Source: Chloroflexota bacterium (GTDB taxonomy: Bacteria; Chloroflexota; UBA11872; UBA12225; JAJDUF01). Taken from it: a stretch of DNA of 64,000 nt. Both the position numbers and the translations under genes were made by a program. Where the stretch lies: the NCBI GenBank assembly GCA_034422515.1, contig DAOUJP010000025.1, positions 221,692 through 285,691 on the forward strand, given 5' to 3'. Below the pieces are notes generated by a model. That model made no database searches. It was not told where the DNA came from and saw only the letters and a list, made by a program, of their open reading frames with translations. Shown piece by piece: positions 1 to 64,000 of the stretch (the first letter of the stretch is position 1; every line of letters begins with the position of its first letter).

Positions 1-480
1 GTAGAGCAGCAGCGAGAGCCGGTTGATATAGGTCAGCAGGTGCGGGTTGGGCACCGCCTCCGCGTGGACGACCTCTACCACCCGCCGTTCCGCCCGGCGC
101 ACCACCGCGCGGGCATAGTCCACCCCGGCCGACGCCGCGCACGCGCCCGGCAGCACGAACTTGGCCGGAATGGTCACGGTGGCTTCTAGTTCCTCTAAAG
201 CTCGCTCGACCCACTCCACCCGGTCCGCGGTCACGCGCACCCGCTTGGGATGCTCCGGCGGCATCGCCAACTCGGCCATGAGCTGATACAGGTCGCGTTG
301 CGCCTGCCGCAGCACCTCCCCGGCCTGCGGACGCTGCACACCCTGGCGTGCCACCCCGAGCGTGCTGGTGGCCTCATCGAGCGCCCCCAACGCCTCGATC
401 CTCGCGTCCGACTTGGCGACCCGGCGCCCGCCCAGCAGATCGGTCTCCCCGGTATCTCCCCCATGCTCACGCCTAGCCAT
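1..480 (-). CDS. ATP:cob(I)alamin adenosyltransferase, PduO-type (5' part in window; C-terminus beyond position 1)
   Basis: Reverse-strand frame with no stops. ATG at complement 478-480 gives MARREHGGDTGETDLLGGRRVAKSDARIEALGALDEATS..., which matches the PduO/MMAB N-terminal GDxGET..L.GG.RV.K.D.R.EA.G..DE motif. It is absent from the ORF track because the frame runs off the window edge. Confidence 0.8.
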   Translation of the reverse strand, partial: MARREHGGDTGETDLLGGRRVAKSDARIEALGALDEATSTLGVARQGVQRPQAGEVLRQAQRDLYQLMAELAMPPEHPKRVRVTADRVEWVERALEELEATVTIPAKFVLPGACAASAGVDYARAVVRRAERRVVEVVHAEAVPNPHLLTYINRLSLLLY

Positions 481-516
481 CACTCCTCCTCACACTCTGG
501 CCTTCCCACCTGTCCC

Positions 517-680
517 TGTCCCCCTGCACAGCGGGGGGACCATAGGGGGCCCAGCCGCCAGCGTCCCGGCCCTCCCGGTTCTCTCCCTCGTCATTGCGGC
601 GCAAGCCGCAGTCCAGGACCATGCGTCCCCCACCCAAACTCCCCTTCCCTGCAGGGAAGGGGCCGGGGGTTAGGTCCCAC
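517..680 (+). repeat. composite dispersed repeat cluster: module B (518-551), module A hairpin (589-616), module C palindrome (640-678)
   Basis: B = gtccccc-N7-ggggggaccataggggg. A = gtcattgcggcgcaagccgcagtcc. C = ccccttccctgcagggaaggggccgggggttaggtcc. All three recur elsewhere in the window. Confidence 0.85.
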
Positions 681-772
681 TCGCCATCCCCCCATCCTGT
701 CCATCCATGTAAATCCCCCCGTTGCGCCCCGCCCCGCCCCGCCAATATGTCCCATTGACAGGAGGCTGACGG

Positions 773-1660
773 ATGCGAGACAAGTCTGGCGCACCGCGCG
801 CACCGGCTGGGAGCGGTCTCGGCATCTTGCCGGCCATCAGCGGTGGCATCGCCACCACGCCGAGGGCACCGGGCCATGAGCGACCCTCCGCCGCCCAGCG
901 CGCGGCGGGGCATGGCCGCCTGAGTGCCGCTTCTACGGCACCGGGTTATGACGTACCCCGCGCCACCACGGTGCGGGCGCCGGGTCATGACTGTCTGAGT
1001 GCCGCCCAAAAGGCACCGGGTCCCGACGTACCCCGCGCCACCACGGCCAGGGCGCCACGTCACGACCGTCTGAGTGCCGCGCCTTTGGTGCCGGAGCACA
1101 ACCGCTCCGGCGCCCCCAGCGCCGCCGCGGCGGCCCCCGACCGCTCCCCCGTCTCGCTCCCGCTGGCGCCGGGTCACGACTGCTCCCGTCGTGCATCCGG
1201 CGCCGCCGGTTCGCCGTCAGCCTCTGTCGCCCATCTCACCACCCAGGAGGAAACCGTGTACGACCGATTGTTCACCGCAGAAGAGGTGCAGGCACTGCTG
1301 GAAGCTGCCTCCGCACCGGTGCTTGATGGAGAGATCCGTGTACTCCAGGTCCTCATTTGCCGGGTCCTGGCCATTCGCCCCGACCGGGCCCAACCCCGCG
1401 GACGCCGGCGCGGTGGCGCCGGCCGGCGCTGGCAGCGCACCGTCCTGTTCCAACAGATCGCCGCCATCGGCCGCACCTGTGACATTCTCCAGCGGATGCT
1501 CAAGACGCAACGCGCCCTCGGCCCCGACGCCGCGTCGGAGCTGAATCAGTTACTCGACGAAGCGGCCAAGTACATGGACAACCCACCGCCGCCCGAAGAC
1601 CTCGTGATCGAAGAGTACGACCCCGACACGCGCACCATACGACCCTTCCACGAACCATAG
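773..1660 (+). CDS. hypothetical protein with N-terminal 25-aa tandem repeats (alternative internal start GTG 1255 with AGGAGG RBS)
   Basis: The 295-aa ORF has a strong RBS (caGGAGGctgacggATG). The C-terminal ~135 aa look protein-like (YDRLFTAEEVQALLEAASAPVLDGEIRVLQVLICRVL...). The N-terminal part is encoded by 75-bp tandem DNA repeats, which are in frame. Confidence 0.45.
   Translation: MRDKSGAPRAPAGSGLGILPAISGGIATTPRAPGHERPSAAQRAAGHGRLSAASTAPGYDVPRATTVRAPGHDCLSAAQKAPGPDVPRATTARAPRHDRLSAAPLVPEHNRSGAPSAAAAAPDRSPVSLPLAPGHDCSRRASGAAGSPSASVAHLTTQEETVYDRLFTAEEVQALLEAASAPVLDGEIRVLQVLICRVLAIRPDRAQPRGRRRGGAGRRWQRTVLFQQIAAIGRTCDILQRMLKTQRALGPDAASELNQLLDEAAKYMDNPPPPEDLVIEEYDPDTRTIRPFHEP
904..1110. 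repeat. tandem repeat, ~75-bp unit x ~2.8 (units ~904-978, 979-1053, 1054-1110 partial)
   Basis: Direct comparison of units: gccgggtcatgactgtctgagtgccgcccaaaaggcaccgggtcccgacgtaccccgcgccaccacggccagggc against neighbours shows ~80% identity. Each unit contains a gtgcc...ggcac inverted repeat. Confidence 0.75.
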
Positions 1661-1679
1661 CTAACCACACCCCGCCGCC

Positions 1680-1716
1680 GTCCCCCCGCCGCAGCGGGGG
1701 GACCATAGGGGGGCCA
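1680..1716 (+). repeat. module B hairpin repeat copy
   Basis: tccccccgccgcagcggggggaccataggggggcc. Confidence 0.85.
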
Positions 1717-1747
1717 GCCCCCCAAAAACGAGAAAGGAGCACTCCCC

Positions 1748-1840
1748 ATGACCGCTGAATGGTTGATCGTACCCCTCTCCGTCGCCCTGGGCCTGCTCGC
1801 CGCCTGGATCGAGCACAGCCGCTTCCGGCGCGTACCATGA
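1748..1840 (+). CDS. small hydrophobic protein (30 aa), putative
   Basis: AAGGAG RBS then ATG. Product MTAEWLIVPLSVALGLLAAWIEHSRFRRVP is a single TM-like segment. Its TGA overlaps the ATG of the next ORF (ATGA coupling). Confidence 0.35.
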   Translation: MTAEWLIVPLSVALGLLAAWIEHSRFRRVP

Positions 1841-2070
1841 GTCAGAGTTCACCGCCGCCAGCCCCGGCCCCGTGGGCACGCACCGCCGCTGCCCTCGGCA
1901 TCCTCGTCGTCTGGCTCGGCCTCGTCGTCTACGACGCCCTGTCGGCCGCCTGGGAGATGCCCCTGCTGCTCTGGGGACTGGGCATCGCCGACGTCACCTA
2001 CCTACTCGGCGTCAGCCTCCCCCGACTGCTCACCTCCGGCAACGGCCGCCCCCCTACTCCTCCCACGTAG
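1837..2070 (+). CDS. small membrane protein (77 aa), putative
   Basis: ATG overlaps the previous stop. Hydrophobic core ALGILVVWLGLVVYDALSAAWEMPLLLWGLGIADVTYLLGV. Confidence 0.4.
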   Translation: MSQSSPPPAPAPWARTAAALGILVVWLGLVVYDALSAAWEMPLLLWGLGIADVTYLLGVSLPRLLTSGNGRPPTPPT

Positions 2071-2082
2071 GGGCCGGGCACA

Positions 2083-2162
2083 GGTTCCCTCCCCCGTCGG
2101 GACGGGGGAGGGCTAGGGAGGGGGCCAGCTCCTCCCTCATCAAGTTGTCAACCTTCATCAGG
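2083..2162 (+). repeat. module D dispersed element (~80 nt), copy 1 of 3
   Basis: ggttccctcccccgtcgggacgggggagggctagggagggggccagctcctccctcatcaagttgtcaaccttcatca. Near-identical backbone at 15813-15893 and 62926-63008. Confidence 0.8.
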
Positions 2163-2195
2163 GCCGGGGCCGGGGGTGAGGAAAGCCGCCCCGCC

Positions 2196-3200
2196 CTACC
2201 CCCACACCTCCGGGTTGACCAAGTGCGCCGGCCGGCGCCCATCCAGCGCGTCGAGCAGCCCTTGCGCCGCCAGCTCGGCCATCCGCGCCCGCGTGCCGTG
2301 CGTGCCACTTCCGATATGCGGAGTGAGCGCCACGTTGTCGAGCGTCAGCAACGGATCGTCGGGCCGTAGCGGCTCCTCCTCAAACACGTCCAAGCCGGCG
2401 GCTGCCAACGGGCCGTCGCGCAAGGCCGCCGCCAGCGCCGGCTGGTCCACAATCGGGCCGCGCGCGGTATTGACCAGGATCGCCCCTTGCCGCATCGCGC
2501 CCAACTCGGCAGCGCCGAGCAGTCCCTGCGTCTCCGCCGTCAGCGCACAGTGAACGCTCACGAAGTCGGATTCGGCCAGCACCTCTGCCAAGCTCGCATA
2601 GCGCGCCCCATAGCGCCCCTCCACGTCGAGCTTGCGCGTGCGACTCGTGTAGATCACGTCCATCCCAAAGGCGACCGCGCGGCGCGTAACCGCTTGCCCG
2701 ATGGCGCCCATGCCGACAATGCCCAGGGTGGAACCGAACAGATCATGTCCCCACAGCAACCCCGGCTCGTACTCGCCCCACTGCCCGGACCGCACGTAGC
2801 GATCCGCCTCCGACAGCCGCCGCGCTGCCGCCAGCATCAGCCCGAACGCCAGCTCGGCCGTCGTGTCCACCAGCACGCCGGGCGTGTTGGTCACAGCCAC
2901 CCCGTATTTCGTGGCCGCGTCCACGTCTATGTAATCGAAGCCGACCCCAAAGCCCGTGACTGCCCGCAGCCGCGGCGCCGCCGCCAGAATCGGCTCGTCC
3001 AGCCGGTCCGTCGGCGGCATCGCAAAAATACCCTCCACACCGTCGGCAATCCGCTGATGCGTCACGTCCGGCGGCGCCGGCAGCTTACCCTCCCATACCT
3101 CCACGTCGCAGCGCGCGCGCAGCAGGTCCAGCCCACTCTCCGGATAACCCCAACTACAGAAGACCCGCGGCCGCGCCCCGCCGGTCGTGCTCTCAGCCAT
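2196..3200 (-). CDS. D-isomer-specific 2-hydroxyacid dehydrogenase (glyoxylate/hydroxypyruvate reductase family)
   Basis: NAD-binding GxGxxG (GIVGMGAIGQAV) plus catalytic R/E/H region (NTARGPIVD...LDVFEEEP...PHIGSGT). Confidence 0.9.
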   Translation of the reverse strand: MAESTTGGARPRVFCSWGYPESGLDLLRARCDVEVWEGKLPAPPDVTHQRIADGVEGIFAMPPTDRLDEPILAAAPRLRAVTGFGVGFDYIDVDAATKYGVAVTNTPGVLVDTTAELAFGLMLAAARRLSEADRYVRSGQWGEYEPGLLWGHDLFGSTLGIVGMGAIGQAVTRRAVAFGMDVIYTSRTRKLDVEGRYGARYASLAEVLAESDFVSVHCALTAETQGLLGAAELGAMRQGAILVNTARGPIVDQPALAAALRDGPLAAAGLDVFEEEPLRPDDPLLTLDNVALTPHIGSGTHGTRARMAELAAQGLLDALDGRRPAHLVNPEVWG

Positions 3201-3300
3201 TGCTCGCTCCTTGTCCGGCCGAACGGCCGTCCGCCCCTACCACCCTTCCGGCCCTCGGACTACCGCTGAATGGTAGCACGGAGCAGGTATCGGCCAAGCC

Positions 3301-3358
3301 GTAGGGGCGCAACATGTTGCACCCGTCCCCCCGTCGGGACGGGGGGACCATAGGGGGC
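3301..3358 (+). repeat. composite repeat: module F palindrome (gggcgcaacatgttgcaccc) + module B
   Basis: gtaggggcgcaacatgttgcacccgtccccccgtcgggacggggggaccatagggggcc. The same F+B arrangement is at 6038-6097 and, degenerate, at 7957-8014. Confidence 0.85.
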
Positions 3359-3423
3359 CGCCACCCCCGCTCGCCCCGCCGGCGTCACTCTTGCTATACT
3401 GGATGCCACAAAGGTTGTCAGCA

Positions 3424-4158
3424 ATGCCACCGGTCTTTACAGCGAACGAGGTCGAGTTCAGCTACGGCCCACTCAACGTCCTCAATGGGCTTACCCTCGC
3501 GGTGAACGAGTCGGAGATTTTTGGCGTCCTCGGCGCCAACGGCGCCGGCAAGACCACCCTGATGCGGCTGCTCATCGGCCTCCAGCAGCCGTCCGCCGGA
3601 GCGGTCCGCGTGTTCGGCGAACCGCCATCGTCTCGCGTCACCGGGCGCATCGGCTACATGCCGCAGCTCAGTGCCCTGTACCAGGAGCTGTCCGTCCGCC
3701 AGAATGTAGACTTCTTCGCCCGGATGTACGGCCTCTCCCGGTCTGCCGAGCGGCGCGAAGCCGTTGACCAGGCTATCGAATGGGTCGCGCTGACCGAGCG
3801 CCAAAAGGACCCGCTCACCCGCCTGAGCGGCGGTATGCGCCAGCGCGTGAGCCTCGCCATCGCCCTCGTCCACCAGCCCGACCTCCTGGTCTTGGACGAA
3901 CCCACCGTGGGCCTTGACCCGGAGCTACGGGCCTCGTTCTGGGAGCACTTCCGTACCATGGCCGCCTCCGGCACCACCCTCATCATCTCCAGCCACACAA
4001 TGGACGACGCTGCCCACTGTCACCGGCTCGCCTTCATTCAGGAAGGGCGCGTCGTCGCCCTGGGGAGTCCCGATGAGTTGCGGGCGGCCACCGGGAGAAG
4101 CGACGCCACCCTAGAGGATGCGTTCCTCCATTTCGTCAGGCAGGGCGGTCCATCGTGA
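3424..4158 (+). CDS. ABC transporter ATP-binding protein
   Basis: Walker A GANGAGKTT, signature LSGGMRQR, Walker B LLVLDEPT. Start chosen at ATG 3424 (aaagg N11 ATG); TTG 3391 and ATG 3403 are alternatives. Confidence 0.9.
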   Translation: MPPVFTANEVEFSYGPLNVLNGLTLAVNESEIFGVLGANGAGKTTLMRLLIGLQQPSAGAVRVFGEPPSSRVTGRIGYMPQLSALYQELSVRQNVDFFARMYGLSRSAERREAVDQAIEWVALTERQKDPLTRLSGGMRQRVSLAIALVHQPDLLVLDEPTVGLDPELRASFWEHFRTMAASGTTLIISSHTMDDAAHCHRLAFIQEGRVVALGSPDELRAATGRSDATLEDAFLHFVRQGGPS

Positions 4159-4886
4159 CCATAGACCGGACCCTCGCCATCGCCTCGCGGATCGTCAACC
4201 AGATCACGCGCGACCACCGTTCCCTCGCACTCATCATCGTCGCGCCGGTCATCGTGATGTCACTGGTCGGCTTCTCCTTCGCGGACCAGCAGCCGATCCT
4301 TGATCAAATCGCGCCGGGCTTGATCGGCGCCTTCGTCCTCTTCTTCGTCTTTATTCTGACCGGCGTGAGCTTTCTGCGGGAACGATCCCAGGGTACCCTG
4401 GAGCGACTGCTGACTACCCCCGTTGGCCGAGCGGATATCTTGGCCGGCTACCTGCTCGGATTCTTGCCGTTCGCGGGAATCCAGTCCCTCGTCATCCTCC
4501 TCTACACGATCTTCGCCCTCCGGATCGAATACGAAGGCTCCTTATGGCAGATCTTCGTGCTCCTGGTTGTCGTCACCATCATGGCGGTGAACCTCGGCAT
4601 CTTCATCTCCACCTTTGCCCGGAACGAGTTCCAGGTGGTGCAATTCATCCCGGTCATACTGCTGCCCCAGATATTCCTATCGGGCGCCGTCCTCCCGTTC
4701 GAGCAACTCCCTGGCTACTTCCAAGCCGTTGGCCAGTTTCTACCGCTCACCTATGTAGTGGACGGCCTGAAGGCCATCATGCTGCAAGGCGAGACCCTGT
4801 GGGGTATCGGCCTGGAGTTAGCCGTATTGGGCGGATTCGCAATCGGGCTACTCGCCCTCGCCGCCATCACCCTCCGCCGCCCCTAA
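4155..4886 (+). CDS. ABC-2 family transporter permease
   Basis: GTG start overlaps the ATPase stop (GTGA). Six predicted TM segments typical of ABC-2 permeases. Confidence 0.85.
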   Translation: MTIDRTLAIASRIVNQITRDHRSLALIIVAPVIVMSLVGFSFADQQPILDQIAPGLIGAFVLFFVFILTGVSFLRERSQGTLERLLTTPVGRADILAGYLLGFLPFAGIQSLVILLYTIFALRIEYEGSLWQIFVLLVVVTIMAVNLGIFISTFARNEFQVVQFIPVILLPQIFLSGAVLPFEQLPGYFQAVGQFLPLTYVVDGLKAIMLQGETLWGIGLELAVLGGFAIGLLALAAITLRRP

Positions 4887-4937
4887 CCTGCATTGCGCTT
4901 GTCCGTTATCTAGCCCGACATGGTGGCTACGATGCCC

Positions 4938-4971
4938 GTCCCCCCGCTGTGCGGGGGGACCATAGGGGGGC
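4938..4971 (+). repeat. module B hairpin repeat copy
   Basis: gtccccccgctgtgcggggggaccataggggggcc. Confidence 0.85.
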
Positions 4972-4997
4972 CGGATCGCAAGGCACGTAGGCTTGCC

Positions 4998-5819
4998 ATG
5001 AGAACCAACGGCCCCAAAATCTTCATCGTCGCCGACAGCGAAGGCCCCACCGGCGTAGCCGAGTATTGGGCCAGGAATCTCCCAGCCACCAGCCCGCGCC
5101 TGCGCCCCTTCCGCGAGCTACTGACCGGCGATGTCAACGCCGCCGTCCAAGGCTGTTTCGATGCCGGCGCCGCCGCCGTGGTGGTCAAGGACGACGGCTT
5201 TCGGGACCGGAACATCCTCCCGGAGCTACTCGACCCGCGAGCGCAGCTTATCCTCTCCGGCGGCCCGCTGCTCAACGGGCTGGACGAGCATTTCGCCGGG
5301 GTCATGCTCGTCGGTTTCCACGCGATGGAAGGCGCCCCGGACGCCGTGCTGGCCCACACCTGGTCCAGCGCCCGTCGGCGCCGCTACTGGTTCAACGGCC
5401 GGGAAGGCGGCGAGCTGGCCGCCTACGCCATCGCGGCCGGTCACGATCACGGCGTCCCGATCATCATGGCTACCGGCTGTACCGGTCTGTGTCGGGAAGC
5501 GCACGCTTGGCTCGGCCCCGCCCTCGTGACCGTCCCCGTCAAGCGACTACGCCCCGACGGGACGGTGGACCTGTTCCCGGCCGCAGACACGTATCACCGA
5601 ATCCGAGTTGGCGCCCGCGCCGCCGTCGAACGCGCACACCACTACCGGCCCTACCGCACCCGCTTCCCGCTGGCCGTGCGCTTGCAGCTCACCGACCCCG
5701 AAACAACCACCGGCTACGTCGCCTGGCGCCGCCAGCACAAACCCGACTGGCCTGCCCACCGCACGGGCCCCTGCACCCTCGACGCCTCGCTACCCACCAC
5801 CCACCACCTCGTCCTGTAA
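4998..5819 (+). CDS. peptidase M55 (DppA D-aminopeptidase)-like protein
   Basis: N-terminus KIFIVADSEGPTGVAEYW resembles the M55 KIYISADIEG(I/V)AG motif. Start moved to ATG 4998 because upstream codons are encoded by the B repeat. Family call is moderate. Confidence 0.55.
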   Translation: MRTNGPKIFIVADSEGPTGVAEYWARNLPATSPRLRPFRELLTGDVNAAVQGCFDAGAAAVVVKDDGFRDRNILPELLDPRAQLILSGGPLLNGLDEHFAGVMLVGFHAMEGAPDAVLAHTWSSARRRRYWFNGREGGELAAYAIAAGHDHGVPIIMATGCTGLCREAHAWLGPALVTVPVKRLRPDGTVDLFPAADTYHRIRVGARAAVERAHHYRPYRTRFPLAVRLQLTDPETTTGYVAWRRQHKPDWPAHRTGPCTLDASLPTTHHLVL

Positions 5820-5844
5820 CCCCCACACTGCACCGCCGCCATCC

Positions 5845-6178
5845 GTCATTCCCGCGCAAGCCGCAATCCAGGGCCATTCATAGCCTCCGGTCGTCGCGTG
5901 GACTCCCCTGCCCTGCCAGGGAAGGGATCGGGGGTGAGGTCCCATCCGCCGCTCCAATCCGCCTTGCGCCTGTTTTCCGGGTTTACCTACCCCTGTCAGG
6001 AAGGGCCGGGCTGACTGGAGTAGGTACGGGTTTTCCCGTAGGGGCGCAACATGTTGCGCCCGTCCCCCCGTCGGGACGGGGGGACCATAGGGGGGACAGC
6101 CCTCCTCCTGTCTATCCCATCCATCCATGTAAAATACCTACCCCTGTCAGGAGAGGGCTGGGGGTGAGGCTCACCGGC
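5845..6178 (+). repeat. dense mosaic repeat cluster: A (5845-5869), C-variant (5903-5943), C-variant+G (5987-6032), F palindrome (6042-6061), B (6062-6097), E ccatccatgtaaa (6117-6138), C-variant (6140-6176)
   Basis: Each module matches other copies in the window, e.g. ctgactggagtaggtacgggtt also at 7928 and 13308. Confidence 0.85.
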
Positions 6179-6185
6179 ACTGCCG

Positions 6186-7691
6186 CTAGGAAATAGAGCC
6201 GTGCTCCTTCAGCAGGCGATCCGCCTGCCGCTGCATCTCGGTCAGCAGTTCACGCACCCCCTTCGTGCCCTCGACCAGTTCCTTCCAGCCCTCGCTCCAC
6301 ATCTTGTTGATGTCGCCTTGCTTGACGATGAGCTTGGTGGGCGCGGAGGCCTTGGCCGAGGCGGAGTACACCTCGGCGTCCTCGTAGGCGTGCAGCACCT
6401 TGGGCGTCGCGTCCTTGAACACCGAGTACCGGCCACCGCCCAACAAGGCCATCTCGTGCTGTGCCCCTTCGCCGATGATGAACTTGTTGAACTCCCACGC
6501 GCCGTCCGGCTCCTTGGCCTGCGCGGTGATGTAGCTGGCGTTATTAGCCAGCGGCACTCGCCGCAAACCGGTTGGCCCTTTCGGCAAGAGCGTCATCTGC
6601 AAGTCGAACTGTTCCTCCTGCAGCAGCCGTTGGAACGTCCGCGTGTAGTACGAGCCGGTCACCAGGGAGGCGTTCTCGCCCCTGGCGAAGTTCCCGCCGG
6701 CCACCTGATGCTCCCGCACCAGGTCCACCGCGAACTCGATCGCCTCGACGAACTCCGGCGTGTCAATGGTCGCCTTCGTGAAGTTGTCGTCGAACCAGTC
6801 CGCGCCCCACGCCAGCAGGACGTTGAGAATCCAGCCGGTGCTACTGAACGGCAGGTTGAAGGCGTACTGCGTGATCTCGTCGCCCTCTCGCTTCACCAGC
6901 TTCTTCGACATCTCCAACAGCGTGTTCCAGTTCCACTCGCCGGCCTGCTCCAGATCGCGCGGGTTTTCGAGGCCCACCTCCTGGAGCTTGTTCCACTTGT
7001 ACCAGAACTCCTTGCCGTTCGTGAACCAGGCCAATCCGTAGGTCTTGCCCTCGAACTTCTCCACCGCCGCCGGCACGAAGTTGTCCACCCGGATGTTCTT
7101 CTCTTTGGCCAAGAAGGGATCGAGCGCCTGAACGATCCCCTGGTCCACGTACCCCCCGATGATCGTGTAGTGGCCGTAGAGGAAGTCGTAGTAGTCACCG
7201 GCAGCAAACGTCGCCACCGCCTTCTCGGCCGAAGCGCCAATGCCCAAGGCCGGGTCCCACACGATCCGATACTGCGGGTTCTGCTCCTCGAAATTGCGGA
7301 AAATCGTGTTCCAGGCGTCCTTCCAGTAGAGCTGGTTCACGTCTACGTGCAGATACCGAATGATCTTCTGCTGCGTCAGCTTCTCGACCACCTTCTCCAC
7401 TGGCTTCTCGACGGTGACGACCCGTTCCACCACCACCGGCTTCTCGACGATCTTCTCGACGATAACCGGCTTCTCCTTCTCGACCACAATAGTCTCGCCA
7501 GCGCTCCCGGCCGCACCCTTGGCCCCCGCCGCCCCGGTCGCGCCCCGCTCACCCGCCGGCCCAGCCGGTCCAGCCGGCCCCGCCGGCCCCTGGACGTAGC
7601 GCACTTCGATTTCACCGCAGGCCACAGCCAACAGCCCGGCCAGCGCGGCGCTGGCTCCTCCCAGGTACGTTCGCCGAGTTGCTTTGCTCAT
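6186..7691 (-). CDS. ABC transporter substrate-binding lipoprotein (extracellular solute-binding protein family 1, sugar-type) with collagen-like/VEKPV linker
   Basis: Start ATG 7691 with GGAGGGAG RBS. Tat/lipobox-like N-terminus TRRTYLGGASAALAGLLAVAC. The linker carries a GPAGPAGPAGPAG repeat and an (I/V)VEKPV repeat. The SBP core has WKD..N..F... motifs. No adjacent permeases, so it is an orphan SBP. Confidence 0.85.
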   Translation of the reverse strand: MSKATRRTYLGGASAALAGLLAVACGEIEVRYVQGPAGPAGPAGPAGERGATGAAGAKGAAGSAGETIVVEKEKPVIVEKIVEKPVVVERVVTVEKPVEKVVEKLTQQKIIRYLHVDVNQLYWKDAWNTIFRNFEEQNPQYRIVWDPALGIGASAEKAVATFAAGDYYDFLYGHYTIIGGYVDQGIVQALDPFLAKEKNIRVDNFVPAAVEKFEGKTYGLAWFTNGKEFWYKWNKLQEVGLENPRDLEQAGEWNWNTLLEMSKKLVKREGDEITQYAFNLPFSSTGWILNVLLAWGADWFDDNFTKATIDTPEFVEAIEFAVDLVREHQVAGGNFARGENASLVTGSYYTRTFQRLLQEEQFDLQMTLLPKGPTGLRRVPLANNASYITAQAKEPDGAWEFNKFIIGEGAQHEMALLGGGRYSVFKDATPKVLHAYEDAEVYSASAKASAPTKLIVKQGDINKMWSEGWKELVEGTKGVRELLTEMQRQADRLLKEHGSIS

Positions 7692-7804
7692 CTGCTCCCT
7701 CCCCTTCCGCAGCGCCCTCGACTGTGGCACCCCACCGCCGGCAACGGCACAATACCGCACCCGCGAACCAAGCGTCAAACGGTCTAGGGCGAGGCATCAC
7801 CCCC

Positions 7805-8014
7805 GGTAGGGGCGCGATTCATCGCGCCCTGGAATTCGTCATTCCGGCGGAAGCCGCAATCCCCCTCTCGCTTGTGGAGCGGCCCTCACCCCCGTAGGCG
7901 TGTCCCTTGTGGGCGCCCTCTCCTCCTGACTGGGGTAGGTACGGGTTAATCCGTAGTGGGCTACAGCATGTTGCGCCCGTCCCCCTGCGAAGCGGGGGTA
8001 CCATAGGTCCCCCC
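7805..8014 (+). repeat. mosaic repeat cluster: F' palindrome gggcgcgattcatcgcgccc (7808-7829), A (7838-7862), G (7928-7949), degenerate F+B (7957-8014)
   Basis: Same modules as elsewhere. The F'-A pair recurs inverted at 55421-55468. Confidence 0.8.
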
Positions 8015-8190
8015 ACCCTAGCCCTATTCCTCCACCACCAGGGCATGCCACTTCGCGTGTCCGAGGGTTCGGGCCAGAGCGACTCTTTGGAAAACTATAG
8101 CAATTCTGCTATAGTTACGATCCCATGGACTGAGCCGTAGAAACCCTGAATGCGACCGTAGACCGGGAGCTTGACGCGCTGCCGGCCGAC

Positions 8191-8451
8191 ATGCGTGCCC
8201 GTTTCGTGCGCCTCTGTGAACTGATCGCGGCCGTTGGGTTGGATCGTGTCGGTGCGCCGCACGTCAGGCACGTGACCGGCCCGCTGTGGGAAATGCGTCT
8301 GAGCGGCCGCGCCGGCATATCGCGTGCGTTGTACGTTGCCGTCCGCAGCAAACGAGTTGTGGTAGTGCGGGTCTTCATCAAGAAGACCCGCAAGACTCCC
8401 CGCCGGGAGGTGGACTTGGCGCTGCAGCGCGCTAGGGAGGTGTTGGCATGA
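8191..8451 (+). CDS. type II toxin, RelE/ParE superfamily, HigB/Gp49-like (likely N-terminally truncated or decaying; see finding)
   Basis: GPLWEMRLSGRAGISRALYVAVRSKRVVVVRVFIKKTRKTPRREVDLALQRAR matches the Gp49/HigB signature lwElR...g.aRvlY....LL..F.KKtqktP..eielA..R. The in-frame upstream codons (8134-8190) encode the conserved N-terminus but are cut off from ATG 8125 by a TGA at 8131. Confidence 0.6.
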   Translation: MRARFVRLCELIAAVGLDRVGAPHVRHVTGPLWEMRLSGRAGISRALYVAVRSKRVVVVRVFIKKTRKTPRREVDLALQRAREVLA

Positions 8452-8738
8452 GCAATGTACGTGACTTGCACGAGCAATGGAGCCGGGACCCGGACTACCG
8501 GGCCGCCTATGACGAACTTGGTCCAGAGTTTGCGCTGGCCCGCTTGTTGATCGAGGCGCGTACCGGCGCCGGGCTGACGCAAGCACAGCTTGCCGCCCGC
8601 ATGAAGACCACGCAGTCGGTCATCGCCCGACTGGAGAGCGGCCGCGTTCACCCATCCACCAAAACGCTGGAGAGGGTTGCACAGGCCACCGGCACCCGGC
8701 TCAAGATCAGCTTTGAGCCTATCGGGGCCGCAGCCTGA
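8448..8738 (+). CDS. HTH XRE-family antitoxin (HigA-like)
   Basis: GGGAGG RBS, ATGA overlap with the toxin, and helix-turn-helix LTQAQLAARMKTTQSVIARLESG. Confidence 0.8.
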   Translation: MSNVRDLHEQWSRDPDYRAAYDELGPEFALARLLIEARTGAGLTQAQLAARMKTTQSVIARLESGRVHPSTKTLERVAQATGTRLKISFEPIGAAA

Positions 8739-8783
8739 CCTCCTACCATCGCCCCTGGCTCCGTCATCCCCATCATCTCGCCC

Positions 8784-8889
8784 GTCATTCCCGCGCCCGC
8801 AGGAATCCATGTCCCCCTGCGTAGCGGGGGGACCATAGGGGGGCCAGTGGATGGAGACAAGCCCGTCATTCCGGCACAGGCCGGAATCC
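8784..8889 (+). repeat. composite repeat A (8784-8808) + B (8811-8845) + A (8865-8889)
   Basis: gtcattcccgcgcccgcaggaatccatgtccccctgcgtagcggggggaccataggggggcc ... gtcattccggcacaggccggaatcc. The A-B junction ggaatccatgtccccc is identical at 18674. Confidence 0.85.
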
Positions 8890-8925
8890 AGAGTCGACAG
8901 AATCCGCCATGGCTGCTGTGGGCAA

Positions 8926-8954
8926 TTGAATCGCCTATAGACCGCTGATATGGT
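8926..8954 (+). promoter_or_regulatory. candidate sigma-70-type promoter TTGAAT-N17-TATGGT upstream of the 9044 gene
   Basis: AT-rich stretch in a GC-rich genome with hexamers at correct spacing ~90 nt upstream of the ATG. Confidence 0.3.
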
Positions 8955-9043
8955 AGAGGCAAGGAAGAAGTTATAGACACACCGGATATTGCCCGGCTAG
9001 GCGCCCCAGCCTCGCGGCGCGTGGTCAGGAAACCGAGGACAGC

Positions 9044-10702
9044 ATGGACTTTGTTGTGGGTCTAGCTCTAGCCGTAGTCCTTTGGGCAGGCATCACCTTG
9101 ATCGTGGGCATCATCCCTATGATCCATCGGCATAGAACAACGAAGGGCCTGCAACAAACCGACAAGGATGTGCATAAGCTTCTGACACCTGACGAGACGA
9201 TCGTCTGTATCGCGCGACAGGGCAATATCTCCGGATGGAAAGATACCGTAGTCGCCACCAATAACCGCATTATCATCCATCGAGTTAAGTGGCGCTGGTG
9301 GGGGAAGGCCGTTTTCGAAGCTGTCGCGTGGGAAGATGTCCAGAATGCGACCATTGACGGATTGTTCAGTGTTGCACATTTTCGCCTGACCACAACTGGT
9401 GGTCGCAAGCTCCTGATCGGCAACCTAGTCAAGGAGCAGGCCCGGATGCTGTTAACCATCTGCCACGAGAGGATCAAGCAGGGCAAAGATGTCGAAATTG
9501 AGCGAGTTGACGAGGGGCAGGACACCATGCGCCTGGATCAGATCGCCAGGGATGTGCATGCGATCCTAGCACCCAACGAGACCATCACTTACATCGCACA
9601 CCAGAGCACGGGATTCCTCGGTGGGAAGGATGCCGTAGTTGTCACCAACAAACGCGTTATCATCTACCGGATCAAGGTGCATTGGTCCGGGGAGAATGAG
9701 TCTACTTTCGAAAGTGTTGCGTGGAAAGATGTCTGGGATGTGTCCATTCACGAGACATTCGGGACTGCCGATTTCCGCCTGACCACGACCAACGGTCGCA
9801 CACTCCAACTCGCTAACTTGGTCAAGGAACAGGCCCAGGCATTATTAGCCATCTGCAAGAGGAAGCGGCGGAAACCGCGGCGTTGGCAGGAGAAGATTGA
9901 GCGGATTGATGCGATGCAAGATACCACACGCATGGCCGAGATCGTCAAGAGTGTGTACCCGATCCTGAAACGCAACGAGACGATCATTTACGCTGCACAC
10001 CAGGCTAAGGGCGGGAACGGCGCTGTAATAGTCACTAACAGACGCATTATCATCTACCGGATCAAGATGCGTTGGTCCGGGGGACATGAGCCTACCTTCG
10101 AAGATACCGTGTGGAAAGATGTCCAGGACGTGTCCATTGACGAGACATTCGGGATTACCGATTTCCGCCTGACCACGACCGACGGCCGCACGCTCCAACT
10201 CGCTAACTCGGTCAAGGAACAGGCCCAGGAATTACTGGCCATCTGCAAAGAGCGGACTGAAGCAGGGCACTATACCACGCTCCTATCTCAAGTCGCTGAG
10301 GCAGCACGGCAGGTTTCTGTCTCGGCAGGCGTTGATTTGGAGACAATGACGCCCAGTGAGTTTGAGAAGGTAGTCGCTCGCCTGTATGAGCAAATGGGAT
10401 TTAATGTGGACCTTACCCAACATAGTCACGACGGTGGCGTGGACCTGTATGCGCGCAGAACGAATGAAGCCGGCGTTGAGGGGGTTGCCGTCCAATGCAA
10501 ACACTACAGCGGCACTGTCGGCGTGGCAGAGGCCAGAGCGCTCTTTGGCGTCGTAAGCGCCGATCAGCGCCTAGCGCGGGGCGTACTCGTCACCAGTGGC
10601 TCGTTCTCCGCCGGTTGCCGGTTGTTTGTCGAGGGTAAGCGCATTGATCTTATTGACAGAGAGCGCCTGCGCGAGTTGCTAGATCGCTATGGGGTGCAAT
10701 AA
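9044..10702 (+). CDS. membrane-anchored protein with 3 tandem bacterial PH-like (bPH) repeats and C-terminal Mrr-type restriction endonuclease catalytic domain (PD-(D/E)xK)
   Basis: N-terminal TM helix (VVGLALAVVLWAGITLIVGIIPMI). Three ~130-aa repeats each with ...ETI.YIA.Q......KD.VV.TN.RIIIYRIK..W.........W.DV.......F....FRLTTT.GR.L.L.NLVKEQA..LL.IC... The C-terminus FEKVVARLYEQMGFNVDLTQHSHDGGVDLYA...VAVQCKHYSGTVGVAEARALFGVV...GVLVTSGSFSAGCRLFVEGKRIDLIDRERLRELL matches the Mrr_cat D-x-(Q/E)xK nuclease fold. GC is ~50% against ~68% background. Confidence 0.8.
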   Translation: MDFVVGLALAVVLWAGITLIVGIIPMIHRHRTTKGLQQTDKDVHKLLTPDETIVCIARQGNISGWKDTVVATNNRIIIHRVKWRWWGKAVFEAVAWEDVQNATIDGLFSVAHFRLTTTGGRKLLIGNLVKEQARMLLTICHERIKQGKDVEIERVDEGQDTMRLDQIARDVHAILAPNETITYIAHQSTGFLGGKDAVVVTNKRVIIYRIKVHWSGENESTFESVAWKDVWDVSIHETFGTADFRLTTTNGRTLQLANLVKEQAQALLAICKRKRRKPRRWQEKIERIDAMQDTTRMAEIVKSVYPILKRNETIIYAAHQAKGGNGAVIVTNRRIIIYRIKMRWSGGHEPTFEDTVWKDVQDVSIDETFGITDFRLTTTDGRTLQLANSVKEQAQELLAICKERTEAGHYTTLLSQVAEAARQVSVSAGVDLETMTPSEFEKVVARLYEQMGFNVDLTQHSHDGGVDLYARRTNEAGVEGVAVQCKHYSGTVGVAEARALFGVVSADQRLARGVLVTSGSFSAGCRLFVEGKRIDLIDRERLRELLDRYGVQ

Positions 10703-10750
10703 TCTGTGGGCTGGCCCCTACCCTAGCCTCCGCGCGGACTCCCCCTTCCC

Positions 10751-10797
10751 TACCAGGGAAGGGGCCGGGGGTTAGGTTCTCATCCCACCACTAACCA
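10751..10797 (+). repeat. module C palindrome repeat copy (with gcgcggactcccc leader)
   Basis: cccccttccctaccagggaaggggccgggggttaggttc. Confidence 0.8.
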
Positions 10798-12008
10798 CCG
10801 CCCGCCGATACCCCCAAGGTGTAGGGCGAGCGGCTGAGGCTGGGCGCCGGGAACAGGCGCGTTAGCAGCACCTCGGCGTCCTCGAACGGATCGGCCCCGT
10901 ACTGCTGCACGAACTCCGCGTGCAGCTGCCCCTCCAGCCCCGTCGGCGCGCGCAACGGCAGGTCGAGCCGGCGGTTCCCTTGCCGCGACGATTCGCGGAT
11001 CGCTATCAGTAGCTCCAAGTCGGTGCGCGCGGAAGTCCCGTAGACTGCCGGCCGGCCCTCGACAATCGAGCGATGCAGACCGAGCCAGGTATCCGCGCGA
11101 GCAACGTCGTCCGCGCTGGGCAGCGCATACTGCGAGTAGGGATTCTCCCAGGTCAGCGGTGGCTCAGTCGCCAGTTCGGCGTGCGTAATCGTTTCGCTGC
11201 CGTCCGCGCTAGCGCCCAGCACCGTCTCGATAGGAATCCGGCGACCACGCCGCGACCGGCTATCCTCCCACAACACCACCTCGTTGCCGACAATCGCCCC
11301 CTGCGTGCCAGCGACTTCCCACTCGTTGCCGCGGGTGGTACCAATCGGCCACTGGTAGACGCCTAGCTCACCATCGGCAAACTCAATGACGCCCAGCTCC
11401 CAGGTGCGCTGCGTGCGCGTGTGCCCATCCACCTCGACGAACGGCCGGACCGTGACGGGCGCACTTGTACCCCAGACGCCCACCGGCCGGCTGGTGATGA
11501 AGCGACGCATGGCGGCCATCCCGTGATAGCTGCCGGAGGTGTACCAGAAATGGACTTGGGTCACTTGTCCGAGTAGCCCCTGCTCGACCACCAGTCGCTT
11601 GAGCCGTTCGTGCGGCCACCGCCAGACGTTCTCGGAGACTTCGAGCAAGACGTTGTGTCGTTCGGCGGATGCCAGCATGTGATCGGCCATCGCCAACGTG
11701 GTTGCGATGGGCGTTTCCGTGATGATATGAGCGCCGCGCGCCGCGGCAACGGCCGTGACCAAGTGGTGTGCGTCCGGTGGCACCACCACGCCCACGACCT
11801 GCGGACGCACCGCGTCGAGCAGCGCCACCGGATGCGCGAATGTGGGCACGCCATAGGTCTCGGCAGCCCACTGCCGGCGTTCCTCCCGCGCGTCGCACAC
11901 GCCCACCAGCCGGAAGTGCTGGCGCAGCGTGCTGACTGTCGCCAAGTGCGTCGCACCGCGATTGCCGGCCCCGATAATGGCAGCAGTGAGCACAGGTCCC
12001 TCTGTCAC
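10791..12008 (-). CDS. Gfo/Idh/MocA family oxidoreductase
   Basis: Start GTG 12008 with GGAGGAGG RBS. Rossmann motif AAIIGAGNRG followed by a C-terminal alpha/beta domain. Confidence 0.85.
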   Translation of the reverse strand: MTEGPVLTAAIIGAGNRGATHLATVSTLRQHFRLVGVCDAREERRQWAAETYGVPTFAHPVALLDAVRPQVVGVVVPPDAHHLVTAVAAARGAHIITETPIATTLAMADHMLASAERHNVLLEVSENVWRWPHERLKRLVVEQGLLGQVTQVHFWYTSGSYHGMAAMRRFITSRPVGVWGTSAPVTVRPFVEVDGHTRTQRTWELGVIEFADGELGVYQWPIGTTRGNEWEVAGTQGAIVGNEVVLWEDSRSRRGRRIPIETVLGASADGSETITHAELATEPPLTWENPYSQYALPSADDVARADTWLGLHRSIVEGRPAVYGTSARTDLELLIAIRESSRQGNRRLDLPLRAPTGLEGQLHAEFVQQYGADPFEDAEVLLTRLFPAPSLSRSPYTLGVSAGGG

Positions 12009-12094
12009 GGCCCCTCCTCCCCAGCGTTCGTGCTGGCGGACATCACGGTACAACAGCCGGCCGGCCCATGTCACGCCGGTCGCCCTAGCCCGCG

Positions 12095-13198
12095 CTACAC
12101 CGTCGGCAGCGGGGCCAGGCTGACCAGCGGTACCCACTGCGTCGCGCCGCCGGCGGCCGCCACGCGGGCCGCCGGCCCGCGCCACTCACTCGGAAAGAGA
12201 TACGCCTCGGTCGTCTCGACAACCTGCACGACCGTTCCCGCCTGCGGGCCGCCGAGGATCACGGCGTCACTGCCCGGCGCCAGCACCGGCGGACCGAGGC
12301 GCGCGGCCAACGCCTCGGCCGCCGGGCCGGTCAGCAGCAGCTCCGGCACGCTGCTCCGGTCTGCACCGGCCATCCCGACTGTCTTACCCGCCAAGGGCCG
12401 CAGCGCCTCCAGGACCGCCGCAGGGAGTGTCGGCGCGAGGTGTCCGTAGAGCAGCAGCGTCGGCACCACGGGTGCCGCTGCCGCCTCCAGGACGACGCTG
12501 TGTGGATCGGTGCCGGGCACGAGATCCGTACTGCCCGCCGCGACGATGCCCGCAGCACGATACCTGGCCGCCGCCGCCAGGAGGTCGGCCGTCGCCGCGC
12601 CGCACCGGAGCACCACGGCCGCCTCCCAAGTATCCCAGTCTTCGGCCCCAACGGGCGGGGCTGCTTCTTCCCAGAGCACCAGTGGTCCCCAGACGGACGC
12701 GCCGTAGCTCCACGCGCTGGCGATAGCCAGGCCCGGCGCCGTGAGCACCACCGCCGGCGCCGGCGCCTCCTCCAAGGCTGTGACCGTTCCATACACCAGC
12801 GCCGGCAGCGGTACGGTGTCACCGTCCACGTGCGGATGGATGACGACGGTGCCGGTGTCCTGCGAAACGAACGCCACGCGGCCGGCGTGCGGCGCCGTCA
12901 CGGTCCGCTGCTGCAAGCCCAAGAGACCGGCTCGCTCGGCCAAAACGGTTCCCGCCGCGACATCCTGCTCGGCCTCGACGGTCAGGTACTCGGCCACCTG
13001 TGCCGGTCCGACACCCAACTCCGCGCTGAGGGAGAGCGCCACCAGCGCCGCTGCCGCTGGGACGTGCGCCAGGGGAGTGGCCGGTTCCACCGGCTGTCCG
13101 ACGGCCACCGCGATCTCCGCTCCCGGCGGCAAGACCACGCGGCGCGTCAGCGGTCCGACTTCCCAGGCGGCACCCGGCGGCTGTCCGTTCATAAGCAT
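12095..13198 (-). CDS. hypothetical Ala/Val-rich protein
   Basis: Long ORF in the coding-like frame between two confident genes. No recognisable motif. Start ATG 13198 or 13267 is unresolved. Confidence 0.4.
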   Translation of the reverse strand: MLMNGQPPGAAWEVGPLTRRVVLPPGAEIAVAVGQPVEPATPLAHVPAAAALVALSLSAELGVGPAQVAEYLTVEAEQDVAAGTVLAERAGLLGLQQRTVTAPHAGRVAFVSQDTGTVVIHPHVDGDTVPLPALVYGTVTALEEAPAPAVVLTAPGLAIASAWSYGASVWGPLVLWEEAAPPVGAEDWDTWEAAVVLRCGAATADLLAAAARYRAAGIVAAGSTDLVPGTDPHSVVLEAAAAPVVPTLLLYGHLAPTLPAAVLEALRPLAGKTVGMAGADRSSVPELLLTGPAAEALAARLGPPVLAPGSDAVILGGPQAGTVVQVVETTEAYLFPSEWRGPAARVAAAGGATQWVPLVSLAPLPTV

Positions 13199-13280
13199 CG
13201 TGCCCGCGAGCGAAGCGTCCTTGGCTCTACCAACATTAACATGCCGGTGGCAGCATCCCCGTAGCATTCACCCCGGCCCG

Positions 13281-13390
13281 GTCATTCCCGCTGTGCGGGG
13301 GGGATCATAGGCTGACTGGGGTAGATGTTCATTTGTGCAGTCATATACCGCTGCCCGGCCCCCGTCATTGCGGCTTGCGCCGCAATCCAG
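13281..13390 (+). repeat. chimeric A/B hybrid + G (13281-13324) and module A (13362-13390)
   Basis: gtcattcccgctgtgcgggggggatcataggctgactggggtag ... cccgtcattgcggcttgcgccgcaatccag. Confidence 0.8.
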
Positions 13391-13740
13391 TGGACGCAGG
13401 CGGCGGAGTTGCGGTAGGAGGCTGATGGAACACGATGACTACCAGGGCTAGATCACCTATGCCGAGGTGGCGGCTTTTCTCGCCGAGAGATGAGCGCACC
13501 GGTGAAGTGCTCACGGCGACGTGGGACGTGGCAGGTTTGCGGGCGGCGCTGGCGCCGGCGGAGCAGGCTGCAAGAGCGATGTGGGACGATTTCCGTAGAA
13601 GTACGCGCCCCGAGGATATACCAGTGTGAACTTGATACTCCGCGGTGGATGAGGAGCCGTAGGGAGCGAGTTGTGATGGACGACACCCTCACCCCAGCCG
13701 CAGTCCCCACTAACCACTCTCCACTCTTCACTCGCCACTG

Positions 13741-15663
13741 CTAGAGATACCAGTCGGGATCGGTCAGCGCCTCTGCGACTACGCCGCCCTCCGCGTCGCG
13801 CGGACGCGGCAAGCCGGTCACGTAGGCCAGGGTCGGCGCGACATCCACTTGGCGCACCTGCTGTTGCAAGTGAACACCCTCTTTGATTCCGGCGCCGGCC
13901 AGCACAAAGCATGTATGCTGTGATCCCCAGCCGAGGCGTGCGCTCGGTAGCTGCGGTCCGTGCGCGCCGTTGAACTCCGGCAGCGTCGCGTACACCACGT
14001 CACCCACCAGCTCGCCCCACAGGTTGGCTACCTCGGCGTCCTCGCGCCGCAACGCGAACACGAACGGGCAGTAGCCGGCGCCCGGCTCCCGATAGCCGTT
14101 CAGCGCGTGAATGATGTCCCGCCGGACCTGCTCATAGTCCGCCGGGTCCACGATACCGGTCGGCTCGCGGCCCTTGAGATTGACATAAATGTTCACGTTG
14201 CCGACCGGCGCCGCCGTGGTGCGCGTCCAGTCAATGGCCCGGCCGCCGTTACCATCGTCCGTGTAGACCAGGAAGCCGGTCTGCTCCAGCACGTCGGCGA
14301 CCTCGACTAGCGGATAGCTGGTTGGCGTGCCGCCGTGATCCGCCACAATGCAGATGACGGTGTGGTCGTCGAGCAGCGCCTCGCAGAGCCGCCCGATCCA
14401 GCGGTCACAGGCCGCGTAAGAGCGCGCCATTCCCTGGAAGCACCGCTCGACGCGCTCCGGCGGCTGGCCGCTGACCGCATCGGCATCGGCCATGAAGAAG
14501 TGGTTGGCATAGTCGGGCACGTGCGTCTGGGTGAAGAGGCCGCCCCAATCGGGTCGTGTCGAGCAGAGGTGGATCGCCGTGTCGGCGAGCTTGCCCAGAT
14601 GGTGCTCGACTAGCTCGAAGTAGGTATCGTCGTCAATCACCCCCAGCGCGTCACGACCGGGGTTCTGCAGAAACGGCCCCACGTTCTCCAGCAGTTCTCC
14701 TGCCACGGCGTTTGGGTAGGTGAAGCCGTCCAGCGGCCAGATTTGCGGCACGAACAGTTCGAATCGCTCGCCGTCCGGCGTCAGCTCGATACATTTCATC
14801 CGCACGTGGCCGGCGATGTCGCTATCGCCGATGCGGAAGCTGTCGCGGACATATCCCGTCCATGCGCCGGCCTGGAGGTCCTGCTCGAACAGGCAGTCGG
14901 CGCCATCGCGGCTACGGGTAATCCGCACCCGGTCATAGCCCTCCCCGCCGGAAGCGTAGATCAACGCATAGTAGCTCTTCGGAACGACGGCGCCCGAGCG
15001 GCCCATGGAATGGTGGCTGCGGTGTTGTGGCCGGATGACCAGCTCCGCTTCCAGCGGCTCACGCGCGCTCGCCGGCAGGTTACTCCATCCGGCACCGGAT
15101 ACGCCGCGCAGGGTGATCGGCTCGAAACGTTGGCTCTCCCGCAAGGCGCTCGGATCAACGGCGGCGCTGTCCGTCGAGGCCGCCGTTTGCTCTTCCTCCC
15201 GGCCCACCGCGAACAGGTGATAGCCGGCGATCTGCGCGTGATTGCTGATGCCCGGCCCCGTGCCCTCGACCTGAACACCGCGACTGATCGTCGGCGGCCA
15301 CGACATCTCGTACTTCACCAGCACCGGCACGCGCCCGCCGCGCTCGACGGTATTCCAGAGGTACTCCGCCTTGCATAGCCGGGTGTTGATGCCCCACACG
15401 GTCTGATCGAGCGGCTGCCCCAACGCGCGGATATTGAAGTCCATCACCTGATGCGTACCCGGCCACGCGCCGGTGGCCAACGTAGTCCAGCCCGGCGGCG
15501 TCAGCGTGGGTAGCACCCCCCACATCTCTCGATGCACACCCCGCTCGATGAGCCGGCCAACGTTGGGCATGTAGCCGGCCTCAACCATGTGCAGCATACT
15601 CTCCATGCCCACACCGTCGAGACCCACCAAGATGAACCGTTTCGCTGGACTCTCGCCAGCCAT
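13741..15663 (-). CDS. alkaline phosphatase superfamily protein (type I phosphodiesterase/nucleotide pyrophosphatase-like)
   Basis: Metal-binding cores ILVGLDGVG, TLTPPGWTTLATG, CIVADHGG and HG. Confidence 0.85.
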   Translation of the reverse strand: MAGESPAKRFILVGLDGVGMESMLHMVEAGYMPNVGRLIERGVHREMWGVLPTLTPPGWTTLATGAWPGTHQVMDFNIRALGQPLDQTVWGINTRLCKAEYLWNTVERGGRVPVLVKYEMSWPPTISRGVQVEGTGPGISNHAQIAGYHLFAVGREEEQTAASTDSAAVDPSALRESQRFEPITLRGVSGAGWSNLPASAREPLEAELVIRPQHRSHHSMGRSGAVVPKSYYALIYASGGEGYDRVRITRSRDGADCLFEQDLQAGAWTGYVRDSFRIGDSDIAGHVRMKCIELTPDGERFELFVPQIWPLDGFTYPNAVAGELLENVGPFLQNPGRDALGVIDDDTYFELVEHHLGKLADTAIHLCSTRPDWGGLFTQTHVPDYANHFFMADADAVSGQPPERVERCFQGMARSYAACDRWIGRLCEALLDDHTVICIVADHGGTPTSYPLVEVADVLEQTGFLVYTDDGNGGRAIDWTRTTAAPVGNVNIYVNLKGREPTGIVDPADYEQVRRDIIHALNGYREPGAGYCPFVFALRREDAEVANLWGELVGDVVYATLPEFNGAHGPQLPSARLGWGSQHTCFVLAGAGIKEGVHLQQQVRQVDVAPTLAYVTGLPRPRDAEGGVVAEALTDPDWYL

Positions 15664-15717
15664 TACAAAGCCTCCCCAAACCGCGTGGATTGCACCGCCC
15701 CTCTGCCGGGGCGGCTG

Positions 15718-15919
15718 TAGCCCCTAACTATAGACGACGCGCACGTGGTCCGGGCCGCAGCAGTGTGGAGTTGCCGGCGGAATCGGCGGGGGAATGCAAA
15801 GGAGGAGAGTACGGTTCCCTCCCCTGGAGCTTGCTCCGGGGGAGGGCTAGGGTGGGGGCCAAAACACTACCCAGTTAAGTCCGCAACCTTCATTAGCCCC
15901 TAACTATAGACGACGCGCA
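15718..15919 (+). mobile_element. MITE-like insertion: 150-bp segment (15744-15893, includes module D 15813-15893) flanked by perfect 26-bp direct repeat tagcccctaactatagacgacgcgca (15718-15743 and 15894-15919)
   Basis: Exact 26/26 direct repeat seen in sequence. The insert carries a D element also present at 2083 and 62926 without this flank. Confidence 0.6.
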
Positions 15920-16015
15920 GCAGCAATCCGCTTCTTCAGCGCCTCGCCGTCTACGAGGCCCTGCCATCCGCCGGCGGCCGCGAGGGAAGCGCTGAGGGCG
16001 GCAGCGTCCTGCTCC

Positions 16016-16789
16016 TTAGCCATCTTCTACCCTCTTCCTCTCACCATCGGCGAGCACACGCGCACGGGCATACTGCGTGCAGGCGTAGTAGGCCTCAATG
16101 GACTCGCCGGCATCGCCCCAGAAACCAGACAGGACATCGTGTTCGACCTGACCGCGTTCGAGGAAGGCCTTATTGACATCGGTAATCTCCAGCTCGCCGC
16201 GCCCGGAGGGGGTGAGGGTCCGCACAATGTCGAACACCTCGGCCGGATAGAAGTAGACGCCGGTGACGGCATAGGCAGAGCGCGGGTGAGCGGGCTTTTC
16301 CTCGATGTCCACCAGCCGCTCTGGCTGATCGCCATCGAAAACGGCCACGCCGAGATGCCGCAGATGCGCCGGGTCCGCGATCTCTTTCAGTAGCAGCCGC
16401 GCTCCTTGCGGCTGGCGCTCGAAGCGCCGGACGATGGGAGCTAGATCGTCCTCTACGATGTTGTCGCCGAGCATCACGACCACCTTGTCGCCGGCCGCGA
16501 AGTGCTCGGCCAACCCAAGCGCCTGGGCAATTCCACCCGGTCGCTCCTGATAGGCGTACTGCAAGCTCCGCAGACCTACCGGCCCGCCGCTGCCCAGCAG
16601 GCGCAGGAACTCGCCCGCGTGATTGCCGCCGGTGACGACCATGATCTCCTCCAGCCCGGCGCGCACGAGCGCCTCTAGTGCAAAGTAGATCATGGGCCGG
16701 TCGTAGATCGGCAGCAGGTGCTTGTTGGTGATGTTGGTCAGCGGGGCCAGGCGCGACCCGGTCCCTCCGGCGAGAAGAATCCCTTTCAT
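16016..16789 (-). CDS. sugar-1-phosphate nucleotidyltransferase (RmlA/GlmU-N-like; glucose-1-phosphate thymidylyl/uridylyltransferase family)
   Basis: MKGILLAGGTGSRLAPLT...NKHLLPIY...VVMLGDN signature of NTP_transferase. Confidence 0.85.
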   Translation of the reverse strand: MKGILLAGGTGSRLAPLTNITNKHLLPIYDRPMIYFALEALVRAGLEEIMVVTGGNHAGEFLRLLGSGGPVGLRSLQYAYQERPGGIAQALGLAEHFAAGDKVVVMLGDNIVEDDLAPIVRRFERQPQGARLLLKEIADPAHLRHLGVAVFDGDQPERLVDIEEKPAHPRSAYAVTGVYFYPAEVFDIVRTLTPSGRGELEITDVNKAFLERGQVEHDVLSGFWGDAGESIEAYYACTQYARARVLADGERKRVEDG

Positions 16790-16952
16790 AATGCACGCTT
16801 ACCCGTGAGGGCGGCCTCCTTTGCTCTATCGGCTTGCCGACGTACCCCGTCCGCGCCACCTTGGCCCGTCATTGTAGCGGCAATACCCGGACGAGTGACC
16901 GGACCAAGCTGATAGCACCACCGTCGCACAGAGCACACCTATCCCCAACCAC

Positions 16953-17042
16953 CTCTCCCCTGGGAGAGGGCCGGGGTGAGGGCAGCCGGGGACGGCACCG
17001 ACTCCCCTTCCCTGCAGGGAAGGGGCCGGGGGTTAGGTCCTC
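16953..17042 (+). repeat. module C-variant (16953-16984) and module C (17003-17042)
   Basis: cctctcccctgggagagggccggggtgagggc ... ctccccttccctgcagggaaggggccgggggttaggtcc. Confidence 0.8.
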
Positions 17043-17053
17043 CCCGCCAACGG

Positions 17054-17083
17054 TTGCCATGCAGTGGACTTGACCGCTACAAT
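17054..17083 (+). promoter_or_regulatory. candidate promoter TTGCCA-N18-TACAAT for the gdh gene
   Basis: Hexamers read ~85 nt upstream of the gdh ATG. Confidence 0.3.
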
Positions 17084-17169
17084 CATAGGTAGGGCGTCAC
17101 GCTTGGACCTGGTGTTCAGGTCAACGGCGGCGTGGCACCCGTAAGTACTTCAATGAGGAGGTACTGTCA

Positions 17170-18546
17170 ATGGCAGACGTGCGTCGCAGCGCAGCGGTTT
17201 CCCCATACCCATCGCCCGGCTACCTGGTCACACCCACTACGGTCCCCAGCGGATGGGACCTCCCGAACGGCGTACCGCCCACACCCGCCGCCCCTTCCGA
17301 CGAGGGGCTGAACGCCTGGGACATTGCCCGGCAGCAATTCGATCTCGCCGCCGACCGTCTGGGCCTCGGCGCCGACGAGCGCGCGGTGCTCCGCAACTGC
17401 AAGCGTGAGTTCACCGTAAATTTCCCGGTGCAGTTGGACGATGGCTCCGTCCGCTCCTTCACCGGCTACCGCGTTCAGCACAACCTGGCCCGCGGTCCCG
17501 GCAAGGGCGGCATCCGCTACCACCCCCAAGCCGACCTCGACGAGGTCCGCGCCCTCGCCATGTGGATGACGTGGAAATGCGCCGTCGTGAACATTCCTTT
17601 CGGCGGCGCCAAAGGCGGCGTGGCCGTGGACCCGAGGGAGCTATCGCCAACGGAGCTTGAGAAGCTGACCCGGCGTTACACCCTGGAAATCGAGCCGTTG
17701 ATCGGTCCGCACAGCGACATTCCGGCACCCGACGTGAACACGGACCCGCAGGTCATGGCCTGGATGATGGACACCTACAGTATGCACAAGGGCTACACCG
17801 CCACCGCGGTCGTGACAGGCAAGCCCGTGAGTATCGGCGGCTCGGAAGGTCGCAACGAAGCGACCGGCCGCGGGTGTGTCTTCACCATCCAGCAAGCCGC
17901 CAAGCGCCTCGGCCTCGACCTCGCCGGGAGTACGGTGGCCGTGCAGGGATTCGGCAACGTCGGCGCCACCGCTGCCTGCCTACTCCACGATCTCGGCTGC
18001 CGCATCGTCGCGGTGAGCGACGCCGAGGGCGGCATCGCCGATAGGCGCGGTCTCGACCCGCACCGGCTCTTGCGCCATCGGGAGGAAACCGGGTCCGTCG
18101 TCGGCTTTGGCGATGCAACCGCGATCAGCAGTGCCGATCCGCTGACGTTCGAGTGCGACATCCTCGTTCCGGCGGCGCTGGAAAACCAGCTCACCGCTGC
18201 GGTTGCCGAGCAGGTCCGGGCCAAGATCGTCGCCGAGGCGGCGAACGGGCCGACGACCCCGGAGGCCGATGCCATCCTCCGCGACCGGGGGATATTCGTA
18301 ATCCCGGATATCCTCTGCAACGCCGGTGGCGTCACGGTGTCGTACTTCGAGTGGGTCCAGGACCTCCAGCACTTCTTCTGGGACGAAGCGGAGATCAACC
18401 GGCAGCTGCACCGCATTATGGTCCGCAGCTTCGATCAGGTCTATCGGATGTCCCAGGAGCACGACGTTGACCTCCGCCAGGGCGCGCAGATGCTTGCCAT
18501 CTCGCGGGTTGCGGAAGCCACCCGCCTGCGCGGACTGTATCCTTAG
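17170..18546 (+). CDS. gdhA: Glu/Leu/Phe/Val dehydrogenase (NAD(P)-glutamate dehydrogenase)
   Basis: GGAKGGVAVDP catalytic Lys-Gly motif and GFGNVG Rossmann motif. Confidence 0.95.
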   Translation: MADVRRSAAVSPYPSPGYLVTPTTVPSGWDLPNGVPPTPAAPSDEGLNAWDIARQQFDLAADRLGLGADERAVLRNCKREFTVNFPVQLDDGSVRSFTGYRVQHNLARGPGKGGIRYHPQADLDEVRALAMWMTWKCAVVNIPFGGAKGGVAVDPRELSPTELEKLTRRYTLEIEPLIGPHSDIPAPDVNTDPQVMAWMMDTYSMHKGYTATAVVTGKPVSIGGSEGRNEATGRGCVFTIQQAAKRLGLDLAGSTVAVQGFGNVGATAACLLHDLGCRIVAVSDAEGGIADRRGLDPHRLLRHREETGSVVGFGDATAISSADPLTFECDILVPAALENQLTAAVAEQVRAKIVAEAANGPTTPEADAILRDRGIFVIPDILCNAGGVTVSYFEWVQDLQHFFWDEAEINRQLHRIMVRSFDQVYRMSQEHDVDLRQGAQMLAISRVAEATRLRGLYP

Positions 18547-18651
18547 TCCCGCACTGGCTCCCGGAGCAACGCCACACGGAGCGCCTAGTCGGCCGCACCG
18601 CTCATGCTGACCATCTTGCATCATGAGCGAGTGTGAGCGGCCCCTACTTTC

Positions 18652-18713
18652 GTCATTCCGGCGGAAGCCGGAATCCATGTCCCCCGGCAGAGCGGGGGGA
18701 CCATAGGGGGGCG
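18652..18713 (+). repeat. composite repeat A (18652-18676, GNRA loop GGAA) + B (18679-18713)
   Basis: gtcattccggcggaagccggaatccatgtcccccggcagagcggggggaccataggggggcg. Confidence 0.85.
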
Positions 18714-18782
18714 TCGTTCCTGCTTGCACGGCAATGACCGGGAAACGCCAACGGAGCCATAGGAAACGAGGGAGGTCCCAGC

Positions 18783-19697
18783 GTGATAAAGGTCTGCTAT
18801 GCCTACCGTCGCAGCGTCTTCCATCCCTACCAAGGCGGGGAATTCCCGCCAGCGAGCGAGGCGGCTCTGATCCGGTCCTACCTGGCCAAGGTCAAAGCCA
18901 TCGGCTTTGATGGCATCGAGCTACCGGCGGCCCTCGCCGAGAGCTACACTACCGCCCAGCGCGAGGACTTACGGCGGGTGCTGCGTGCCCTGGACCTGCC
19001 CTGCGCGGCCGTGCGCGGCGGCGGCGGTATGCACGATCCCCGCGTCGCGGCGGCGAACCGGCAGCGGCTGGAGAACGCGGTGCGCTTTACCGCCGAGATC
19101 GGGGCCGACGTGCTCAACGCCACGGTCACGACGCCGCCACGCGATCCGGGCGGACCGGGCAGTTTCGTCGGCGACCCGATCTCGCAAGGCTCCAGCCGCC
19201 AGGCCAGCGCCAGCGATTTCGAGCGAACGGCCGATGGGCTGCGCGAGGTTGCCGATCTCGCTGCGGACGAGGGCGTCCGCATCTCCATCGAAGTCCACCA
19301 GCACTCGATAGCCGACTGTAGCTGGGCGACGCTCCACTTACTGGACTTAGTTGACCGTCCCAACGTCGGGGCCAACCCCGATCTGGGCAACGTCTACTGG
19401 GTCTACGACACCCCGCAGGAGAGCATCGAGGCGGCCATCGTCGCGCTCGCCCCGCGAGCCATGTATATGCACTGCAAGAACCTGGTCCGCGTGCATATCC
19501 CGGAGCTGCGGCATAGCATCTTCCTGCGCGTGCCCCTGCCCGACGGCGATATTGACTACCGCTTTGCCTTCACCGCCATGCACGACGCCGGCTTTGACGG
19601 CTATTTGGCCGTCGAAGGCGCCCGGGACGGCGACCAGCTCACCAGCGATGCCCGCAGCCTGAACTACGTGCGCGAACTGCTGGCCGAGTTAGAGTAG
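18783..19697 (+). CDS. sugar phosphate isomerase/epimerase (xylose isomerase-like TIM barrel)
   Basis: GTG start with GAGGGAGG RBS. AP-endonuclease-2 type TIM barrel residues (...FDGIEL..., HxH, E...D). Confidence 0.8.
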   Translation: MIKVCYAYRRSVFHPYQGGEFPPASEAALIRSYLAKVKAIGFDGIELPAALAESYTTAQREDLRRVLRALDLPCAAVRGGGGMHDPRVAAANRQRLENAVRFTAEIGADVLNATVTTPPRDPGGPGSFVGDPISQGSSRQASASDFERTADGLREVADLAADEGVRISIEVHQHSIADCSWATLHLLDLVDRPNVGANPDLGNVYWVYDTPQESIEAAIVALAPRAMYMHCKNLVRVHIPELRHSIFLRVPLPDGDIDYRFAFTAMHDAGFDGYLAVEGARDGDQLTSDARSLNYVRELLAELE

Positions 19698-19769
19698 ACC
19701 AGCCGCGCGTCCGCTACAATGCCGAGCAACCGGCAGCATAGCCAGCACAGCCGCACCGGAGGGATCGCC

Positions 19770-20645
19770 GTGAGCACCGCACCTGTGCCGGACCACGATC
19801 CGGTAAGCAATCAGCACGAGCCATTTGCGCTAGGCATCATCACCCGCCTGCAAGACGACGCCGATGCCGCCATCCGGCGCGTGGCCGCGTTCGACTTGCC
19901 GACCTGTCAGCTCACCACCGACGACCCGGCACTGTATACACCCGCCATGGCCGATCAGGTGCGGGCCGCCGCCGAGCAGCATCAAGTCACCGTCACCACC
20001 CATTGGGCACATGCGCCCGGCCGCAGGGTGTGGAACTTCTACGAGGGGCCGTTGACGCTGGGATTGGTCCCGCCGGAGACCCGCGCGGATCGTCTGGCCG
20101 CGCTCCAGCAGGCGGCGGCCTTTGCCGAATGGATCGGCGCGCCGTCGCTCACCGGGCACATGGGCTTCATCCCGGAGGACCCGAACGATCCGCGCTATCC
20201 GGGCACGGTAGACGCGCTCACGCGGCTCGCGCACACCTGCGCGGAGCACGGTATCGAGCTATGGTTCGAGACCGGCCAGGAAACCCCGACGACGCTGCTC
20301 CGCACCTTCGACGACATCGGCACCGACAACCTCGGCATCAATCTCGATCCGGCCAATCTGCTCCTCTACGGCCGGGCAAACCCGCTCGACGCGGTTGACC
20401 AACTCGGCACGCTCATCAAGGGGGTCCACGCCAAAGATGGCGAATACCCCACGACGGGCCGGGCACTCGGCCACGAGCAGCCCTTGGGCAAAGGCCGGGT
20501 CAACTTCCCGGTGCTGATCGCCAAGCTCCAGGCGCTGGACTACCAGGGCGCCGTCACCATCGAGCGCGAAATCAGCGGTCCACAGCAAGCCGCCGACATC
20601 CGCGCAGCCATCGCGCTACTGAATTCGCTGATCGGTGAACGGTAG
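19770..20645 (+). CDS. sugar phosphate isomerase/epimerase (xylose isomerase-like TIM barrel), paralog of previous
   Basis: GTG 19770 with GGAGGG RBS, giving an N-terminus consistent with the family. The longer ATG 19719 start is an alternative. Confidence 0.8.
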   Translation: MSTAPVPDHDPVSNQHEPFALGIITRLQDDADAAIRRVAAFDLPTCQLTTDDPALYTPAMADQVRAAAEQHQVTVTTHWAHAPGRRVWNFYEGPLTLGLVPPETRADRLAALQQAAAFAEWIGAPSLTGHMGFIPEDPNDPRYPGTVDALTRLAHTCAEHGIELWFETGQETPTTLLRTFDDIGTDNLGINLDPANLLLYGRANPLDAVDQLGTLIKGVHAKDGEYPTTGRALGHEQPLGKGRVNFPVLIAKLQALDYQGAVTIEREISGPQQAADIRAAIALLNSLIGER

Positions 20646-21897
20646 CTATCAGCGATCAGCGATCAGCCAAGGGTTGCCGAGCGTGACCGCCTCCGTCGTC
20701 CAGATAGACCTCATCGTTTTTGTCGGCCAGCCAGGCCCTTCTCCAGTGGAGCGGGCCGTCGCCGGCATCCGACAGGCCGCCGTGCTCGACCTGGTAGCCC
20801 TGGCGCAAGCCTGCGACCGGATCGGACGGATTGTGGCGGTGGTAGCCGACGACACCATTGCCGACCGCCTGCTCGCCGCAGGCCGTGAGTCACCGGCCAC
20901 TCCGCCGGTACACGTTGACCTGGACGCGGCGGCCGAGCCGTTTCACTTCGGCCGGCGACTAGCCAGCGTCATCGAGCGTTTCTCCGTCCGGCACGCGCTC
21001 TACTTCGGCGCCGGCGCCGCGCCCCTACTCTCCGCGCACACGCTGACGCGCCTGTGCGACACGCTGCTCGCGCAGAAGGCCACTGCATCAGGGACCGGCG
21101 CCGGCGTGGTGAGCGCCAACAACTTCTGGTCCGCCGACTTTCTCGGCTGGACCCCGGCCTCGGCCATCCGCCACATTGATCTCCCTGCCCGCCGCGATAA
21201 CCAACTGGCCGTCCTGTTGCAGCGGCAGGCTGGCTTGACCCGCGAGGACATTCCGCCGTCCGTCGGCTCACGCTTCGACATTGACACGCCGGCGGACGTT
21301 GCCATTCTGAATCTGCATCACGGCACCTACCCGCACACGCGAGCCGCCCTGCAAGCGATCCCCTGGGGACAAGCAGGCTGGCCGGATCAGCACCTTGCGG
21401 CATTCATGCCGCCGCTGGTCAGCCCCGGCGCCGAGGTCTGCCTGGCCGGTCGTGTGAGTAACAGCGTCTTTGGCGGGCTGCGCCAGGACCTCGCCTGCCG
21501 GCTCCGCATCTATGCCGAGGAGCGCGGGATGCAGGCGTCCGGACGTGACCGCCGGGGGGAGGTGCGCTCGCTACTGGGCATTCTCCTGGAGCAGGTCGGC
21601 GCCCAGCGGTTCTTCGCGGCGCTCGCGGACCTCGGATCGGACGCGGTGCTCCTGGATACGCGCCCCATCTTCCGACACATGGGCTGGGACGTAGCCACGG
21701 CCGACCGCTTCTATTCCGACTTGGGCTGCGTCGAACGGATAGGTCACGCGGAGGTGCGCTCGTTCACCGCCGCCGCACGCGCCGCACCGGTGCCGGTCGC
21801 CCTCGGCGGACAGTCACTCGTCGGCGGCGGGCTGTGGGCACTCACGGAGGCCGCGTGGGAGCACGCCGACGCCGGGCTATTGCCGCCGGTCGGCTGA
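20635..21897 (+). CDS. conserved hypothetical protein
   Basis: 420-aa coding-like ORF whose GTG start overlaps the upstream stop. No family assignable by eye. Confidence 0.5.
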   Translation: MNGSYQRSAISQGLPSVTASVVQIDLIVFVGQPGPSPVERAVAGIRQAAVLDLVALAQACDRIGRIVAVVADDTIADRLLAAGRESPATPPVHVDLDAAAEPFHFGRRLASVIERFSVRHALYFGAGAAPLLSAHTLTRLCDTLLAQKATASGTGAGVVSANNFWSADFLGWTPASAIRHIDLPARRDNQLAVLLQRQAGLTREDIPPSVGSRFDIDTPADVAILNLHHGTYPHTRAALQAIPWGQAGWPDQHLAAFMPPLVSPGAEVCLAGRVSNSVFGGLRQDLACRLRIYAEERGMQASGRDRRGEVRSLLGILLEQVGAQRFFAALADLGSDAVLLDTRPIFRHMGWDVATADRFYSDLGCVERIGHAEVRSFTAAARAAPVPVALGGQSLVGGGLWALTEAAWEHADAGLLPPVG

Positions 21898-22317
21898 CGG
21901 CTCGCCGGCTTCCGGCTCCGCGTCTGCCGCTTGCGCCGCCTTGGCGCGCTCGGACTCCTCGGCTTCCAGCGCGGCGAGCTTATCGAACTGCCGCGTGCGG
22001 CGCAGATACGCCCAGCGCTTGTTCCGCGCCACTTGGGCCTGCGTCGCCACGTAGTCTTCGTCCTTGGGCGGCCGCATCCGGTCGAGCAGCGCCTGTGCGT
22101 CGTCCTCCCCGGAGAGGAGCCGGTCCGACCACTGCATCACGCGCCGGGTAACCAAGACCGCGATGCCAAAGGCCACGAACGCCGCTATGACGGAGCCGCG
22201 CCCGCCCAACAGTTCATCCAGGACACCCGGACCCATCAGGAAGATGACAATTATCGCGCCGTACATAATGAGAAACGCAACGAAAACCAACCCCAGCGCG
22301 AACATAGTACGTAACAT
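21877..22317 (-). CDS. hypothetical membrane protein
   Basis: Two N-terminal TM helices and a charged C-terminal tail. Convergent with the previous gene. Confidence 0.55.
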   Translation of the reverse strand: MLRTMFALGLVFVAFLIMYGAIIVIFLMGPGVLDELLGGRGSVIAAFVAFGIAVLVTRRVMQWSDRLLSGEDDAQALLDRMRPPKDEDYVATQAQVARNKRWAYLRRTRQFDKLAALEAEESERAKAAQAADAEPEAGEPSADRRQ

Positions 22318-22429
22318 GCCCCGTTACTCCTCGCGGCAGACAATAACGCTGCCGTCTACCCTCAAGTATAGACCCTGGCCCGGCCGCCCGAATTCTATCC
22401 GCGTCAGCCCATCCACCGCGGCACACCAC

Positions 22430-22463
22430 GTCCCCCCGCCGTGCGGGGGGACCATAGGGGGGC
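22430..22463 (+). repeat. module B hairpin repeat copy
   Basis: gtccccccgccgtgcggggggaccataggggggcg. Confidence 0.85.
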
Positions 22464-22496
22464 GAGTGCGCCACCGGCGTGTGGTATGGTGCAGCG

Positions 22497-23612
22497 ATGG
22501 CTAGTACGTTTGGCGTGCTGTTCCGGGTGACGACCTGGGGGGAGTCGCATGGCGGGGGCGTAGGCGTCGTCGTGGACGGCTGCCCCCCTCGGATCGCGCT
22601 CGACGCTGCCACCATTCAGCACGAGTTGGACCGCCGCCGCCCCGGACAGAGCCGCATCACCACCCAGCGCAAAGAAGAGGACCAAGTCGAAATCATCTCC
22701 GGCGTGTTCGAGGGACACACCCTCGGCACGCCCATCTCGCTGATGGTGAAGAACAAGGACGCCCGGCCGAAAGACTACGCGGAAGTCCGCGTCAAGTATC
22801 GCCCCTCCCACGCCGACTACACCTACCAGGCCAAGTACGGCATCCGCGACTGGATGGGTGGCGGCCGGGCCTCGGCGCGCGAAACCGTCGGCCGGGTCGC
22901 AGCCGGCGCGATTGCGAAACGCATTCTGCGCGAGGCCGGCGGCATAGACATCGTTGCCTACGTCAAGCAAGTCCATGACCTCGTTGCCGACGTGGACCCG
23001 GGCGCCGTCACGCTCGACGACGTGGAGGCCAACATCGCCCGCTGCCCGGACGCCGCCTGCGCCGAGCGCATGATCGAGCGCATTGACGCGGCCCGCAAGG
23101 CTGGCGACTCGCTCGGCGGCGTGGTCGAGTGTGTCGCCCGGAACGTACCGGTCGGCCTGGGTGAGCCGGTGTTCGACAAGCTCGAAGCCGATCTGGCCAA
23201 GGCGATGCTCTCGTTGCCGGCCGCCAAAGGCTTCGAGATCGGCTCCGGGTTCGCTGGCATCCTCATGACCGGCTCGACCCACAACGACCCCTTCTACAGT
23301 GACGCCGGCGCCATCCGCACCCGCACGAACTACTCCGGTGGCATCCAGGGTGGCATCTCGAACGGCGAGCCGATCATCTTTCGCGTGGCCTTCAAGCCGA
23401 CGGCCACCATCCTCAAAGAGCAGGAAACGGTAGACGTGGAGGGCCGGCCCACCACCCTCCGCGGGCGCGGGCGGCACGACCCCTGCGTCCTGCCGCGCGC
23501 CGTCCCAATGGTCGAGGCCATGGCCGCGCTCACCCTCGCCGACCATTGGCTCCGCCAGCAAGCCATGCAGAGCTATCCCGCGCCGTCCCCCTGCGAAGCG
23601 GGGGGACCATAG
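22497..23612 (+). CDS. aroC: chorismate synthase
   Basis: N-terminus [27 protein letters not shown] and internal [16 protein letters not shown] match AroC. The 3' end reads into a B repeat (23585-23618). Confidence 0.9.
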
Positions 23613-23618
23613 GGGGGC
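23585..23618 (+). repeat. module B hairpin repeat copy (overlaps aroC 3' end)
   Basis: gtccccctgcgaagcggggggaccataggggggcc. Confidence 0.85.
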
Positions 23619-23636
23619 CTGCCAAAGGACCGCGCG

Positions 23637-24539
23637 ATGATCGTTGACGTACACACCCACGCCCCGCGTCGGCGAACGGCGGCAACTGCGGCAGCCACAC
23701 CGAGTTCCGACCGCGCGCCCATGCGCCCGGACCGCCCTGACCCGGCCGGCGTGACCTGGGACGACTACCTAGCCGCGATGGCCGTCGTGGATCGAGCTAT
23801 CGTCTTCAACATCGCGTCACCGCCGCCCGGCGATCCGGACCCGCTGAGTGCCCACCTCACCGGCTCCGTGTTCGAGGCGCCGGCCCGTGCGGTGAATGAC
23901 AACACCGCCGCCCTAGTGCGCGCCTATCCCGACAAGCTGATCGGCTTTCTGTCGGTGCATCCGCGCGACCCGGCCATGGACGACGAGTTGGACCGCGCAA
24001 CCGGCGATCTCGGGCTACGCGGCATCAAGCTCGGACCAAACTACCAGAACTTCGATCCTCTCAGCGACGAGGCGTTCCGGCTCTACGCCCGCGCGCAGGA
24101 GTTGCGACTGCCGATCCTGTTCCACCAGGGCACCTCGCCGGTCCGTTTCGCCGATCTCGACTACGCCCACCCGCGGCACATTGATCGCGTCGCCATGCAC
24201 TTCCCGGAGCTACGGATCGTGATGGCGCACATGGGTCATCCCTGGCAGACCGATTGCATCACAGTAATCCGCAAGCACCCGCACGTCTACGCCGACATCT
24301 CGGCCCAGCACTACCGCCCTTGGTCCTACTACACCTGTATGCGGTTGGCGACCGAATGGGCAGTCCTGCCGAAACTGCTATTCGGCTCCGACTTCCCGGT
24401 AGCAACGCCCCAGGAGACGATAGACGCCATCCCCCACGTCAACGACATCCTCGCCGGCACCGCCCTCCCCCGCGTGCCCACCGATGAGCTTCAGGCAGTC
24501 GTCGAACGGGACTCCCTGGCCTGCCTCGGCCTCGACTAG
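23637..24539 (+). CDS. amidohydrolase-2 family metal-dependent hydrolase (TIM barrel)
   Basis: N-terminal metal ligand pair HTH (MIVDVHTHAP), and later HQGT, MAHMGHPW and GSDFP, typical of pfam04909. Confidence 0.85.
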   Translation: MIVDVHTHAPRRRTAATAAATPSSDRAPMRPDRPDPAGVTWDDYLAAMAVVDRAIVFNIASPPPGDPDPLSAHLTGSVFEAPARAVNDNTAALVRAYPDKLIGFLSVHPRDPAMDDELDRATGDLGLRGIKLGPNYQNFDPLSDEAFRLYARAQELRLPILFHQGTSPVRFADLDYAHPRHIDRVAMHFPELRIVMAHMGHPWQTDCITVIRKHPHVYADISAQHYRPWSYYTCMRLATEWAVLPKLLFGSDFPVATPQETIDAIPHVNDILAGTALPRVPTDELQAVVERDSLACLGLD

Positions 24540-24567
24540 GGCACCCTGGCCGCTCTCCCGCCGCCCC

Positions 24568-24768
24568 GTCATTGCGGCTTCCGCCGCAATCCAACCCCTT
24601 CCCTGGAGGGAAGGGGTTGGGGGTAGGTCCGCGCCCCCTCTCTATCGCTCCGCGATGGAGAGGGGGCCGGGGGTGAGGCCCGCCCCACCCCGTCAGTCCC
24701 ACTGCTATACTGGTCCGCGCTTCCTAGGTACCCCCCTACCGCGGTCATTCTCGCGAAAGCGGGAATCC
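24568..24768 (+). repeat. repeat cluster: A (24568-24592), C (24596-24630), C-variant (24637-24683), A (24744-24768, GNRA loop GAAA)
   Basis: gtcattgcggcttccgccgcaatcc / cccttccctggagggaaggggttgggggtaggtcc / gtcattctcgcgaaagcgggaatcc. Confidence 0.8.
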
Positions 24769-24792
24769 GGAGCGCCGAGCAGGAGCGTCGTT

Positions 24793-25587
24793 GTGAGCAG
24801 CACGATTGACGAGCACATCACGCGCAACCTCTTCGACCTCTCCGGGCGGTCCGCCATCGTGACGGGCGCGGCCTCCGGGCTAGGCGAAGCCATTGCCGGC
24901 GGGCTGGCCGTGTTCGGCGCCGACGTGGCGCTCGCCGATGTCAATGAGCCAGGGCTGGCAGAGGTAGCCGCGGCCATCCGCAGCGGCGGACGACAAGCCT
25001 TGCCCGTCACCTGCGACGTGCGCGTCCGCGACCAAGTGCAGTCGCTCGTTGACCGGACGCTGGACACCTTTGGTCGCGTGGATATTCTCGTCAACGCGGC
25101 CGGTATCGCGCGCCGCGCGCCGGCCGTAGAACTAACCGACGCAGAGTGGGACGAGGTAGTAGCGATTGACCTGACCGGCGCCTTCCTCTGCGCCCAGATA
25201 GTCGGGCGGGCCATGATCGCGCAGGGACAAGGTGGGCGCATCATCAACATCGCCTCCATCGGCGCGCACGTCGGCGTGACCAGCGGCAACGCCAACTACT
25301 CGGCGGCCAAAGGCGGCCTGGTCGCCATGTCGAAGTGCCTTGCGCTCGAATGGGCGCCGCACAACATCCTGGTCAACTGCATCTCACCCACGCACTTCAA
25401 CACGCCGCTCATCCAGCGCAACATGCAGAATCCCGAGGTCCGGGCCTACTACCTGTCGAACATCCCGCTTGGCCGGCTCGGCGAGCCGCCCGAGATCGTT
25501 GGCCCGGTCGTGTTCCTGGCCTCCGACGCCGCCAGCATGGTCACTGGCGCCACCCTCGTCGTTGACGGCGGACACATGGCCAAGTAG
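24793..25587 (+). CDS. SDR family NAD(P)-dependent oxidoreductase
   Basis: AGGAG RBS then GTG. TGAASGLG Rossmann motif, NAAG and the catalytic YSAAK. Confidence 0.9.
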   Translation: MSSTIDEHITRNLFDLSGRSAIVTGAASGLGEAIAGGLAVFGADVALADVNEPGLAEVAAAIRSGGRQALPVTCDVRVRDQVQSLVDRTLDTFGRVDILVNAAGIARRAPAVELTDAEWDEVVAIDLTGAFLCAQIVGRAMIAQGQGGRIINIASIGAHVGVTSGNANYSAAKGGLVAMSKCLALEWAPHNILVNCISPTHFNTPLIQRNMQNPEVRAYYLSNIPLGRLGEPPEIVGPVVFLASDAASMVTGATLVVDGGHMAK

Positions 25588-25628
25588 CTTGCCCCCCTCT
25601 CCCCATCGCAACAGGGGAGGAATGAGCC

Positions 25629-25663
25629 GTCCCCCCGCCGCAACGGGGGGACCATAGGGGGGC
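25629..25663 (+). repeat. module B hairpin repeat copy
   Basis: gtccccccgccgcaacggggggaccataggggggcg. Confidence 0.85.
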
Positions 25664-25685
25664 GTGGAATAATCAAGAAAAGGAC

Positions 25686-27728
25686 ATGAGCATGGCTATC
25701 GCAACTGCACCGCAGACCCGCACGGACACCGACTTGAGTACGGACCTGAGCACCGACCAACTCCGGGAAACGTATGCGCTGATGTGGCGCATCCGCTATT
25801 TCGAGGAGACGGTGCTGGATCTCTTCAACAAGGGCCACATCCGCGGCACCGCCCACCTCTACATCGGCATGGAAGCCGTTGCGGCCGGCACGCGGGCGGC
25901 CATGGGTCCCGACGACTTCCTGGCGAGCACGCATCGCGGTCACGGGCATAGCCTGGCGATGGGCCTCGATCCCAAGCCAATGATGGCCGAGCTACTCGGT
26001 CGCGGCGACGGCTACTGCAAGGGCAAGGGTGGATCCATGCACGTGGCCTGCCTGGCCCTGGGGATGCTGGGCGCGGATGCCGTGGTCGGGGCCAATGCGC
26101 CGATCACCACCGGCGCGGCGCTGGCAGCGCGACTGAAGGGCGAGGACCGCGTCGGGATCAGCTTTTTCGGCGACGGCGCCGCCAGCCAAGGGGTCGTGCT
26201 GGAGGCGCTCAACATCGCCGCCGTGTCCAAGCTACCCGTCGTCTTCATCTGCGAGAACAACCAGTGGGCCTTATCCACCTCGATCCAGTCCACGCTCTCC
26301 GTGCCCGACGTAGCCACCCGCGCCCAGGGGTTCGGGCTGCCGAGCGTCATCGTAGACGGTCAAGATGCCCTCGCCATGCATGAAGCGGCCCAGGAGGCAA
26401 TTGACCGCGCCCGCGCCGGTGACGGTCCGACCCTGATCGAGGCCAAGACCTATCGCTTCCACACCCACTCCGCCTTTGCGACCAAAGACCCCCGCGCGGC
26501 CGACGAAGTGGCCTTCTGGAAGAGCCGCGATCCCATCGAAATCCTCGGCGCCAAGCTGCTCGACGCCGGCGTGCTCACCGCGGCCGAACTGGATGCGCTG
26601 CGTGCCCACGAAGCGGCCCTGGCCCAAGAAGCGGCCGACTTTGCCGTCGCCAGCCCGTATCCCGCACCGGAAGAGGCCTTGACCGACGTGTTCTTGCCGT
26701 CCGAGACGGAGAGCTACAGCGAGCCGGGTCACCCGGCGCCGGAATCCGGTGTGCGGCAACTCAACATGGTCGAAGCACTCAACGAGGCCCTGCACGAGGA
26801 GATGGCGCGCGACTCGACCGTGTTCATCATGGGTGAGGACATCGGCAACATCGGTGGCCTGTTCGGTGTCACCGGTGGCCTGCTGGAGCGGTTCGGCGAG
26901 GAGCGCATCCGCGAGATGCCGATTGCCGAGCCGGGCTACACCGGCGTCGGCGTCGGCGCGGCCATTGCCGGCGCGCATCCCGTCGTCGAGATACAGGTGA
27001 TGGACTTCCTCTCCCTGACGATGGACCAGCTCGCCAACCACGCCGCCAAGCTCCGCTACATGACCGGCGGTCAGGCGTCGGTGCCGATGGTGCTGCGTGG
27101 TGTCGTGATGACCGGCATCGGCCTGGCGGCGCAGCATTCGCAGAGCCTCGAAGCGTGGGTGGCGCACATTCCGGGCCTCAAGGTCATCATGCCCAGCACA
27201 CCCTACGACGCCAAGGGTCTCATGAAGAGCGCCATCCGCGACGGCAACCCGGTCGTCTGCTTCGAGAAGCGCCTGCTCTACGCCGCGGCCGGTCCGGTGC
27301 CGGAGGAGGAATACCTGGTGCCCTTTGGTCAGGCTGCCGTCCGCCGGACCGGCGACGATCTGACGATTGTCGCCAGCGGCCTGTCGGCACAGATGGCTAT
27401 TGAGGCCGCTGAGACGCTGGCCGCCGAGGGCATCGAGGCCGAGGTGATTGACCTGCGGACTTTGGTCCCGCTCGATATGGACACGATCATCGAGTCTGTC
27501 GCCAAGACCCACCGCGTGATCGTCGCCAACGACGGCTATCGCAACTGCGGCTTTGCTGCCGAGGTGATGGCGCGGATCATGGAGCAGGGGTTCGACTATC
27601 TGGACGCGCCGGTCATGCGCGTGACCTCGGAGGACGTGCCGATCCCCTGCTCCGAGGCCCTGGAGCAGGTCGCACTGATTAGCGCCGACAAGATCGCCAC
27701 CGCTGCCCGCGACCTACTGGAAGCCTAG
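25686..27728 (+). CDS. TPP-dependent 2-oxoacid dehydrogenase E1 component, fused alpha and beta subunits
   Basis: The alpha part carries the TPP motif GDGA...NN (FFGDGAASQGVVLEALNIAAVSKLPVVFICENNQWA). The beta part carries transketolase-like pyrimidine and C-terminal domains (EMPIAEPGYTGVGVGAAIAG...). Confidence 0.9.
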   Translation: MSMAIATAPQTRTDTDLSTDLSTDQLRETYALMWRIRYFEETVLDLFNKGHIRGTAHLYIGMEAVAAGTRAAMGPDDFLASTHRGHGHSLAMGLDPKPMMAELLGRGDGYCKGKGGSMHVACLALGMLGADAVVGANAPITTGAALAARLKGEDRVGISFFGDGAASQGVVLEALNIAAVSKLPVVFICENNQWALSTSIQSTLSVPDVATRAQGFGLPSVIVDGQDALAMHEAAQEAIDRARAGDGPTLIEAKTYRFHTHSAFATKDPRAADEVAFWKSRDPIEILGAKLLDAGVLTAAELDALRAHEAALAQEAADFAVASPYPAPEEALTDVFLPSETESYSEPGHPAPESGVRQLNMVEALNEALHEEMARDSTVFIMGEDIGNIGGLFGVTGGLLERFGEERIREMPIAEPGYTGVGVGAAIAGAHPVVEIQVMDFLSLTMDQLANHAAKLRYMTGGQASVPMVLRGVVMTGIGLAAQHSQSLEAWVAHIPGLKVIMPSTPYDAKGLMKSAIRDGNPVVCFEKRLLYAAAGPVPEEEYLVPFGQAAVRRTGDDLTIVASGLSAQMAIEAAETLAAEGIEAEVIDLRTLVPLDMDTIIESVAKTHRVIVANDGYRNCGFAAEVMARIMEQGFDYLDAPVMRVTSEDVPIPCSEALEQVALISADKIATAARDLLEA

Positions 27729-27741
27729 CCTCCGAGGCCCC

Positions 27742-27776
27742 GTCCCCCTGCGAAGCGGGGGGACCATAGGGGGGCC
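27742..27776 (+). repeat. module B hairpin repeat copy
   Basis: gtccccctgcgaagcggggggaccataggggggcc. Confidence 0.85.
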
Positions 27777-27805
27777 TGTATCCTACACGGCCCTCTCCTC
27801 CCAGT

Positions 27806-29329
27806 TCAAGCCGCCTCTTCCCCCGCCATCGTGCGGTCAAACAGCTCGACGACCTCCTCGGACGGCTTAACCGTTAGGAGCGTGACCGCGACGGCCACCA
27901 GTATCGCCAGCAGGAAGCCAGGCGTGGCCGGCTGAATGTCCCATAGCCCGCCGGGACCGCCGGAGAGGTATCCCCAGATGGAGGAAACGACCGTGCCGGT
28001 AAGAATGGACGCTAACGCGCCCCAAAAGTTGAACCGGCGCCAATAGAGCGCCAGCAACGTGACCGGCCCAAACGCCGCGCCCATGCCGCCCCAGGCGTAA
28101 GCAACCAAGGTGGATACCGATTCCGGGTTGAATATCGAAAGCAGTGCAGCGATGACACCGACGACCACGAGCAACAGGCGGCCCACCCACACGCGGATAA
28201 ACGCGCCCAGCACGAACACGTATCTCTTCGCATAGATCAGCCGCTTGATGAACGGCAGGTCGTCGGTAGCGACCGCGGAAGCCAGCAGGAGCTGCGAGTC
28301 CGCCGTGCTCATCACCGCCGCAATCACCGCCGTCAACAGCAGGCCGGTAATCGCGGGGATGAAGAACGTTTCCGAAGCCACGAGGAAGACTCGCTCCGGG
28401 TCCGCCGTGACTTCTGCCAGCATATTCGCTTGCGACAGGGCGGGGAGCGCCACCAACCCCAGGAGTAGCCCGAACGAGAACATCAAGAGAATCCAGGCGG
28501 TACCGAGGTCGCGGCTCGGTGCAATCTGCTCCTCGCTCTCCACCGCCATGAACCGCTGCAAGACCCGCTGCGAGCCGAAGTACCCCGCTCCCCAGCCGGC
28601 TGCGGACAACAGGAAGAAGAAGGTGATCGGCTCACCGTCGGCATCGGTCAGCGGATTCCAGAAACCGGCTGGCACGTCGCCGGTACCCTGGAAGGGGTTG
28701 CCGGCCATGGCAATCAACGTCACAGGCAGGATGATGAAGCCGCCCAGCATGATGAGCGCTTGAAATACGTCCGTCCGCGAGACGGCGAGAAACCCGCCAA
28801 TGAACGTATAGGACGCCACCGCGATCAGCGTCACGATGATGCCGGTGTTGTAGCCCAGCCCGAACACCGTCTCCAAGAGCTTGGCGCCAGCGATCAGACC
28901 GGAGCTAATGTAGAAAATCACGAAGAACACGGTGATGAAGCCCGAGAGCGTTCGCAACACCCCCGTCCGATCTCGGAAGCGCCGCTCGAAGAACTCCGGC
29001 AAGGTCAGCGAGTCTTCCGCGGCGATGGTAAAGCGGCGCAGCCGCTTGGCCAGGACCTTCCACGTGAGCCAGCTGCCGAGCACAAGGCCCACCAACGTCC
29101 ACAGCTCGATCAGGCCGTGCTGGAACGCCAAGGCCGGGAACACCAACATGGTCCAGCCACTCAACGCCGACGAACCGGCACTCAACGCCGAGGTGATTCG
29201 ACCCACCCGCCGGCCGGCCAGGACATAGTCCGACATCTCCTGCATCCCGCGGGCGCGGGCTACCGCTATGCCGATCAGCACCAGAAAATAGATGACAAAG
29301 ACGGTCAGAATCCAAGGACTGAATTCCAT
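27806..29329 (-). CDS. sodium:solute symporter (SSS family, PutP-like)
   Basis: 13-TM topology and an N-terminus MEFSPWILTVFVIYFLVLIGIA...YVLAGRRVG typical of PutP. Confidence 0.9.
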   Translation of the reverse strand: MEFSPWILTVFVIYFLVLIGIAVARARGMQEMSDYVLAGRRVGRITSALSAGSSALSGWTMLVFPALAFQHGLIELWTLVGLVLGSWLTWKVLAKRLRRFTIAAEDSLTLPEFFERRFRDRTGVLRTLSGFITVFFVIFYISSGLIAGAKLLETVFGLGYNTGIIVTLIAVASYTFIGGFLAVSRTDVFQALIMLGGFIILPVTLIAMAGNPFQGTGDVPAGFWNPLTDADGEPITFFFLLSAAGWGAGYFGSQRVLQRFMAVESEEQIAPSRDLGTAWILLMFSFGLLLGLVALPALSQANMLAEVTADPERVFLVASETFFIPAITGLLLTAVIAAVMSTADSQLLLASAVATDDLPFIKRLIYAKRYVFVLGAFIRVWVGRLLLVVVGVIAALLSIFNPESVSTLVAYAWGGMGAAFGPVTLLALYWRRFNFWGALASILTGTVVSSIWGYLSGGPGGLWDIQPATPGFLLAILVAVAVTLLTVKPSEEVVELFDRTMAGEEAA

Positions 29330-29601
29330 GCTGACCTCCTGCAGTCAGTGTATTAAGTCCGGGCAAAGATACCGAGTGGGCAAGGTCGGAGCAACAACAC
29401 TCGAGACTGCTTGGTCAGTTCAAATGCCCAGTCATCGCCGCCGGATACGGGCTAGGGCAGCGGCGCCGCCCGCGGCTTGGCTTTCAACTCCTCTGTAGTG
29501 TGCAAGAGTAGCGAGGCCCCTTTGGTTGCGACGAGCACCACCGGCAAGCTCCCCCTCTCATTCGTCCGGGGGTGGAGCGAGGGCCGGTGGCTGAGGCCGG
29601 A

Positions 29602-31125
29602 TTAGACTTGGTCGCTCGCTGCCATTGACCGGTCAAATAACTCCACGACCTCCTCGGACGGCTTGGCTGTCAAAAGAGTGACCGCGATAGCCACCGGGAA
29701 CGCGAGCAGGAAACCGGGCGTGGCCGGCTGAATGTCCATGATCCCACCGGGTCCTCCCGAATAGTATCCCCAGATAGTGGAGACGACCGTGCCGGTGATG
29801 ATGGACGCCAGTGCGCCCCAGAAATTGAACCGGCGCCAATACAGCGCCAGAATTGTCACCGGGCCAAACGCTGCGCCCATGCCACCCCAAGCGTAGGCCA
29901 CCAAGTTGAGAACCGATTCCGGGTGGAGTATCGAAAGGAGGGCGGCGATGATGCCTACGATCACGAGCAGCAGGCGGCCCAGCCAAACGCGGACAAAGGC
30001 TCCCAGCACATAGACGTACCGCTTCGCGTAGGCGAGCCTCCTGATCAACGGCAGGTCGTCAGTAGCGACCGCGGAAGCCAAGAGCAATTGCGAATCCGCT
30101 GTGCTCATCACGGCTGCAATCACCGCCGTGAGCAAGACGCCGGCCACTATGGGATGAAAGAATAGCTCCGATACCACCAGATAGACCCGCTCCGGATCCT
30201 CCATGACCTCCGCCAGCGCACCCGCTTTCGCCAGAGCGGCGAACGCCATCACCCCTAGCAGCAGTCCGAAGATGTACGTTAAGAAACTCCATGCCGTACC
30301 CAGGTCACGACTGGCCGGTATCTTCGCTTCGCTCTCCACCGCCATGAACCGCTGCAAGATCCGCTGAGAGCCGAACGCGCCCAACCCCCACCCGGCGACC
30401 GAGAGCAGGAAGAAAACACCGATCGGCTCCCCGGCGGCATCGGTCAGCGGATTCCAGAAACCGGCAGAGACCGCTCCGGTCGTCTGGAAGGGATTGTCCG
30501 TGATGAAGATCAACGTGATCACCATGATGATGAAGCTGCCCGCCATCAGGATGGCCTGAAATACGTCGGTCCTGGAGACTGCCAAGAAGCCGCCGATCAG
30601 GGTGTACGAGGCCACGGCGAAAAACGTCAGCAGGATACCCACCGTCTCGTCCAGCCCGAATATCGTATTGAGGAGCTTGGAGCCGGCGATCATACCGGAG
30701 CTGACGTAGAAAATGACAAAGAAGACGGTGACAAATGCGGTAATAGTCCGCAGCACTCCCGTCCGATCATTGAAGCGTCGTTCGAAGAACTCCGGCAACG
30801 TGAGCGAGTCTTCGGCGGCGATGGTGAAGCGGCGCAACCGCTTGGCTACGATTTGCCAGTTCAACCACAGACCAAACACAATGCAAACGATCAGCCACAC
30901 TTGGATGAGGCCGCCTTGGAAGGCCAGGGCAGGCAGTACCAGCATCGTCCAGCCGCTCGACGTTGATGCGCCGGTGCTCAATGCCGACGTGATGATGCCG
31001 ATCCGCCGGCCGCCCAGGACGTAGTCCGACATCTCCTGCATCCCGCGGGCACGGGCTACCGCTATGCCGATCAGCGCCACGAAGTAGACCAGGAAGACGG
31101 TGACAATCCAGGGACTGAACTCCAT
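29602..31125 (-). CDS. sodium:solute symporter (SSS family, PutP-like), tandem paralog
   Basis: ~75% identical to the neighbouring gene, with the same length of 507 aa. Confidence 0.9.
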   Translation of the reverse strand: MEFSPWIVTVFLVYFVALIGIAVARARGMQEMSDYVLGGRRIGIITSALSTGASTSSGWTMLVLPALAFQGGLIQVWLIVCIVFGLWLNWQIVAKRLRRFTIAAEDSLTLPEFFERRFNDRTGVLRTITAFVTVFFVIFYVSSGMIAGSKLLNTIFGLDETVGILLTFFAVASYTLIGGFLAVSRTDVFQAILMAGSFIIMVITLIFITDNPFQTTGAVSAGFWNPLTDAAGEPIGVFFLLSVAGWGLGAFGSQRILQRFMAVESEAKIPASRDLGTAWSFLTYIFGLLLGVMAFAALAKAGALAEVMEDPERVYLVVSELFFHPIVAGVLLTAVIAAVMSTADSQLLLASAVATDDLPLIRRLAYAKRYVYVLGAFVRVWLGRLLLVIVGIIAALLSILHPESVLNLVAYAWGGMGAAFGPVTILALYWRRFNFWGALASIITGTVVSTIWGYYSGGPGGIMDIQPATPGFLLAFPVAIAVTLLTAKPSEEVVELFDRSMAASDQV

Positions 31126-31203
31126 GCCGGTACCTCCGAATATCGAGTGAGAAAAGTGTGTCTAGCGCAACAAGTTGCGGCAACATCTTTTGCGGCCGCC
31201 GGG

Positions 31204-32187
31204 TCAGCTCGACGCACCGTCAGGGCCGGCCGCCGATGGCTCGGCCTCGGGCTGCTCCCGGGGTGGCAAGAGGAGCGAAGCAGCGACCGATACGATGAGC
31301 ACCAAAGCGATCACGCCCAGGGAAATGGCCGTCGGCAGTTCGTAGTGGAACCACATCTCCAACAGGTCCTTAGTGAGCATCTTCAGCCCGACGAGCGCCA
31401 GAATGATGCCGAGTCCCATGCTGAGATAGTCCAGCGTGCGGAGCATACCGGCCAGCAGAAAGTACAGCGCCCGCAGCCCCAGGATAGCGAACACATTCGA
31501 GGTGAAGACGATGAACGGATCGGTTGTGATCCCCAGAATGGCCGGTACCGAGTCGACGGCGAACACCACGTCCGTCGTCTCGACGACGACGAGCACCGCC
31601 AACATCGGCGTGGCCATCAGTTTGCCGGCGTGCCGCACGAAGAAGCGCTGGCCATGGTATTCATCGGTCAGCGGCACCAAACGACGCAGCAGCCGCAGCA
31701 CCGGGTTCTCCCCCGGCTCGACCTCGACCCCGCTGTTCCGCGCCAGCTTGATCCCCGTGTACACGAGAAATGCCCCCAGCACGTAGAACATCCAGTGAAA
31801 GTTCTGCAGGAGCGCCACGCCGGCGAAAATGAAAACTCCCCGGAAGAACATCGCGCCCAAAATGCCCCAGAACAAGACGCGGTGCTGATACTCCGGCGCC
31901 ACGGCGAAGTACGTGAAGATCAACGCGAAGACGAACACGTTGTCTACGGAGAGGCTGTACTCGACGAGGTAGCCGGTGATGTATGCCAGACTTGGCTCCG
32001 ACCCCTGCCAAAACCACAGTAGCACTGCAAACGAGAGGCCGAGTGTCACCCAGCCCGCCGTCCACATTCCGGCCTCGCGGGTCGAAACCACGTGCGCCTT
32101 GCGGTTGAGCACGAGAAGATCAAAGCACAGTAACGACAGGATGACGGCGATGAAGACAACCCAAACCCACCATTCGACCTCTACCAT
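31204..32187 (-). CDS. TerC family integral membrane protein
   Basis: Conserved TerC motifs EYSLSVDNVFVF and ETTDVVFAVDSVPAILGIT. Confidence 0.9.
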   Translation of the reverse strand: MVEVEWWVWVVFIAVILSLLCFDLLVLNRKAHVVSTREAGMWTAGWVTLGLSFAVLLWFWQGSEPSLAYITGYLVEYSLSVDNVFVFALIFTYFAVAPEYQHRVLFWGILGAMFFRGVFIFAGVALLQNFHWMFYVLGAFLVYTGIKLARNSGVEVEPGENPVLRLLRRLVPLTDEYHGQRFFVRHAGKLMATPMLAVLVVVETTDVVFAVDSVPAILGITTDPFIVFTSNVFAILGLRALYFLLAGMLRTLDYLSMGLGIILALVGLKMLTKDLLEMWFHYELPTAISLGVIALVLIVSVAASLLLPPREQPEAEPSAAGPDGASS

Positions 32188-32358
32188 CAGGCTTCACTCC
32201 CCACGGCGCGATCAAAATGCCGACGGCCGTTGCAGCTCCGTTGGAAGCGGCACCGTCGGCTCCACGCACACGCTTGTGGTAGTCTAGCCGAAGTGTACCC
32301 GCTACGGTGCCGTTTACCGTAGCAGTACACGCATAGGCCGGGCAGCAAGGAGTTGACC

Positions 32359-32730
32359 ATGCCCTACCTGAACCCGCAAGACGCCAACAACGAGATCAGC
32401 ACGATGATCGCGGCGATCAAAGCCAGGCGCGGTCCGCCACCGTGGCGGGAGCCGCTCGTTGCCACGCCGGCCTTTCGGCAAGTGCTCCTGTACTGGATGC
32501 CGGGCGAGCAGCTTACTCCCCACTGGCACCCTCGTGCCAGCGAATCGTTCCTGGTGCTGGAGGGGAGCGGCACGTTCAAGATTGGTGACGCCCCACCAGT
32601 CGAGGTGCAGCCGGGCAACTGCCTGCTCGCGCTACCCGGCGTCCCGCACGAGATAGCGGTCAGTGCGACCGAACCGTTGCTTGTCCTCGCCACGGTCGCC
32701 CCCAACGAGCCGGACGACACCTACGAATAG
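32359..32730 (+). CDS. cupin domain protein
   Basis: AAGGAG RBS. Cupin motifs H.H....E (HWHPRASESFLVLEG) and PGVPHE. Confidence 0.75.
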   Translation: MPYLNPQDANNEISTMIAAIKARRGPPPWREPLVATPAFRQVLLYWMPGEQLTPHWHPRASESFLVLEGSGTFKIGDAPPVEVQPGNCLLALPGVPHEIAVSATEPLLVLATVAPNEPDDTYE

Positions 32731-32790
32731 GCCACGCAAGTCCAGCCGGGGAGCAGTGGCCGGAGCCGACATGTCTCGACGAACGAGGCC

Positions 32791-33135
32791 CTAGCTCACC
32801 CGGCGGCTATCCGGAGCAGCCCGGCGCGACGCCCGCTCGGCGAGGAAGTCGTCGCTGTAGAAGCCGGCCTCCTGGCCGCGATACACCGTCACCAGGAAGT
32901 CATCGCGGGCCACCTCGGCCGAGAGCACGAGCGCCTCGTCAATCCGCTCGATGAGGTCGAGTAGCGCCCCCTCGGTCATATCCTCTTCCAGGATGAGCGA
33001 GGCATATACGTCGCGCTGCGTATAGTGCAAGTCAACGTGCCCGATCCGCTGCTCCCCGTCGAGCAGATGATAGCCCTCCGAGGCAGCGGTGCGATACTGT
33101 CGCTCAAACCGCACGCTTTCGCTCATTTTGGTCAC
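32791..33135 (-). CDS. hypothetical protein
   Basis: 114-aa ORF in a coding-like frame and sensibly spaced. No motif recognised. Confidence 0.55.
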   Translation of the reverse strand: MTKMSESVRFERQYRTAASEGYHLLDGEQRIGHVDLHYTQRDVYASLILEEDMTEGALLDLIERIDEALVLSAEVARDDFLVTVYRGQEAGFYSDDFLAERASRRAAPDSRRVS

Positions 33136-33175
33136 TTTGTGCCAACCCGGCGGTCAGGTGGTCGCTCACTCGCGG

Positions 33176-34078
33176 CTAGGTCCCCAACTCCGCAAAGTCT
33201 AACCCTAAATCGAGGGCCGGCGCAGAGTGGGTCAGCGCACCTACTGATATGATGTCCACGCCGGCCTCAGCGTAGGCCCGCACCGTCTCCAATGTCACTT
33301 GCCCCGAGGCCTCCGTGATCGCGCGGCCGGCCACCAGTCCGACTGCGGTTTCCGCTTGCTCCGGTGACATATTGTCGAACGTGATCGCGTCGGCACCCGC
33401 AGCGAGCGCCTCCTCGACTTGCGCCAGCGTGTCCACCTCCACCTGCACCCGCACCGTGTGCGGTGCGTAGGCCCGTGCTCGCTCAATAGCAGTGCGGACC
33501 GAGCCGGCTACCAGCAGGTGATTGTCCTTGATGAGGATACCGTCGTAGAGCGCCTGGCGATGGTTACGCCCCCCACCGGCACGCACAGCGTACTTCTCCA
33601 GCACACGCAGGCCCGGCGTCGTCTTGCGGGTCTCGACGATAGTCGCGCCGGTACCCTCGATGGCAGCGACGTACCGGGCCGTCAGCGTTGCGACTCCCGA
33701 CAGCCGCTGGACGAAGTTGAGCGCCACCCGCTCCGCCGTCAGGATGCCGCGCGCCGGCCCCTGCACCGTCAACACGCGCTGACCGGGTGCCAGCCGCGAG
33801 CCGTCTCGCCGGTGGTACTCGACCTCCACCCGCGGCTCTACCAGCGAGAAGGTAAGGGCGGCCACCTCGGCCCCCGCCAGCACACCAGCCGTCCGCGCGA
33901 CCAGATGTGCCACGGCGCGGGCGCTCCGCGGCACCACTGCCGTTGCCGTGATGTCGCCCGGCCCTACATCCTCCACCAAGGCCTGCCGCACCATCGCCCG
34001 CACGACGCCCGGATCGGGCGGCTCCGGGAGGGGCGCATCATGTTGCGTCCCTCCTGGGGATGGTGAGTGCTCCAACAT
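33176..34078 (-). CDS. nadC: nicotinate-nucleotide pyrophosphorylase (carboxylating)
   Basis: QRLSGVAT...ETRKTTPGLR...KYAVRAGGG.NHR..L.D..LIKDNH fingerprint of NadC. Confidence 0.9.
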   Translation of the reverse strand: MLEHSPSPGGTQHDAPLPEPPDPGVVRAMVRQALVEDVGPGDITATAVVPRSARAVAHLVARTAGVLAGAEVAALTFSLVEPRVEVEYHRRDGSRLAPGQRVLTVQGPARGILTAERVALNFVQRLSGVATLTARYVAAIEGTGATIVETRKTTPGLRVLEKYAVRAGGGRNHRQALYDGILIKDNHLLVAGSVRTAIERARAYAPHTVRVQVEVDTLAQVEEALAAGADAITFDNMSPEQAETAVGLVAGRAITEASGQVTLETVRAYAEAGVDIISVGALTHSAPALDLGLDFAELGT

Positions 34079-34112
34079 CTCATGCTCCTATCGGACCGTG
34101 CTGCCCTGACAG

Positions 34113-35807
34113 TCAGAGGCTCACCGGGATGATGGATTGCATCGGCGAGAGGGCCGCTAGTTCCGCGAGTAGCTCCGGCGGCACCTGCTCATCCACGTTC
34201 ATCACCATGATCGACTCGCCGCGCGGCACGTGCCGACCGACCTGCATCCGCGAGATGTTGATGTCCCCGGTGCCCAGCAGGGTCCCCACGCGGCCGATCA
34301 CGCCGGGACGGTCCCGATGGGTCGTGATCAACAGATGGCCGAACGGATGGATGTCAATATCGAAGTCGTCAATACGCACAATGCGCGGCACGTCACTGAT
34401 GATCGTGCCGGCGACGAGACGGGCCGTCGCACCGGAATGCACCCGTAGCTCGATCAGGTTGGCATAGTCGCTTGCTCGGTCCGCACCACCTATGTCGGCA
34501 GATCGTGCGGAGCGAGCGAGTGAGTTGGCGGCAATCGCACTCTCTTTCCGCTCGCGCACGCGCAAACCTCGGCCGCGCGCCACGTGCCGCGCGTTCACGA
34601 TGTTCACCCGCTCGTCGGTGATGGGATCAATCAAGCCCTTGAGCGCCGCCGCCGTGAGGGGCGCGCTGTCATGCTCGGCCAGTAGGCCGGACAACGTGAC
34701 TTCCACCTCGTCAATACGGCCACCCGGCACAGCGCCGCTGACCTGCCGCAAGAAGGAGCCGAGCCGTTCCGCCAGGTCGAGGTACGGCTGGAGCAGTGAC
34801 AATGCGCCCGGCAGGATGAAGGGCGCGTTCACCGCACCAGCGACGTACTCACCCCGCAGCGCCGCAAGTGTCTGCTCGGCAACGTCCAGCGCCACCCCCC
34901 GCTGCGCTTCCTCGGTCGAGGCGCCCAGATGCGGCGTGAGCACCACGTTGGGCGCGTTCAGCAGCGGGCTACAGCGCGGTGGCTCCGTCTCGAACACGTC
35001 CACCGCGGCCCCGGCCAACCGCCCGGCCGTGAGGGCCGCGGCCAAGGCGTGCTCGTCTACGATTCCGCCGCGCGCGCAGTTGACGAGGCGTGCCGTGGGC
35101 TTGAGCAAGGCCAGCTTGTCGGCATCCAGGAGGCCGGCGGTGCTACTGGTCAGCGGAGCATGAACCGAGACGAAGTCGGCGCGCCGCAGCAGGTCCTCCA
35201 GGCCGGACAACTGCACACCGACCTGTTGAGCGCGATCCTCGGAGACAAACGGGTCGTGCGCGAGCACGGTCATCTCGAATGCCTGTGCCCGCCGCGCGAC
35301 TAGGCTGCCGATCCGCCCCAGACCGATGATGCCGAGGATTTTGCCGCGTAGCTCGACACCGACAAACTCACCACGCTCCCATTGCTTCTGGAGCACGGCA
35401 GCGTGCGCCGCCGGCACGTGTCGGGCCAGCGACAGGATCAAGGCCAGCGTATGCTCTACGGCCGCGTGCGTGTTGGCGGTCGCGGCATTGACAACAATGA
35501 CCCCGCGGCGCGTGGCCTCCGCGAGATCAATGTTGTCCACGCCCGTTCCGGCACGCCCGACGATGCGGAGCCGCTGGCCGGCGGCAAGCACCTTGGCCGT
35601 GACGGGCGCTTGGCTCCGCACGATCAGGGCATCGAAACGGGGCATGCGGGCGATCAGCTGTTGCTCGTCCAGGCCATTGGCAACGACCACCTCGGCTTGC
35701 TCGTGCAGCAGCGCCAGCCCCTCGCCCGCCAGTCCGTCGGCCACGAGCACGGTCGGGCACGACTGGGGGCGCGAGCCGGAACGGTAGCGCGGTGTCGTAT
35801 CAGCCAT
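34113..35807 (-). CDS. serA: D-3-phosphoglycerate dehydrogenase (type I, with ASB and ACT domains)
   Basis: Start ATG 35807 overlaps the upstream stop (ATGGCTGA). Rossmann motif GLGRIGSLVARRA, catalytic ARGGIVDE and HLGAST, and a C-terminal ACT regulatory region. Confidence 0.9.
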   Translation of the reverse strand: MADTTPRYRSGSRPQSCPTVLVADGLAGEGLALLHEQAEVVVANGLDEQQLIARMPRFDALIVRSQAPVTAKVLAAGQRLRIVGRAGTGVDNIDLAEATRRGVIVVNAATANTHAAVEHTLALILSLARHVPAAHAAVLQKQWERGEFVGVELRGKILGIIGLGRIGSLVARRAQAFEMTVLAHDPFVSEDRAQQVGVQLSGLEDLLRRADFVSVHAPLTSSTAGLLDADKLALLKPTARLVNCARGGIVDEHALAAALTAGRLAGAAVDVFETEPPRCSPLLNAPNVVLTPHLGASTEEAQRGVALDVAEQTLAALRGEYVAGAVNAPFILPGALSLLQPYLDLAERLGSFLRQVSGAVPGGRIDEVEVTLSGLLAEHDSAPLTAAALKGLIDPITDERVNIVNARHVARGRGLRVRERKESAIAANSLARSARSADIGGADRASDYANLIELRVHSGATARLVAGTIISDVPRIVRIDDFDIDIHPFGHLLITTHRDRPGVIGRVGTLLGTGDINISRMQVGRHVPRGESIMVMNVDEQVPPELLAELAALSPMQSIIPVSL

Positions 35808-36915
35808 CACCCAGCTCATGGGCCAACGCTTGCAAGACGCGCCGGATCGCCGCCCGGTTGACCCGGCCCAAGTGCCCGACGCGGATGATCTCGTCGGTCC
35901 ACTTGCCCTGACCGCGAGCGAGGACAATCCCGTGACGCTCGCGGACCCGTCGTAGCAAGTCCGAGGGCGCTACATCCGGCGGGGGACGCGCCGCGGTGAC
36001 GGTATTCGAGGCATGCGCCGGGTCCGCCGCCAGCGCAAACCCCAAGCGGGCGAGGCCGCGGCGCGTATAGCCGCCGACCTGCCGATGGCGCTCATAGACC
36101 GCCGCCAGTCCCTCATTCTCGATGATCTCAAGCGCAGCCCGCAGCGCGAACATCTGTGTCAGTGGCGGTGTGTACGGCGTCACCCCTCGCGCCTGTGCCT
36201 CACGCTGCGCCTGGAAATCCCAGTAGTAGCGCGGCAGTTGCGCGGTGTCCGCCAACGCCCAGGCCCGCGGACCGACGCCCACCAGCAACAGGCTCGGCGG
36301 CACCATCCAGGCTTTCTGCGAGCCGGTTACCACCACGTCAACGCCCAACTCGTCCATCGCAAACGGCAACGCCGCCAGCGAGCTGACTCCATCCACCAGC
36401 AGCAGCGCATCGCTGTGCTCATGCACCGCAGCCGCGACGGCCGCGAGATCGTTCGTCACGCCGGTACTCGTCTCGTTGTGTGTAATCAAGACCGCTCGCG
36501 TTGCTGGCGCCGTCTGCAATCGGCGCCGCACCTCGTCCGGGTCGGCCGCCTGTCCCCACTCGACTTCATACCGTTCGACCGCGAGGCCGAAACTGTCGGC
36601 AATGTCCGCGTAGCGGTCGCCGAACGCGCCAATCGTGATGGCCAGGACGCGATCACCGGGCGAGAGCGTGTTGACGAGCGACGCCTCCAGCCCGCCGGTG
36701 CCCGACCCGGGGAAGAACAGCACGTCATGTTCGGTCCGCAAGACGCGCCGGACGCCGGCCGTGAGGTCCGCCAGCAGCGCCGCGAACTCCGGCCCCCGGT
36801 GGTTAATCATCGGCGACGCCAGGGCACGGCGCACTGCCGCCGGCAGCGGGGTGGGGCCGGGGATACGCAAATCGCGGTCCGTGCGCCGGACCGCGCCAGG
36901 ATTCACTTCAGTCAT
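35800..36915 (-). CDS. class V pyridoxal-phosphate aminotransferase (phosphoserine/serine-pyruvate aminotransferase-like)
   Basis: PLP-Lys region VVTGSQKAWMVPP and the class-V fold. Co-operonic with serA. Confidence 0.85.
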   Translation of the reverse strand: MTEVNPGAVRRTDRDLRIPGPTPLPAAVRRALASPMINHRGPEFAALLADLTAGVRRVLRTEHDVLFFPGSGTGGLEASLVNTLSPGDRVLAITIGAFGDRYADIADSFGLAVERYEVEWGQAADPDEVRRRLQTAPATRAVLITHNETSTGVTNDLAAVAAAVHEHSDALLLVDGVSSLAALPFAMDELGVDVVVTGSQKAWMVPPSLLLVGVGPRAWALADTAQLPRYYWDFQAQREAQARGVTPYTPPLTQMFALRAALEIIENEGLAAVYERHRQVGGYTRRGLARLGFALAADPAHASNTVTAARPPPDVAPSDLLRRVRERHGIVLARGQGKWTDEIIRVGHLGRVNRAAIRRVLQALAHELGDG

Positions 36916-37090
36916 AGTAGCCAAACTATAACTGCCGCGATTCCCGATCAGCAAGGCGCCAAGAGTGTATCCGACCCGGATTGCTGCGTAAGCGGGAATG
37001 ACCGGGCGGCAGACACCTATCGCCGCAGCAATACGACGCGCCTGCTACCATTGGTCATCCGGCCCGATCACGCCGCACGAGGCGCTAGGC

Positions 37091-38041
37091 ATGGTGGATG
37101 TACGCGAGATTCGCGAGTTCAGCGAGACCGTCACCGGCAACATCGAGCAGGTCATCGTCGGCAAGCGCGACGTGATCGAGTTGGTGATGGTTGCGCTGCT
37201 GTGCGAAGGCCATCTGCTCTTCGAGGATATGCCCGGTACCGGCAAGACCATGCTCGCGCGAGCCGTCGCGGTCTCGCTCGGCCTGGACTTCCACCGCATT
37301 CAGTTCACGCCCGACCTGCTACCCAACGATGTCGTCGGCGTCTCGGTCTTCAATCAGCAGACGCTCGAATTCGAGTTCCGCCCCGGCCCGGCGTTCTCGC
37401 ACGTCCTACTCACCGACGAGATCAACCGCGCCACTCCACGGACGCAATCCGCCTTGTTGGAGGCGATGGGTGAGCAGCAAATCTCGGTGGACGGCGTTTC
37501 GCGGACGTTGCCGCGCCCCTTCCTCGTTATGGCCACGCAGAATCCCATCGAGTACGAGGGGACCTTCCCGCTCCCGGAGGCGCAGCTCGACCGCTTCTTC
37601 ATGCGGTTGTCGCTCGGCTATGCCTCTGCGGACGACGAGCGCACGATCCTGCACAATCTGCAGCGCGAGCATCCCATCGAATCGCTGGAGCAGGTCGTAG
37701 ACGGGCGCCTCCTCCTCCGGCTTCAGCGGGCGGTCTGGGACATTCACGTGGACGACACGGTGCGCGACTACCTCATCGAACTGGTGCAAGCTACGCGAGA
37801 GCACGACGAGCTAATCCTCGGTGCCAGTACGCGCGGCACCATCGGGCTGTTCAAGGCCGTGCAGGCGTATGCGGCGCTGCAAAACCGCGACTACGTGATC
37901 CCGGACGACGTGAAGCGGCTGGCCGTCTGCTCACTGGCCCACCGCCTGATCGTCAAGCCGGAGAGCGCCCTGCGCGGCCGCACGGCGGACAGCATCGTCA
38001 GCAACATTCTGGAACGCGAGACGGTCACACTGAGCCAGTAG
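37091..38041 (+). CDS. MoxR-family AAA+ ATPase
   Basis: Walker A GMPGTGKT, Walker B HVLLTDEINRATPRTQSALLEAM, and VMATQNP. Confidence 0.9.
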   Translation: MVDVREIREFSETVTGNIEQVIVGKRDVIELVMVALLCEGHLLFEDMPGTGKTMLARAVAVSLGLDFHRIQFTPDLLPNDVVGVSVFNQQTLEFEFRPGPAFSHVLLTDEINRATPRTQSALLEAMGEQQISVDGVSRTLPRPFLVMATQNPIEYEGTFPLPEAQLDRFFMRLSLGYASADDERTILHNLQREHPIESLEQVVDGRLLLRLQRAVWDIHVDDTVRDYLIELVQATREHDELILGASTRGTIGLFKAVQAYAALQNRDYVIPDDVKRLAVCSLAHRLIVKPESALRGRTADSIVSNILERETVTLSQ

Positions 38042-38109
38042 CGGTCAGCACTCGGCTATCAGCGCGCTCACGACCGCAGGCACAAGGCGAACGGCTGGAG
38101 GGCGAACCG

Positions 38110-39444
38110 GTGCAAGGACTATTCCTTTTTCTGATTGGCCTCGTCGTCATCGCCTCCATGTTCCGTATCTCCTTCTACTATTTCATCGCCTACTTTCTCG
38201 GCTTTGTCGTGCTGCTCGCCTGGCTGTGGGTACGACACACGAGTCGGCGCATCGCCCTCCGCCGCGAGTTCGCCGGCCATGCGTTCCAAGGTGAGAAGGT
38301 CACGTTCAAGCTCCGGCTCTCCAACCGCAGCCGGCTGCCACTGCCTTGGCTCAAGGTCGAAGACCGGCTGCCGCAACCGTTAACTACGACCGATGCCTTC
38401 CGAGCCGTCGTGACGCTCGGGCCGCGCCTCTCCCGTACCGTCACCTACGAACTGGTTGCCAAGACCCGCGGCTACTTCCCGGTCGGCCCGGCACAGCTAC
38501 ACTTTGGCGATGTCTTCGGCTTCTTCGAGCGGATGCTGTCTACCCAGACACCGCACTACCTGACCGTCTACCCGAAGATCATCCCGCTCGCCGACCTGGA
38601 CCTCCCCTCACGCTCGCCGTTCGGCCAGTTTCGCACCAACGAGATTATCTACGAGGACCCCTCGCGCGTCGCCGGCGTGCGCGACTACTTGCGTGGGGAC
38701 TCGTGGCGCCGGATCAACTGGCGGGCGACGGCAACGCTGGGCCGCTTGCAAGTCAAGAAGTACGAGCCGGCCATCACCCTCGACACGATGCTGTTCCTCA
38801 ACCTCAACCCCGCCGAGTTCGAGGAGCACTATCTGGACCCGGCCTCCGAGTTGGCGATCAGCCTCACCGCCTCGCTGGCACACCACCTCGCCAATCGGCG
38901 CCAGTCGGTCGGACTGGTACTCAACGGCCGGGATCGCTCCGTGCCGCTCCCACCGCCGCAGCGGACGCCGTTCGACTTCACGTTCTCGACTGAGGACGAT
39001 GAAGAAACGGACGATGAAGAGACCACCGTAGAGGGCCGGAGCCACGATGATCTCACCGACTTCCATCCACTGCTCGACGAAGAGCTACCCCCGGTCGTGG
39101 TACCGCCGGGGAAGACCCGCGCGCATCTGATGCGGATACTCGAGGTCCTCGCGCGTGCCGAGGCCCGTGGCGTCGAGCCATTTTCCCAGGTGCTCCGCCG
39201 CTACACCGCGGACCTGCCCTGGGGCTGCACCATTGTCGCCATCGCCTGGGGAAGATCGCCCGGCCTGCAAGAAACGCTCGTTGCGCTGCGCCGGGCCAAC
39301 TTCCACGTCGTCCTGCTGCTCGTGCGGTTTGGCCCGCCCGACGACTTCCTGGGCGCGATGCGCGCGCAGGGGATTGCCTGCCAGGAGATTCGGGGAGAAG
39401 AAGATGTCCGTCGGATCCATGCTCGGGTCGCAATGGCTTGGTAA
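38110..39444 (+). CDS. DUF58 domain protein (MoxR-associated, vWA-like)
   Basis: GTG start with GGAGGG RBS. Two N-terminal TM helices followed by the DUF58 core (YLRGDSWRRINW). Confidence 0.85.
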   Translation: MQGLFLFLIGLVVIASMFRISFYYFIAYFLGFVVLLAWLWVRHTSRRIALRREFAGHAFQGEKVTFKLRLSNRSRLPLPWLKVEDRLPQPLTTTDAFRAVVTLGPRLSRTVTYELVAKTRGYFPVGPAQLHFGDVFGFFERMLSTQTPHYLTVYPKIIPLADLDLPSRSPFGQFRTNEIIYEDPSRVAGVRDYLRGDSWRRINWRATATLGRLQVKKYEPAITLDTMLFLNLNPAEFEEHYLDPASELAISLTASLAHHLANRRQSVGLVLNGRDRSVPLPPPQRTPFDFTFSTEDDEETDDEETTVEGRSHDDLTDFHPLLDEELPPVVVPPGKTRAHLMRILEVLARAEARGVEPFSQVLRRYTADLPWGCTIVAIAWGRSPGLQETLVALRRANFHVVLLLVRFGPPDDFLGAMRAQGIACQEIRGEEDVRRIHARVAMAW

Positions 39445-41122
39445 TCGCGGCCTCCAGCGTGGCCTCGTGTGTGGCATGTACGCCTGCGTGGCCGCGGCAC
39501 TGTGGCAACTGCTGCTCCGCGCCGGCGCCAGCGAAGCGCAGGCCGTCGCCACCACCCTGGCCTCGTTCGTGACGTTCGTCGCCGGCATCCTGCTAGGGGG
39601 CCGGAGTAGCTCGCAGCCGTACCGACCGACCGGCAACCTCGGGCCGCGGGACTGGCTGCTGATGCTCGTGCCCATCATGCTCTTGCTGCGCTTTCTCCCC
39701 TACATCGGCCTGGGCGGCGAGCAGCTCGCCTCCGATATGACCCAGTGGCGCAGCAACCCGACCAGCTTTTTCGACTTCAGCCTCATCGGATCGGCGCTCG
39801 TGCTCCTAGGCGTCTGGATGTACGCCTTGGCCGTGGCCCGCAACCTGGAGCTACTGTCGCTCCAGCCGGGCGAGCTACCCCCGACCGCCGGCACGGTCGA
39901 ATACCACGACTGGCTCGACAGTCCCTACCGCTACGTGGACCACGCCGGCGCCTGGCAAGGACTCATGGGCCGCTTCCTCGGTGGCGGAGTGATCCTCATG
40001 CTCATCCTGGGCATCGCCGAACTAGGACCAAACCTCCTTATTCCCGACCGCCCACTCCGGACCGACCCCATGCTGCTGCTGCTGCTTTACTTCCTCCTCG
40101 GCCTGGTCCTCGCGGCCCAGACCGGACTGGACCGACTCCGCGCCGACTGGATTCGCAGCGGCGCGGCGGTGCAGCCGGGGATGATCCCACGCTGGCTGGT
40201 CGCTGGCACTATGCTGATGCTGTGTGGCTTGGCCCTGGCCCTACTCCTGCCGACCACCCTGGCCGAGGACGCAGTGGGGTCGCTGCCGCTGCTCGGCCAA
40301 CTGCTCGCGCCCATCTTTGCTTTGGTGAAGCTGGTTCTGAGTGGGCTGGCGTGGCTCTTCAGCAATCTCTTGGCCCTGCTGCTCGCGCCGCTAACGTGGT
40401 TCCTACCCGACGCCCAGCTCCCCACGCCAGAGCCGGAATTGGCCTCGCAGGAGACCATCGAACAGGGAGAGGGCCAGGCTATCGAAGCTGGGTCGCTGCA
40501 GCAAGAACCAACTTGGCTCAACATCATCTGGCGCTTGCTCACTTTTGGCATCCCCGGCGCCATTGCCGCAGTCATCGCGCTCTATGCGCTCTGGAATGCG
40601 TGGCGCAAGCGGCGCGACATCCGGGTATTGCTGGCAAGTGCCTGGGGCGAGGCCGTCGATTCACTCCGCGATGTCCTCACCATCCTCATTGCCTGGGTGT
40701 GGCGCGCCGCCGCAGCGCAGCGGCCGCGGCGGCGACGACGCGCACGGGCCAAGCGCCGCGAGCAGCAGCAGGGGATAGCAGACCTCGATTTCCCTGAGCT
40801 AGGGCGGCGCGCGCTCAACCGCCTCGCGCCACGCCAGCTACTCATCTACTTCTACCTCTCGATGCTCGCCTGGGCGGCTAAACTGGGCTGGGGACGGCAG
40901 GAAAGTGACACCGCCTACGAGGCCAGCACGCAGCTCACCCGCCACCTGCCGCAGCAGCGCGAGCCTATCGCGTCGCTGACCGAGGCCTTTGTCCGGGCGC
41001 GGTACAGCCAAGCAGCAGTCAGTAGCGACGAGGCCGCGCTGCTGCGGCAGCCGTGGGATCGGCTGCGGGGCATTCTCCAGCAGAAACGGCGCTTCCAATG
41101 GCTGGCCTTCTGGCGGCGCTGA
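39404..41122 (+). CDS. DUF4129-like polytopic membrane protein (third gene of the MoxR/DUF58 operon)
   Basis: ATG 39404 with GGGGAG RBS, overlapping the DUF58 3' end. Multiple TM helices and a C-terminal DUF4129-like segment LTEAFVRARYS....EAALLRQPW. Confidence 0.65.
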   Translation: MSVGSMLGSQWLGNRGLQRGLVCGMYACVAAALWQLLLRAGASEAQAVATTLASFVTFVAGILLGGRSSSQPYRPTGNLGPRDWLLMLVPIMLLLRFLPYIGLGGEQLASDMTQWRSNPTSFFDFSLIGSALVLLGVWMYALAVARNLELLSLQPGELPPTAGTVEYHDWLDSPYRYVDHAGAWQGLMGRFLGGGVILMLILGIAELGPNLLIPDRPLRTDPMLLLLLYFLLGLVLAAQTGLDRLRADWIRSGAAVQPGMIPRWLVAGTMLMLCGLALALLLPTTLAEDAVGSLPLLGQLLAPIFALVKLVLSGLAWLFSNLLALLLAPLTWFLPDAQLPTPEPELASQETIEQGEGQAIEAGSLQQEPTWLNIIWRLLTFGIPGAIAAVIALYALWNAWRKRRDIRVLLASAWGEAVDSLRDVLTILIAWVWRAAAAQRPRRRRRARAKRREQQQGIADLDFPELGRRALNRLAPRQLLIYFYLSMLAWAAKLGWGRQESDTAYEASTQLTRHLPQQREPIASLTEAFVRARYSQAAVSSDEAALLRQPWDRLRGILQQKRRFQWLAFWRR

Positions 41123-42762
41123 CACAGCGGCAGCAGGTGACCGACGTGCGCCAGAGCAGCCCAAACCGGTGGATATTGAGGTGGTGGAAATCCGGCATCC
41201 ACTGGCCGCTGGTCGTGATGCTCCTAGCACTCGTGCTTTACAGCACCTCACTGGCGCCAACAGTTCTTTGGGGAGACGACGCGGAGCTGCAACGCATCGT
41301 AGTCACCGGCGAGCAGCGCACCATTGGGCAGTCCTCTCCGGCAAGCCACCTCCTGTGGCTGACGCTCGCTTCCTGGTTTGTGCGTGCGTCCACCGTGCCG
41401 GGCGACCTCGCCGGGCGTGTGAACTTTGTCTCGGCGCTCTGTGCCGCGCTGACGGTCCTGTTCGTTTACCTGGCAACTGCCGAAATCACTCGCCAGGTAT
41501 CAAGCCGACAAAGGCGACCCAGCACACAAGCCGACAGACTTGCCCGGATTAGGCCAACCTGGCCGTCAGTGGCCGGGATCGCGGCGGCCGCCGCTCTCGC
41601 CTTGTCCCATACTTTCTGGCTACTGGCCGTGCGGCCGAATGTCTACACGCTCCAGACAGCGCTCATCGCCGCGGCGCTATGGCTCGTCCTGCGGTGGCGC
41701 GCTCCCCCTCATCGGCCGTGGTTGCCGGCGGCAGCGGCCGGCCTGCTCGGATTGGCGCTCTTCAACCACGCGCTGGTGCTGGCCTCCGTGCCGGGATTTG
41801 TGTGGCTCGTGATGGTAATTCCCCGCTCTGCCAGGCGCCAATTGGTAGCGGCTGTGTTGTTGACGGCTGCGCTTGCACTGATCGCCCTGACGGGGGCAGC
41901 GTTGCGAGGCTTGCCGGTGATCGACTTGCTCGGCGCCATGGCCAGCTACCGCGTGCAACTTCCGTTGCTGCGGGACGTGCTGCTCCTGCCCGCCTACTTG
42001 GCCTACCAGTTCCCGTTTTCGCTGCCGCTGGCACTCCTCGGCGCGGGGTGGCTGTGGCGCCGGGACCGAGCAGTGCTCCTCGGCCTGCTCGTTTTGTACC
42101 TAGGTAATGCGCTCCTGATGCTCACACGCCACCATCCCGGCATGTACGTGCGCGACCAATTTCTCTTCTACCTCGCGTCGTACCTGCCCGTAGCACTCTC
42201 AATCGGCCTCGGTGCAGCCGTGCTCGCGGTCACGGCGACCTCCTGGCGACAGCGGCCGTGGCGCCTAGCCGCGGCGCTCGGTGTAGCAGTTCTGATTGCC
42301 GCCCCGGTAGCCATCTATCCGCTGGCAGCCCGCTTCGCCGGTGAGGTCAGCCTCAGACTGGCCCCGGCCCGCCACCTGCCGGGCCGCGACCCGGTGAGCT
42401 TCTACCTCTTACCCTGGAAAACGGGTTACCACGGGGCACGAGAATTCGGCCACGCGGCACTCACCGGCTTGCCACGCGACGCGGTCGTCGTCGCCGACTG
42501 GCTGCCGTTCCATACGCTCCGCTATCTCCAAGCAATTGAGGGTCTGCGGACCGACATAACGATAACGCAGCTTAATGCCGGCGATAATGTGCAGTTGCGT
42601 TACTTGCTGGACCAGGAGCGCGGGCGCCCACTCTACCTCGCCGACAATAGCCCGTTTCCCTACTACGAACGCGCAGCAATAGAGCGCTGCTTTCGTATTG
42701 AGCCGGACGGTGTGCTCTACCGCCTCGAACGACGCCGGAATACGCCCTGCCCCTCACAGTGA
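41098..42762 (+). CDS. DUF2723-like polytopic membrane protein (TMEM260/PMT-type glycosyltransferase-like)
   Basis: ATG 41098 overlaps the upstream gene by 25 nt. LVLYSTSLAPTVLWGDDAELQ resembles the DUF2723 N-terminal WGDSGEL loop. About 11 TM helices. Confidence 0.6.
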   Translation: MAGLLAALTQRQQVTDVRQSSPNRWILRWWKSGIHWPLVVMLLALVLYSTSLAPTVLWGDDAELQRIVVTGEQRTIGQSSPASHLLWLTLASWFVRASTVPGDLAGRVNFVSALCAALTVLFVYLATAEITRQVSSRQRRPSTQADRLARIRPTWPSVAGIAAAAALALSHTFWLLAVRPNVYTLQTALIAAALWLVLRWRAPPHRPWLPAAAAGLLGLALFNHALVLASVPGFVWLVMVIPRSARRQLVAAVLLTAALALIALTGAALRGLPVIDLLGAMASYRVQLPLLRDVLLLPAYLAYQFPFSLPLALLGAGWLWRRDRAVLLGLLVLYLGNALLMLTRHHPGMYVRDQFLFYLASYLPVALSIGLGAAVLAVTATSWRQRPWRLAAALGVAVLIAAPVAIYPLAARFAGEVSLRLAPARHLPGRDPVSFYLLPWKTGYHGAREFGHAALTGLPRDAVVVADWLPFHTLRYLQAIEGLRTDITITQLNAGDNVQLRYLLDQERGRPLYLADNSPFPYYERAAIERCFRIEPDGVLYRLERRRNTPCPSQ

Positions 42763-43194
42763 CCAATGGTCAGGTCGAAGGCGGCCAACCACTAACATCA
42801 ACCGAGCACCAGAGCGGGCAGGAGTTGCGGACAGCCTTACCGGGATTTATCCTGCGGTTAATACTCGCCTGTTATACCTTGGTGGTAGGTGGTCTCGCGG
42901 CGGATGGCTGCACAGGCGAGTGCAAGGCACCGGTCGGTGCTTGCCGGACTGCGCCGAGTGTAGCCCTCCATGCCGTTGTGCCGTGTTCATGGTACTTTCA
43001 TAGCGGCAGCGATCCTGCGGATGTCAGTCGATGAGAGGCCGCCATGAGAACACCAGCCAAAACCCGGCGTCGCTGGCTGCTGATGGTCCTCGCAGTGCTT
43101 AGTACGGGCTGCACGCTCGGAGAAACGCGCGGCGACCGTGAGCGCAGTCACGCCAACCGGTGGTAATCGCGCGCTCCGAGGAGGAGGTCCCTCA

Positions 43195-44010
43195 GTGTCT
43201 CCAGCAAGCAATCCCTACGGCGATGATGCAAAGATCGCACAAGCAGTAACCGACCCCGTGACCAGCGGCCGACTACGCACATTTCTCCTGGATCGTCGGC
43301 GCTCACTGGCTGCGCTGGTGGCGCTGGTAGCCGTAAGCTGCGGCCCGGAAGAGGGTGACGACGGCCAGGCTGCCCCGGCGGCGCCACAGCCAGCGGCCGT
43401 GGCAAACACCCCGGCACCGACCGCTGCGGCTCCCGCGGCGACGACCGCTCCGGCACCGGCTGCCGGTGCCACGCGCTTCCAAGTCGCGGGGGATCGCTCG
43501 CTGGCCAGCTACACCACCCGTGAGAAGTTCTTCGACCAACCCTCACCTATCTTCGTCACCGGCACGACCTCCGCCATCTCCGGTGACCTCCACCTCGACC
43601 GCACCACCTGGCAGCCGGCCGCCGATCCGCCCTCCGTCATCACCGTAGACCTGCGGACCCTCCAGACCGATAGCTCGCGCCGCGACAACGCGATCCGGGG
43701 GCGGTTCTTGGAGTCCAACACGTATCCAATGGCGACGTTCGTGCTCAAGCGGGTGGCGGGTGTGCCGCAGTCGTACCAGGAGGGAACCGAGGTGACGGTA
43801 GTGCTGGAAGGGGAGTTGACGGTGCGGGAGATCACCAAACCGGTTTCCTGGCAAGGGACGGCCAAGCTGGAGGGCAACACGCTGACGGGCAAGGTGGGGA
43901 CGAGCGAGCTGAAGTACGCGGACTTCGGGATCCCGCAGATCACGATTCGGATTTTGGCGGTCGAGGACTGGTTCAAGCTGGACATGGAGCTGACCGCCGT
44001 AGCGCAGTAG
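43195..44010 (+). CDS. YceI-like periplasmic lipoprotein
   Basis: GAGGAGGAGG RBS then GTG 43195. Tat/lipobox-like RRRSLAALVALVAVSCG and a Pro/Ala-rich linker. YceI core TFVLKRV...ELTVREITKPVSW.... Confidence 0.75.
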   Translation: MSPASNPYGDDAKIAQAVTDPVTSGRLRTFLLDRRRSLAALVALVAVSCGPEEGDDGQAAPAAPQPAAVANTPAPTAAAPAATTAPAPAAGATRFQVAGDRSLASYTTREKFFDQPSPIFVTGTTSAISGDLHLDRTTWQPAADPPSVITVDLRTLQTDSSRRDNAIRGRFLESNTYPMATFVLKRVAGVPQSYQEGTEVTVVLEGELTVREITKPVSWQGTAKLEGNTLTGKVGTSELKYADFGIPQITIRILAVEDWFKLDMELTAVAQ

Positions 44011-44155
44011 CCAGCATGGAACGGCACAGCGGATCGGCAGCAACCGGCCCGCTCCCTAACCGGATGCACTCCAGAGGCAACCGCTGTCGTCGTGCTACTA
44101 TGGTGGGCCAAGGGATAGGGTTGTTAACCATCTGCGCGCTGAGGGGGACGAGGGC

Positions 44156-44635
44156 ATGATTGAGGTCGTCGGCTTGATGCACCACGCAATACCCATCGGG
44201 AAAGGCGATACCGACGCGCTGGTGAAGGCCAAGGAGTTCTATGGTGAGTTGCTCGGCTTGCCCCTCGATACGGGGCGCCCGGACATCCCGGGGACACCGG
44301 GCTACTGGTACAATGTTCCGAGCGGTCCACGCCCATCCTCCGCTGGGAAGGAAGATAGCCGCGCGGTTGGCCCCCCGCCGGCGCACCTGCGACAGATCCA
44401 TCTCATCGGGCGACCGAACGGGGCACCGGCGGACGACACCGACGCGCAAGAACCCATGAGCCGCAAGGTGGCCCACCTAGCACTGGCCGTCACCAGCTTG
44501 GCTGCCGCCAAGAACGCCCTGGACCAGCGCGATATCCCCTACCTTGTCCAGACGGCTGCGGTCGGCGCGGAGCAGGTGTTTTTCTTCGATCCCTTTGGCA
44601 ATCAGATCGAGCTGCAAGAAGCCCGTGAGCGTTGA
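44156..44635 (+). CDS. VOC (glyoxalase/bleomycin-resistance/dioxygenase) family protein
   Basis: N-terminal HHAIPIG and C-terminal FFFDPFGNQIELQE beta-alpha-beta-beta-beta modules. Confidence 0.75.
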   Translation: MIEVVGLMHHAIPIGKGDTDALVKAKEFYGELLGLPLDTGRPDIPGTPGYWYNVPSGPRPSSAGKEDSRAVGPPPAHLRQIHLIGRPNGAPADDTDAQEPMSRKVAHLALAVTSLAAAKNALDQRDIPYLVQTAAVGAEQVFFFDPFGNQIELQEARER

Positions 44636-44809
44636 CGGTGACTGCGAGTATCACCGCCGACATGCTATTCTGTGGTAGAGGACATGACCACACACCCACG
44701 CCGATCCGGGGACGGTATGCGCTGAAACTCCCCGTTCGATACAACGGTGCCTCGATGAACGGTCCGGTGCGGATGGCGAGGCATCGTTGGGAAACCTTGG
44801 AGGCAAACG

Positions 44810-45970
44810 ATGGCACGTCGGCCAGGTGATCCACCCCCTGCCCCTGAAGAAAACGGTGACGACCAACCACGCGAACGCCGCGTCTACGGCGGGCCGCCGG
44901 AGGAGCCACCGCGCCGCCGCTTTGGCGGTGGTGGCGGTCGCGGCGGTGGGGACGGCGAGGACTTCGAAGACTATGTGCGGGGCATCATCCGCAGTGGCCG
45001 CTGGTCCGGCCTCCTGCGGCGCGGCGCGGGACTCTGGGTCGTCCTCGTCGTCGTCATCATCGGCGGCTGGCTCGCCACCGGGTTCTATCAGGTTGGCCCC
45101 GGCGAGCAGGGAGTCGTGCGTCAGTTCGGCAAGCTCGCCGATCAGACCGACCCCGGCCTGCGCTATCACCTCCCCTGGCCCATCCAGCGCGTAGACGTGG
45201 TGAACATGGCCCTCGTGCGACGGCTGGAGCTTGGCTTCCGCTCCGGCGGCGGGGACCGCGCCCAGCGCGTGCCCGAAGAAGCGTTGATGCTGACCGGCGA
45301 CCAGAATATCGTCGAAGCGCAGATGATCGTCCAGTACCGCGTGCGCGACGCCGCCCGCTACCTCTTCAATGTCCGGGAACCGGAAGAAGTCCTGAAGGAC
45401 GCCGCGGAGGTGGCCCTGCGGAGCATCGCCGGGAGTACGACGATTGACGACCTCCTGACCATCGGCCGCGCCGACGCTGAAGAGCAAACGCTGGCCTTCA
45501 TGCAGCGCCAGCTCGACGACTACCAGGCCGGCTTGCTCGTCCAGAACGTCAAGCTCCAGGTCGTAGACGCGCCAGAACAGGTGCGGGACGCTTTCCACGA
45601 CGTAGTACGCGCCCTGGAGGACCGCGAGCGCCTGATTAACGAGGCCCGCGGCTACGCGGAAGACGTGATCCCGAAGGCTCGCGGTGAAGCCGAGCGGTTA
45701 GTGTTCGAGGCCGAGGGCTATCAGCAAGAGCGGATCATCCGCGCCCAGGGCGACGTCTCCAAGTTCATCCAGGTGCTGGAGGAGTACGAGAAAGCTCCCG
45801 CAGTGACGCGAGCGCGGCTCTACCTGGAAACGATGAACCAAGTCCTGCCCAACGTCGAGAAGGTCATCACCGATGGACCGATGAGTGACAACATCCTGCC
45901 GTTCCTGCCACTCCGGGACGGCACCACTCCTGCCCAAGGCGGAGCGGCCGCAGCGGGATTTGGCAGCTGA
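44810..45970 (+). CDS. hflK: FtsH protease modulator HflK
   Basis: GGAGG RBS, TM helix, and SPFH/band-7 domain with the typical HflK coiled-coil (RGEAERLVFEAEGYQQERIIRAQGDVSKF). Confidence 0.9.
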   Translation: MARRPGDPPPAPEENGDDQPRERRVYGGPPEEPPRRRFGGGGGRGGGDGEDFEDYVRGIIRSGRWSGLLRRGAGLWVVLVVVIIGGWLATGFYQVGPGEQGVVRQFGKLADQTDPGLRYHLPWPIQRVDVVNMALVRRLELGFRSGGGDRAQRVPEEALMLTGDQNIVEAQMIVQYRVRDAARYLFNVREPEEVLKDAAEVALRSIAGSTTIDDLLTIGRADAEEQTLAFMQRQLDDYQAGLLVQNVKLQVVDAPEQVRDAFHDVVRALEDRERLINEARGYAEDVIPKARGEAERLVFEAEGYQQERIIRAQGDVSKFIQVLEEYEKAPAVTRARLYLETMNQVLPNVEKVITDGPMSDNILPFLPLRDGTTPAQGGAAAAGFGS

Positions 45971-46012
45971 GAGGCTCGCGCATACGGACAAGGAAGAGAC
46001 AAGGATCACACG

Positions 46013-47017
46013 ATGAAACTACTGGGAATCGCCGTACTAGCGTTGGTCATTCTGGCTGCGCTGGCTATGCCACAGGTCTTCTACTTCGTTGACGAGACCG
46101 ATCAGGTGGTCATCACGCAGTTCCGGCGGCCCGTCCGCACGGTGACGGCGCCGGGTCTGCACACCAAGATACCGTTCATCCAGGCCGTCAACCGCTTCGA
46201 GAAGCGTATTCTGCGCTCCGACCCGGCGCCGACGGAATATCTGACCCTCGACAAGAAGCGCGTGATCGTCAACCACGTCTCGCGGTGGCGGATCGTCGAG
46301 CCGCTTCAGTTCCTCGAACGCATCCGCACCGAAGGGGCCGCCCTCTCGCGGCTCGATGACATCATCTTCTCACAGCTGCGGGCCGAGTTGGCCAAGCATG
46401 AGTTGGAGGAGATCATTGACGAGCGGCGCGAGCCGATCATGGAGAGCGTGACGGCGGCTACCCAGGAGCGCCTCAGTCCCTTCGGCATCGAGATCGTGGA
46501 CGTGCGGATTAAGCGTGCCGACCTACCGGAGGAAGTCCACGCCAGTGTCTTCAACCGCATGGTCGCCGAGCGCCAGCGCATCGCCAAGCGGTACCGCTCT
46601 GAGGGCGAAGAGGAGTCGCGGAAGATTCGCGGCGATACCGACCGCCAGCAGCAAATCATCCTCGCCGAGGCCTATGAGAAGGCCCAGGACTTGCAGGGCC
46701 AGGGCGACGCGCGAGCCGCAGCGATCTACGCCGAAGCGTTTGGTCGCGACCCGGAGTTCTACAACTACGTGCGCTCGCTGGAGGCCTACCGCGCGGTGAT
46801 TGACGACAGCACGCTGCTGATCCTACCCTCCGACACCACGCTGCTCCAGTACCTGCGTAGCCCGGACGCACCTCAAGCGCCAAGCCAGCCGGCCAGCGCC
46901 CCTCCGGCAACGTCGCCCCGGCCGGTGACTGCCACCCCGACACCGGTACCGGCCACCGCAACGCCAGCCCCAACTTCGACCCCAGCCACCGCGGCCACCG
47001 CGACACCCACTGGCTAG
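46013..47017 (+). CDS. hflC: FtsH protease modulator HflC (with Pro/Thr/Ala-rich C-terminal tail)
   Basis: SPFH domain directly downstream of hflK. Low-complexity PTPVPATATPAPTSTPATAATATPTG tail. Confidence 0.9.
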   Translation: MKLLGIAVLALVILAALAMPQVFYFVDETDQVVITQFRRPVRTVTAPGLHTKIPFIQAVNRFEKRILRSDPAPTEYLTLDKKRVIVNHVSRWRIVEPLQFLERIRTEGAALSRLDDIIFSQLRAELAKHELEEIIDERREPIMESVTAATQERLSPFGIEIVDVRIKRADLPEEVHASVFNRMVAERQRIAKRYRSEGEEESRKIRGDTDRQQQIILAEAYEKAQDLQGQGDARAAAIYAEAFGRDPEFYNYVRSLEAYRAVIDDSTLLILPSDTTLLQYLRSPDAPQAPSQPASAPPATSPRPVTATPTPVPATATPAPTSTPATAATATPTG

Positions 47018-47077
47018 GCGCGGATGACGTTGCCCGGCTATTCCGGTGTCTGTAGGAGTGCAGCCAGACCGTAGTCC

Positions 47078-47113
47078 CGTCCCCCCGCCGCGGCGGGGGG
47101 ACCATAGGGGGCT
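47078..47113 (+). repeat. module B hairpin repeat copy
   Basis: gtccccccgccgcggcggggggaccatagggggct. Confidence 0.85.
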
Positions 47114-47151
47114 ACATCCTACAGAGAGAGGGTTGGGGTAGGTCCGGCCAG

Positions 47152-48771
47152 CTACCCGTCACGGCCGTGCCGCAGCGCCCGGCCCGGTAGCTTGCCCGTA
47201 TGGCGGTTGTGGTCCTTGACGAGCACGCCGTTCACAAGCACGTAAGGAATACCCTCCGGGTATGAACGGGGCCGCTCGTAGGTGGCGGTGTCGGTTACAC
47301 GCTCCGGATCGAAGCACACCACGTCGGCGGCCTGACCTGGCCGGAGCGAGCCGCGATCCCGGAAGCCGAGGATGCGGGCCGGCACCGCCGTCATCTTGCG
47401 GACGACCTGCTCCCAGGTGAACAGTCCTAGCTCGCGCGTATAGTGTCCGAGATACCGCGCGAAGGTGCCCCAAGCGCGCGGATGCGGCTGCTCGCCGACC
47501 ATCACCCCGTCGCTGCCGGCGGTATGCGTCGGGTGCCGCATGATCGCCTGCACGTTGTCCTCGTTCCCCTGGTGCCAGACCATGGTGCTGCCCAACTGCT
47601 CCTGAATCAGGAGGTCGCACACCCAATCGAACGGCCGCCGGCCCAATTCGGCTGCCACCTCGCTGACGCGCATCCCGGTGAAGCGCCGGTTGGCCAGCAC
47701 CGTCATGGCCCCGAGTTGGATGATGGACCAATCTACCGGCACACCCTGCGCCCCGTCCGTCCCGACCACCTCGACCTCATGCCGCAGCCGCTCGCGCGTT
47801 GCCGGGTCGCGCAGGCGCGCCAGCAGCGCCTCGTCACCGCCGCGGTAAGCCCACGACGGCAGGATGGCCCACAGGTAGGTGCTCGCCGCGATATAGGGGT
47901 AGCTATCCATACTCACCGCGACGCCGCCGGCCCGCGCGCGGTCAATCATGCTGAGGAGCGCGCCACTGCGGCCCTTGTTCAGGGGAAAGGCCAGCTGGGC
48001 GTGTGCCAGATGCACCGGCACTCCGGCCCGGCGGCCGATCTCGATGCTCTCACGGTACGCCGCCAGCGCCCCGGCGCCATAGCTGCGGTGATGCGTGCAA
48101 TAAAACCCGCCGTGCGGCTCGATAGCAGCGCAGAGCGCCACAATCTCGTCGTCGCTGGCGAACATGCCTGGGGGATAGGTCAGCCCGGTCGAGAGACCGA
48201 CGGCGCCTTCTTCCATCCCTTGCTGGATCAGGTTTTGCATCGCCGCCAGCTCGCCGTCGGTGGGTGGACGGTCGGCAAAGCCCATGACGTTCATGCGGAT
48301 GGTGCCTTGCCCGATCAATGTCGCAACGTTCGGCGCCACCCGGCCGTCGAGCGCGTCGAGATAGTCGCCGAGACTCCGCCAGCGCCAGGTCACGCCCGGT
48401 GGATCGCCGGTGAGCGCCCGCACTTGGCCCCGCACCATCTCCACGCGCTCATCGGTGAGCGGCGCGACACCTAGCCCGTCTTGCCCCAGCACCTCCAGCG
48501 TCACGCCCTGCATGATCTTGGCTTCATGCGCCGGCGACGCGAGCAGTTGGATGTCGGAGTGCGTATGCATGTCCACGAAACCGGGACATACCAGCAACCC
48601 GGCGGCGTCAATCCGGCGGCGCGCCGGCTCGCGGTGCAGCCCCGGCGCCACGGCGCCAATGCGCCCGGCCCGGATGGCCACGTCGGCGCGAAAGCGCGGT
48701 CGGCCCGTGCCGTCCACGATCTCACCACCGGCGATCACCACATCCCACGTGGTGTGGTTTGGGTAGGACAT
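47152..48771 (-). CDS. N-acyl-D-amino-acid deacylase (D-aminoacylase) family amidohydrolase
   Basis: ATG 48771 with GGGGAG RBS. GFVDMHTHSD metal site and family-typical GTDG and HHRSYG. Confidence 0.85.
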   Translation of the reverse strand: MSYPNHTTWDVVIAGGEIVDGTGRPRFRADVAIRAGRIGAVAPGLHREPARRRIDAAGLLVCPGFVDMHTHSDIQLLASPAHEAKIMQGVTLEVLGQDGLGVAPLTDERVEMVRGQVRALTGDPPGVTWRWRSLGDYLDALDGRVAPNVATLIGQGTIRMNVMGFADRPPTDGELAAMQNLIQQGMEEGAVGLSTGLTYPPGMFASDDEIVALCAAIEPHGGFYCTHHRSYGAGALAAYRESIEIGRRAGVPVHLAHAQLAFPLNKGRSGALLSMIDRARAGGVAVSMDSYPYIAASTYLWAILPSWAYRGGDEALLARLRDPATRERLRHEVEVVGTDGAQGVPVDWSIIQLGAMTVLANRRFTGMRVSEVAAELGRRPFDWVCDLLIQEQLGSTMVWHQGNEDNVQAIMRHPTHTAGSDGVMVGEQPHPRAWGTFARYLGHYTRELGLFTWEQVVRKMTAVPARILGFRDRGSLRPGQAADVVCFDPERVTDTATYERPRSYPEGIPYVLVNGVLVKDHNRHTGKLPGRALRHGRDG

Positions 48772-48834
48772 GTTTCTTTGCTCTCCCCTCGTAGGGGTAA
48801 GGCGTAGCTGGCTCCGACCAGCCACTCCGGCGCG

Positions 48835-49626
48835 TCAGGGGCGCAGCGCCGTGAGCACCATCCCGGTATCGTCGGCCGCGTCCACTGTACCCGACGGCTG
48901 CGCCTCATGCCGCTGCACCGCGGCAAAGCCCACGGCGGTTAGCAGATGGAGCCAGGTCCGTAGCGGGAAGATACCGCACGTATGGCGGTCGGATTCGATT
49001 GACAGGCCCCCGTCCCGCCGGATGAGATACAGAAAAGTCACCTCATACGTCGTATCGGAGTGGTCCGGATCGTAGACGTTCTCCACCATGACGACCTCCG
49101 TATCGCCGGCGGTATGCACGGAAGTCCAGGTCCGGTTTTGCCGGAACCGCTCCGGTGTGGCCTCGACAACAGTGAGGAAGACCCCGCCGGGCCGCAACTG
49201 GGCAAAGGCCGTCTCGAACGCTGCCCGTAAATCATCCGGCGCGCACATATACGCCACGGCGTCGAAGAGCACTACCGCGTCAAACGCCTCGCCTAAGCGC
49301 ACCTCGCGCAGATCGCCGACGCGATAGGCGACGTGAGGATTGAGCCGGCGCGCCAAGGCCAGCATCGCCGGGCTGCGGTCCACGCCCGTGACCGCAAAAT
49401 GCCGCCGCAGGTGATAGTCGTGGTGCCCACCGCCACAGCCCAAGTGCAGCAGCGACCGCACCGGGCGCCGGCTGCGTTGCTCGATCAGCTGGCGATATTC
49501 CGCGCACTCCTCGCGGTAGTCCTCCGCCGGGCTGACGATAGGCCACAGCCAGGCCAGGTCGTCATACAGCCGCGGCCCGCTGTCCTGCGGGCGCAGCCGC
49601 GCCGTCGGACGGCGCTGCTTTTGCAT
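48835..49626 (-). CDS. class I SAM-dependent methyltransferase
   Basis: GAGGTGG RBS before ATG 49626. SAM-binding motif LHLGCGGGHH and VLFDAVAYM. The start overlaps the 3' end of the upstream amidohydrolase by ~65 nt. Confidence 0.75.
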   Translation of the reverse strand: MQKQRRPTARLRPQDSGPRLYDDLAWLWPIVSPAEDYREECAEYRQLIEQRSRRPVRSLLHLGCGGGHHDYHLRRHFAVTGVDRSPAMLALARRLNPHVAYRVGDLREVRLGEAFDAVVLFDAVAYMCAPDDLRAAFETAFAQLRPGGVFLTVVEATPERFRQNRTWTSVHTAGDTEVVMVENVYDPDHSDTTYEVTFLYLIRRDGGLSIESDRHTCGIFPLRTWLHLLTAVGFAAVQRHEAQPSGTVDAADDTGMVLTALRP

Positions 49627-51229
49627 AGACCACCTCGCCGCCAATGATCGTGTGGCTTACTCGTGCCGCCAATATGGCGTGCGGCGGCCGGTCGAAGATA
49701 TTCGGCTTGATGATCGTGAGGTCGGCCGCCGCGCCCGGCCGGAGCGTCCCATGCCTGTGCTCCAGCCCGGCCGCATAGGCCGCGCCGACCGTATAGGCCC
49801 GCACCGCCGCCGCGAGCGAGATGCGCTCCTCCGGGTACCAGCCGCCGGCCGGCGTGCCGTCGGGCCGCTGCCGCGTGACCGCCGCAAAGAGACCGGCCAA
49901 CGGGTCCGGCGTCTCCACTGGTGCATCAGATCCGAACGCCAGGACCGTCCCGGCCCGCAGCAAGCTGCCGAACGCATAGGCGCCACGGCTGCGCGCGCCC
50001 CAGAAGCGGTCGGCGTTGTCCATGTCCTGCGTCGTGTGGATCGGCTGCATGGACGCGACGACGCCAAGGGCGGCCAGGCGCGGGATGTCGTCCGGGTGGA
50101 GCACCTGGACGTGCTCGATGCGTGGGCGGCGCAGAGGATCGTCGGTCGGTAGGTGCGCGTCGGCTACCGTGTCGAGGGCTTGCCGATTGGCCCGGTCGCC
50201 GATGGCGTGCATCGCTACGCCGAAGCCGGCATCAGACGCGCGCTGGAGCAAGTCGGCCAACTCCTCCGGCGGGGTAATCACCACGCCGGTATTGCCCGGC
50301 TCGTCCTCGAACGGCGCCAACATCGCGGCCGTGTGCGAGCCGAGCGATCCATCGAGAAAGCATTTCAGGTGCCCGATACGCAGGCGTCCGTTGCCCCAAC
50401 CGGCCGCCATCCGGCGAGCAATAAGCTGATCGAGCGTGGCGGCCGGCGGCAGGTAGACGACCCGCAGCCGCAGTTCCCCGGCAGCCGCAAGGTCTTGCAG
50501 CGCGGCAAAGGTCGCCGGCGTGTCCGGCGCATGAACACAGGTGATTCCCAGCTTGAGCAGCGCCGCCTGTGCCCGCCGCAACGCGCCCCGCAGCACTTCC
50601 GGCGGCGGGTCGCCAATCGCCGTCTCGACAAGCCGCTGGGCCGACTCGCGCACAATGCCGCTCGGCGCCCCGTCCGCCTCCCGGTCAATCACCCCACCGG
50701 CCGGCTGCGGCGTATCCCGACCAATCCCGGCGCGGCGCAGGGCCGCCGAACTGACCCAAGTGATGTGCCGATCCTTGCGAGCGAGGGCGACGGGCCGGCC
50801 GCCGGCGACAGCATCAAGCGCGTGCCGGTCCGGCACGCGGGGTTCCGGCCAGAGCGTATGGTCCCAGCCGCCGCCGAGCAGCCAAGCGTCGCGCGGCAGT
50901 TCACCGGCCCGCGCCGCCACCAGCGCCACCGCTTCGGCAAGTGACCCGACATCCGTCAGATCCAGCTGCTCTAGCTGCAAGCCATAGGCGCCGAGATGCA
51001 AATGGGCATCGGTCAGGCCCGGCAGCACACAGGCGCCCGGCACGTGTAGCTCTTCCACACCGCGCCGATCAAGCGCCCGCGCAGCCGCCCGCACCTCGGC
51101 CGCCGAGCCAACGGCATGCACCCGGCCGCCGACCAGCAACAGCGCCTCGGCCTCCGGCTGCGCCGAGTGCATCGTCACCACGCGGCCACCGTAGATCGCC
51201 AGCGCCCGCACCGCCTCGGTCATGGTCAT
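49562..51229 (-). CDS. amidohydrolase-3 family metal-dependent hydrolase
   Basis: PGLTDAHLHL metal-binding start, GGGWD and the Amidohydro_3 C-terminal half (HAIGD...GSDAPV). Confidence 0.85.
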   Translation of the reverse strand: MTMTEAVRALAIYGGRVVTMHSAQPEAEALLLVGGRVHAVGSAAEVRAAARALDRRGVEELHVPGACVLPGLTDAHLHLGAYGLQLEQLDLTDVGSLAEAVALVAARAGELPRDAWLLGGGWDHTLWPEPRVPDRHALDAVAGGRPVALARKDRHITWVSSAALRRAGIGRDTPQPAGGVIDREADGAPSGIVRESAQRLVETAIGDPPPEVLRGALRRAQAALLKLGITCVHAPDTPATFAALQDLAAAGELRLRVVYLPPAATLDQLIARRMAAGWGNGRLRIGHLKCFLDGSLGSHTAAMLAPFEDEPGNTGVVITPPEELADLLQRASDAGFGVAMHAIGDRANRQALDTVADAHLPTDDPLRRPRIEHVQVLHPDDIPRLAALGVVASMQPIHTTQDMDNADRFWGARSRGAYAFGSLLRAGTVLAFGSDAPVETPDPLAGLFAAVTRQRPDGTPAGGWYPEERISLAAAVRAYTVGAAYAAGLEHRHGTLRPGAAADLTIIKPNIFDRPPHAILAARVSHTIIGGEVVYAKAAPSDGAAAPAGQRAAAV

Positions 51230-51270
51230 GGTGCTTGATATTTTCTCAGCAGCCTATCCACCCGCAAATC

Positions 51271-51816
51271 TCACGGTGCCGCAAAGTGCGGCGAGGGATG
51301 CTGCCGGGTGAGACCCGGCTGCGTGTACCACGCCTCCGGACCGCTCGCTGCCAACGACCCGTCCGCCAGAATATGGTGCAGCGTCAGGCCGTCGTTTTGC
51401 AGTGTCCGGCCAATGAGGTTGTGCCGATGGCACTGGCGATAGTCGCCCTCGCTACACATGATGCAAGCGCGCTCGCGCCGCATCAGCTGCTTGAGCCGTG
51501 CGATGGCTTGACGGTACGCGGGTAGCCCGGTCATCCGCTCGTAGTCCACCCGCCCCGCCGCGTCATACGCTTCCCCCGTATCGGGACGCCCGCCCAACTC
51601 ACTGCCGGCGAAACGATACTTGATCCCGTGCCGCTGAAGATACTGCTGGAGCGGCTGCTTGTTGAACCACGGCGCAATGCCGCTGTACGGAGCAGACCGC
51701 ACGTCCACCACCAGCGTAATGTTGTGCTGCCGCAGTAACTCGATGAACCGTCCCAGGGCCAGCCGGCTATGACCAATCGTGTATAAGGCTGCCCCCTCAC
51801 CCGGCCGATCACCCAT
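51271..51816 (-). CDS. DUF488 family protein
   Basis: LYTIGHS...L.....LVDVR..P.S signature of DUF488. Confidence 0.7.
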   Translation of the reverse strand: MGDRPGEGAALYTIGHSRLALGRFIELLRQHNITLVVDVRSAPYSGIAPWFNKQPLQQYLQRHGIKYRFAGSELGGRPDTGEAYDAAGRVDYERMTGLPAYRQAIARLKQLMRRERACIMCSEGDYRQCHRHNLIGRTLQNDGLTLHHILADGSLAASGPEAWYTQPGLTRQHPSPHFAAP

Positions 51817-51901
51817 GCTTCCCACCTCACCACACCCTTAATGCTACCCAACGAGAGCGCCGCTACCCCTCTTGACAGAGGTGGTTCTTTGTCGAGGGCC
51901 C

Positions 51902-51936
51902 GTCTCCCCGTCGCAACGGGGGGACCATAGGGGGGC
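51902..51936 (+). repeat. module B hairpin repeat copy
   Basis: gtctccccgtcgcaacggggggaccataggggggct. Confidence 0.85.
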
Positions 51937-51946
51937 TAGTCCCCCA

Positions 51947-52738
51947 TCACGGCCGGCGATTGAGACGATAGCCTACGTCGCGCACGGTGAGGACAAAACG
52001 CGGCCGACGCGGCTGGGCTTCGATCTTGCCCCGCAGGTGCAGGATGTGGCTGTCGAGGAGGCGGGTGCCGCCTTCCGAATCGTAGCCCCACACCGTTGCC
52101 ACCAGTTCGTCGCGCGTCAGCACACGGCCCTGCGCCTGGGCCAGTGCCAGGAGCAGATCGAACTCGGTGCGCGTCAGCGCGACTTCCTTGCCGCCGACCA
52201 GCACTTGGCGCTCGGCCGGCAATACCTCCAGGGCGCCGAACACCAGGCGGTCCGCTGACTCGTCCGCGTCGGTGGCGGCTGCGGCATCGCGCCCGGCGCC
52301 CGGCGCCGTTCTGCGCGCGGACTCGGCGGCAGCCCGGCGCAGCCCCGCGCGCACCCGCGCCACCAGCTCACGCACGCTGAACGGCTTGGTCACGTAGTCG
52401 TCGGCGCCTAGCTCCAGCCCGACGATCTTGTCCACCTCGTCACCGCGAGCACTGACCATAATGATCGGCAAGAGGCGATCTTCCAGCCTGATCTGCCGGC
52501 ACACGTCGAGGCCGCTCATGTCCGGGAGCATGATGTCCAGCAAGACGAGATCGGGCCGCTCCTGGCTGACAGCCGCCAAGGCTTGCTCGCCGGTCGTCGC
52601 CTCGACCGTCTGCCAGCCCTCGCGCTCGCTGGCCACGCGCAGACTGAAACGCACCGCCGGCTCGTCCTCGACGATGAGAATACGCGGCACCGCATTGCCA
52701 CCACGCCGGCCGCTATTCCGTCGCCCCGGCGCGGTCAT
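51947..52738 (-). CDS. OmpR-family two-component response regulator
   Basis: Receiver ILIVEDEP...LLDIMLPDMSG...KPF and winged-helix LTRTEFDLL...VWGY....RLLD.HI.LR.KIE. ATGA overlap with the kinase gene. The linker holds an unusual Ala/Asp-rich insert. Confidence 0.9.
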   Translation of the reverse strand: MTAPGRRNSGRRGGNAVPRILIVEDEPAVRFSLRVASEREGWQTVEATTGEQALAAVSQERPDLVLLDIMLPDMSGLDVCRQIRLEDRLLPIIMVSARGDEVDKIVGLELGADDYVTKPFSVRELVARVRAGLRRAAAESARRTAPGAGRDAAAATDADESADRLVFGALEVLPAERQVLVGGKEVALTRTEFDLLLALAQAQGRVLTRDELVATVWGYDSEGGTRLLDSHILHLRGKIEAQPRRPRFVLTVRDVGYRLNRRP

Positions 52739-54687
52739 GCTTCCGGCCCATCCGCCGCCGGTACGGGCCTATCCTGGCGCTGCACGTGGTCCGGAGCAAC
52801 CGGCACAGTAAATCGGAACGTCGCGCCCCGGCCCAGCTCGCTCTCGACGCGGAGCGTACCGCCCATCAGTTCCACCAGATTGCGGGCAATGTAGAGGCCC
52901 AGGCCGGTCCCGGTCCGACGGAGCTGCTGCTGACCCTCGACCTGATAGAACTTGTCGAAGATATAGGGTAGGTGCTCGGCCGCGATCCCAGGCCCCCCGT
53001 CAGCCACGCTGATCTCAACGAACGGACCGCGTGACGACGCCAGCGCCGCACCCCTCCCCACCACGGCCCTACCATCCGCGCGGGCGCGGGCATCCATGTC
53101 CTCCCCCGGCTCCGACACGCCATCGGTCTCCACCAGTGCCGCCTGCACACGGACGCCGGCGCCGGCCGGGACGTAGCGCAGCGCGTTTCCGAGCAGATTG
53201 TCAAGCACGCGGCCGAGGTGGTCACGGTCGGCCCAGACCGCGGGCAGCGGCGGCAACGGCGTCAGCACGAAATGGGGGCCGCCCTCGCGTGCTTGGCCTT
53301 GCACCACCGCGACAGCCTCTCGCAGCAACGCTTCCAGGTCGAGCCGCTGTGGCTCGGACGTGAGGCCGCCGGCCTCGATCCGCGTCACGTCGAGGATATT
53401 GTCCACCAACCGGCTCAAGCGCACCGCCTCCGCGTTGATGTGCCCGGCCAGCTCCCGCGATTGATCCGGTGCGAGCACGTGCTCCAGCAGCAACTCGCTC
53501 AATGCCCGTAGCGACGTGAGCGGGGTGCGTAGCTCGTGGGACACGGTGGAGATCAGGGATGACTTCAGCTCGTCCATCTCCTTTGCCACGGTAATGTCAC
53601 GCAGCACCAGGACAATTCGCGGCGTGCCGCGCCGCCGGCTCGCCACCTCGGCCAGACTGGCTCCCACCCACCGTTCGTCCCCGTGGCGTGCGCGAATACG
53701 CAGCTCCAGATAGGGCACGTCCGTACCGGCGTCCGCTTGGCTCTCCGGCCGCTCGTCCACCCACGGCGGAGCTTGTTCGTCGGCGGTATCAAGGGCACCG
53801 GCGAGGGTATCGGCATCAAAAGGGCTACCGTTCGCCAGGTCGGCTGGCAGGACCTCGAACACCACGCGCCCCATGACCTCGGCCTCCTGCCAGCCCGTGA
53901 GGCGTTCGCAGCCGGGGCTAAACAGCAAGACCCGCCACTCGCTATCCAGGGCGAGAATGCCATCCTCGGCGTGGAAGATGACGTTCTGCAGGAGCTCCCG
54001 CTGGCGGCTCGCTGCCGCCTCCGCCCGCCCGGTCCGCGCGTACAGCACGGCATTCTCGATAGCCGTGGCGGCGTGGGCCGAGAAACTGACCAGCAGTGCT
54101 ATTTCGGCCGGCGTGAACTCGTGAACGTCGCGCCGATAGATGCTCAAGACCCCCACCGGCTGGCCCCGGCGGAGCAGCGGCGCCGCCAAGAAGGAGCGGA
54201 TGCCTTCCTGCTCCCAGAGCGGGCGCGGGACGCGCGAGTCGCTGGCCACGTCGGCGACGGCGAGCGGATGGGCGGACAGGGCCACCAAGCCGGTGACGCC
54301 TTCACCGACTTCGAGGTTGGCCACCGCCTCCACGTATTCGCGCGACAGGCCCTCGGAGGAGAGCCGCTGGAGCGTGCCCTGCTCATCAATGCGCCATACC
54401 GCCGCCGCCGAGGCGCCCAGTAGGTTAGTCGCACTGGCCATGATTTTGCGGAGTAGCTCGGCCAGCGTGAGGTTAGCGGTACTCGCTTGACCAATCTCCA
54501 AGAGTGCCCGCAACTGTGCATGTACCACCCGCTGAGAGGCGCGCAACCGCACCTGCACTCGGCGCAGATATTGGACTTCGGCGCTCAGATGGGCAGTCTT
54601 GGACGCAGCAGTCGGCGTGGTAGCGCGCTGGGCACCAGTAGGTTGGCGAGGCTGGCTCTTGGCCGGGGACTTGCGAACTGTGTCCAT
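52735..54687 (-). CDS. sensor histidine kinase with GAF and PAS domains (soluble)
   Basis: HisKA HELRTPLTSL and HATPase N/G boxes (LDNLLGNALRY...GTGLGL). No TM segments. Confidence 0.9.
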   Translation of the reverse strand: MDTVRKSPAKSQPRQPTGAQRATTPTAASKTAHLSAEVQYLRRVQVRLRASQRVVHAQLRALLEIGQASTANLTLAELLRKIMASATNLLGASAAAVWRIDEQGTLQRLSSEGLSREYVEAVANLEVGEGVTGLVALSAHPLAVADVASDSRVPRPLWEQEGIRSFLAAPLLRRGQPVGVLSIYRRDVHEFTPAEIALLVSFSAHAATAIENAVLYARTGRAEAAASRQRELLQNVIFHAEDGILALDSEWRVLLFSPGCERLTGWQEAEVMGRVVFEVLPADLANGSPFDADTLAGALDTADEQAPPWVDERPESQADAGTDVPYLELRIRARHGDERWVGASLAEVASRRRGTPRIVLVLRDITVAKEMDELKSSLISTVSHELRTPLTSLRALSELLLEHVLAPDQSRELAGHINAEAVRLSRLVDNILDVTRIEAGGLTSEPQRLDLEALLREAVAVVQGQAREGGPHFVLTPLPPLPAVWADRDHLGRVLDNLLGNALRYVPAGAGVRVQAALVETDGVSEPGEDMDARARADGRAVVGRGAALASSRGPFVEISVADGGPGIAAEHLPYIFDKFYQVEGQQQLRRTGTGLGLYIARNLVELMGGTLRVESELGRGATFRFTVPVAPDHVQRQDRPVPAADGPEA

Positions 54688-54866
54688 GATGCCCGTTCAC
54701 CGCCGGGGCGCGAACACCGGCCGCGGCACCCAGCAGCGACATGACATATGGCCCGGACACCAGCCGCTAGGCCAACTCAACAGGCCGGAAGTTGCCAACG
54801 GCGCGGCCGCATCCCACCAACCGGAGCAGGCGATTCACCCACGTCGTTGCCGCAACGCCGAGTGGG

Positions 54867-55109
54867 CTACTGCAGGAAGAAGTCGGCGTTGATGTCAATG
54901 AAATGCACCCACTCTTCGGGCACCGCGTCCTCGGGGTAGATGGCGCTCACCGGGCAGACCGGCTCGCAGGCGCCACAGTCAATGCACTCATCGGGATCAA
55001 TGTAGTACATCTCCTCATCGTCCGTCGTGTGAATACAATCCACCGGGCACACGTCCACGCACGAGGCATCCTTGGTGCCAATGCACGGCTGCGCGATCAC
55101 ATAGGTCAT
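54867..55109 (-). CDS. fdxA: 7Fe ferredoxin (3Fe-4S/4Fe-4S)
   Basis: AGGAGG RBS then ATG 55109. MTYVIAQPCIGTKDASCVDVCPVDCIH...CIDCGACEPVCP cysteine pattern. Confidence 0.85.
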   Translation of the reverse strand: MTYVIAQPCIGTKDASCVDVCPVDCIHTTDDEEMYYIDPDECIDCGACEPVCPVSAIYPEDAVPEEWVHFIDINADFFLQ

Positions 55110-55420
55110 AGCGAACCTCCTCGCCGATGAGTTGCGGCCCCCGCTCCGAATATCTCGTTCAGCAAGCACTCAGCGTTGCTGCCGAAGCGGTGAGACCGCT
55201 CCACATGGATCAATATAGTATATCCGCGCGTCATCTGTAGAGTAGGGGGTATCCGCCGAACGGATATCTCCATCTCCGGACCAGACGGCCTCCACACCGC
55301 TACACGGGATCGAGCGACCGGCGAGGTCACGAGCAGCACCCGGCAGCGAGGCGCGGATTACCGTAGCACAGTCCGGCCTGTTCTACCACATCCTCGCACC
55401 GGAGACCCGGTGAGCGGCCG

Positions 55421-55468
55421 CCCGGCGGAAGCCGGAATGACGGGGGCTGGGCGCGATTTATCGCGCCC
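55421..55468 (-). repeat. inverted copy of F'-A composite: A in reverse orientation (55421-55446) + palindrome gggcgcgatttatcgcgccc (55449-55468)
   Basis: ccggcggaagccggaatgacggggg is the reverse complement of cccccgtcattccggcttccgccgg. This is the mirror of the 7808-7862 arrangement. Confidence 0.75.
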
Positions 55469-55550
55469 CTACATCAAAAACCTACTCTTGTGGGCGGAGG
55501 CCCTCATATTCGCGCCAACGACCGGGAAATGTCAACACAATCCAGGACTC

Positions 55551-57005
55551 TCACGCCCGTTCATCGAACGTTGTCCAGGCGAGGTCAAGCTCCCGTTGTA
55601 CGCGGCTCTGCGCGTCTCGCAGGGCGCGTAGCTCCGTCGCCTCGCCGATCACTGCCCGCCGAAAGGCCGTGCGTAGACTGCCCGCGACAATCCGCGGCAC
55701 CGGATTCCGCTCCGGCGAGCGTGCATACCGCGCCTGCTCCAGGGCATGGAGGTTGAACTCGTCGAGCGTCGCGTGGCCGGAAGGCCGCTCGGCCAGGCGG
55801 ATGCGATCAAGCGGCAGTTGCCCACTGTACGTCGGTACCCACTGCCCGCCGTGACGCGCGGCCTCGGCCGCCGCCGCCCGATCACGAGGGCCGGCCGTCG
55901 GGTGCGCTACCAGGAATTGCACCACCTCCCAAGCGGCCTCGACGTGCTGACCCGGCACCAGCGCGAGCGCCTGCACCGCCGCTTGAGTGATAGGCGTCTC
56001 GCCAGCGCGGCGCACCGGCAAGGGCACAAAGCGCAACGGCAGGTGCGGCGCATACCGCGAGATCTGGTCCAGGAAGCGATTGTCGGCATGGGCAGCGAAC
56101 AGCTGACCGGTGAGCAGCGGATGCGCGTCGTTAAACCCCCAGGACCGCTGCTGCTCCACCAGCTCCGCCGGGCCGCCCTGGTCCCGCACCCAGGAGGTCA
56201 GCCATTCGAGCGCGTCAAGGTTCGCCGGATGCGTCAGGCTGGCGACGCGCCCGTCGTCGCTCACAAGACGCCCGCCGTTCTGCCAGCACCAGACCAGCGG
56301 CTTGGAGAACCGCTCACTGGGATCGAAGCCCCAGCGGCCGCCGCCGGCCGGGCGCGCCAGGTTTCCGGCCAGTTCGCGGAAACGCTCCCACGTACTCTCC
56401 GGCTGCGTGAAGTCCAGCCCGGCTTGGCGGTAGTCCATGCCGGCTTCCTCCAAGAACCGGCGATTGAAGAAGAGCAGCGTGAGCGTCAACCCCTCCGGTA
56501 GCGCGTAGAGCCGGTCATCCAACCCGTAGCAAGGCTGCAAGGCCGGCGGCATAAAGGCTTTGAGATCGTAGCGGCTCGCTCGGACCAGACTATCGAGCGG
56601 CTGCACCACGTTGGCCAGCGCGAGCGGGGTGAGGTCATCGGCTGCCAACGCGAGCAGTGCCGGTGACTGTCCCGCCGCGATGGCCGCCGCAAGCTCGTGT
56701 GTAGCCCGGGCCTCCGCTCGCTCGCTCACTTCCAGCCGCAGCGATCCGTGGCTTTCGTTCCACGCGGCCGCCGCGCCCTGCTGGGCCGGCGTGTGGCGGG
56801 CAGTCCACCATTCCAGCCGCGGCGTCTCGCCTCCGGCCGGAGTCTGGGGCACCGGCGCCGGCGCGGTCACTGCACAGGCCGGCAACAGGCCAGCGAGGAA
56901 CAGCCCGCCGGCAATGGCGTAGGAACGGCGGCGCGTCAGCCGCCTACCTGGCGCTGCCGGAGGGCAAGTCAGGCACCGTAGCTTACGAGCAGACATGGGG
57001 AGCAT
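55551..57005 (-). CDS. ABC transporter substrate-binding lipoprotein (extracellular solute-binding protein family 1)
   Basis: Tat/lipobox-like TRRRSYAIAGGLFLAGLLPACA and the SBP_bac_1 fold. Orphan, with no adjacent permease genes. Start uncertain between 57005 and 56993. Confidence 0.8.
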   Translation of the reverse strand: MLPMSARKLRCLTCPPAAPGRRLTRRRSYAIAGGLFLAGLLPACAVTAPAPVPQTPAGGETPRLEWWTARHTPAQQGAAAAWNESHGSLRLEVSERAEARATHELAAAIAAGQSPALLALAADDLTPLALANVVQPLDSLVRASRYDLKAFMPPALQPCYGLDDRLYALPEGLTLTLLFFNRRFLEEAGMDYRQAGLDFTQPESTWERFRELAGNLARPAGGGRWGFDPSERFSKPLVWCWQNGGRLVSDDGRVASLTHPANLDALEWLTSWVRDQGGPAELVEQQRSWGFNDAHPLLTGQLFAAHADNRFLDQISRYAPHLPLRFVPLPVRRAGETPITQAAVQALALVPGQHVEAAWEVVQFLVAHPTAGPRDRAAAAEAARHGGQWVPTYSGQLPLDRIRLAERPSGHATLDEFNLHALEQARYARSPERNPVPRIVAGSLRTAFRRAVIGEATELRALRDAQSRVQRELDLAWTTFDERA

Positions 57006-57143
57006 AGTAGGAGCTTAGGACTTGGAGTAGGAGCGTAGCATACGTCCTGCACGCACCACATACGCACCCTCTTTAACAGTCGAATCGGTATGCTAACGCC
57101 ACAGTCACGGCCACGCAGCGCCAGCGGGCGGGGGACACCACGG

Positions 57144-57857
57144 ATGGGTGGCGAAGCACCAGCGCAAATCCTGGTAGCACACCTACGGCGTCAGGGTATC
57201 CGCGACGAGGCTGTGCTGCAGGCGCTGATCCGCGTGCCGCGGGAGTTGTTCATCGCCCAAGAGCTGCGCCATCTGGCCTACGCAGACGAAGCGTTGCCGC
57301 TGGCGGAAGGGCAGACGATCTCGCAGCCAATTGTCGTTGCGACGATGACGGAGGCACTCAGAGTCACGCCGGGGCAGCGCCTGCTCGAAATCGGCACCGG
57401 CAGCGGCTATCAGGCCGCGGTCCTGGCCGAGATGGGCGCCGAGGTCGTGACCGTCGAGCGACTGCCTCGCCTGGCCGATCAGGCGCGGGTGCTGCTGCGC
57501 CATCTCGGCTATCACAACGTCACCGCCCATACCGGCGATGGCACGCTGGGGTGGCCCGAGGCCGCGCCCTATGATCGGATCATCGTCACAGCAGCCGCAC
57601 CTGCGGTCCCACCGGCGCTGTTGGACCAGCTCCGCGAGGCGGGGCGGCTCGTCGCACCGGTCGGCCGGCGCCGCGGTCAGCGGCTACTCGTCGTGCGAAA
57701 GGACGCTGCCGGTCCGGTCGAGGCGGCGGCGCTCGGCCCGGTGCGTTTCGTGCCGCTCATCGGCGCGGCCGGCTGGTCCGAGGCACCGGCCCCGCAGCGC
57801 CGCCGGTCTGGGCCGGATAATGCTGCTGATGCTAAGGACTCCGCCGATTCCAAATGA
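57144..57857 (+). CDS. pcm: protein-L-isoaspartate O-methyltransferase
   Basis: GQTISQP, EIGTGSGYQAAVLA and RIIVTAAAP motifs. Confidence 0.85.
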   Translation: MGGEAPAQILVAHLRRQGIRDEAVLQALIRVPRELFIAQELRHLAYADEALPLAEGQTISQPIVVATMTEALRVTPGQRLLEIGTGSGYQAAVLAEMGAEVVTVERLPRLADQARVLLRHLGYHNVTAHTGDGTLGWPEAAPYDRIIVTAAAPAVPPALLDQLREAGRLVAPVGRRRGQRLLVVRKDAAGPVEAAALGPVRFVPLIGAAGWSEAPAPQRRRSGPDNAADAKDSADSK

Positions 57858-57875
57858 GCGGCCGCCGGCGTGACG

Positions 57876-58676
57876 CTAGTGGCGGAGCGCCTGCAGTAGC
57901 TCTTCGGCCTGCTCGGCGCTGATCTTCCCTTCCTGCAACATGGTCAAGACGGCCCGCCGCTCCTCGGCAACGGTCGCAGCCGCATCAGCGGCGCCCTCCA
58001 CAGCGTCCGCCGGCCCGGAGTCGGCTCTGGCCTCTCCCGCAGCACGCGGGCGGCGCTCCCCGGCCCGTTGCTTTGCTTGCTGCATCCGCTCCTCGGTGCG
58101 CTGGGCAAACCGCTCGGCACGCTCCTCGGCGGCACGAGCAAACCGCTCGGCGCCCTCCTCTGCCCGGCGGATGAAGGCCTCCACGTTTATGTTGGCACTC
58201 CCGCGCCGCCCGCGGCGGCGTGGACGGTCATCGGATTGGTCGCCGAAGTCGCCGCGCCCCCACGCGCCAAACGTGCGTCCGAACTGCTCGCCGAGATCGC
58301 GGCCTAGCCGCCCGAAGTCGGCGCCGATGCGCCGGCCGACATCCGAGAACTCACGCGCAAACACGGTGGCCGTCTCCACCACCTGATCGTCGCCGGCCGA
58401 CCGAACAGTGAACTCACCGTCCATGTTGTGGACGCTGACTTTGCGCGGGCCGGCGACCACGGCCAGTTGTGCGGCCCGCGGCACGTCAATGCGGAGCGGT
58501 CCCGACGCCTCCACGATAAAGCGGTGGCCCTCCTCGCGGACGTGGTATTCGGTTTGCGGGTCTTGGGCCTCCACGCGCAGCGTCGGGGCATCGTGGCCTA
58601 GCACCTCGATGTCGCCGCGGCACGCAAAGACGTTCAACTCCAGCGTGCCCTCTGCGGGTACCTCTTGCTCGAACAT
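57876..58676 (-). CDS. DUF4097-like beta-strand protein with C-terminal SHOCT-like helix
   Basis: Repetitive beta-strand N-half (L.V....G.I.V). C-terminal LTMLQEGKISAEQAEELLQAL short helical motif. Confidence 0.6.
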   Translation of the reverse strand: MFEQEVPAEGTLELNVFACRGDIEVLGHDAPTLRVEAQDPQTEYHVREEGHRFIVEASGPLRIDVPRAAQLAVVAGPRKVSVHNMDGEFTVRSAGDDQVVETATVFAREFSDVGRRIGADFGRLGRDLGEQFGRTFGAWGRGDFGDQSDDRPRRRGRRGSANINVEAFIRRAEEGAERFARAAEERAERFAQRTEERMQQAKQRAGERRPRAAGEARADSGPADAVEGAADAAATVAEERRAVLTMLQEGKISAEQAEELLQALRH

Positions 58677-58738
58677 GCTGCTCTCCTTCCCTCTTCCTCA
58701 TTGGTCACAACGGCCGCGCATCCTGCGACACGCGCCCG

Positions 58739-59137
58739 TCACTGCTCGCGGAGCTTTTGCACCGCCTCGTCTACGCCGATTGCGCCGGCCGCCAAGTCAT
58801 CGAGCACGGCACGTCGCGCCGCCGGCGAGACCGGGCGTCCGGCAGCCTGTTCGGCCGCGATATGCTCATCCACCGCAGCCAGCCCCAGGCTGTTGATAAC
58901 GTCGTCGAGCCGGGAGCGTACCGTCGGATAGGACACGCCCAATTCCTGCTCCATGTCGCGGATGACGCCCCGACACCGCACGAACAGCTCGACAAAGCGC
59001 AGCTGCTCCGGTGCGAGGCGCAGGAGGCGCGGCAGCGTGAACCGTCCTTCGAGCGCGGTACCGCAGTGCGTACACTCCTCACGGACCACAACCAGTTCAC
59101 CGGTGCAGACCGGACACTGTCCGAGAACCTCGCTCAT
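58739..59137 (-). CDS. DUF2089 family protein (zinc ribbon + HTH)
   Basis: AAGGAG RBS then ATG 59137. CPVCTGEL...CTHCG zinc ribbon followed by an HTH-like FVRCRGVIRDMEQELGVSYPTVRSRL. Usual genomic partner of DUF4097. Confidence 0.7.
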   Translation of the reverse strand: MSEVLGQCPVCTGELVVVREECTHCGTALEGRFTLPRLLRLAPEQLRFVELFVRCRGVIRDMEQELGVSYPTVRSRLDDVINSLGLAAVDEHIAAEQAAGRPVSPAARRAVLDDLAAGAIGVDEAVQKLREQ

Positions 59138-59159
59138 CGGCGGCTCCTTCAATATCCTC

Positions 59160-59260
59160 CACTCAACTGTGAGAAATCTTGATGATCTTATCAAGATCAT
59201 AGACTCTCGACGATCATTTGTCAAGCGAGCGGTATGATCGGACGTGCGTGGACCGTCAGG
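59160..59260. promoter_or_regulatory. AT-rich divergent control region with near-palindrome TGATCTTATCAAGATCA and candidate promoters (TTGATG-N17-TAGACT)
   Basis: Strong local AT bias in a 68% GC genome. An imperfect 17-bp palindrome sits between divergent DUF2089 (-) and dop (+). Confidence 0.35.
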
Positions 59261-59417
59261 CGCGGTGTCGGCGACGAGTACCATGGCCCGGCGAAGACTT
59301 GACCGGGCCGGTGCCGGCCGGTGCTAGAATGGATGCAGAGCCAACAGCGGGTCGGTTGCTCCGGCCGGAGGGGACGCTCCGGGGCAGCAACGACCGGGAA
59401 AGGGACACCACTCCTAG

Positions 59418-60959
59418 ATGAACCGTCCTGTCGGGATCGAGACCGAGTACGGGATCAACTGCGAGGGCTTTGCCGGGCCGGTGGACTTTGCCTACGAGGC
59501 CTCGGCCATCGTCCGCGGCGCGCCGCTCGACGGAGTGCTGCGCGGCTGGGACTACCGGCACGAGGATCCGCGGCTGGACCTGCGTGGGATGCGGGTCGAG
59601 CAGCTCGCCCACGATCCTCACGACCTGCACAGCACGACCGAGCTGAGTAAGCGGCTCAACCGCGATGAGCTATTGGCGAATACCGTCCTGACCAACGGGG
59701 CGCGGTTCTACAACGACCACAATCACCCCGAATACTGCACGGACGCCTGCGCCACGCTCGCCGATCTCGTCGCTCAGGATCGGGCCGGCGAGCACGTGCT
59801 CTACCAAGCCGAGCAGGCCCGCAACGAGGTCCTGCGCCGCGAGCGCGGCGGGGGCGTCCGCGTGCGGCTGGTCAAGAACAACACCGACTATCACGGCCGG
59901 TCGTTTGGCACGCACGAGAACTACCTTGTTGCTCGCGCCTGGCCCTTCCCGACGCTGGTGCGGCTGATGGTGCCCTTCCTGGTGACCCGCCAGGTGTACG
60001 CCGGCGCCGGCAAAGTCGGTATCGAAGCGCGCGACGGCCAGGCCGCGATGCCGGCCGCAGGCTTTCAACTGAGTCAGCGGGCCGATTTCTTCGAGCAAAT
60101 CGTCGGCATCAACACAACGGCCCAGCGTCCCATCCTGAACACCCGCGACGAGCCGCACGCGGATCGCAAGAAATATCGCCGGCTCCACGTCATCATCGGC
60201 GATGCCAACCGCTCCGAGTACGCCACCGCGCTCAAAGTCGGCACTACCGCTCTGGCGCTGGACTTGGGGGAGCTAGGCTGGGTACCGTCGGTCGAACTGG
60301 TCGAGCCGGTCCAGGCGCTACAGACCATCGCCCACGACCTCACCCTCAGCGCACCGCTGCCCACCCGCGCCGCCACGCCGACCACGGCACTGGCCGTGCA
60401 GCGTGAGTTTCACACGGCGGCCCGCCGCGAGTTCGCCGGCCGCGACCCGGAAACGGACTGGGTGCTCCGCGAGTGGGCCACCGTGCTGGACCTGCTCGCA
60501 TCCAATCCGCAGCAGCTACGCGACCGGCTCGATTGGGTAGCGAAATGGGTGCTGTTCGAGGGTATCCGCCAAGCCCAAGGCCAAGACTGGAGCAGCCCGG
60601 CCTTGCGCCGCCTCGACCTCGCCTACCATCTGGTCAACCCGGAGTGCAGTCTCTTTGCTACCCTGAGCAGGCGGGGCGCGATGCGCCGGTACGTTGACGA
60701 GGAGGCCATCGCGCGCGCGCGCACCGAGCCACCCGCGGGCACACGGGCCGCCATTCGCGCGCTTTGTCTGCGGAAGTTCGGCGACCGGATTCGCCGGCTC
60801 GAATGGGACTCCGTAACGTTCGGTGTCAATGGACGCGAGGTGGTCCTACACTTGGATGAAGTGTGGGGAGCCGGAACGACCCGCATCGAGGAGTTGACGC
60901 GCGGAGCAGACAGTCTCGACGCCCTGTTGACCACCCTGAAGTCGGGAGGAACCCAATGA
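59418..60959 (+). CDS. dop: Pup deamidase/depupylase Dop
   Basis: Pup-ligase/deamidase family (GIETEYGI...NGARFYNDHNHPEY...KNNTD..G.S.G.HENY...RRLHVIIGDAN). Carries the long Dop-specific insertion between the first strand and the NGAR motif, about 80 residues against about 45 in the downstream paralog. Confidence 0.75.
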   Translation: MNRPVGIETEYGINCEGFAGPVDFAYEASAIVRGAPLDGVLRGWDYRHEDPRLDLRGMRVEQLAHDPHDLHSTTELSKRLNRDELLANTVLTNGARFYNDHNHPEYCTDACATLADLVAQDRAGEHVLYQAEQARNEVLRRERGGGVRVRLVKNNTDYHGRSFGTHENYLVARAWPFPTLVRLMVPFLVTRQVYAGAGKVGIEARDGQAAMPAAGFQLSQRADFFEQIVGINTTAQRPILNTRDEPHADRKKYRRLHVIIGDANRSEYATALKVGTTALALDLGELGWVPSVELVEPVQALQTIAHDLTLSAPLPTRAATPTTALAVQREFHTAARREFAGRDPETDWVLREWATVLDLLASNPQQLRDRLDWVAKWVLFEGIRQAQGQDWSSPALRRLDLAYHLVNPECSLFATLSRRGAMRRYVDEEAIARARTEPPAGTRAAIRALCLRKFGDRIRRLEWDSVTFGVNGREVVLHLDEVWGAGTTRIEELTRGADSLDALLTTLKSGGTQ

Positions 60960-61183
60960 CACCTGAACAGACCACAGCCATTTTCGACCGCATCCTGCCG
61001 CTACCGGCGGCGGAGATTGACGCGCCCGTCAAGCCGGTGGAGACGCCAACGGAAACGCCGACCCGCATTGACAATCCCGATGGCGACGGGGGCAGCGAGG
61101 ACGGCGAGACGGACCTGGATGAGGAGATCAAGCGGATCGTGCGCGAGATTCCCGATCCGACCCCGCAGCCGGGCGGCGAATAA
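60956..61183 (+). CDS. pup: prokaryotic ubiquitin-like protein Pup (atypical, ends -PQPGGE)
   Basis: 75-aa acidic, low-complexity ORF. ATGA-coupled to dop, lies between dop and pafA, and terminates in GGE immediately before the stop. Confidence 0.65.
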   Translation: MTPEQTTAIFDRILPLPAAEIDAPVKPVETPTETPTRIDNPDGDGGSEDGETDLDEEIKRIVREIPDPTPQPGGE

Positions 61184-61288
61184 CACGCTCGGCGCGGTCC
61201 TACGGCGCCAAATAGTTTGACATAAGTGCGGCGAACACCAGGTCAAGCCGAGACGCAGTGGCAAGAGAGCCAGCGCAAGGCAAAGTAG

Positions 61289-62815
61289 ATGGAAAACGCG
61301 CTTTTCGGCACGGAGATCGAGTATGCGTGCGCCGGGCGCTGGACCCCGGCCGAAGCCGCCATCCGCACCAAGGACGGCGTGTTCGGCAATCGCCTGTACG
61401 GCGTGATCGAGCCGGCGCCGCGGGAATGGGGCGAAATCCCGGGGAACGGCGGCTTTCTCTACAACGGCGGCCGCCTGTACCTGGACTCCGGGCACCTCGA
61501 ATACGCCTCGCCGGAATGCCGGACCCTCGATGACCTAGTCGCTGCCGAGGTGGCCGGTGACCGTATCCTCAGCGGCGCAGTAACCCTACTGGGACAGCAA
61601 GGCTCTGTCTTTTTCATCAAGAACAATACGGACCATTTCGGCCACACGTTCGGCTATCACGAGAACTACTGCCTCCGGGTCAGCCCGCGAAGCCGGGACA
61701 TGGTCGAGGGCTTGCTGCCTTTCCTGGTCACCCGGCAGATTTTCGCCGGCGCCGGTATGGTCGTGCCCACCCGCCGCACCAGCCGCGGCCGCGGCGGTGA
61801 TGAGGACGCGAATACGCCCTACCATCTCTCCCAACGCGCCGCGTTTGTCTCCGTAGACGTGAGCCATCGCGTGCGGTTCGGCGGACGACCAATTCTCAAT
61901 CTCCGCGATGAGCCGCTGGCCGGCGGCCTCTACCGCCGACTGCACATCATCATCGGCGATGCCAACCGCTCGGAGTACACGACGGCCCTCAAGATCGGGA
62001 CGACCGCCCTCGTCGCGCAATTGCTCGAATTGGGCTGGGACCCCGAGTTGGAGTTGGAAAATCCGGTACAGGCGCTCAAGGACATCTCGCGCAACACGCG
62101 CGGGGGGTGGACGGCCCGCTTCATGGACCGCGGCACGATGCCGGCCGTGGACGTGCAGCGCCTCTACCTGCACGAGGCTACCCGCCAATTCCTCGGCCGC
62201 GACCCGGATACCGATTGGGTGCTCCGCAACTGGGCACAGGTGATTAATGGCCTGGAGCTTGATCCTCTCCGGCTCGACGGCCATCTCGATTGGGTCACCA
62301 AGTGGCACCAGCTCAACGCCTTTGCGGAGCAGTCGCCGCAGGGTTGGGAAGACCCGCAGCTTATCAAGGTTGATCTCGCCTACCATCACATCGAGCCAAA
62401 GACCAGCCTCTACGAGTCGCTCCGCAAGCGCGACCTGGTGAGCACGCGGGTAGACGAGCCGCGCATCGAACGAGCGGTCACGGAGCCGCCGTCCGACACG
62501 CGGGCCGTGGGCCGGAGCCGGGTCATCCGGGCGCTCGCCGACGCCCGCGCCGACGCCACCATCCCCTGGGACCTGCTCTCTCGCCGGCTCGGGGAGCGCG
62601 CGCTGTGGGGTGACGAGCCGTTCTTCATCTACAGCTACGTGGAAGACTGGCAGGACGTTCGGGACACCGGCACGTGGCACCTCATCCCGTATCTGGTGGA
62701 TTGGGGCGCCGTCACCGTGCATAACCACGTGCTGGAGCTACCCGACCCCTTCGACACGCACCTGGAGCGCGCGGAGCAGTTCGCCCGGACCATCCCCGGG
62801 CTGCTGCGTAAGTAG
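61289..62815 (+). CDS. pafA: Pup--protein ligase PafA
   Basis: Same family as dop (GTEIEYA...NGGRLYLDSGHLEY...KNNTDHFGHTFGYHENY...RRLHIIIGDAN) but lacks the Dop loop. The C-terminal WDLL..RLGERAL region aligns with PafA. Confidence 0.75.
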   Translation: MENALFGTEIEYACAGRWTPAEAAIRTKDGVFGNRLYGVIEPAPREWGEIPGNGGFLYNGGRLYLDSGHLEYASPECRTLDDLVAAEVAGDRILSGAVTLLGQQGSVFFIKNNTDHFGHTFGYHENYCLRVSPRSRDMVEGLLPFLVTRQIFAGAGMVVPTRRTSRGRGGDEDANTPYHLSQRAAFVSVDVSHRVRFGGRPILNLRDEPLAGGLYRRLHIIIGDANRSEYTTALKIGTTALVAQLLELGWDPELELENPVQALKDISRNTRGGWTARFMDRGTMPAVDVQRLYLHEATRQFLGRDPDTDWVLRNWAQVINGLELDPLRLDGHLDWVTKWHQLNAFAEQSPQGWEDPQLIKVDLAYHHIEPKTSLYESLRKRDLVSTRVDEPRIERAVTEPPSDTRAVGRSRVIRALADARADATIPWDLLSRRLGERALWGDEPFFIYSYVEDWQDVRDTGTWHLIPYLVDWGAVTVHNHVLELPDPFDTHLERAEQFARTIPGLLRK

Positions 62816-62925
62816 TTGCACATACCCACCCCCAACCCCTCCCTGATGAAAGTTACCAACTTAATCGGGTAGTGAGGCATCCCCTTCCCCCAGCCCTATC
62901 CCCGCTCCGCAGGGGGCCGGGAGCG

Positions 62926-63072
62926 GGTTCCCTCCCCTGGGGCTTGCTCCGGGGGATGGTGAGGGGGGCCAGACCACTACCTAATCAAGTTCGCAACCTT
63001 CATAAGGGAGGAGGCTCCAGGTTGTCGCGCGGACTCCCCTTCCCTGGAGGGAAGGGGCCGGGGGTTAGGTCC
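62926..63072 (+). repeat. module D copy 3 (62926-63008) followed by module C (63026-63072)
   Basis: gggttccctcccctggggcttgctccgggggatggtgaggggggccagaccactacctaatcaagttcgcaaccttcat ... gcgcggactccccttccctggagggaaggggccgggggttaggtcc. Confidence 0.8.
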
Positions 63073-63080
63073 GCCCCCCG

Positions 63081-64000
63081 CTACAGCGCCCGCTCGAACA
63101 ACTCTTCAATGTCGGATTGCTCGGTCCGTCGCGGGTTGATGGGGATGTTGCCGCTCTTCATGGCATCCACGGCCATCGCAGCGATGGCCTCCCGCTGCAC
63201 ACCGACATCGCTTAGTGACGAGGGGATGCCGATGTCGGCCTCTAGCTGCTGCACACCGCTCACGGCACGGCGAGCGGCCGCCATTTCCCCCTGCCCGGCC
63301 AGCGGCTCACCCAACGCCTGCCCGACTTCGATCAGCTTCCGCGGCACCGCCAGCGCGTTGAACTCCATGACGTGCGGCAGGATGATCGCATTCGCAACGC
63401 CGTGCGGGACGTGGAAGAAGGCACCGACCGGATGCGACATCGCGTGGACGTTGCCGAGCCGCGTGGCGTTGAACGCCATCCCGGCGAGACACGACGCCAC
63501 GAGCATGTTCGCCATCGCGCCATGGTTCCGGCTGTTGGCAACCGCCGGCCGGAGGTTTGCGCCGATGAGGCGGATAGCATGGAGCGCGAGCGCCTCCGTG
63601 AGCGGTGTCGCGAGCAGGGAGAGGTAGCTCTCGATAGCGTGTGTCAGGGCGTCCATCCCCGTCGCCGCCGTGATCGGCGCCGGCAGACCGAGCACAAGCT
63701 GCGGGTCCAGAAAGGCCGCCAGCGGCGGCACCAGCCTTCCCGCGATGGTGAACTTGAACTGCGCCTCGGGATCGGTAACGACCAGAAATTGGGTCACTTC
63801 GCTGGCCGTGCCGACCGTGGTAGGCGCACAGAACAGCGGTACCGGCGGCTGCTCGAACTGGTCCAACCCTTCATAGTCCCGCAGACTGCCCGGATTGCGC
63901 GACCAAATGGCAATCGCCTTGGCCGTGTCCATCGAGCTACCGCCACCGACGCCGATCAAGCTGTCGCAGCCCTGCTCCTCAAACTGCCGCAGTCCGGCCG
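63081..64000 (-). CDS. iron-containing alcohol dehydrogenase (C-terminal part; N-terminus beyond window end)
   Basis: GGGSSMDTAK glycine motif and Fe ligands (...HAMSH...H...) are present. The GGGS motif normally sits near residue 95, so the gene continues past position 64000. Confidence 0.85.
   Translation of the reverse strand, partial: AGLRQFEEQGCDSLIGVGGGSSMDTAKAIAIWSRNPGSLRDYEGLDQFEQPPVPLFCAPTTVGTASEVTQFLVVTDPEAQFKFTIAGRLVPPLAAFLDPQLVLGLPAPITAATGMDALTHAIESYLSLLATPLTEALALHAIRLIGANLRPAVANSRNHGAMANMLVASCLAGMAFNATRLGNVHAMSHPVGAFFHVPHGVANAIILPHVMEFNALAVPRKLIEVGQALGEPLAGQGEMAAARRAVSGVQQLEADIGIPSSLSDVGVQREAIAAMAVDAMKSGNIPINPRRTEQSDIEELFERAL

Follow-up and report, generated by a model that had tools for sequence, protein, structure and literature searches.

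The window analysed here, a 64-kb stretch of DNA from a Chloroflexota bacterium, raises the question of why every copy of a short hairpin repeat, module B, lies on the same strand. REPs rank with the commonest non-coding repeats of bacteria, but their means of spread is understood only in part, and no enzyme is known for the REPs of the CGTC superfamily.

Module B copies in the window

Module B has the layout CC-GTCCCCCY-GY-loop-RC-GGGGGGAC-CATAGGGGGGC, is about 38 nt long, intergenic and non-coding, and is present in the window as 13 intact copies, one partial copy and one hybrid, every one of them on the + strand (Table 1). The initial annotation had counted 15 of 15 copies in one orientation; the orientation stands, whereas the count resolves into these three classes. 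The exact pattern GTCCCCCC-N4-12-GGGGGGAC matches seven times in the window, on the + strand only, with none expected from shuffles, and CATAGGGGGG with at most one mismatch has 13 + strand matches adjoining hairpins and a single unrelated - strand match (4.6 expected). A relaxed 18-mer search of the window recovers 14 sites, 14/14 on the + strand. When a covariance model (CM) trained on 140 module B copies is run unfiltered over both strands of the window, it reports 13 full-length copies (49-66 bits) and one partial copy, all on the + strand, and on the - strand it matches nothing but the palindromic stems of those copies. The copies are very unevenly spread: the first 28 kb contain 12 of the 14 that the CM detects. 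Gene calls bear out the earlier statements that copies occupy co-directional, convergent and divergent intergenic regions and that one overlaps the 3' end of aroC; this copy (23579-23620) supplies the stop codon of chorismate synthase, the TAG within its CATAGG (23610-23612).

Table 1. Module B copies and representative companion hairpin units in the window, with strand, covariance model (CM) score and context.
Unit	Position	Strand	Evidence and context
Module B, T8 subfamily	512..553	+	CM 54.5 bits; divergent intergenic region
Module B, consensus sequence	1674..1716	+	CM 65.7 bits
Module B	3319..3361	+	CM 55 bits; GTAG-tagged REP (3296-3324) directly upstream, family D8
Module B	4932..4973	+	CM 58.9 bits; flanked by co-directional + genes (gene calls)
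Module B	6056..6098	+	CM 60.6 bits; convergent region; GTAG REP 6033-6061 precedes
Partial module B: hairpin and CCATAGG, G-run tail decayed	7977..8007	+	CM 27.9 bits, model positions 5-36
Module B fused to upstream CGTC REP (8783-8810)	8805..8846	+	CM 58.6 bits; family D3/D7
Hybrid/degenerate copy: 5' arm GTCATTCCCGC (CGTC-REP type), 3' arm GCGGGGGGGAT, tail CATAGGCTGAC	13281..13315	+	Sequence
Module B fused to upstream CGTC REP (18651-18678)	18673..18714	+	CM 49.4 bits
Module B upstream of aroC, divergent region	22424..22465	+	CM 57.8 bits; Pfam Chorismate_synt
Module B overlapping aroC 3' end	23579..23620	+	CM 58.2 bits; ORF 22479-23612
Module B between co-directional + genes	25623..25665	+	CM 58.1 bits
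Module B, convergent region	27736..27777	+	CM 60.2 bits
Module B, convergent region	47073..47115	+	CM 54.4 bits
Module B between co-directional - genes	51896..51938	+	CM 60.1 bits
F7, canonical CGTC-tagged REP, representative	589..622	+	Family D7; sequence; criteria of PMC3733652
F7, further + copies	5844, 7837, 8783, 8864, 13363, 18651, 24567	+	
F7, single - copy	~55420-55447	-	
F8, GTAG-tagged REP, representative	3296..3324	+	GTAG-GGGCGCAAC-ATG-TTGCGCCC
F8, further + copies	~6033, ~7806	+	
F8, single - copy	~55449-55475	-	
F6, G-rich-tail hairpin, representative	632..682	+	CCCCTTCCC-TGCA-GGGAAGGGG-CCGGGGGTTAGGTCC; family D6
F6, further copies	5896, 10734, 16995, 24586, 63027		

A sharply bounded, conserved hairpin

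From its 5' end the unit consists of a C-rich lead-in with CGTC, the hairpin, CATA as a 4-nt bulge, and a G6-C tail able to pair back with the 5' C-run. The 10 bp stem (GTCCCCCYGY/RCGGGGGGAC) is G/C except for a single T.A pair at position 2 and encloses a loop of 3-4 nt; as DNA, the consensus hairpin is predicted to fold at -16.6 kcal/mol. Sequence conservation extends from CC-GTCCCCCC to GGGGGGC and stops abruptly at either end, information content reaching background at 4 nt on the upstream side and 2 nt on the downstream side. The retention of stem and 3' tail while the loop varies, noted at the outset, is confirmed: 91% of cells are paired, with compensatory covariation at the innermost pair (C-G 57, U-A 31), which speaks for selection on structure. 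At stem pair 8 a one-sided T.G wobble occurs, which reflects one change inherited within a subfamily and not many independent events.

The base preceding GTC in 193 module B copies is C in 87%, giving CGTC, and T in 12%, giving TGTC; in 94-99% of copies, however, this GTC pairs with the 3' GAC, its complement. The G-run is followed by A-CCA and then by a conserved TAGGGGGGC extension. GTAG is absent from the consensus, whose 5' end carries CCGTC and whose 3' end carries CATAG.

Two candidate identities were rejected. An intrinsic terminator does not fit a hairpin that is followed by CATAGGGGGGC and not by a U-tract, and whose orientation is independent of gene direction. Polar motifs of the KOPS/Chi type are short, G-rich and over-represented on the leading (G-rich) strand, whereas module B is a 38-nt hairpin with rapid turnover that carries its G-rich tail on the C-rich strand.

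A mosaic of hairpin families

At least four hairpin families (module B, F6, F7 and F8) build intergenic mosaics in this Chloroflexota lineage. F7 has the consensus CGTC-ATTSCGGC-loop-GCCGSAAT-CCA and agrees with the CGTC-1 REPs in every textual criterion, including an 8-9 bp stem that opens with two A.T pairs and a loop of 4-5 nt; F6 is a hairpin with a GGGGTKAGG tail, and F8, a GTAG REP, lies directly against module B at three places in the window. Neighbouring units no more than 150 nt apart are in the same orientation (head-to-tail) in 217 of 230 cases and opposed in 13; the five B-B neighbours within this distance are all direct, and no opposed pair (inverted doublet) was found among them. 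Kinship with REPs is indicated by the CGTC/TGTC tag, the F7/B hybrid at 13281 and the F7 and F8 neighbours. The REP-like anatomy that had been proposed is supported, in the company of textbook CGTC- and GTAG-tagged REPs, and module B is a REP-like element of a divergent CGTC type within an unusual strand-locked, head-to-tail REP system.

Orientation follows strand composition and not gene direction

The orientation of module B follows the base-composition asymmetry of the strand, and probably the direction of replication, but not the direction of genes. In related Chloroflexota genomes, sampled as 187 copies in 108 blocks of at most 8 kb, module B is abundant and present on both strands. Negative- and positive-skew flanks are found in a ratio of 62:23 for + copies and 14:88 for - copies, with a Spearman rho between orientation and skew of -0.60 to -0.61 for block GC skew and third-codon-position skew (60/17 versus 24/83 for the latter, rho -0.61) and a block-level Fisher test of p = 6e-8. 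The relation is present inside each well-sampled genome, about 20% of copies are discordant with local skew, and F6, F7 and F8 have the same polarity as module B, with p values between 1e-7 and 2e-20. Ordinary G6 runs are associated with skew the other way round, lying on the G-rich strand whereas the G-rich tail of module B lies on the C-rich strand, and the coupling is therefore no artefact of composition. With respect to both flanking genes, 42 copies in the relatives are sense and 47 antisense, and 26 lie in divergent promoter regions; the independence from local transcription described for the window thus recurs among the 187 copies and is no local accident.

The skew is of the keto type, with GC and AT skew anticorrelated and common to genes on both strands, as expected of a replication-type bias. 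Skew domains on the two best-sampled chromosomes are nevertheless patchy, with kb-scale switches in place of two clean replichores, and a search for origin genes at two skew switch points found none. The coupling to the replication strand put forward by the initial annotation finds only indirect support, in that orientation tracks strand-wide skew, but because the domains are patchy we infer the link to replication itself. The tag-bearing strand, on which the hairpin folds better, is the C/A-rich strand, which is conventionally the lagging strand, i.e. the leading-strand template. If the G/T-rich strand is the leading strand, this polarity is the reverse of the one documented for IS200/IS605, and the suggestion of an IS200/IS605-type polarity, with hairpins on the lagging-strand template, is contradicted by a tag strand presumed to be the leading-strand template.

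Turnover and the search for an enzyme

Orthologous intergenic regions of related genomes carry different modules, and a comparison of genomes with genes of about 90% identity shows hairpin families appearing, disappearing and being exchanged at orthologous sites. At one such site L104 carries module B and L022 carries F6-type units. Among the window copies, that at 512..553 is conserved at the orthologous site of OY759972.1 (alignment with L052), and the site corresponding to 1674..1716 has other modules instead of module B in L052 (alignment). In JAJDUF01 (L061) different modules occupy the counterpart of 47073..47115, and the counterpart of 51896..51938 is an array of about 300 nt of other modules. 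The tail variant of the hybrid copy, CATAGGCTGAC, also occurs in L013, L062 and L100. Arrays grow by insertion beside existing units, and the compared sites yielded neither a clean filled-versus-empty junction nor a target motif or target duplication. Turnover between genomes of about 90% identity suggests, from these sequence comparisons, that module B is mobile.

An enzyme screen of the window and the 108 blocks (each at most 8 kb; about 0.93 Mb), using phmmer with E. coli RayT and two HUH...Y regular expressions, found no HUH, Y1 or RAYT gene, either in the window or in the 0.86 Mb from related genomes, although the test is a weak one. A paralogue screen found no transposase. The window thus appears to lack a RAYT gene, as first reported, with Pfam covering ten of its ORFs only. 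Published work on CGTC REPs also found no dedicated transposase (PMC3733652).

What holds the units on one strand

We have about even confidence in a scenario in which module B is a REP-like, non-autonomous element processed as single-stranded DNA by a strand-specific enzyme, its polarity arising from the asymmetry of single-stranded DNA at the replication fork. Module B and its companion units would all be non-autonomous, and the enzyme, most plausibly an HUH Y1 nuclease-ligase (RAYT/IS200-type), would be encoded elsewhere in the genome. Given an asymmetric availability of single-stranded DNA at forks, polarity could result from preferential retention, copies with their active strand on the exposed lagging-strand template being excised and lost. 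Retention is likelier than insertion into the lagging-strand template because the tag strand is C/A-rich and presumably the leading-strand template. The orientation bias of IS200/IS605 comes from single-strand transposition, and sedentary integron arrays are kept with their recombinogenic strand on the leading-strand template. More doubtful is the extension that one replication-coupled single-stranded DNA process, of a polarity opposite to IS200/IS605, or one fork-polarity signal, governs the whole REP repertoire of the lineage, comprising GTAG-tagged, CGTC-tagged and untagged hairpin-plus-G-tail families; units would then last only with their recognisable strand on the rarely single-stranded leading-strand template.

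It is unlikely, in our estimate, that module B is instead a replication-polarity feature selected by the host, with orientations kept or purged by fork effects and mobility secondary. Such effects might be the avoidance of a hairpin or G-rich structure on the exposed lagging-strand template, or strand-specific signals for priming, restart or pausing. A common structural constraint would need no four cognate enzymes for four sequence-unrelated families of one polarity, all of which carry the G-rich tail on the C-rich strand against the compositional trend; independence from transcription and the failure to find a transposase in the window and sampled relatives also agree with it. However, units that are swapped between close relatives and distributed at uneven density are unlike a spaced functional signal, and their sharp boundaries and tags resemble those of known mobile REPs; the discordant copies (about 20%) and the 10-bp stems, short for blocking forks, count against it as well. 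Less probable again is historical hitch-hiking, by local array growth or gene conversion for example, in which units inserted in one orientation in ancestral segments and inversions later shuffled skew and orientation jointly, leaving no present coupling to replication. Skew domains are indeed patchy, orientation switches coincide with kb-scale skew switches and arrays grow next to existing units, but unit turnover is faster than the roughly 10% gene divergence and third-position skew builds far more slowly, so new units must still choose a strand, and all sampled genomes and families agree in polarity.

We consider it very improbable that module B acts at the RNA level, its transcribed hairpins being terminators or stabilisers of mRNA 3' ends, as proposed for many REPs and earlier for these copies. 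The copies are intergenic and often lie just beyond a stop codon, their hairpin is stable, the stem on the strand as written tolerates T.G pairs, and the REP literature favours transcribed copies. Yet orientation is unrelated to either flanking gene (42 versus 47, with 26 copies in divergent promoter regions), the hairpin lacks a downstream U-tract, half of the transcripts would contain the conserved asymmetric tail in antisense, and module B has no match in Rfam. As orientation ignores gene direction, an RNA role gives no account of the polarity and leaves the coupling to skew unexplained.

Several REP families occurring as dispersed singletons tied to a compositional, probably replicative, strand provide a genomic read-out of strand-specific insertion or excision. 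The strand lock points to fork single-stranded DNA as the substrate, and complete chromosomes of the lineage exist for a direct test. If a single process does govern the repertoire, this would be the first REP system of head-to-tail, replication-oriented singletons and a way into the dissemination mechanism of CGTC REPs. The hairpin units also have practical consequences: they provide stop codons, change the intergenic regions of closely related genomes and, in long-read MAG assemblies, could give rise to deletions and inversions.

Comparison with known systems

The CGTC-tagged REP superfamily (Di Nocera, De Gregorio & Rocco 2013, PMC3733652), which includes dRS3 of Neisseria and RPE-4/6 of Rickettsia, is characterised by an unpaired CGTC (variants TGTC and CCTC) at one end, an 8-9 bp stem opening with two A.T pairs, a loop of 4-5 nt and a short unpaired 3' tail, usually CCA. 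Its members are mostly head-to-head dimers, head-to-tail arrangements being negligible; for Chloroflexi that study lists GTAG repeats and not CGTC repeats, and a term search of it found no description of replication-strand polarity. Module B is likewise a short, high-copy intergenic hairpin with 5' CGTC/TGTC, a short loop, CCA after the stem and no known dedicated transposase, and F7, with which it forms a hybrid, fits the published description exactly. It differs in that the GTC of its tag can pair with the 3' GAC, its stem is 10 bp in place of 8-9 bp with initial A.T pairs, it carries the extra conserved TAGGGGGGC tail absent from the described families, and its copies are head-to-tail singletons and not head-to-head dimers.

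With the GTAG REP/REPIN-RAYT system (REPtron) module B shares a G/C hairpin, a flanking tag, BIME-like mosaic clusters and turnover, and both are presumed single-strand substrates of a Y1 HUH enzyme. Module B has neither GTAG nor REPIN doublets, which are inverted and form long hairpins, and no RAYT, in that system a single-copy gene flanked by its cognate repeats, turned up in about 0.93 Mb. BIMEs and REPINs, being made of units in both orientations, have no net strand polarity. IS200/IS605 elements (IS608, ISDra2) and their transposase-less derivatives transpose as single strands, which couples their orientation to the replication strand, and they resemble module B in hairpin-based recognition and the lack of terminal inverted repeats. 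They have distinct left and right hairpins and a target tetranucleotide, whereas module B has one hairpin and no detectable target, and their active strand is on the lagging-strand template (G-rich leading strand), whereas the tag strand of module B is on the C-rich strand.

The attC sites of sedentary integrons are, like module B, same-orientation imperfect hairpins in arrays, and are recombined as single strands. They lie in one array beside intI, between gene cassettes, whereas module B is dispersed genome-wide among ordinary genes with no integrase context. Where large attC arrays persist, their recombinogenic strand lies on the leading-strand template, on which hairpins seldom fold, and it is this same polarity logic that we propose may apply to module B.

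Copies of module B in the window

The initial annotation described module B, a REP-like hairpin repeat, as fifteen copies in a single orientation, and the positions it named are confirmed. The exact hairpin pattern matches the window seven times, 7/7 on the + strand (0 in 100 shuffles), and a relaxed 18-mer search gives 14 sites, 14/14 on +. The tail CATAGGGGGG, with one mismatch at most, has 13 + matches that adjoin hairpins and a single unrelated - match (4.6 expected). A covariance model trained on 140 distinct copies and run without filters on both strands recovers 13 full-length copies (49-66 bits) and one partial copy (7977-8007), all on +, and its only - strand matches are the palindromic stems of these same copies. 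They correspond to the proposed set except at the fifteenth site (13281), which is a hybrid between module B and a CGTC-type REP. The variant tail of this hybrid, CATAGG(G)CTGAC, recurs in three blocks of related genomes (L013, L062 and L100), suggesting that families have recombined or undergone conversion with one another. The window gave no matches in Rfam or tRNA scans.

Aligned together, 198 copies drawn from the window and its relatives show conservation from the 3-4 C's before GTC to the C after the G6 run and only background information beyond either side; with such an abrupt drop at both ends the unit is about 38 nt long, with the form CC-C/T-GTCCCCC-Y-G-Y-(loop 3-4)-R-C-GGGGGGAC-CATA-GGGGGG-C. 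Pairing holds in 97% of cells of the 10-bp stem; the innermost stem pair is either C-G (57) or U-A (31), a compensatory change, and at pair 8 a subfamily (T8) of 37-50 copies has T.G, while C.A never occurs there. The 5' C-run and 3' G-run are able to pair across the four-base CATA bulge (67-96% of cells paired). Folded as DNA, the consensus has a free energy of -16.6 kcal/mol, and T8 copies fold at -12.6 on the written strand versus -10.4 on the complement.

The stop codon of aroC (chorismate synthase) is the TAG inside module B's CATAGG (23610-23612), which means that the final codons of this housekeeping gene were rewritten by the insertion. There is no general enrichment of such endings, the module B TAG terminating upstream ORFs at 26/180 copies versus about 20 per control frame.

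Neighbouring hairpin families and mosaics

A repeat search of the window revealed more dispersed hairpin families, F6, F7 and F8, together with a longer composite, D20/D11. F7 and F8 are CGTC- and GTAG-tagged REPs respectively, and the F6 units are C-rich/G-rich hairpins, each with a CCGGGGGTTAGGTCC-type tail after it; in all three G-tailed families the tail has a TAGG or GAGG core. The units adjoin one another, those of F7 or F8 at 3296, 6033, 8783 and 18651 lying immediately 5' to module B, and F8 is often fused head-to-tail to module B. Orientation is shared by 217/230 neighbouring units (no more than 150 nt apart), and the only clear exceptions in the window are an F8+F7 pair on the - strand (~55420-55475) and an F6-type tail at 13687. 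The pair, a GTAG REP followed by a CGTC REP, is the sole clear reversed mosaic in the window. Each copy of an 85-nt composite repeat lies just 3' of a - strand gene.

Positions of repeat units and other features in the window
Feature	Position	Strand	Structure or content
Hybrid unit	13281-13315		5' arm GTCATTCCCGC (CGTC-REP type), 3' arm GCGGGGGGGAT (module B), tail CATAGGCTGAC
F7 (CGTC-tagged REP)	589-622, 5844, 7837, 8783, 8864, 13363, 18651, 24567	+	CGTC-ATTCCGGC-GGAA-GCCGGAAT-CCA; general form CGTC-ATTSCGGC-loop-GCCGSAAT-CCA
F7	55420-55447	-	
F8 (GTAG-tagged REP)	3296-3324, 6033-6061, ~7806	+	GTAG-GGGCGCAAC-ATG-TTGCGCCC
F8	~55449-55475	-	
F6 (hairpin with G-rich tail)	632-682, 5896, 10734, 16995, 24586, 63027		CCCCTTCCC-TGCA-GGGAAGGGG-CCGGGGGTTAGGTCC
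85-nt composite repeat	2091-2161, 15813-15896, 62926-63006		hairpin CCCTCCCC-GGAGC..GCTCC-GGGGAGGG, CTAGGG, conserved ...AACCTTCATNAG segment
Multi-copy, fast-evolving ORF	711-1660 (ORF 773-1660)		three 75-nt (25-aa) tandem repeats (898-1122); C-terminal domain without Pfam match
Toxin-antitoxin-like pair	~8191-8738		Gp49/HTH (ENA gene calls)
Nuclease	9044-10702		Mrr_cat-bPH
Paralogous gene pair	27806-29329 / 29602-31125		adjacent; ~507-513 aa each
Paralogous gene pair	59418-60959 / 61289-62815		adjacent; ~507-513 aa each

The stretch at ~6000-12000 is of lower GC (0.61 vs 0.67), contains the toxin-antitoxin-like pair, the nuclease and a domain-less protein of 500-530 aa, and resembles a small defence island; arrays of CGTC REPs and module B bracket and interrupt it. 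Module B copies also lie on both sides of the multi-copy ORF, which has only 52% identity to its presumed orthologue, whereas the flanking genes are ~92% identical at the DNA level; further copies are found in L034 (1118-1984), L052, L063, L068, L094 and L022. The two paralogous gene pairs are seen as long direct repeats of 70-83% identity. In CAZOAL01, of lower GC (0.51; L024, L028, L064, L072, L079 and L044), module B is centrally placed within a ~250-nt repeat whose copies are 90-97% identical and whose ends are inverted F6-like sequences, and here it is part of a larger MITE-like unit.

Distribution and turnover in relatives

An 18-mer scan of species-representative genomes yielded at least 108 matching blocks, nearly all from Chloroflexota MAGs and including six complete chromosomes of 4.2-4.4 Mb; among the matches listed are two short contigs labelled Chthonomonadia and Bacteriovoracaceae. 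A scan of viral contigs gave six single matches, and the same population as that of the window was found in an ENA metagenome assembly.

Genes of the window are ~90% identical to those of JAJDUF01 and OY759972.1, and orthologous intergenic regions of the window and such relatives differ in the modules they carry. OY759972.1 shares the copy at 518, and the copies at 1680, 47078 and 51902 have other modules in their place in relatives; conversely, a ~60-nt insertion in JAJDUF01 brings a module B copy to a site that lacks one in the window (49603-49623). In L104 a module B copy occupies the exact place of F6-type units in L022, with identical flanks, and in L045 some 85 nt of extra modules separate F7 and module B units that adjoin in L081. 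No target or duplication could be read from the orthologous filled and empty sites, which form few pairs with junctions that are not clean. Module B is a structured, sharply bounded unit that turns over rapidly.

Orientation and strand composition

The window has a G+C content of 61-69% and a negative GC skew in every 4-kb window, and both its + and - gene sets are C-rich on the + strand. In relatives module B occurs on either strand (85 + and 102 - among the matches listed), and its orientation switches many times along a chromosome. Measured over 2 kb either side with the element excluded, flanking skew (negative:positive) is 62:23 for + copies and 14:88 for - copies among the matches listed. 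Across the listed blocks, orientation and GC skew correlate with a Spearman rho of -0.60 (p = 5e-12), the single-orientation blocks among them give a Fisher p of 6e-8, and the relation is present inside every well-sampled genome. It is retained against third-codon-position skew corrected for a small coding-strand effect (rho -0.61; 60/17 vs 24/83). The companion families behave alike, with + and - copies at 42:7 and 5:48 for F6, 49:14 and 6:83 for F7, and 17:5 and 2:29 for F8. In relatives the orientation of F7 is tied to GC skew even more tightly than that of module B. An attempt to stratify the bias by age with a fuzzy full-length regex was set aside; its mismatch counts were unreliable and its matches mis-registered.

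Transcription plays no part in the orientation of module B. Using our own composition-based gene calls, the listed copies are 42 sense and 47 antisense to both flanking genes, 31 convergent and 26 divergent, and the + strand gene fraction is not a significant predictor of orientation (rho -0.15). Nor is the lock an artefact of composition, since ordinary G6 runs outside the repeats favour the G-rich strand (odds ratio 0.26) whereas the G-tailed elements are on the C-rich strand (odds ratio ~17). Polarity follows strand composition and not genes, and a single polarity extends across four families.

We infer that the strand asymmetry is that of replication. Third-position skews of + and - genes correlate at 0.75 across blocks, and GC and AT skews are anticorrelated, a keto-type pattern that is the usual form of replication bias. 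However, skew domains in the sampled blocks are patchy along the 'complete' chromosomes and do not form two replichores, which fits many inversions moving skew and repeats together and leaves the link to replication indirect. Skew changes sign within 1-2 kb in L068 (OZ241866.1 48-56 kb), L054, L069, L103 and L108, and the repeats switch there too. The markers of fork direction gave no anchor: the tRNA genes were too few to be informative (5), rRNA primer sites had no matches in the sampled sequence, gene-strand bias was absent relative to third-position skew, and the Pfam content of genes at the sharp switches in L068 and L054 included no dnaA or dnaN and only an IS30-like transposase.

Polarity and mechanism

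The strand-uniform repeat is confirmed and extended, and the interpretation put on it, spread by an IS200/IS605-type HUH (RAYT/TnpA) transposase coupled to the replication strand, is partly supported: strand coupling and a REP-like nature hold, the transposase is a putative one, and the polarity is opposite to that proposed. In its simplest reading that model has the lagging-strand template carrying the active hairpin, which conflicts with the observed polarity. The 5' tag (CGTC or GTAG) and the hairpin that folds better are on the C/A-rich strand, and by the usual rule this strand is the lagging strand, so presumably the leading-strand template. A strand-specific enzyme acting on single-stranded DNA may process module B and its companions. 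The model and the observed polarity could be reconciled if copies on the exposed strand were preferentially lost, as in integron arrays, or if the assignment of the active strand were reversed.

RAYT/Y1 proteins were sought in ~0.93 Mb. Neither strict and loose HUH...Y regexes on all six-frame ORFs nor a phmmer search with E. coli RayT (NC_000913.3) gave a credible match; coverage and sensitivity were low, as the sample amounts to ~5% of any genome and the query was a distant one, and the negative is of little weight and not evidence of absence. A within-genome paralogue screen, used as a proxy for insertion sequences, returned only Uma2-family nucleases and epimerases. Uma2-family (putative restriction-endonuclease-like) genes have several paralogues per genome (L007, L013, L030, L103).

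Comparison with known systems

A KOPS/Chi-like motif, an intrinsic terminator and an integron attC array were each rejected for module B, as was a CRISPR, there being no spacers and no regular spacing. Most REPs fall into GTAG- and CGTC-tagged superfamilies, and only GTAG repeats were reported for Chloroflexi in the 2013 survey (Di Nocera et al., PMC3733652). There the CGTC class is given stems of 8-9 bp that open with A.T pairs, loops of 4-5 nt and CCA as the tail, and it forms mostly head-to-head dimers with no dedicated transposase (PMC3733652). F7 agrees with the CGTC-1 REPs in every textual criterion, and F8 belongs with the GTAG REPs. In module B a CGTC/TGTC lead-in and, past the stem, an A-CCA recall the CGTC REPs, and the hybrid at 13281 ties it to F7, but it departs from the stem rule and has a paired tag, an extra tail and a head-to-tail arrangement; it is therefore a divergent REP-like family and not a member of a described one.

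We found no report of replication-strand polarity of REPs in the literature searched. E. coli has BIMEs in both orientations, which allows processing of either strand. Strand polarity is on record for IS200/IS605 elements, with the active top strand building up in the lagging-strand template, i.e. the leading strand, and for sedentary integrons, which retain their attC bottom strands on the leading-strand template, where they are seldom excised. The novelty here is a head-to-tail, skew-locked REP system in Chloroflexota, which is directly testable because complete chromosomes already exist.

Follow-up and report, generated by a model that had tools for sequence, protein, structure and literature searches.

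Results

The bPH-Mrr gene and its product

The analyzed stretch of DNA (the window, 64,000 nt) stems from a Chloroflexota bacterium (assembly GCA_034422515.1, contig DAOUJP010000025.1, positions 221,692 to 285,691 of the forward strand). The gene of interest lies downstream of a toxin-antitoxin (TA) pair and converges with an oxidoreductase gene; the features of the locus are listed in Table 1. Based on Pfam, hydropathy and an AF2 model, its product, called bPH-Mrr in the following, starts with one membrane helix, continues with three bPH_3 domains in tandem and ends with one Mrr_cat domain. A preliminary description of this DNA had already deduced this ORF and this order of domains, and the matches to the Pfam families PF14470 and PF04471 as well as the AF2 model are in full agreement with it.

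Table 1. Coordinates of the features of the bPH-Mrr locus (positions in the window).
Feature	Position	Strand	Remarks
HigB-like (Gp49) toxin and HTH antitoxin pair	8191..8738	+	neighbor outside the variable segment
Presence/absence segment, 2,046 bp	8763..10808		repeat hairpins, leader, bPH-Mrr gene, 3' hairpin
Three REP-like hairpins	8784..8888	+	8784-8807, 8811-8830, 8865-8888; between higA and leader
Conserved upstream leader, ~136 nt	8908..9043	+	holds promoter-like site and a 5'UTR of ~80-90 nt
Candidate sigma-70-like promoter	8926..8954	+	TTGAAT-N17-TATGGT; TG 2 nt before the -10 hexamer
Shine-Dalgarno-like GAGGA	9035..9039	+	4 nt before ATG
bPH-Mrr CDS	9044..10702	+	552 aa; membrane anchor followed by bPH_3 (three copies) and the Mrr_cat nuclease; ORF call, Pfam, AF2
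N-terminal membrane helix	9047..9121	+	~residues 2-26; predicted N-out, C-in
bPH_3 unit 1	9143..9493	+	residues 34-150; basic, residues 47-148 pI 9.9
bPH_3 unit 2	9524..9892	+	residues 161-283; ends in basic patch KRKRRKPRR; residues 161-290 pI 9.8
bPH_3 unit 3	9923..10273	+	residues 294-410; 65% aa and 85% nt identity to unit 2
Mrr_cat PD-(D/E)xK nuclease domain	10337..10681	+	residues 432-546; Pfam, AF2, Foldseek
3' hairpin, 9-bp G+C-rich stem	10743..10763		CCCTTCCCT ACC AGGGAAGGG; intergenic, where bPH-Mrr and oxidoreductase genes converge

Among 1.84 billion representative proteins, the architecture with three bPH domains and Mrr_cat occurred only once, and a search of PDB chain sequences with the protein gave no match at E values up to 0.01. 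The AF2 model of the single chain had a pTM of 0.41, and, thus, domain-domain packing cannot be read from it. The dN/dS values against the orthologous parts of relatives were 0.19-0.41, indicating that the gene is functional and under purifying selection; for the bPH units 2 and 3 the constraint was relaxed (dN/dS 0.60). The gene is solitary, and no methyltransferase adjoins it, as judged from the ORFs of the window and the neighborhood.

The membrane helix and the bPH repeats

The N-terminal hydrophobic segment comprises at least residues 1-19, with a Kyte-Doolittle mean of 2.14, and in the AF2 model a helix spans residues 2-46. There is no K or R in front of the helix, while residues 27-46 contain five K/R and three H. 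Because of this charge distribution an N-out/C-in topology is predicted, and bPH-Mrr is probably a single-pass protein of the inner membrane with a very short outside N-terminus and a cytoplasmic bulk. The membrane helix is kept in P0004, P0005, P0007, P0014, P0016 and the corrected version of P0002.

Pfam bPH_3 (PF14470) matched three stretches (E 5.4e-26, 91.3 bits at a gathering cutoff of 23), and the period of the repeats was 390-393 nt, as expected from the tandem repeats of about 130 aa in the preliminary description. Unit 1 has about 48-49% protein identity to units 2 and 3. In the AF2 model every unit has seven strands that are flanked by an N-terminal and a C-terminal helix, and Foldseek retrieved the bacterial PH structure 3dcx (TMt 0.65), with tandem-PH proteins as the top matches. 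The units are 37-47% identical to bPH_3-SHOCT proteins of ~200 aa, and the closest outgroup of the bPH head is this common 200-aa bPH-SHOCT protein, which occurs in metabolic contexts.

The fold of the units is thus common to the bPH_3-SHOCT proteins of Chloroflexota and to PHb1 and PHb2, the crystal structures of which revealed ring-type oligomers formed via beta-edge extension (Xu et al. 2010, PMC2817789). According to the same study, it was not understood what bacterial PH domains do physiologically, and a role in oligomerization or protein docking is better documented than lipid sensing (PMC2817789). In PHb membrane proteins the domains were proposed to be intracellular and adjacent to the membrane (PMC2817789), and the same is predicted for the bPH-Mrr units. 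In contrast to PHb1, PHb2 and the bPH_3-SHOCT proteins, bPH-Mrr has a tandem triple array in one chain, fused to a nuclease. Literature searches for PF14470, for bPH together with Mrr or REase, and for PH domains together with anti-phage function yielded nothing relevant, which is weak evidence due to incomplete coverage.

The Mrr_cat domain and its similarity to defense nucleases

The match to Pfam Mrr_cat (PF04471) was highly significant (E 2.8e-30, 105.2 bits at a gathering cutoff of 21) and covered positions 1-115 of the 115 profile positions. The nuclease core that had been read from the sequence, DGGVD...VQCKHY, was recovered, and the C-terminus clearly scores as a PD-(D/E)xK nuclease. 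All catalytic residues of Mrr_cat are present (E441, D463, D467, Q484 and K486), and across the 92 nearest long Mrr_cat proteins these positions do not vary or are conserved to at least 90%. The AF2 model shows an alpha-beta-beta-beta-alpha-beta core (helix 437-450, strands 454-457, 468-474 and 477-486, helix 494-506, strand 510-517), with pLDDT values above 90 across most of the domain, and a flexible linker connects it to the bPH stalk. Foldseek retrieved MspJI, AspBHI, EndoMS and AF1548 with the nuclease part. Taken together, the domain is expected to cleave DNA.

The best PADLOC matches were all nuclease modules of defense systems, i.e., PDC-S02, mREase_IV and the C-terminus of ZorD, and no PADLOC model covered more than the nuclease domain. 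The best match, PDC-S02 (E 1.5e-17), included the nuclease domain and about 40 upstream residues, but only positions 145-306 of the 334 profile positions were matched (second model: 199-362 of 390), i.e., the N-terminal half of the profile was left unmatched. PDC-S02 is an unvalidated candidate system, and one representative gave no protection of E. coli B against T4, T5 and T7 (10.1101/2024.09.26.614923). For ZorD the match (E 8e-13) was confined to the last ~140 profile positions, the Mrr-like nuclease. ZorD combines this nuclease with an SNF2 helicase and acts at the membrane through ZorAB, whereas bPH-Mrr carries its anchor in cis, as its own membrane helix. The nuclease action of Zorya is localized to the membrane (PMC12904381). 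Pfam revealed no helicase domain in bPH-Mrr, and no genes for ZorA, ZorB or ZorC were found nearby.

The two mREase_IV models (E 5e-14 and 4e-13) matched the nuclease domain only. Like E. coli Mrr and other type IV enzymes, bPH-Mrr has an Mrr_cat domain with the E...D...QxK signature and is encoded by a solitary gene without methyltransferase. It could thus be a type IV-like restriction enzyme that depends on a modification or another DNA feature, with the basic bPH array replacing the Mrr_N winged helix as DNA binder and with anchoring being secondary. Self DNA would then be spared because the recognized feature is absent from it. Type IV enzymes indeed use Mrr_cat for catalysis, the nuclease fold resembles those of the modification-dependent enzymes MspJI and AspBHI, and the basic character of the bPH units 1 and 2, including the patch that closes unit 2, is compatible with DNA binding by the array. 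However, bPH-Mrr has the TM and the bPH stalk in place of the Mrr_N reader: the N-terminal 430 residues are TM and bPH, and neither Mrr_N nor SRA nor another known modified-DNA reader was among the Pfam matches at E values up to 1. In addition, no DNA-binding role of bPH domains is documented (PMC2817789), and the recurrent membrane anchor of the nearest relatives would be left unexplained. This explanation is therefore regarded as unlikely.

The leader, the promoter-like site and a 3' hairpin

The leader shares 82% nucleotide identity with that of a homologous locus (L029), beginning at position 8908, while the flanks are unrelated. It could be aligned across the window, L029, L002 and the paralog loci L005-7, indicating that the leader travels with the gene family. 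The promoter-like site, which the preliminary description had proposed as the gene's own, was present, and its position is kept in five related loci. In a sixth locus (L002) the alignment begins 3' of the -35 hexamer, so that only the -10 region is visible. The site has 8 of 12 matches to the consensus, and it was not listed by the scanner because this score falls below the threshold. The Shine-Dalgarno sequence is kept as GAGGAC in the alignment, except in L002 (GGGGAC) and L007 (GAGAAC).

The leader was also analyzed for a structured regulatory RNA, but the RNAalifold consensus was weak and covariation was essentially nil (+0.36), and, therefore, no RNA element is claimed. Rfam gave no family anywhere in the 64-kb window. 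The hairpin downstream of the gene is not followed by a T-run.

A presence/absence segment with a single gene

One metagenome contig (L013) turned out to represent the empty site, i.e., higA is joined almost directly to the downstream oxidoreductase gene. It matches positions 8396-8762 of the window with 99.5% identity and positions 10809-11000 with 92.7%, whereas the segment between them is absent and 112 bp of an unrelated repeat-like spacer are found instead. This junction defines a 2-kb presence/absence segment with the nuclease gene as its sole gene. The earlier view of the gene as accessory was thus verified: bPH-Mrr is a strain-variable, self-contained cassette of one gene, to which promoter and leader belong. 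The locus L029 represents a third genomic context, in which the homologue is interrupted by an IS element. Searching metagenomes with the oxidoreductase next to the segment was uninformative with respect to further empty or filled sites, as it retrieved almost only relatives with at most 44% identity and one partial match with 54%.

Three features had been put forward as marks of an islet, namely low GC content, hairpin clusters on both sides and the adjacent TA pair. The GC content of the gene is indeed below the background, but the values are 0.550 and 0.665, respectively, and not about 0.50 and 0.68. As a mark of an islet it had to be dropped, because every family member has a low GC content, including paralogs at conserved syntenic slots; low GC is thus a family-wide trait and no proof of recent import. 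The hairpin repeats also exist, and the cluster upstream of the leader has a fold energy of -61.7 kcal/mol (z -3.05). However, the repeat families are dispersed genome-wide, with nine and eight copies in the window versus zero expected, so that they do not mark an islet. The same families were also found in the Chloroflexota loci L003, L005, L008, L009 and L029. A 14-nt direct repeat, CCCCYACCCTAGCC (positions 8010 and 10715), was considered as a target-site duplication around the TA pair and the nuclease gene and was rejected, since it recurs at positions 2111 and 15845; the indel is in fact delimited by 8763 and 10808, not by the copies of the repeat.

The TA pair consists of a Gp49/HigB-like toxin (8191-8451, PF05973, E 3.4e-19) and an HTH_3 antitoxin (8448-8738, E 1.1e-12). 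The toxin gene lies upstream and shares 4 nt (8448-8451) with the antitoxin gene; this is the layout of HigBA-type type II TA systems. The identification as a HigB/HigA-like pair upstream of the gene was therefore correct, but the pair lies outside the variable unit, and 305 bp of repeat hairpins stand between it and the bPH-Mrr gene. A joint module of TA pair and nuclease was rejected, because higA is kept in the contig without the nuclease, no TA pair is located beside any relative, and the GC content of the pair (0.648) is host-like. Apart from this pair, the neighborhood within ~7 kb on either side contains metabolic genes.

A TA pair next door would suit abortive infection, as raised in the preliminary description. 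In this case, the bPH array would sense phage entry or a perturbed membrane, the nuclease would be released or activated, host and phage DNA would be degraded, and the infected cell would die. In bPH-Mrr, sensor-like N-terminal modules are fused to an Mrr_cat effector, and such a layout of sensor and Mrr_cat effector is known from the Avs, bNACHT and Lamassu-Mrr families. The relative P0002 contains a coiled coil that resembles PspA/IM30, a membrane-stress module, and the bPH_1-family protein YozO (PF08000) is induced by envelope stress (PMC2817789). However, TA pair and bPH-Mrr gene are unlinked, and the PspA/IM30 match (33.5 bits) is just below the cutoff of 33.9 and may reflect coiled-coil composition alone; it was thus not accepted as evidence for membrane-stress sensing. 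Furthermore, bacterial PH domains do not have the long beta1-beta2 hairpin for lipid binding (PMC2817789), neither a protease site nor a release mechanism is evident, and the nearest minimal relatives consist of TM, linker and nuclease, so that the sensor is absent. Taken together, abortive infection seems quite improbable.

Relatives and modular evolution

The family has few relatives, which belong to one uncultured Chloroflexota clade and freely exchange the modules TM, bPH, coiled coil and Mrr. Related MAGs encode, at one and the same syntenic slot, TM-bPH-coiled coil-Mrr, bPH-coiled coil-Mrr, coiled coil-Mrr or an Mrr stub. Such a rapid modular turnover is the behavior that would be expected of conflict genes. 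A TM was predicted in 45 of the 160 retrieved proteins, nearly all of which have Mrr_cat, and in seven of the nine close nuclease-domain relatives that were inspected (P0002, P0008, P0010, P0015 and P0017-P0021), suggesting that membrane anchoring recurs within this Mrr_cat subfamily. An architecture outside the listed defense systems, as had been supposed, is supported by the absence of a PADLOC model beyond the nuclease and by the singleton status, but anchored Mrr_cat proteins are common, and the membrane-anchored nuclease SNIPE has already been described. The proteins P0003, P0006 and P0015 have bPH and Mrr but no TM. The TM-bPH head is also found in nuclease-free paralogs, the tails of which are zinc-ribbon, second-TM or extracellular, and the head is thus not defense-specific.

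The closest nuclease domains outside the family belong to the minimal TM-Mrr_cat proteins P0018, P0019 and P0021 (53-59% identity). They are composed of an acidic tail, a TM, a K/R-rich stretch and the nuclease, and they share the acidic N-tail, the TM and the basic stretch with bPH-Mrr. In contrast to bPH-Mrr, they have no bPH domain, are only 180-230 aa long and have the catalytic triad ExK instead of QxK. The gene for P0019 (59% identity over the nuclease domain) starts 17 nt after a co-oriented gene for a CI-like repressor in a prophage-like lysogeny module, and, thus, one of the nearest minimal relatives occurs in a mobile-element context. The spot just after the CI-like repressor of a prophage is a classic position of superinfection-exclusion genes. 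The distant relative P0103 (ZnR, weak bPH, Mrr_cat) is encoded among mobile or defense-like genes, and its neighbors are a second Mrr_cat protein, a MazE-like gene, SSB and HTH_36.

These two neighborhoods make the candidate defense role of the preliminary description plausible. Otherwise, an association of homologues with TA or defense genes was not borne out: most relatives are located between metabolic genes, and a recognized defense system adjoins none of these. A comparison of the window flanks with the flanks of the relatives revealed no homologous genes in common, and a scan of viral contigs with the family alignment gave no relative. A defense role is weakened by the metabolic neighborhood, the viral contigs without homologue and the tested PDC-S02 representative that gave no protection, and also by the nuclease-free paralogs with a TM-bPH head, the three bPH-Mrr-type proteins without TM and the tiny size of the family with its restriction to one uncultured clade.

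It was also considered whether the protein has no defense role at all and is either a lineage-specific membrane protein for DNA processing or stress, or a decaying recent chimera, produced when a TM-bPH paralog recombined with a TM-Mrr gene. Several relatives are degraded, i.e., L008 is a stub, L029 is disrupted by the IS element, and P0017 is catalytically degenerate (DGGVG and RCQ). The relaxed constraint of units 2 and 3, the conserved slots of relatives between metabolic genes and the bPH head shared with non-nuclease paralogs and the bPH-SHOCT outgroup point in the same direction. However, the ORF in the window is intact for 552 codons, its catalytic residues are present, and dN/dS against the orthologous parts is well below 1. 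In addition, promoter and leader are kept across the relatives, and presence/absence polymorphism together with domain shuffling suits conflict genes better than housekeeping genes. The absence of a defense role is thus improbable.

A possible membrane-tethered nuclease analogous to SNIPE

SNIPE (DUF4041 and GIY-YIG; Saxton et al.) is a nuclease of E. coli with an N-out TM that keeps the nuclease cytoplasmic, and it cleaves phage DNA during injection; self and non-self are told apart spatially, by the membrane-bound nuclease (10.1101/2025.11.03.685801). Without its TM SNIPE is toxic, and its homologues have variable N-terminal adapters, including PspB-like and predicted PH domains (10.1101/2025.11.03.685801; PMC12904381). 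Based on this precedent and on the architecture, the accessory status, the modular turnover, the defense-model matches and the context of relatives described above, we tentatively propose, at a likelihood slightly short of even, that bPH-Mrr is a functional analogue, but not a homologue, of SNIPE, i.e., a membrane-tethered nuclease that cuts incoming DNA.

Both are encoded by a single gene. As in SNIPE, the chain of bPH-Mrr is predicted to start with a single-pass anchor, the N-terminus of which is short and lies outside, to continue in the cytoplasm with a middle part of basic surface, and to end with a DNase. Its hydropathy and positive-inside pattern, read directly from the sequence, are compatible with a SNIPE-like single N-out TM. 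In contrast to these similarities, the two proteins are not homologous: Pfam gave no match of bPH-Mrr to DUF4041 or GIY-YIG at E values up to 1, its nuclease is of the PD-(D/E)xK Mrr_cat type, and its middle part consists of three tandem bPH_3 domains. The host of SNIPE is a proteobacterium and its partners are ManYZ and the tape-measure protein, whereas the host of bPH-Mrr belongs to the Chloroflexota.

In the proposed mechanism, anchor and stalk would confine the nuclease to the cytoplasmic side of the membrane and keep it clear of the nucleoid. The tethered nuclease would encounter mainly DNA that crosses the membrane, during phage injection or conjugation, and would cut it, while self DNA would be spared by its location, so that membrane sequestration would serve as the safety mechanism, as in SNIPE. 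The bPH array would be a spacer and a platform for oligomerization or docking, and its basic surfaces may assist DNA binding; it is not put forward as a lipid sensor. A more far-reaching version, which is rather unlikely, would be that this Chloroflexota clade independently evolved the SNIPE strategy from unrelated parts, with Mrr on a tandem bPH stalk. The stalk would then be a ring-like platform that docks on the DNA-entry machinery of the phage, and leader, TM and bPH head would form an exchangeable cassette for Mrr, OB-fold or extracellular tails.

If the mechanism is true, defense by location would be a convergent solution and not the peculiarity of one family, and a non-specific nuclease would be made safe by tethering it where foreign DNA enters through the membrane. 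Bacterial PH domains, above all bPH_3 (PF14470), would gain a first testable function, and the anchored Mrr_cat proteins would be a large unannotated pool of candidate defense genes. The more far-reaching version would provide a first function for bPH_3 and a second, convergent class of injection-site nucleases. If the mechanism is false, the locus is still a clean one-gene presence/absence polymorphism with fast domain shuffling in an uncultured lineage.

Architecture and Predicted Active Site of the bPH-Mrr Protein

The bPH-Mrr gene encodes a protein of 552 aa, which the preliminary description had read as a transmembrane (TM) anchor, three bPH repeats, and an Mrr_cat nuclease. Pfam, hydropathy, an AlphaFold2 model, and the catalytic residues all verified this architecture. 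Residues 1-19 are strongly hydrophobic (Kyte-Doolittle mean 2.14). No K/R precedes the N-terminal helix, and five K/R and three H are found in residues 27-46; because of this distribution, the positive-inside rule predicts that the bulk of the protein is cytoplasmic. Three stretches match bPH_3 (Pfam, E 5.4e-26), here called units 1 to 3, and their repeat period in the DNA is 390-393 nt. Units 2 and 3 share 85% DNA identity, while unit 1 has ~48-49% protein identity with units 2 and 3. Mrr_cat covers residues 432-546 with the full profile (Pfam, E 2.8e-30).

The AlphaFold2 model (49 input sequences, mean pLDDT 82.3, pTM 0.41) contains a long N-terminal helix, three PH folds (each of seven strands between a leading and a C-terminal helix), and an alpha-beta-beta-beta-alpha-beta nuclease core. 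Linkers of low confidence are at residues 22-31, 287-293, and 409-427. Foldseek searches against the PDB matched the PH part to tandem-PH proteins (FACT subunits, Rtt106, BBS5) and to the bacterial PH structure 3dcx (TMt 0.65), and the nuclease part to the nuclease domains of MspJI, AspBHI, EndoMS, and AF1548. The complete catalytic set, E441, D463, D467, Q484, and K486, is present, and these columns are invariant or nearly so in the 92 nearest long Mrr_cat proteins.

The Gene Lies on a Presence/Absence Segment and Has Its Own Leader

A look-up of the HigA-like protein by exact sequence retrieved L013, a metagenome contig of 671 bp from ERZ23495404. On the higA side it is 99.5% identical to window positions 8396-8762. 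Next comes an unrelated, repeat-like spacer of 112 bp, and the remainder is 92.7% identical to positions 10809-11000, where the convergent GFO/IDH/MocA oxidoreductase gene has its 3' end. Because L013 joins both flanks without the 2,046 bp in between, these represent a presence/absence segment, and the proposed accessory status of the gene was verified. The filled configuration is backed by contig L014 through position 8904. The adjoining toxin-antitoxin (TA) pair had been counted among the features of the islet. This was not borne out: the TA pair is outside the variable segment and has a host-like GC of 0.648, and the bPH-Mrr gene is a one-gene unit unrelated to it. The sharply different identities of the two L013 flanks suggest either a mosaic produced by recombination or that the TA pair itself has spread recently. 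The final few codons of the oxidoreductase ORF are altered by the indel as well.

The GC content of the bPH-Mrr gene is 0.550 (GC3 0.65), compared to 0.665 for the rest of the window and a GC3 of 0.79-0.87 for neighbouring genes. The GC argument is weaker than stated, because all members of the bPH-Mrr family (genes of L002-L009, compared with their flanks) have a GC of 0.51-0.575 against backgrounds of 0.65-0.67, so that low GC characterises the family as a whole. It extends to the nuclease-free paralogs, which occupy a conserved syntenic slot in three genomes. A single recent transfer would not explain this persistent anomaly.

The upstream region of ~136 nt is conserved in the window, at L029, and at the paralog loci, and its 3' part only also at L002. 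It includes TTGAAT-17-TATGGT, and the earlier proposal of an own promoter-like leader holds in the homologous loci. The family thus appears to carry its own expression signals. No covarying RNA structure was found in the leader. It contains the promoter-like site and a 5'UTR of ~85 nt, and it is common to gene families whose products differ in their tails and resemble one another only in the TM-bPH head. In most homologues an upstream, out-of-frame ATGGAC is present; the window reads ATAGAC at this position.

Coordinates of the features at the bPH-Mrr locus and in its relatives
Feature	Location	Remarks
bPH-Mrr gene	window 9044-10702 (+)	
Leader	window 8908-9043; L029 7502-7637; L002 ~3307-3393; L005, L006, L007 ~7865-8000	
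Presence/absence segment	window 8763-10808	repeat hairpins, leader, bPH-Mrr gene, 3' hairpin; empty site in L013
TA pair	window 8191-8738	
Hairpin repeats	window 518, 4941, 5845, 7838, 7979, 8784, 8811, 8865, 13364	at least two G+C-rich intergenic families
Hairpin repeats, continued	window 18652, 18679, 23585, 24568, 24744, 27742, 36979, 62899	same families
Hairpin repeats outside the window	L003, L005, L008-L012, L029	
P0002	true start L002 3394	TM (restored by this start), two bPH units, coiled coil, Mrr_cat
P0003, P0006, P0015		bPH, coiled coil, Mrr_cat; without TM
P0008, P0010, P0017		TM, coiled coil, Mrr_cat
P0004, P0005, P0007, P0009		TM, bPH, zinc ribbon, second TM, extracellular tails; no nuclease
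P0014 and the adjoining IS element	L029 7638-8853	P0014 has 157 aa
N6_N4 DNA methyltransferase-Mrr_cat fusion	L005 723-2330; L006 1459-2844; L007 1223-2929	
P0019 locus	L031 7397-8693	230-aa TM-Mrr_cat protein; 4.26-Mb contig from ERZ26167216, suffix _c suggests circular
530-aa gene	window 6186-7778 (-)	immediately upstream of the TA pair
Oxidoreductase, longest ORF	window 10791-12185 (-)	
390-aa ORF	window 12095-13267 (-)	

Relatives Sharing the bPH Part Are Few and Modular

A word-indexed search of 5.8 billion proteins yielded 13 matches. When 1.84 billion representatives were searched exhaustively with HMMER, 12,787 matches were obtained, nearly all to the nuclease domain only. The proteins sharing the bPH part are few and modular (see table). 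In both protein searches the triple-bPH plus Mrr_cat form was present only in the window sequence, and a scan of GTDB species revealed only two loci, both in Chloroflexota MAGs. The Mrr-bearing relatives share one syntenic slot, flanked by an RraA-like or BNR gene on one side and by a GFO_IDH_MocA gene on the other, and the nuclease-free paralogs are found in another, after a Peptidase_S58 gene; the flanks of both slots have no homologue in the window. L029 represents a third context. Its identity of 82% at the nucleotide level is limited to window positions 8908-9473, and the contig has 1x long-read coverage, so that sequencing errors are possible. An IS element (DUF4096 and DDE_Tnp_1) interrupts the L029 gene directly behind a single bPH unit, which resembles a hybrid between unit 1 and units 2/3. 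The gene product, P0014, is the closest relative of the 5' part of the window gene.

A common bPH_3-SHOCT protein of Chloroflexota (~200 aa), encoded by standalone genes in metabolic contexts, has 37-47% identity with the bPH units. Metabolic contexts of relatives, together with several degraded relatives, would fit a gene without a defence role, or a decaying chimera. This is unlikely, as the ORF is intact, the promoter is conserved, and the gene is under purifying selection: dN/dS is 0.19-0.41 for the orthologous parts and 0.60 for unit 2 versus unit 3.

Two side observations concern Mrr_cat variants. P0017 (296 aa, two TM helices) has DGGVG in place of DGGVD and RCQ in place of QCK, and is probably an inactivated nuclease. 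In three of three genomes (L005-L007) a methyltransferase-Mrr_cat fusion is encoded ~5 kb upstream of the TM-bPH-zinc-ribbon paralogs.

Membrane Anchors Recur in Nuclease-Domain Relatives

The 92 nearest long Mrr_cat proteins include 29 to 31 that match SNF2/helicase families and only five with bPH_3. A TM was predicted for 45 of the 160 proteins retrieved. The closest nuclease relatives outside the family, P0018, P0019, and P0021, are short (53-59% identity) and have an acidic N-tail, one TM, a K/R-rich stretch, a linker, and Mrr_cat. Such minimal relatives have no sensor, and no release mechanism is visible in the bPH-Mrr protein; the abortive-infection sensor-effector of the preliminary description is possible but rather unlikely.

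The P0019 gene starts 17 nt past a co-oriented CI-like S24 repressor gene (phrog_4, E 1.6e-35). The divergent module opposite it comprises Cro-like and excisionase-type genes, a DNA methyltransferase gene, and replication/HNH genes, and an IS1595 element and HicB genes are found downstream. Judged from its gene neighbourhood, this position is typical of prophage superinfection-exclusion genes, and P0019 is a candidate prophage-encoded exclusion nuclease. A distant protein, P0103, combines a zinc ribbon, a weak bPH, and Mrr_cat; its neighbours are another Mrr_cat protein, a MazE-like gene, SSB, and HTH_36.

A Possible Functional Analogue of SNIPE

In SNIPE, an N-out TM is combined with DUF4041 on the cytoplasmic side and with a GIY-YIG nuclease. 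The protein cuts lambda DNA while the DNA is being injected, is toxic via its nuclease when the TM is removed, and has homologues with variable N-terminal adapters, among them PspB-like, DivIVA, and PH domains (10.1101/2025.11.03.685801). A review (PMC12904381) uses the category "membrane localization" for SNIPE, Zorya, and Kiwa. The concept of a membrane-localised nuclease thus already has a published functional analogue. The bPH-Mrr protein shares the logic of SNIPE but no domain, and would be an analogue, not a member. Its predicted domains characterise it as a putative membrane-localised nuclease, in which Mrr_cat is the effector and the N-terminal adapter is the variable part.

We infer the following functional account. 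The membrane tether would keep the nuclease off the chromosome, so that location provides safety, and the nuclease would cut DNA coming in through the membrane. For the bPH array, we favour a spacer that also serves as a platform for oligomerisation or docking. Bacterial PH domains of known structure form rings by beta-edge extension, are without the long beta1-beta2 hairpin for lipid binding, and are predicted to be intracellular in membrane proteins (PMC2817789).

Units 1 and 2 are basic (pI 9.8-9.9, with a KRKRRKPRR patch), and it is possible that the array binds DNA. A type IV-like restriction enzyme that uses bPH to read DNA would agree with the Mrr_cat catalytic domain and with matches to PADLOC mREase_IV; it is nevertheless doubtful, as there is no known reader domain and the TM recurs in relatives. 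The best PADLOC match is the candidate system PDC-S02, to the nuclease half of the profile only. PDC-S02 is unvalidated, and one representative was not protective against T4, T5, and T7 (10.1101/2024.09.26.614923). Taken together, the bPH-Mrr protein is a rare, accessory, membrane-anchored predicted nuclease, for which a defence role is plausible.

Hairpin Repeats and Neighbouring Genes

The hairpin repeats that had been described as bracketing the islet exist and fold stably. They are, however, dispersed over the whole window, with nine and eight copies of two families in 64 kb versus zero expected, which weakens the argument. The same families occur in loci of named Chloroflexota MAGs, which assigns the genome of the window to this lineage, and no Rfam family matched them. 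The consensus forms of the two short families are GTCATTCCnGC....GCnGGAATC and GTCCCCCTGCGnAGCGGGGG, and a third motif, CCCCYACCCTAGCC, is found alongside both. The repeats often form mosaic clusters and seem to behave like REP or MITE-type elements.

The N-terminus of the 530-aa protein resembles a signal anchor, and the protein contains collagen-like GPAGPAG repeats as well as a series of (V/I)EKP-type repeats; Pfam gave no match to it at E up to 1e-5. The 390-aa protein also had no Pfam match. Its ORF, upstream of the oxidoreductase gene, is overlapped by the longest oxidoreductase ORF by ~90 nt. The true oxidoreductase start is probably downstream of 12185, because the Pfam match begins only at residue 67.

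Follow-up and report, generated by a model that had tools for sequence, protein, structure and literature searches.

Alleles of one intergenic motif as the probable source of a 26-bp direct repeat around a REP/MITE-like element in Chloroflexota

Introduction

A 26-mer (TAGCCCCTAACTATAGACGACGCGCA) occurs exactly twice in a 64,000-nt stretch of contig DAOUJP010000025.1 from a Chloroflexota bacterium (hereafter the window), at positions 15718–15743 and 15894–15919. The 150 nt between the copies (15744–15893) contain a short repeat element, here called D. Did a mobile element insert at this site and duplicate its target? The original prediction held that it did: the left-hand copy was taken for a gene end duplicated by the insertion, and the repeat for direct evidence of a mobile family, with an integrase or attachment-site-like mechanism as an alternative. 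Target-site duplications (TSDs) typically measure 2–14 bp, and to our knowledge 26 bp exceeds the TSD lengths of the known bacterial transposases.

Results

On the minus strand, a sugar-phosphate nucleotidyltransferase gene (RmlA-like; 16016–16789; PF00483, E = 1e-46; rmlA-like match below cutoff) is the upstream neighbour of the site. It is followed by a 39-aa open reading frame (ORF; 15904–16023), the 26-mer/D region, a 54-nt leader (15664–15717) and the gene for a 640-aa protein of the type I phosphodiesterase/nucleotide pyrophosphatase family (PDE; 13741–15663; PF01663, E = 1e-27). The leader, on the same strand, carries a stem-loop (GCCGCCCC-GGCAGA-GGGGCGG) and then a Shine-Dalgarno-like GGGGAGG before the ATG. 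The right-hand copy of the 26-mer is fused to the small ORF and touches the ATGAAGG end of D, and the left-hand copy is separated from the GGGAACC end of D by 69 nt.

The perfect 26-bp repeat was confirmed: no third match was found in the window even with up to three mismatches, and none of 100 dinucleotide-preserving shuffles contained two matches. The copies were 100% identical to each other, variable end positions included. The intervening segment likewise has D as one part, as had been predicted; it consists of a 69-nt spacer (15744–15812) and D itself (~81 nt, 15813–15893), both read on the minus strand. In Logan contigs of run SRR13587046 (L001 and L002), each copy was assembled separately with its own flanks, the contigs breaking within the hairpin of D. 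Other assemblies contained the two-copy layout as well (L004, L082 and L097, partially also L083 and L098; hereafter the L004 group), and we therefore rule out an assembly artefact. The shared repeat was only 20 nt long in the L004 group, since D has lost its first 28 nt there. In the window, the 26 nt are made up of 23 nt of true homology (GCGCGT...GGGGC) and variable flanking bases that match in this genome. The leading T of the right-hand copy comes from a GCT codon of an antitoxin gene (see below), while that of the left-hand copy is a native variant also present in L095. The trailing TA may match either by parental haplotype or by chance.

Relatives were found via the PDE protein (nine MAG species) and via homologues of the antitoxin (eight contigs) and were read as loci of ~10 kb, of which 15 alleles were readable in the PDE-proximal region. 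The PDE orthologues, obtained from a scan of species-representative genomes, shared 89–97% protein identity across nine uncultured Chloroflexota MAG species. All 15 alleles had one native copy of a motif (GCGCGTCGTCTATAGTTAGGGGC) at a fixed distance before the PDE start, with an invariant core (GTCTATAGTTAGGGG) next to freely variable spacer sequence. The left-hand 26-mer, 55 nt before the ATG, is this motif, and it is continuous with homologous spacer in L039 and L006. The motif was present in alleles without a toxin–antitoxin (TA) pair, in alleles without D and in alleles that never had the small ORF, so the left-hand copy is not a duplicated gene end. It was retained in L009 though the leader downstream differs there; the leader was kept in 14 of the 15 alleles, and from GCCGCCCC onward the window equals L096. 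Elsewhere in the window, the motif did not occur besides the two copies. A metagenome scan with TCGTCTATAGTTAGGGG gave nine matches, all in unrelated sequence; the scan therefore added no alleles, and the motif is not a widespread repeat.

The 39-aa ORF is real, but had been placed one base off (15905–16024 instead of 15904–16023); no called protein is on record for it. Its predicted overlap with the nucleotidyltransferase stop was borne out: its ATG overlaps the stop at 16016–16018, which is shifted because the TAG of the relatives reads GAG in the window. The right-hand 26-mer does supply its last codons and stop, as proposed, the end ...AARRL* lying inside the repeat (ARRL and stop). The ORF shares 36 of 38 residues with residues 55–92 of the 92-aa antitoxin found at the same position in L004. 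It keeps the antitoxin start codon and lacks residues 2–54 in frame, and the same deletion occurs in L003; among the alleles, the antitoxin shows two distinct internal in-frame deletions. The antitoxin matched PF02604 (PhdYeFM) weakly (14.7–18.6 bits, cutoff 29.8; E = 0.0016–0.026) and had no match in NCBIfam. A full-length homologue, overlapped by a downstream gene for a PIN-domain VapC toxin (PIN PF01850, E = 1.6e-11; VapC NCBIfam, E = 2e-21, below cutoff), was present in L005, L093, L094 and L095. Judged by these alignments, the ORF is the probable remnant of a Phd/YefM-like antitoxin that adjoined a PIN/VapC toxin, its C-terminus now being read from the motif.

The toxin was intact in these four relatives and has been lost at least three separate times. 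The loss junctions differ: CTCTCG microhomology in L007, GTGACGTT|TCGCC in L003, and a 6-nt microhomology, GCGCGT, in the window, the L004 group and L096. The antitoxin's own sequence reads GCTGCGCGT|GGCTCT in L003, L007 and L093, and TGCGCGT belongs to the antitoxin. In the four alleles with a toxin, the antitoxin sequence is ...GCTGCGCGT|GGCTCTCG... and that around the motif, ~470 nt downstream of the antitoxin site, is ...CGGCGCGT|CGTCTATAG. Joining the two GCGCGT hexamers yields ...GCNGCGCGTCGTCTATAGTTAGGGGC, the exact junction of the window. The motif was turned into a gene end only by this deletion of the toxin gene.

An empty site with a single 26-mer had been predicted and was found in L096, where the copy lies at the antitoxin ORF end. 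Among the relatives found, L096 is the nearest to the window, with 96.1% identity in the nucleotidyltransferase and 97.4% at the PDE 5' end (others ≤94.5%). It consists of a full antitoxin ending in ...AAARRL*, a single motif, the leader and the PDE, without D and the 69 nt; at the junction, the antitoxin (...GCCGCGCGT-CGTCTATAGTTAGGGGC) is followed directly by the leader. Compared with L096, the window has an insertion of 176 nt, with a 26-mer on either side. L096 is unlikely to have arisen by a secondary deletion between the repeats, because it keeps ancestral features missing from the window allele (the full antitoxin and the upstream region of ~120 nt) and has the CGCCG haplotype of the TA type after its motif. 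Such a deletion is possible in principle; even so, it would leave the origin of the repeat unexplained.

The flanks of the window are mosaic. After the left-hand copy, the window reads CTACA, as do the TA-less alleles L008 and L009, where L096 reads CGCCG; identity with L096 then resumes. In quartet comparisons, the window grouped with L003 on the GDH side (37–48 informative sites versus 8–10) and with L039 at PDE positions 401–1000 (17–21 versus 6–12). The deletion of the upstream region and the GCGCGT deletion of the toxin occurred in all four possible combinations (L005/L093; L095; L096; L004/window), which indicates recombination within a few hundred bases. The two-copy allele was found in two lineages (window, L004 group) diverged by ~9–10%, each with a nearer relative that does not have two copies; its history consequently needs further allele exchange or sorting.

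The 69-nt spacer corresponds to the intergenic sequence of TA-less alleles. Local alignment scores were 52 with L039 and 57 with L004, at a shuffle maximum of ~20. Its alignment with the spacer of L006, an allele with neither D nor TA, spanned 42 columns and was equalled by 4 of 500 shuffles (p ~0.008); similarity to L008 was weak (15 of 17 positions in CGCCGATTACGTCGGCA; 38 of 500 shuffles as good). The first 20 nt (GTACTCTCCTCCTTTGCATT) had no significant match in the D-less alleles, and the 69 nt were absent from the other D copies. L039 consists of D, the 69 nt, the motif and the PDE, with a nucleotidyltransferase 3' end of the TA-less type and without the antitoxin or a second motif. Since the 69 nt run into the motif in L039 and have a homologue in the D-less L006, spacer followed by motif is the native arrangement. 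The additional 150 nt are, as far as the alleles indicate, D plus native spacer, with no sign of a discrete mobile unit. The D-plus-69-nt stretch of the window diverges from that of L004 by ~7%, so the arrangement is old. We dropped a variant in which the TA cassette had interrupted the native spacer, whose left half would now lie ahead of the antitoxin, because this upstream region aligned with the 69 nt no better than shuffles did.

On the minus strand, D begins with a head (ATGAAGGTTGCGGACTTAACTGGGTAG) and continues into a G/C-rich hairpin (CCCTCCCC-GGAGC..GCTCC-GGGGAGGG) that ends in GGGGAGGGAACC. The copies proposed near 2083 and 62926 were recovered at about 2081–2162 and about 62925–63007, both on the minus strand, but a fourth copy had gone unlisted (62842–62914, plus strand), which forms an inverted pair with the latter. 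These three lie between convergent genes. The head, 27 nt long and specific to the family (ATGAARGTT...RGGTAG), occurred four times in the window against zero expected, always in intergenic positions. The hairpin is strong and dominates the fold, yet is unexceptional compared with shuffles (z = −0.96). Neither D nor the motif had a credible match in Rfam (whole window at gathering thresholds; local region at E up to 10), no terminal inverted repeats were found at the ends of D, and a scan of viral contigs with the D head gave no matches. Flanking duplications, which had been expected at other copies of D, were lacking at the four examined (three in the window and one in L039), where direct repeats were limited to chance-level 8–12-mers. 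The ATGAAGG terminus was common to all five copies in the window and L039, and their 5' flanks were CTG, CTT, CTG, ATT and CTA. At the locus studied, D occurred in three lineages (window, L004 group, L039) and was missing from nine other alleles; D therefore is or was mobile or exchangeable, and this part of the original prediction stands, although the 26-mer does not serve as TSD evidence for it. D also clusters with other repeat modules.

By copy number, intergenic position, hairpin and polymorphism between relatives, D is a REP/MITE-like repeat. It resembles REP/BIME- or MITE-like repeats in being ~81 nt long, multicopy (four in 64 kb) and intergenic, mostly between convergent genes, in its G/C-rich hairpin, in the clustering of modules and in its presence or absence among relatives. 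It differs from them in having no link to a RAYT or transposase, no TSD, no terminal inverted repeats and no Rfam match, and in its family-specific head. We also considered an integron attC site, as ACTTAAC in D is similar to RYYYAAC, and GTTAGGG in the motif to GTTRRRY. This was rejected because the AAC is present in only two of five D copies, D contains no complementary R' and the hairpin does not extend over the whole element.

Discussion

In our best model, the two 26-mers are allelic copies of one PDE-upstream motif that were brought into tandem by recombination and not by insertion of an element. The arrangement of the window equals that of L096 (antitoxin–motif–PDE) plus that of L039 (D–69 nt–motif–PDE), overlapping at the motif. 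With a probability of roughly 55%, one illegitimate joint and one homologous crossover linked an allele that had lost the toxin to a D-bearing allele without TA genes. The allele comparison shows the first step, in an ancestor with an antitoxin/VapC pair between the nucleotidyltransferase and the motif: the toxin was deleted between GCGCGT in the antitoxin 3' end and GCGCGT at the motif start. This fused the antitoxin ORF to the motif and gave it the new end ...AARRL*, a single-copy state that L096 retains. Subsequently, TA-less DNA of the L039 type (D, 69-nt spacer and motif) may have been joined to the toxin-deleted allele, with the illegitimate joint exactly at the ATGAAGG end of D (...GGGGC(TA)|ATGAAGG) and the homologous crossover just downstream of the motif. 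The resident motif would then stand beside the imported one, in the order antitoxin–motif–D–69 nt–motif–PDE. Such an event would be of the homology-facilitated illegitimate recombination (HFIR) type. Small deletions, visible in the alignments, came later: the window lineage lost antitoxin residues 2–54, and the L004 lineage lost 28 nt at the start of D.

HFIR with microhomology joints of 3–10 bp has been documented in transformable bacteria (de Vries & Wackernagel 2002; Prudhomme et al. 2002; Meier & Wackernagel 2003; as summarized in PMC6382021). There, as in our model, homology anchors one side and microhomology of 3–10 bp joins the other (PMC6382021). Resident sequence comes to lie next to imported sequence, and any segment common to both becomes a direct repeat. 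The locus would fit HFIR in its recipient type (L096), donor type (L039), microhomology joint and incongruent flank quartets. In contrast to HFIR, the process here is deduced from comparative sequence alone, in uncultured Chloroflexota MAGs, the imported DNA would be an allelic version of the same spacer rather than a foreign gene, and the joint coincides with the terminus of a repeat element. The exact donor, which would lack the TA pair, carry D and combine flanks like those of the window with the CTACA haplotype, was not found among the 15 alleles. That the joint lies exactly at the terminus of D would be a coincidence if it were purely illegitimate, which hints that the end of D may have been involved. 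Both copies start with T and end with CTA, and the model needs matching parental variants or later homogenisation for this.

A single event in one genome would suffice if the toxin had been deleted from an antitoxin–toxin–D–69 nt–motif ancestor with a template switch, leaving 19 nt of motif-templated filler at the junction. The switch would have entered the motif at GCGCGT and returned at CT(A) before ATGAAGG; microhomology is indeed present at both ends of the right-hand copy (GCGCGT, and CTA / CTN-ATGAAGG), and at least three other microhomology deletions are seen at the locus (CTCTCG in L007, 28 nt in D, antitoxin residues 2–54). We nevertheless consider this route unlikely. The toxin is followed by ~25 nt and then the motif in L005, L093, L094 and L095, without D or the 69 nt, L096 is a plain product of the GCGCGT deletion without the context for a filler, and the ancestor needed is absent among the 15 alleles. 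Still less probable is a read-through driven by D (one-ended or single-strand transposition) that pasted D, the 69 nt and the motif, 176 nt in all, 3' of the resident motif, in which case the repeat would be transduced flanking DNA and no target duplication. The right-hand copy meets D exactly at the terminus common to the five D copies, in L039 that same terminus adjoins a different sequence, from another repeat family with four copies in the window, and the unit both follows and ends with ...GGGGCTA. However, IS200/IS605-type elements depend on a conserved target, and the 5' flanks of the D copies show none. The other D copies are not accompanied by additional transduced DNA or the motif, and as one locus in two genomes would act as both donor and target, DNA would have to be exchanged in any case. 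It is similarly improbable that recombination or transposition is active at the ATGAAGG end of D and takes adjacent DNA along, here the 69 nt of spacer and the promoter-like motif, or that an unknown enzyme cuts with a 26-bp stagger. If the end were active, D would be REP-like and would transduce regulatory DNA from one allele or locus to another.

The least likely reading is a true TSD, in which a discrete element of 150 bp (D plus 69 nt) was inserted by an integrase or transposase through staggered cuts of 26 bp. Formally, the comparison with L096 gives what such an event would leave, a target duplicated around an insertion and an empty site with one copy, and the identity of the copies extends to their variable end positions. 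A direct repeat, an empty site and a multicopy intergenic repeat inside are also what a transposon or MITE insertion with a TSD would show. The 69 nt are native spacer running straight into the motif in L039 and L006, though, L039 has D and the 69 nt without a second copy, and the repeat measures just 20 nt in the L004 group. Unlike in such insertions, the repeat touches D at one end only, native spacer is part of the insert, repeats do not flank the other D copies, inverted termini are lacking and 26 bp is far too long. Because the repeat abuts a single end of D, the 69 nt are native and the other D copies are not flanked by repeats, we see no evidence here for a 26-bp TSD. An attachment-site or integrase-like mechanism does not fit either: no tRNA or tmRNA was found in the window as att context, no integrase is encoded among the genes adjacent to the site, and the 150-nt insert carries no gene.

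The joining of two alleles thus being our preferred reading, the locus appears to be a scar left by recombination, in a hypervariable spacer where a TA cassette is decaying as well. As in other decaying Phd/YefM–VapC loci, some relatives retain an intact PIN/VapC toxin and others have lost it by independent deletions, the antitoxin or its C-terminal part persists as an orphan, and the two genes overlap in intact alleles. Compared with known remnants of this kind, the antitoxin has a weak match to the Pfam family PhdYeFM, and what is left of it in the window is a start codon and the C-terminal 38 residues, with a tail from the upstream motif of the neighbouring gene. The processes at this spacer (TA decay by microhomology deletions, gain of a REP-like module, allele shuffling between related species) provide a compact, natural illustration of the way intergenic spacers change with time in uncultured Chloroflexota. 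Microhomology deletion, illegitimate and homologous recombination and REP-like repeats are all known already, and the locus leaves the current understanding of mobile elements unchanged. It does call for caution, as a long perfect direct repeat around a repeat element, together with an empty site in a sister genome, need not mean transposition.

A scan for sigma-70 promoters found no consensus promoter at either motif copy, and a promoter role is therefore proposed only tentatively. The TATAGT within the motif makes a role as a −10 element or operator plausible. The conserved 15-nt motif before the phosphodiesterase gene is, by its conservation, a likely regulatory site.

Conserved motif upstream of the phosphodiesterase gene

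The motif GTCTATAGTTAGGGG occurred at positions 15721-15735 and 15897-15911 of the window and in the related loci L003-L009, L039, L082 and L093-L097. In the allele comparison, it was unchanged 5' of the phosphodiesterase gene in 15 of 15 alleles, and the spacer around it was variable among the same alleles. The motif was followed by a conserved stem-loop and then by a Shine–Dalgarno-like (SD-like) sequence. No sigma-70 consensus was found at GTCTATAGTTAGGGG, which, judged from the sequence, is likely a promoter or operator specific to the phosphodiesterase gene.

Decay of the toxin–antitoxin locus

Among loci L003, L007, L096 and L004 and proteins P0004, P0005, P0008, P0011, P0013 and P0017, one small clade showed at least three independent junctions of toxin loss and two in-frame deletions of the antitoxin that arose independently. 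Both sub-clades had alleles with and without the toxin–antitoxin pair, which indicates trans-species polymorphism or frequent allele exchange.

The end of the neighbouring NTP-transferase gene was compared in the window (16016-16045), L082 (2980-3004) and L097. The TAG stop codon of relatives was GAG in the window and L082, adding 8-9 codons, and the longer gene overlapped the antitoxin ORF, or its remnant, where that ORF starts.

Repeat modules

The head of the D repeat was present at 2132-2158 (-), 15867-15893 (-), 62846-62872 (+) and 62977-63003 (-), with the conserved consensus ATGAARGTT..ACTTRAY.RGGTAG. If translated, the mini-ORF predicted in this head would begin MKV(A/T/D)(D/N)L, and it stopped after seven codons in three of the four window copies. 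The head may act as a peptide, as RNA or as a protein-binding site. Two D copies formed an inverted, head-out pair between convergent genes (62842-63007) and had a central G/C-rich segment in common.

A second family, GCGGCTTCCGCCGCAATGACGG-like, had four window copies, all on the minus strand (588-609, 5843-5864, 7836-7857 and 18650-18671), and in locus L039 (~3690-3770) such a repeat directly abutted the D terminus; the repeat modules appear to cluster. Between the NTP-transferase gene and the divergent glutamate dehydrogenase gene, positions 16949-17031 contained a tandem pair of palindromic, G/C-rich modules, CCACCTCTCCCCTGGGAGAGGGCCGGGG and CCCCTTCCCTGCAGGGAAGGGGCCGGGG.

The short-read unitig assemblies L001 and L002 (Logan, SRR13587046) ended within the D hairpin and overlapped by only 12 nt; because unitigs break there, collections of this kind will contain too few D-bearing alleles as unbroken loci.
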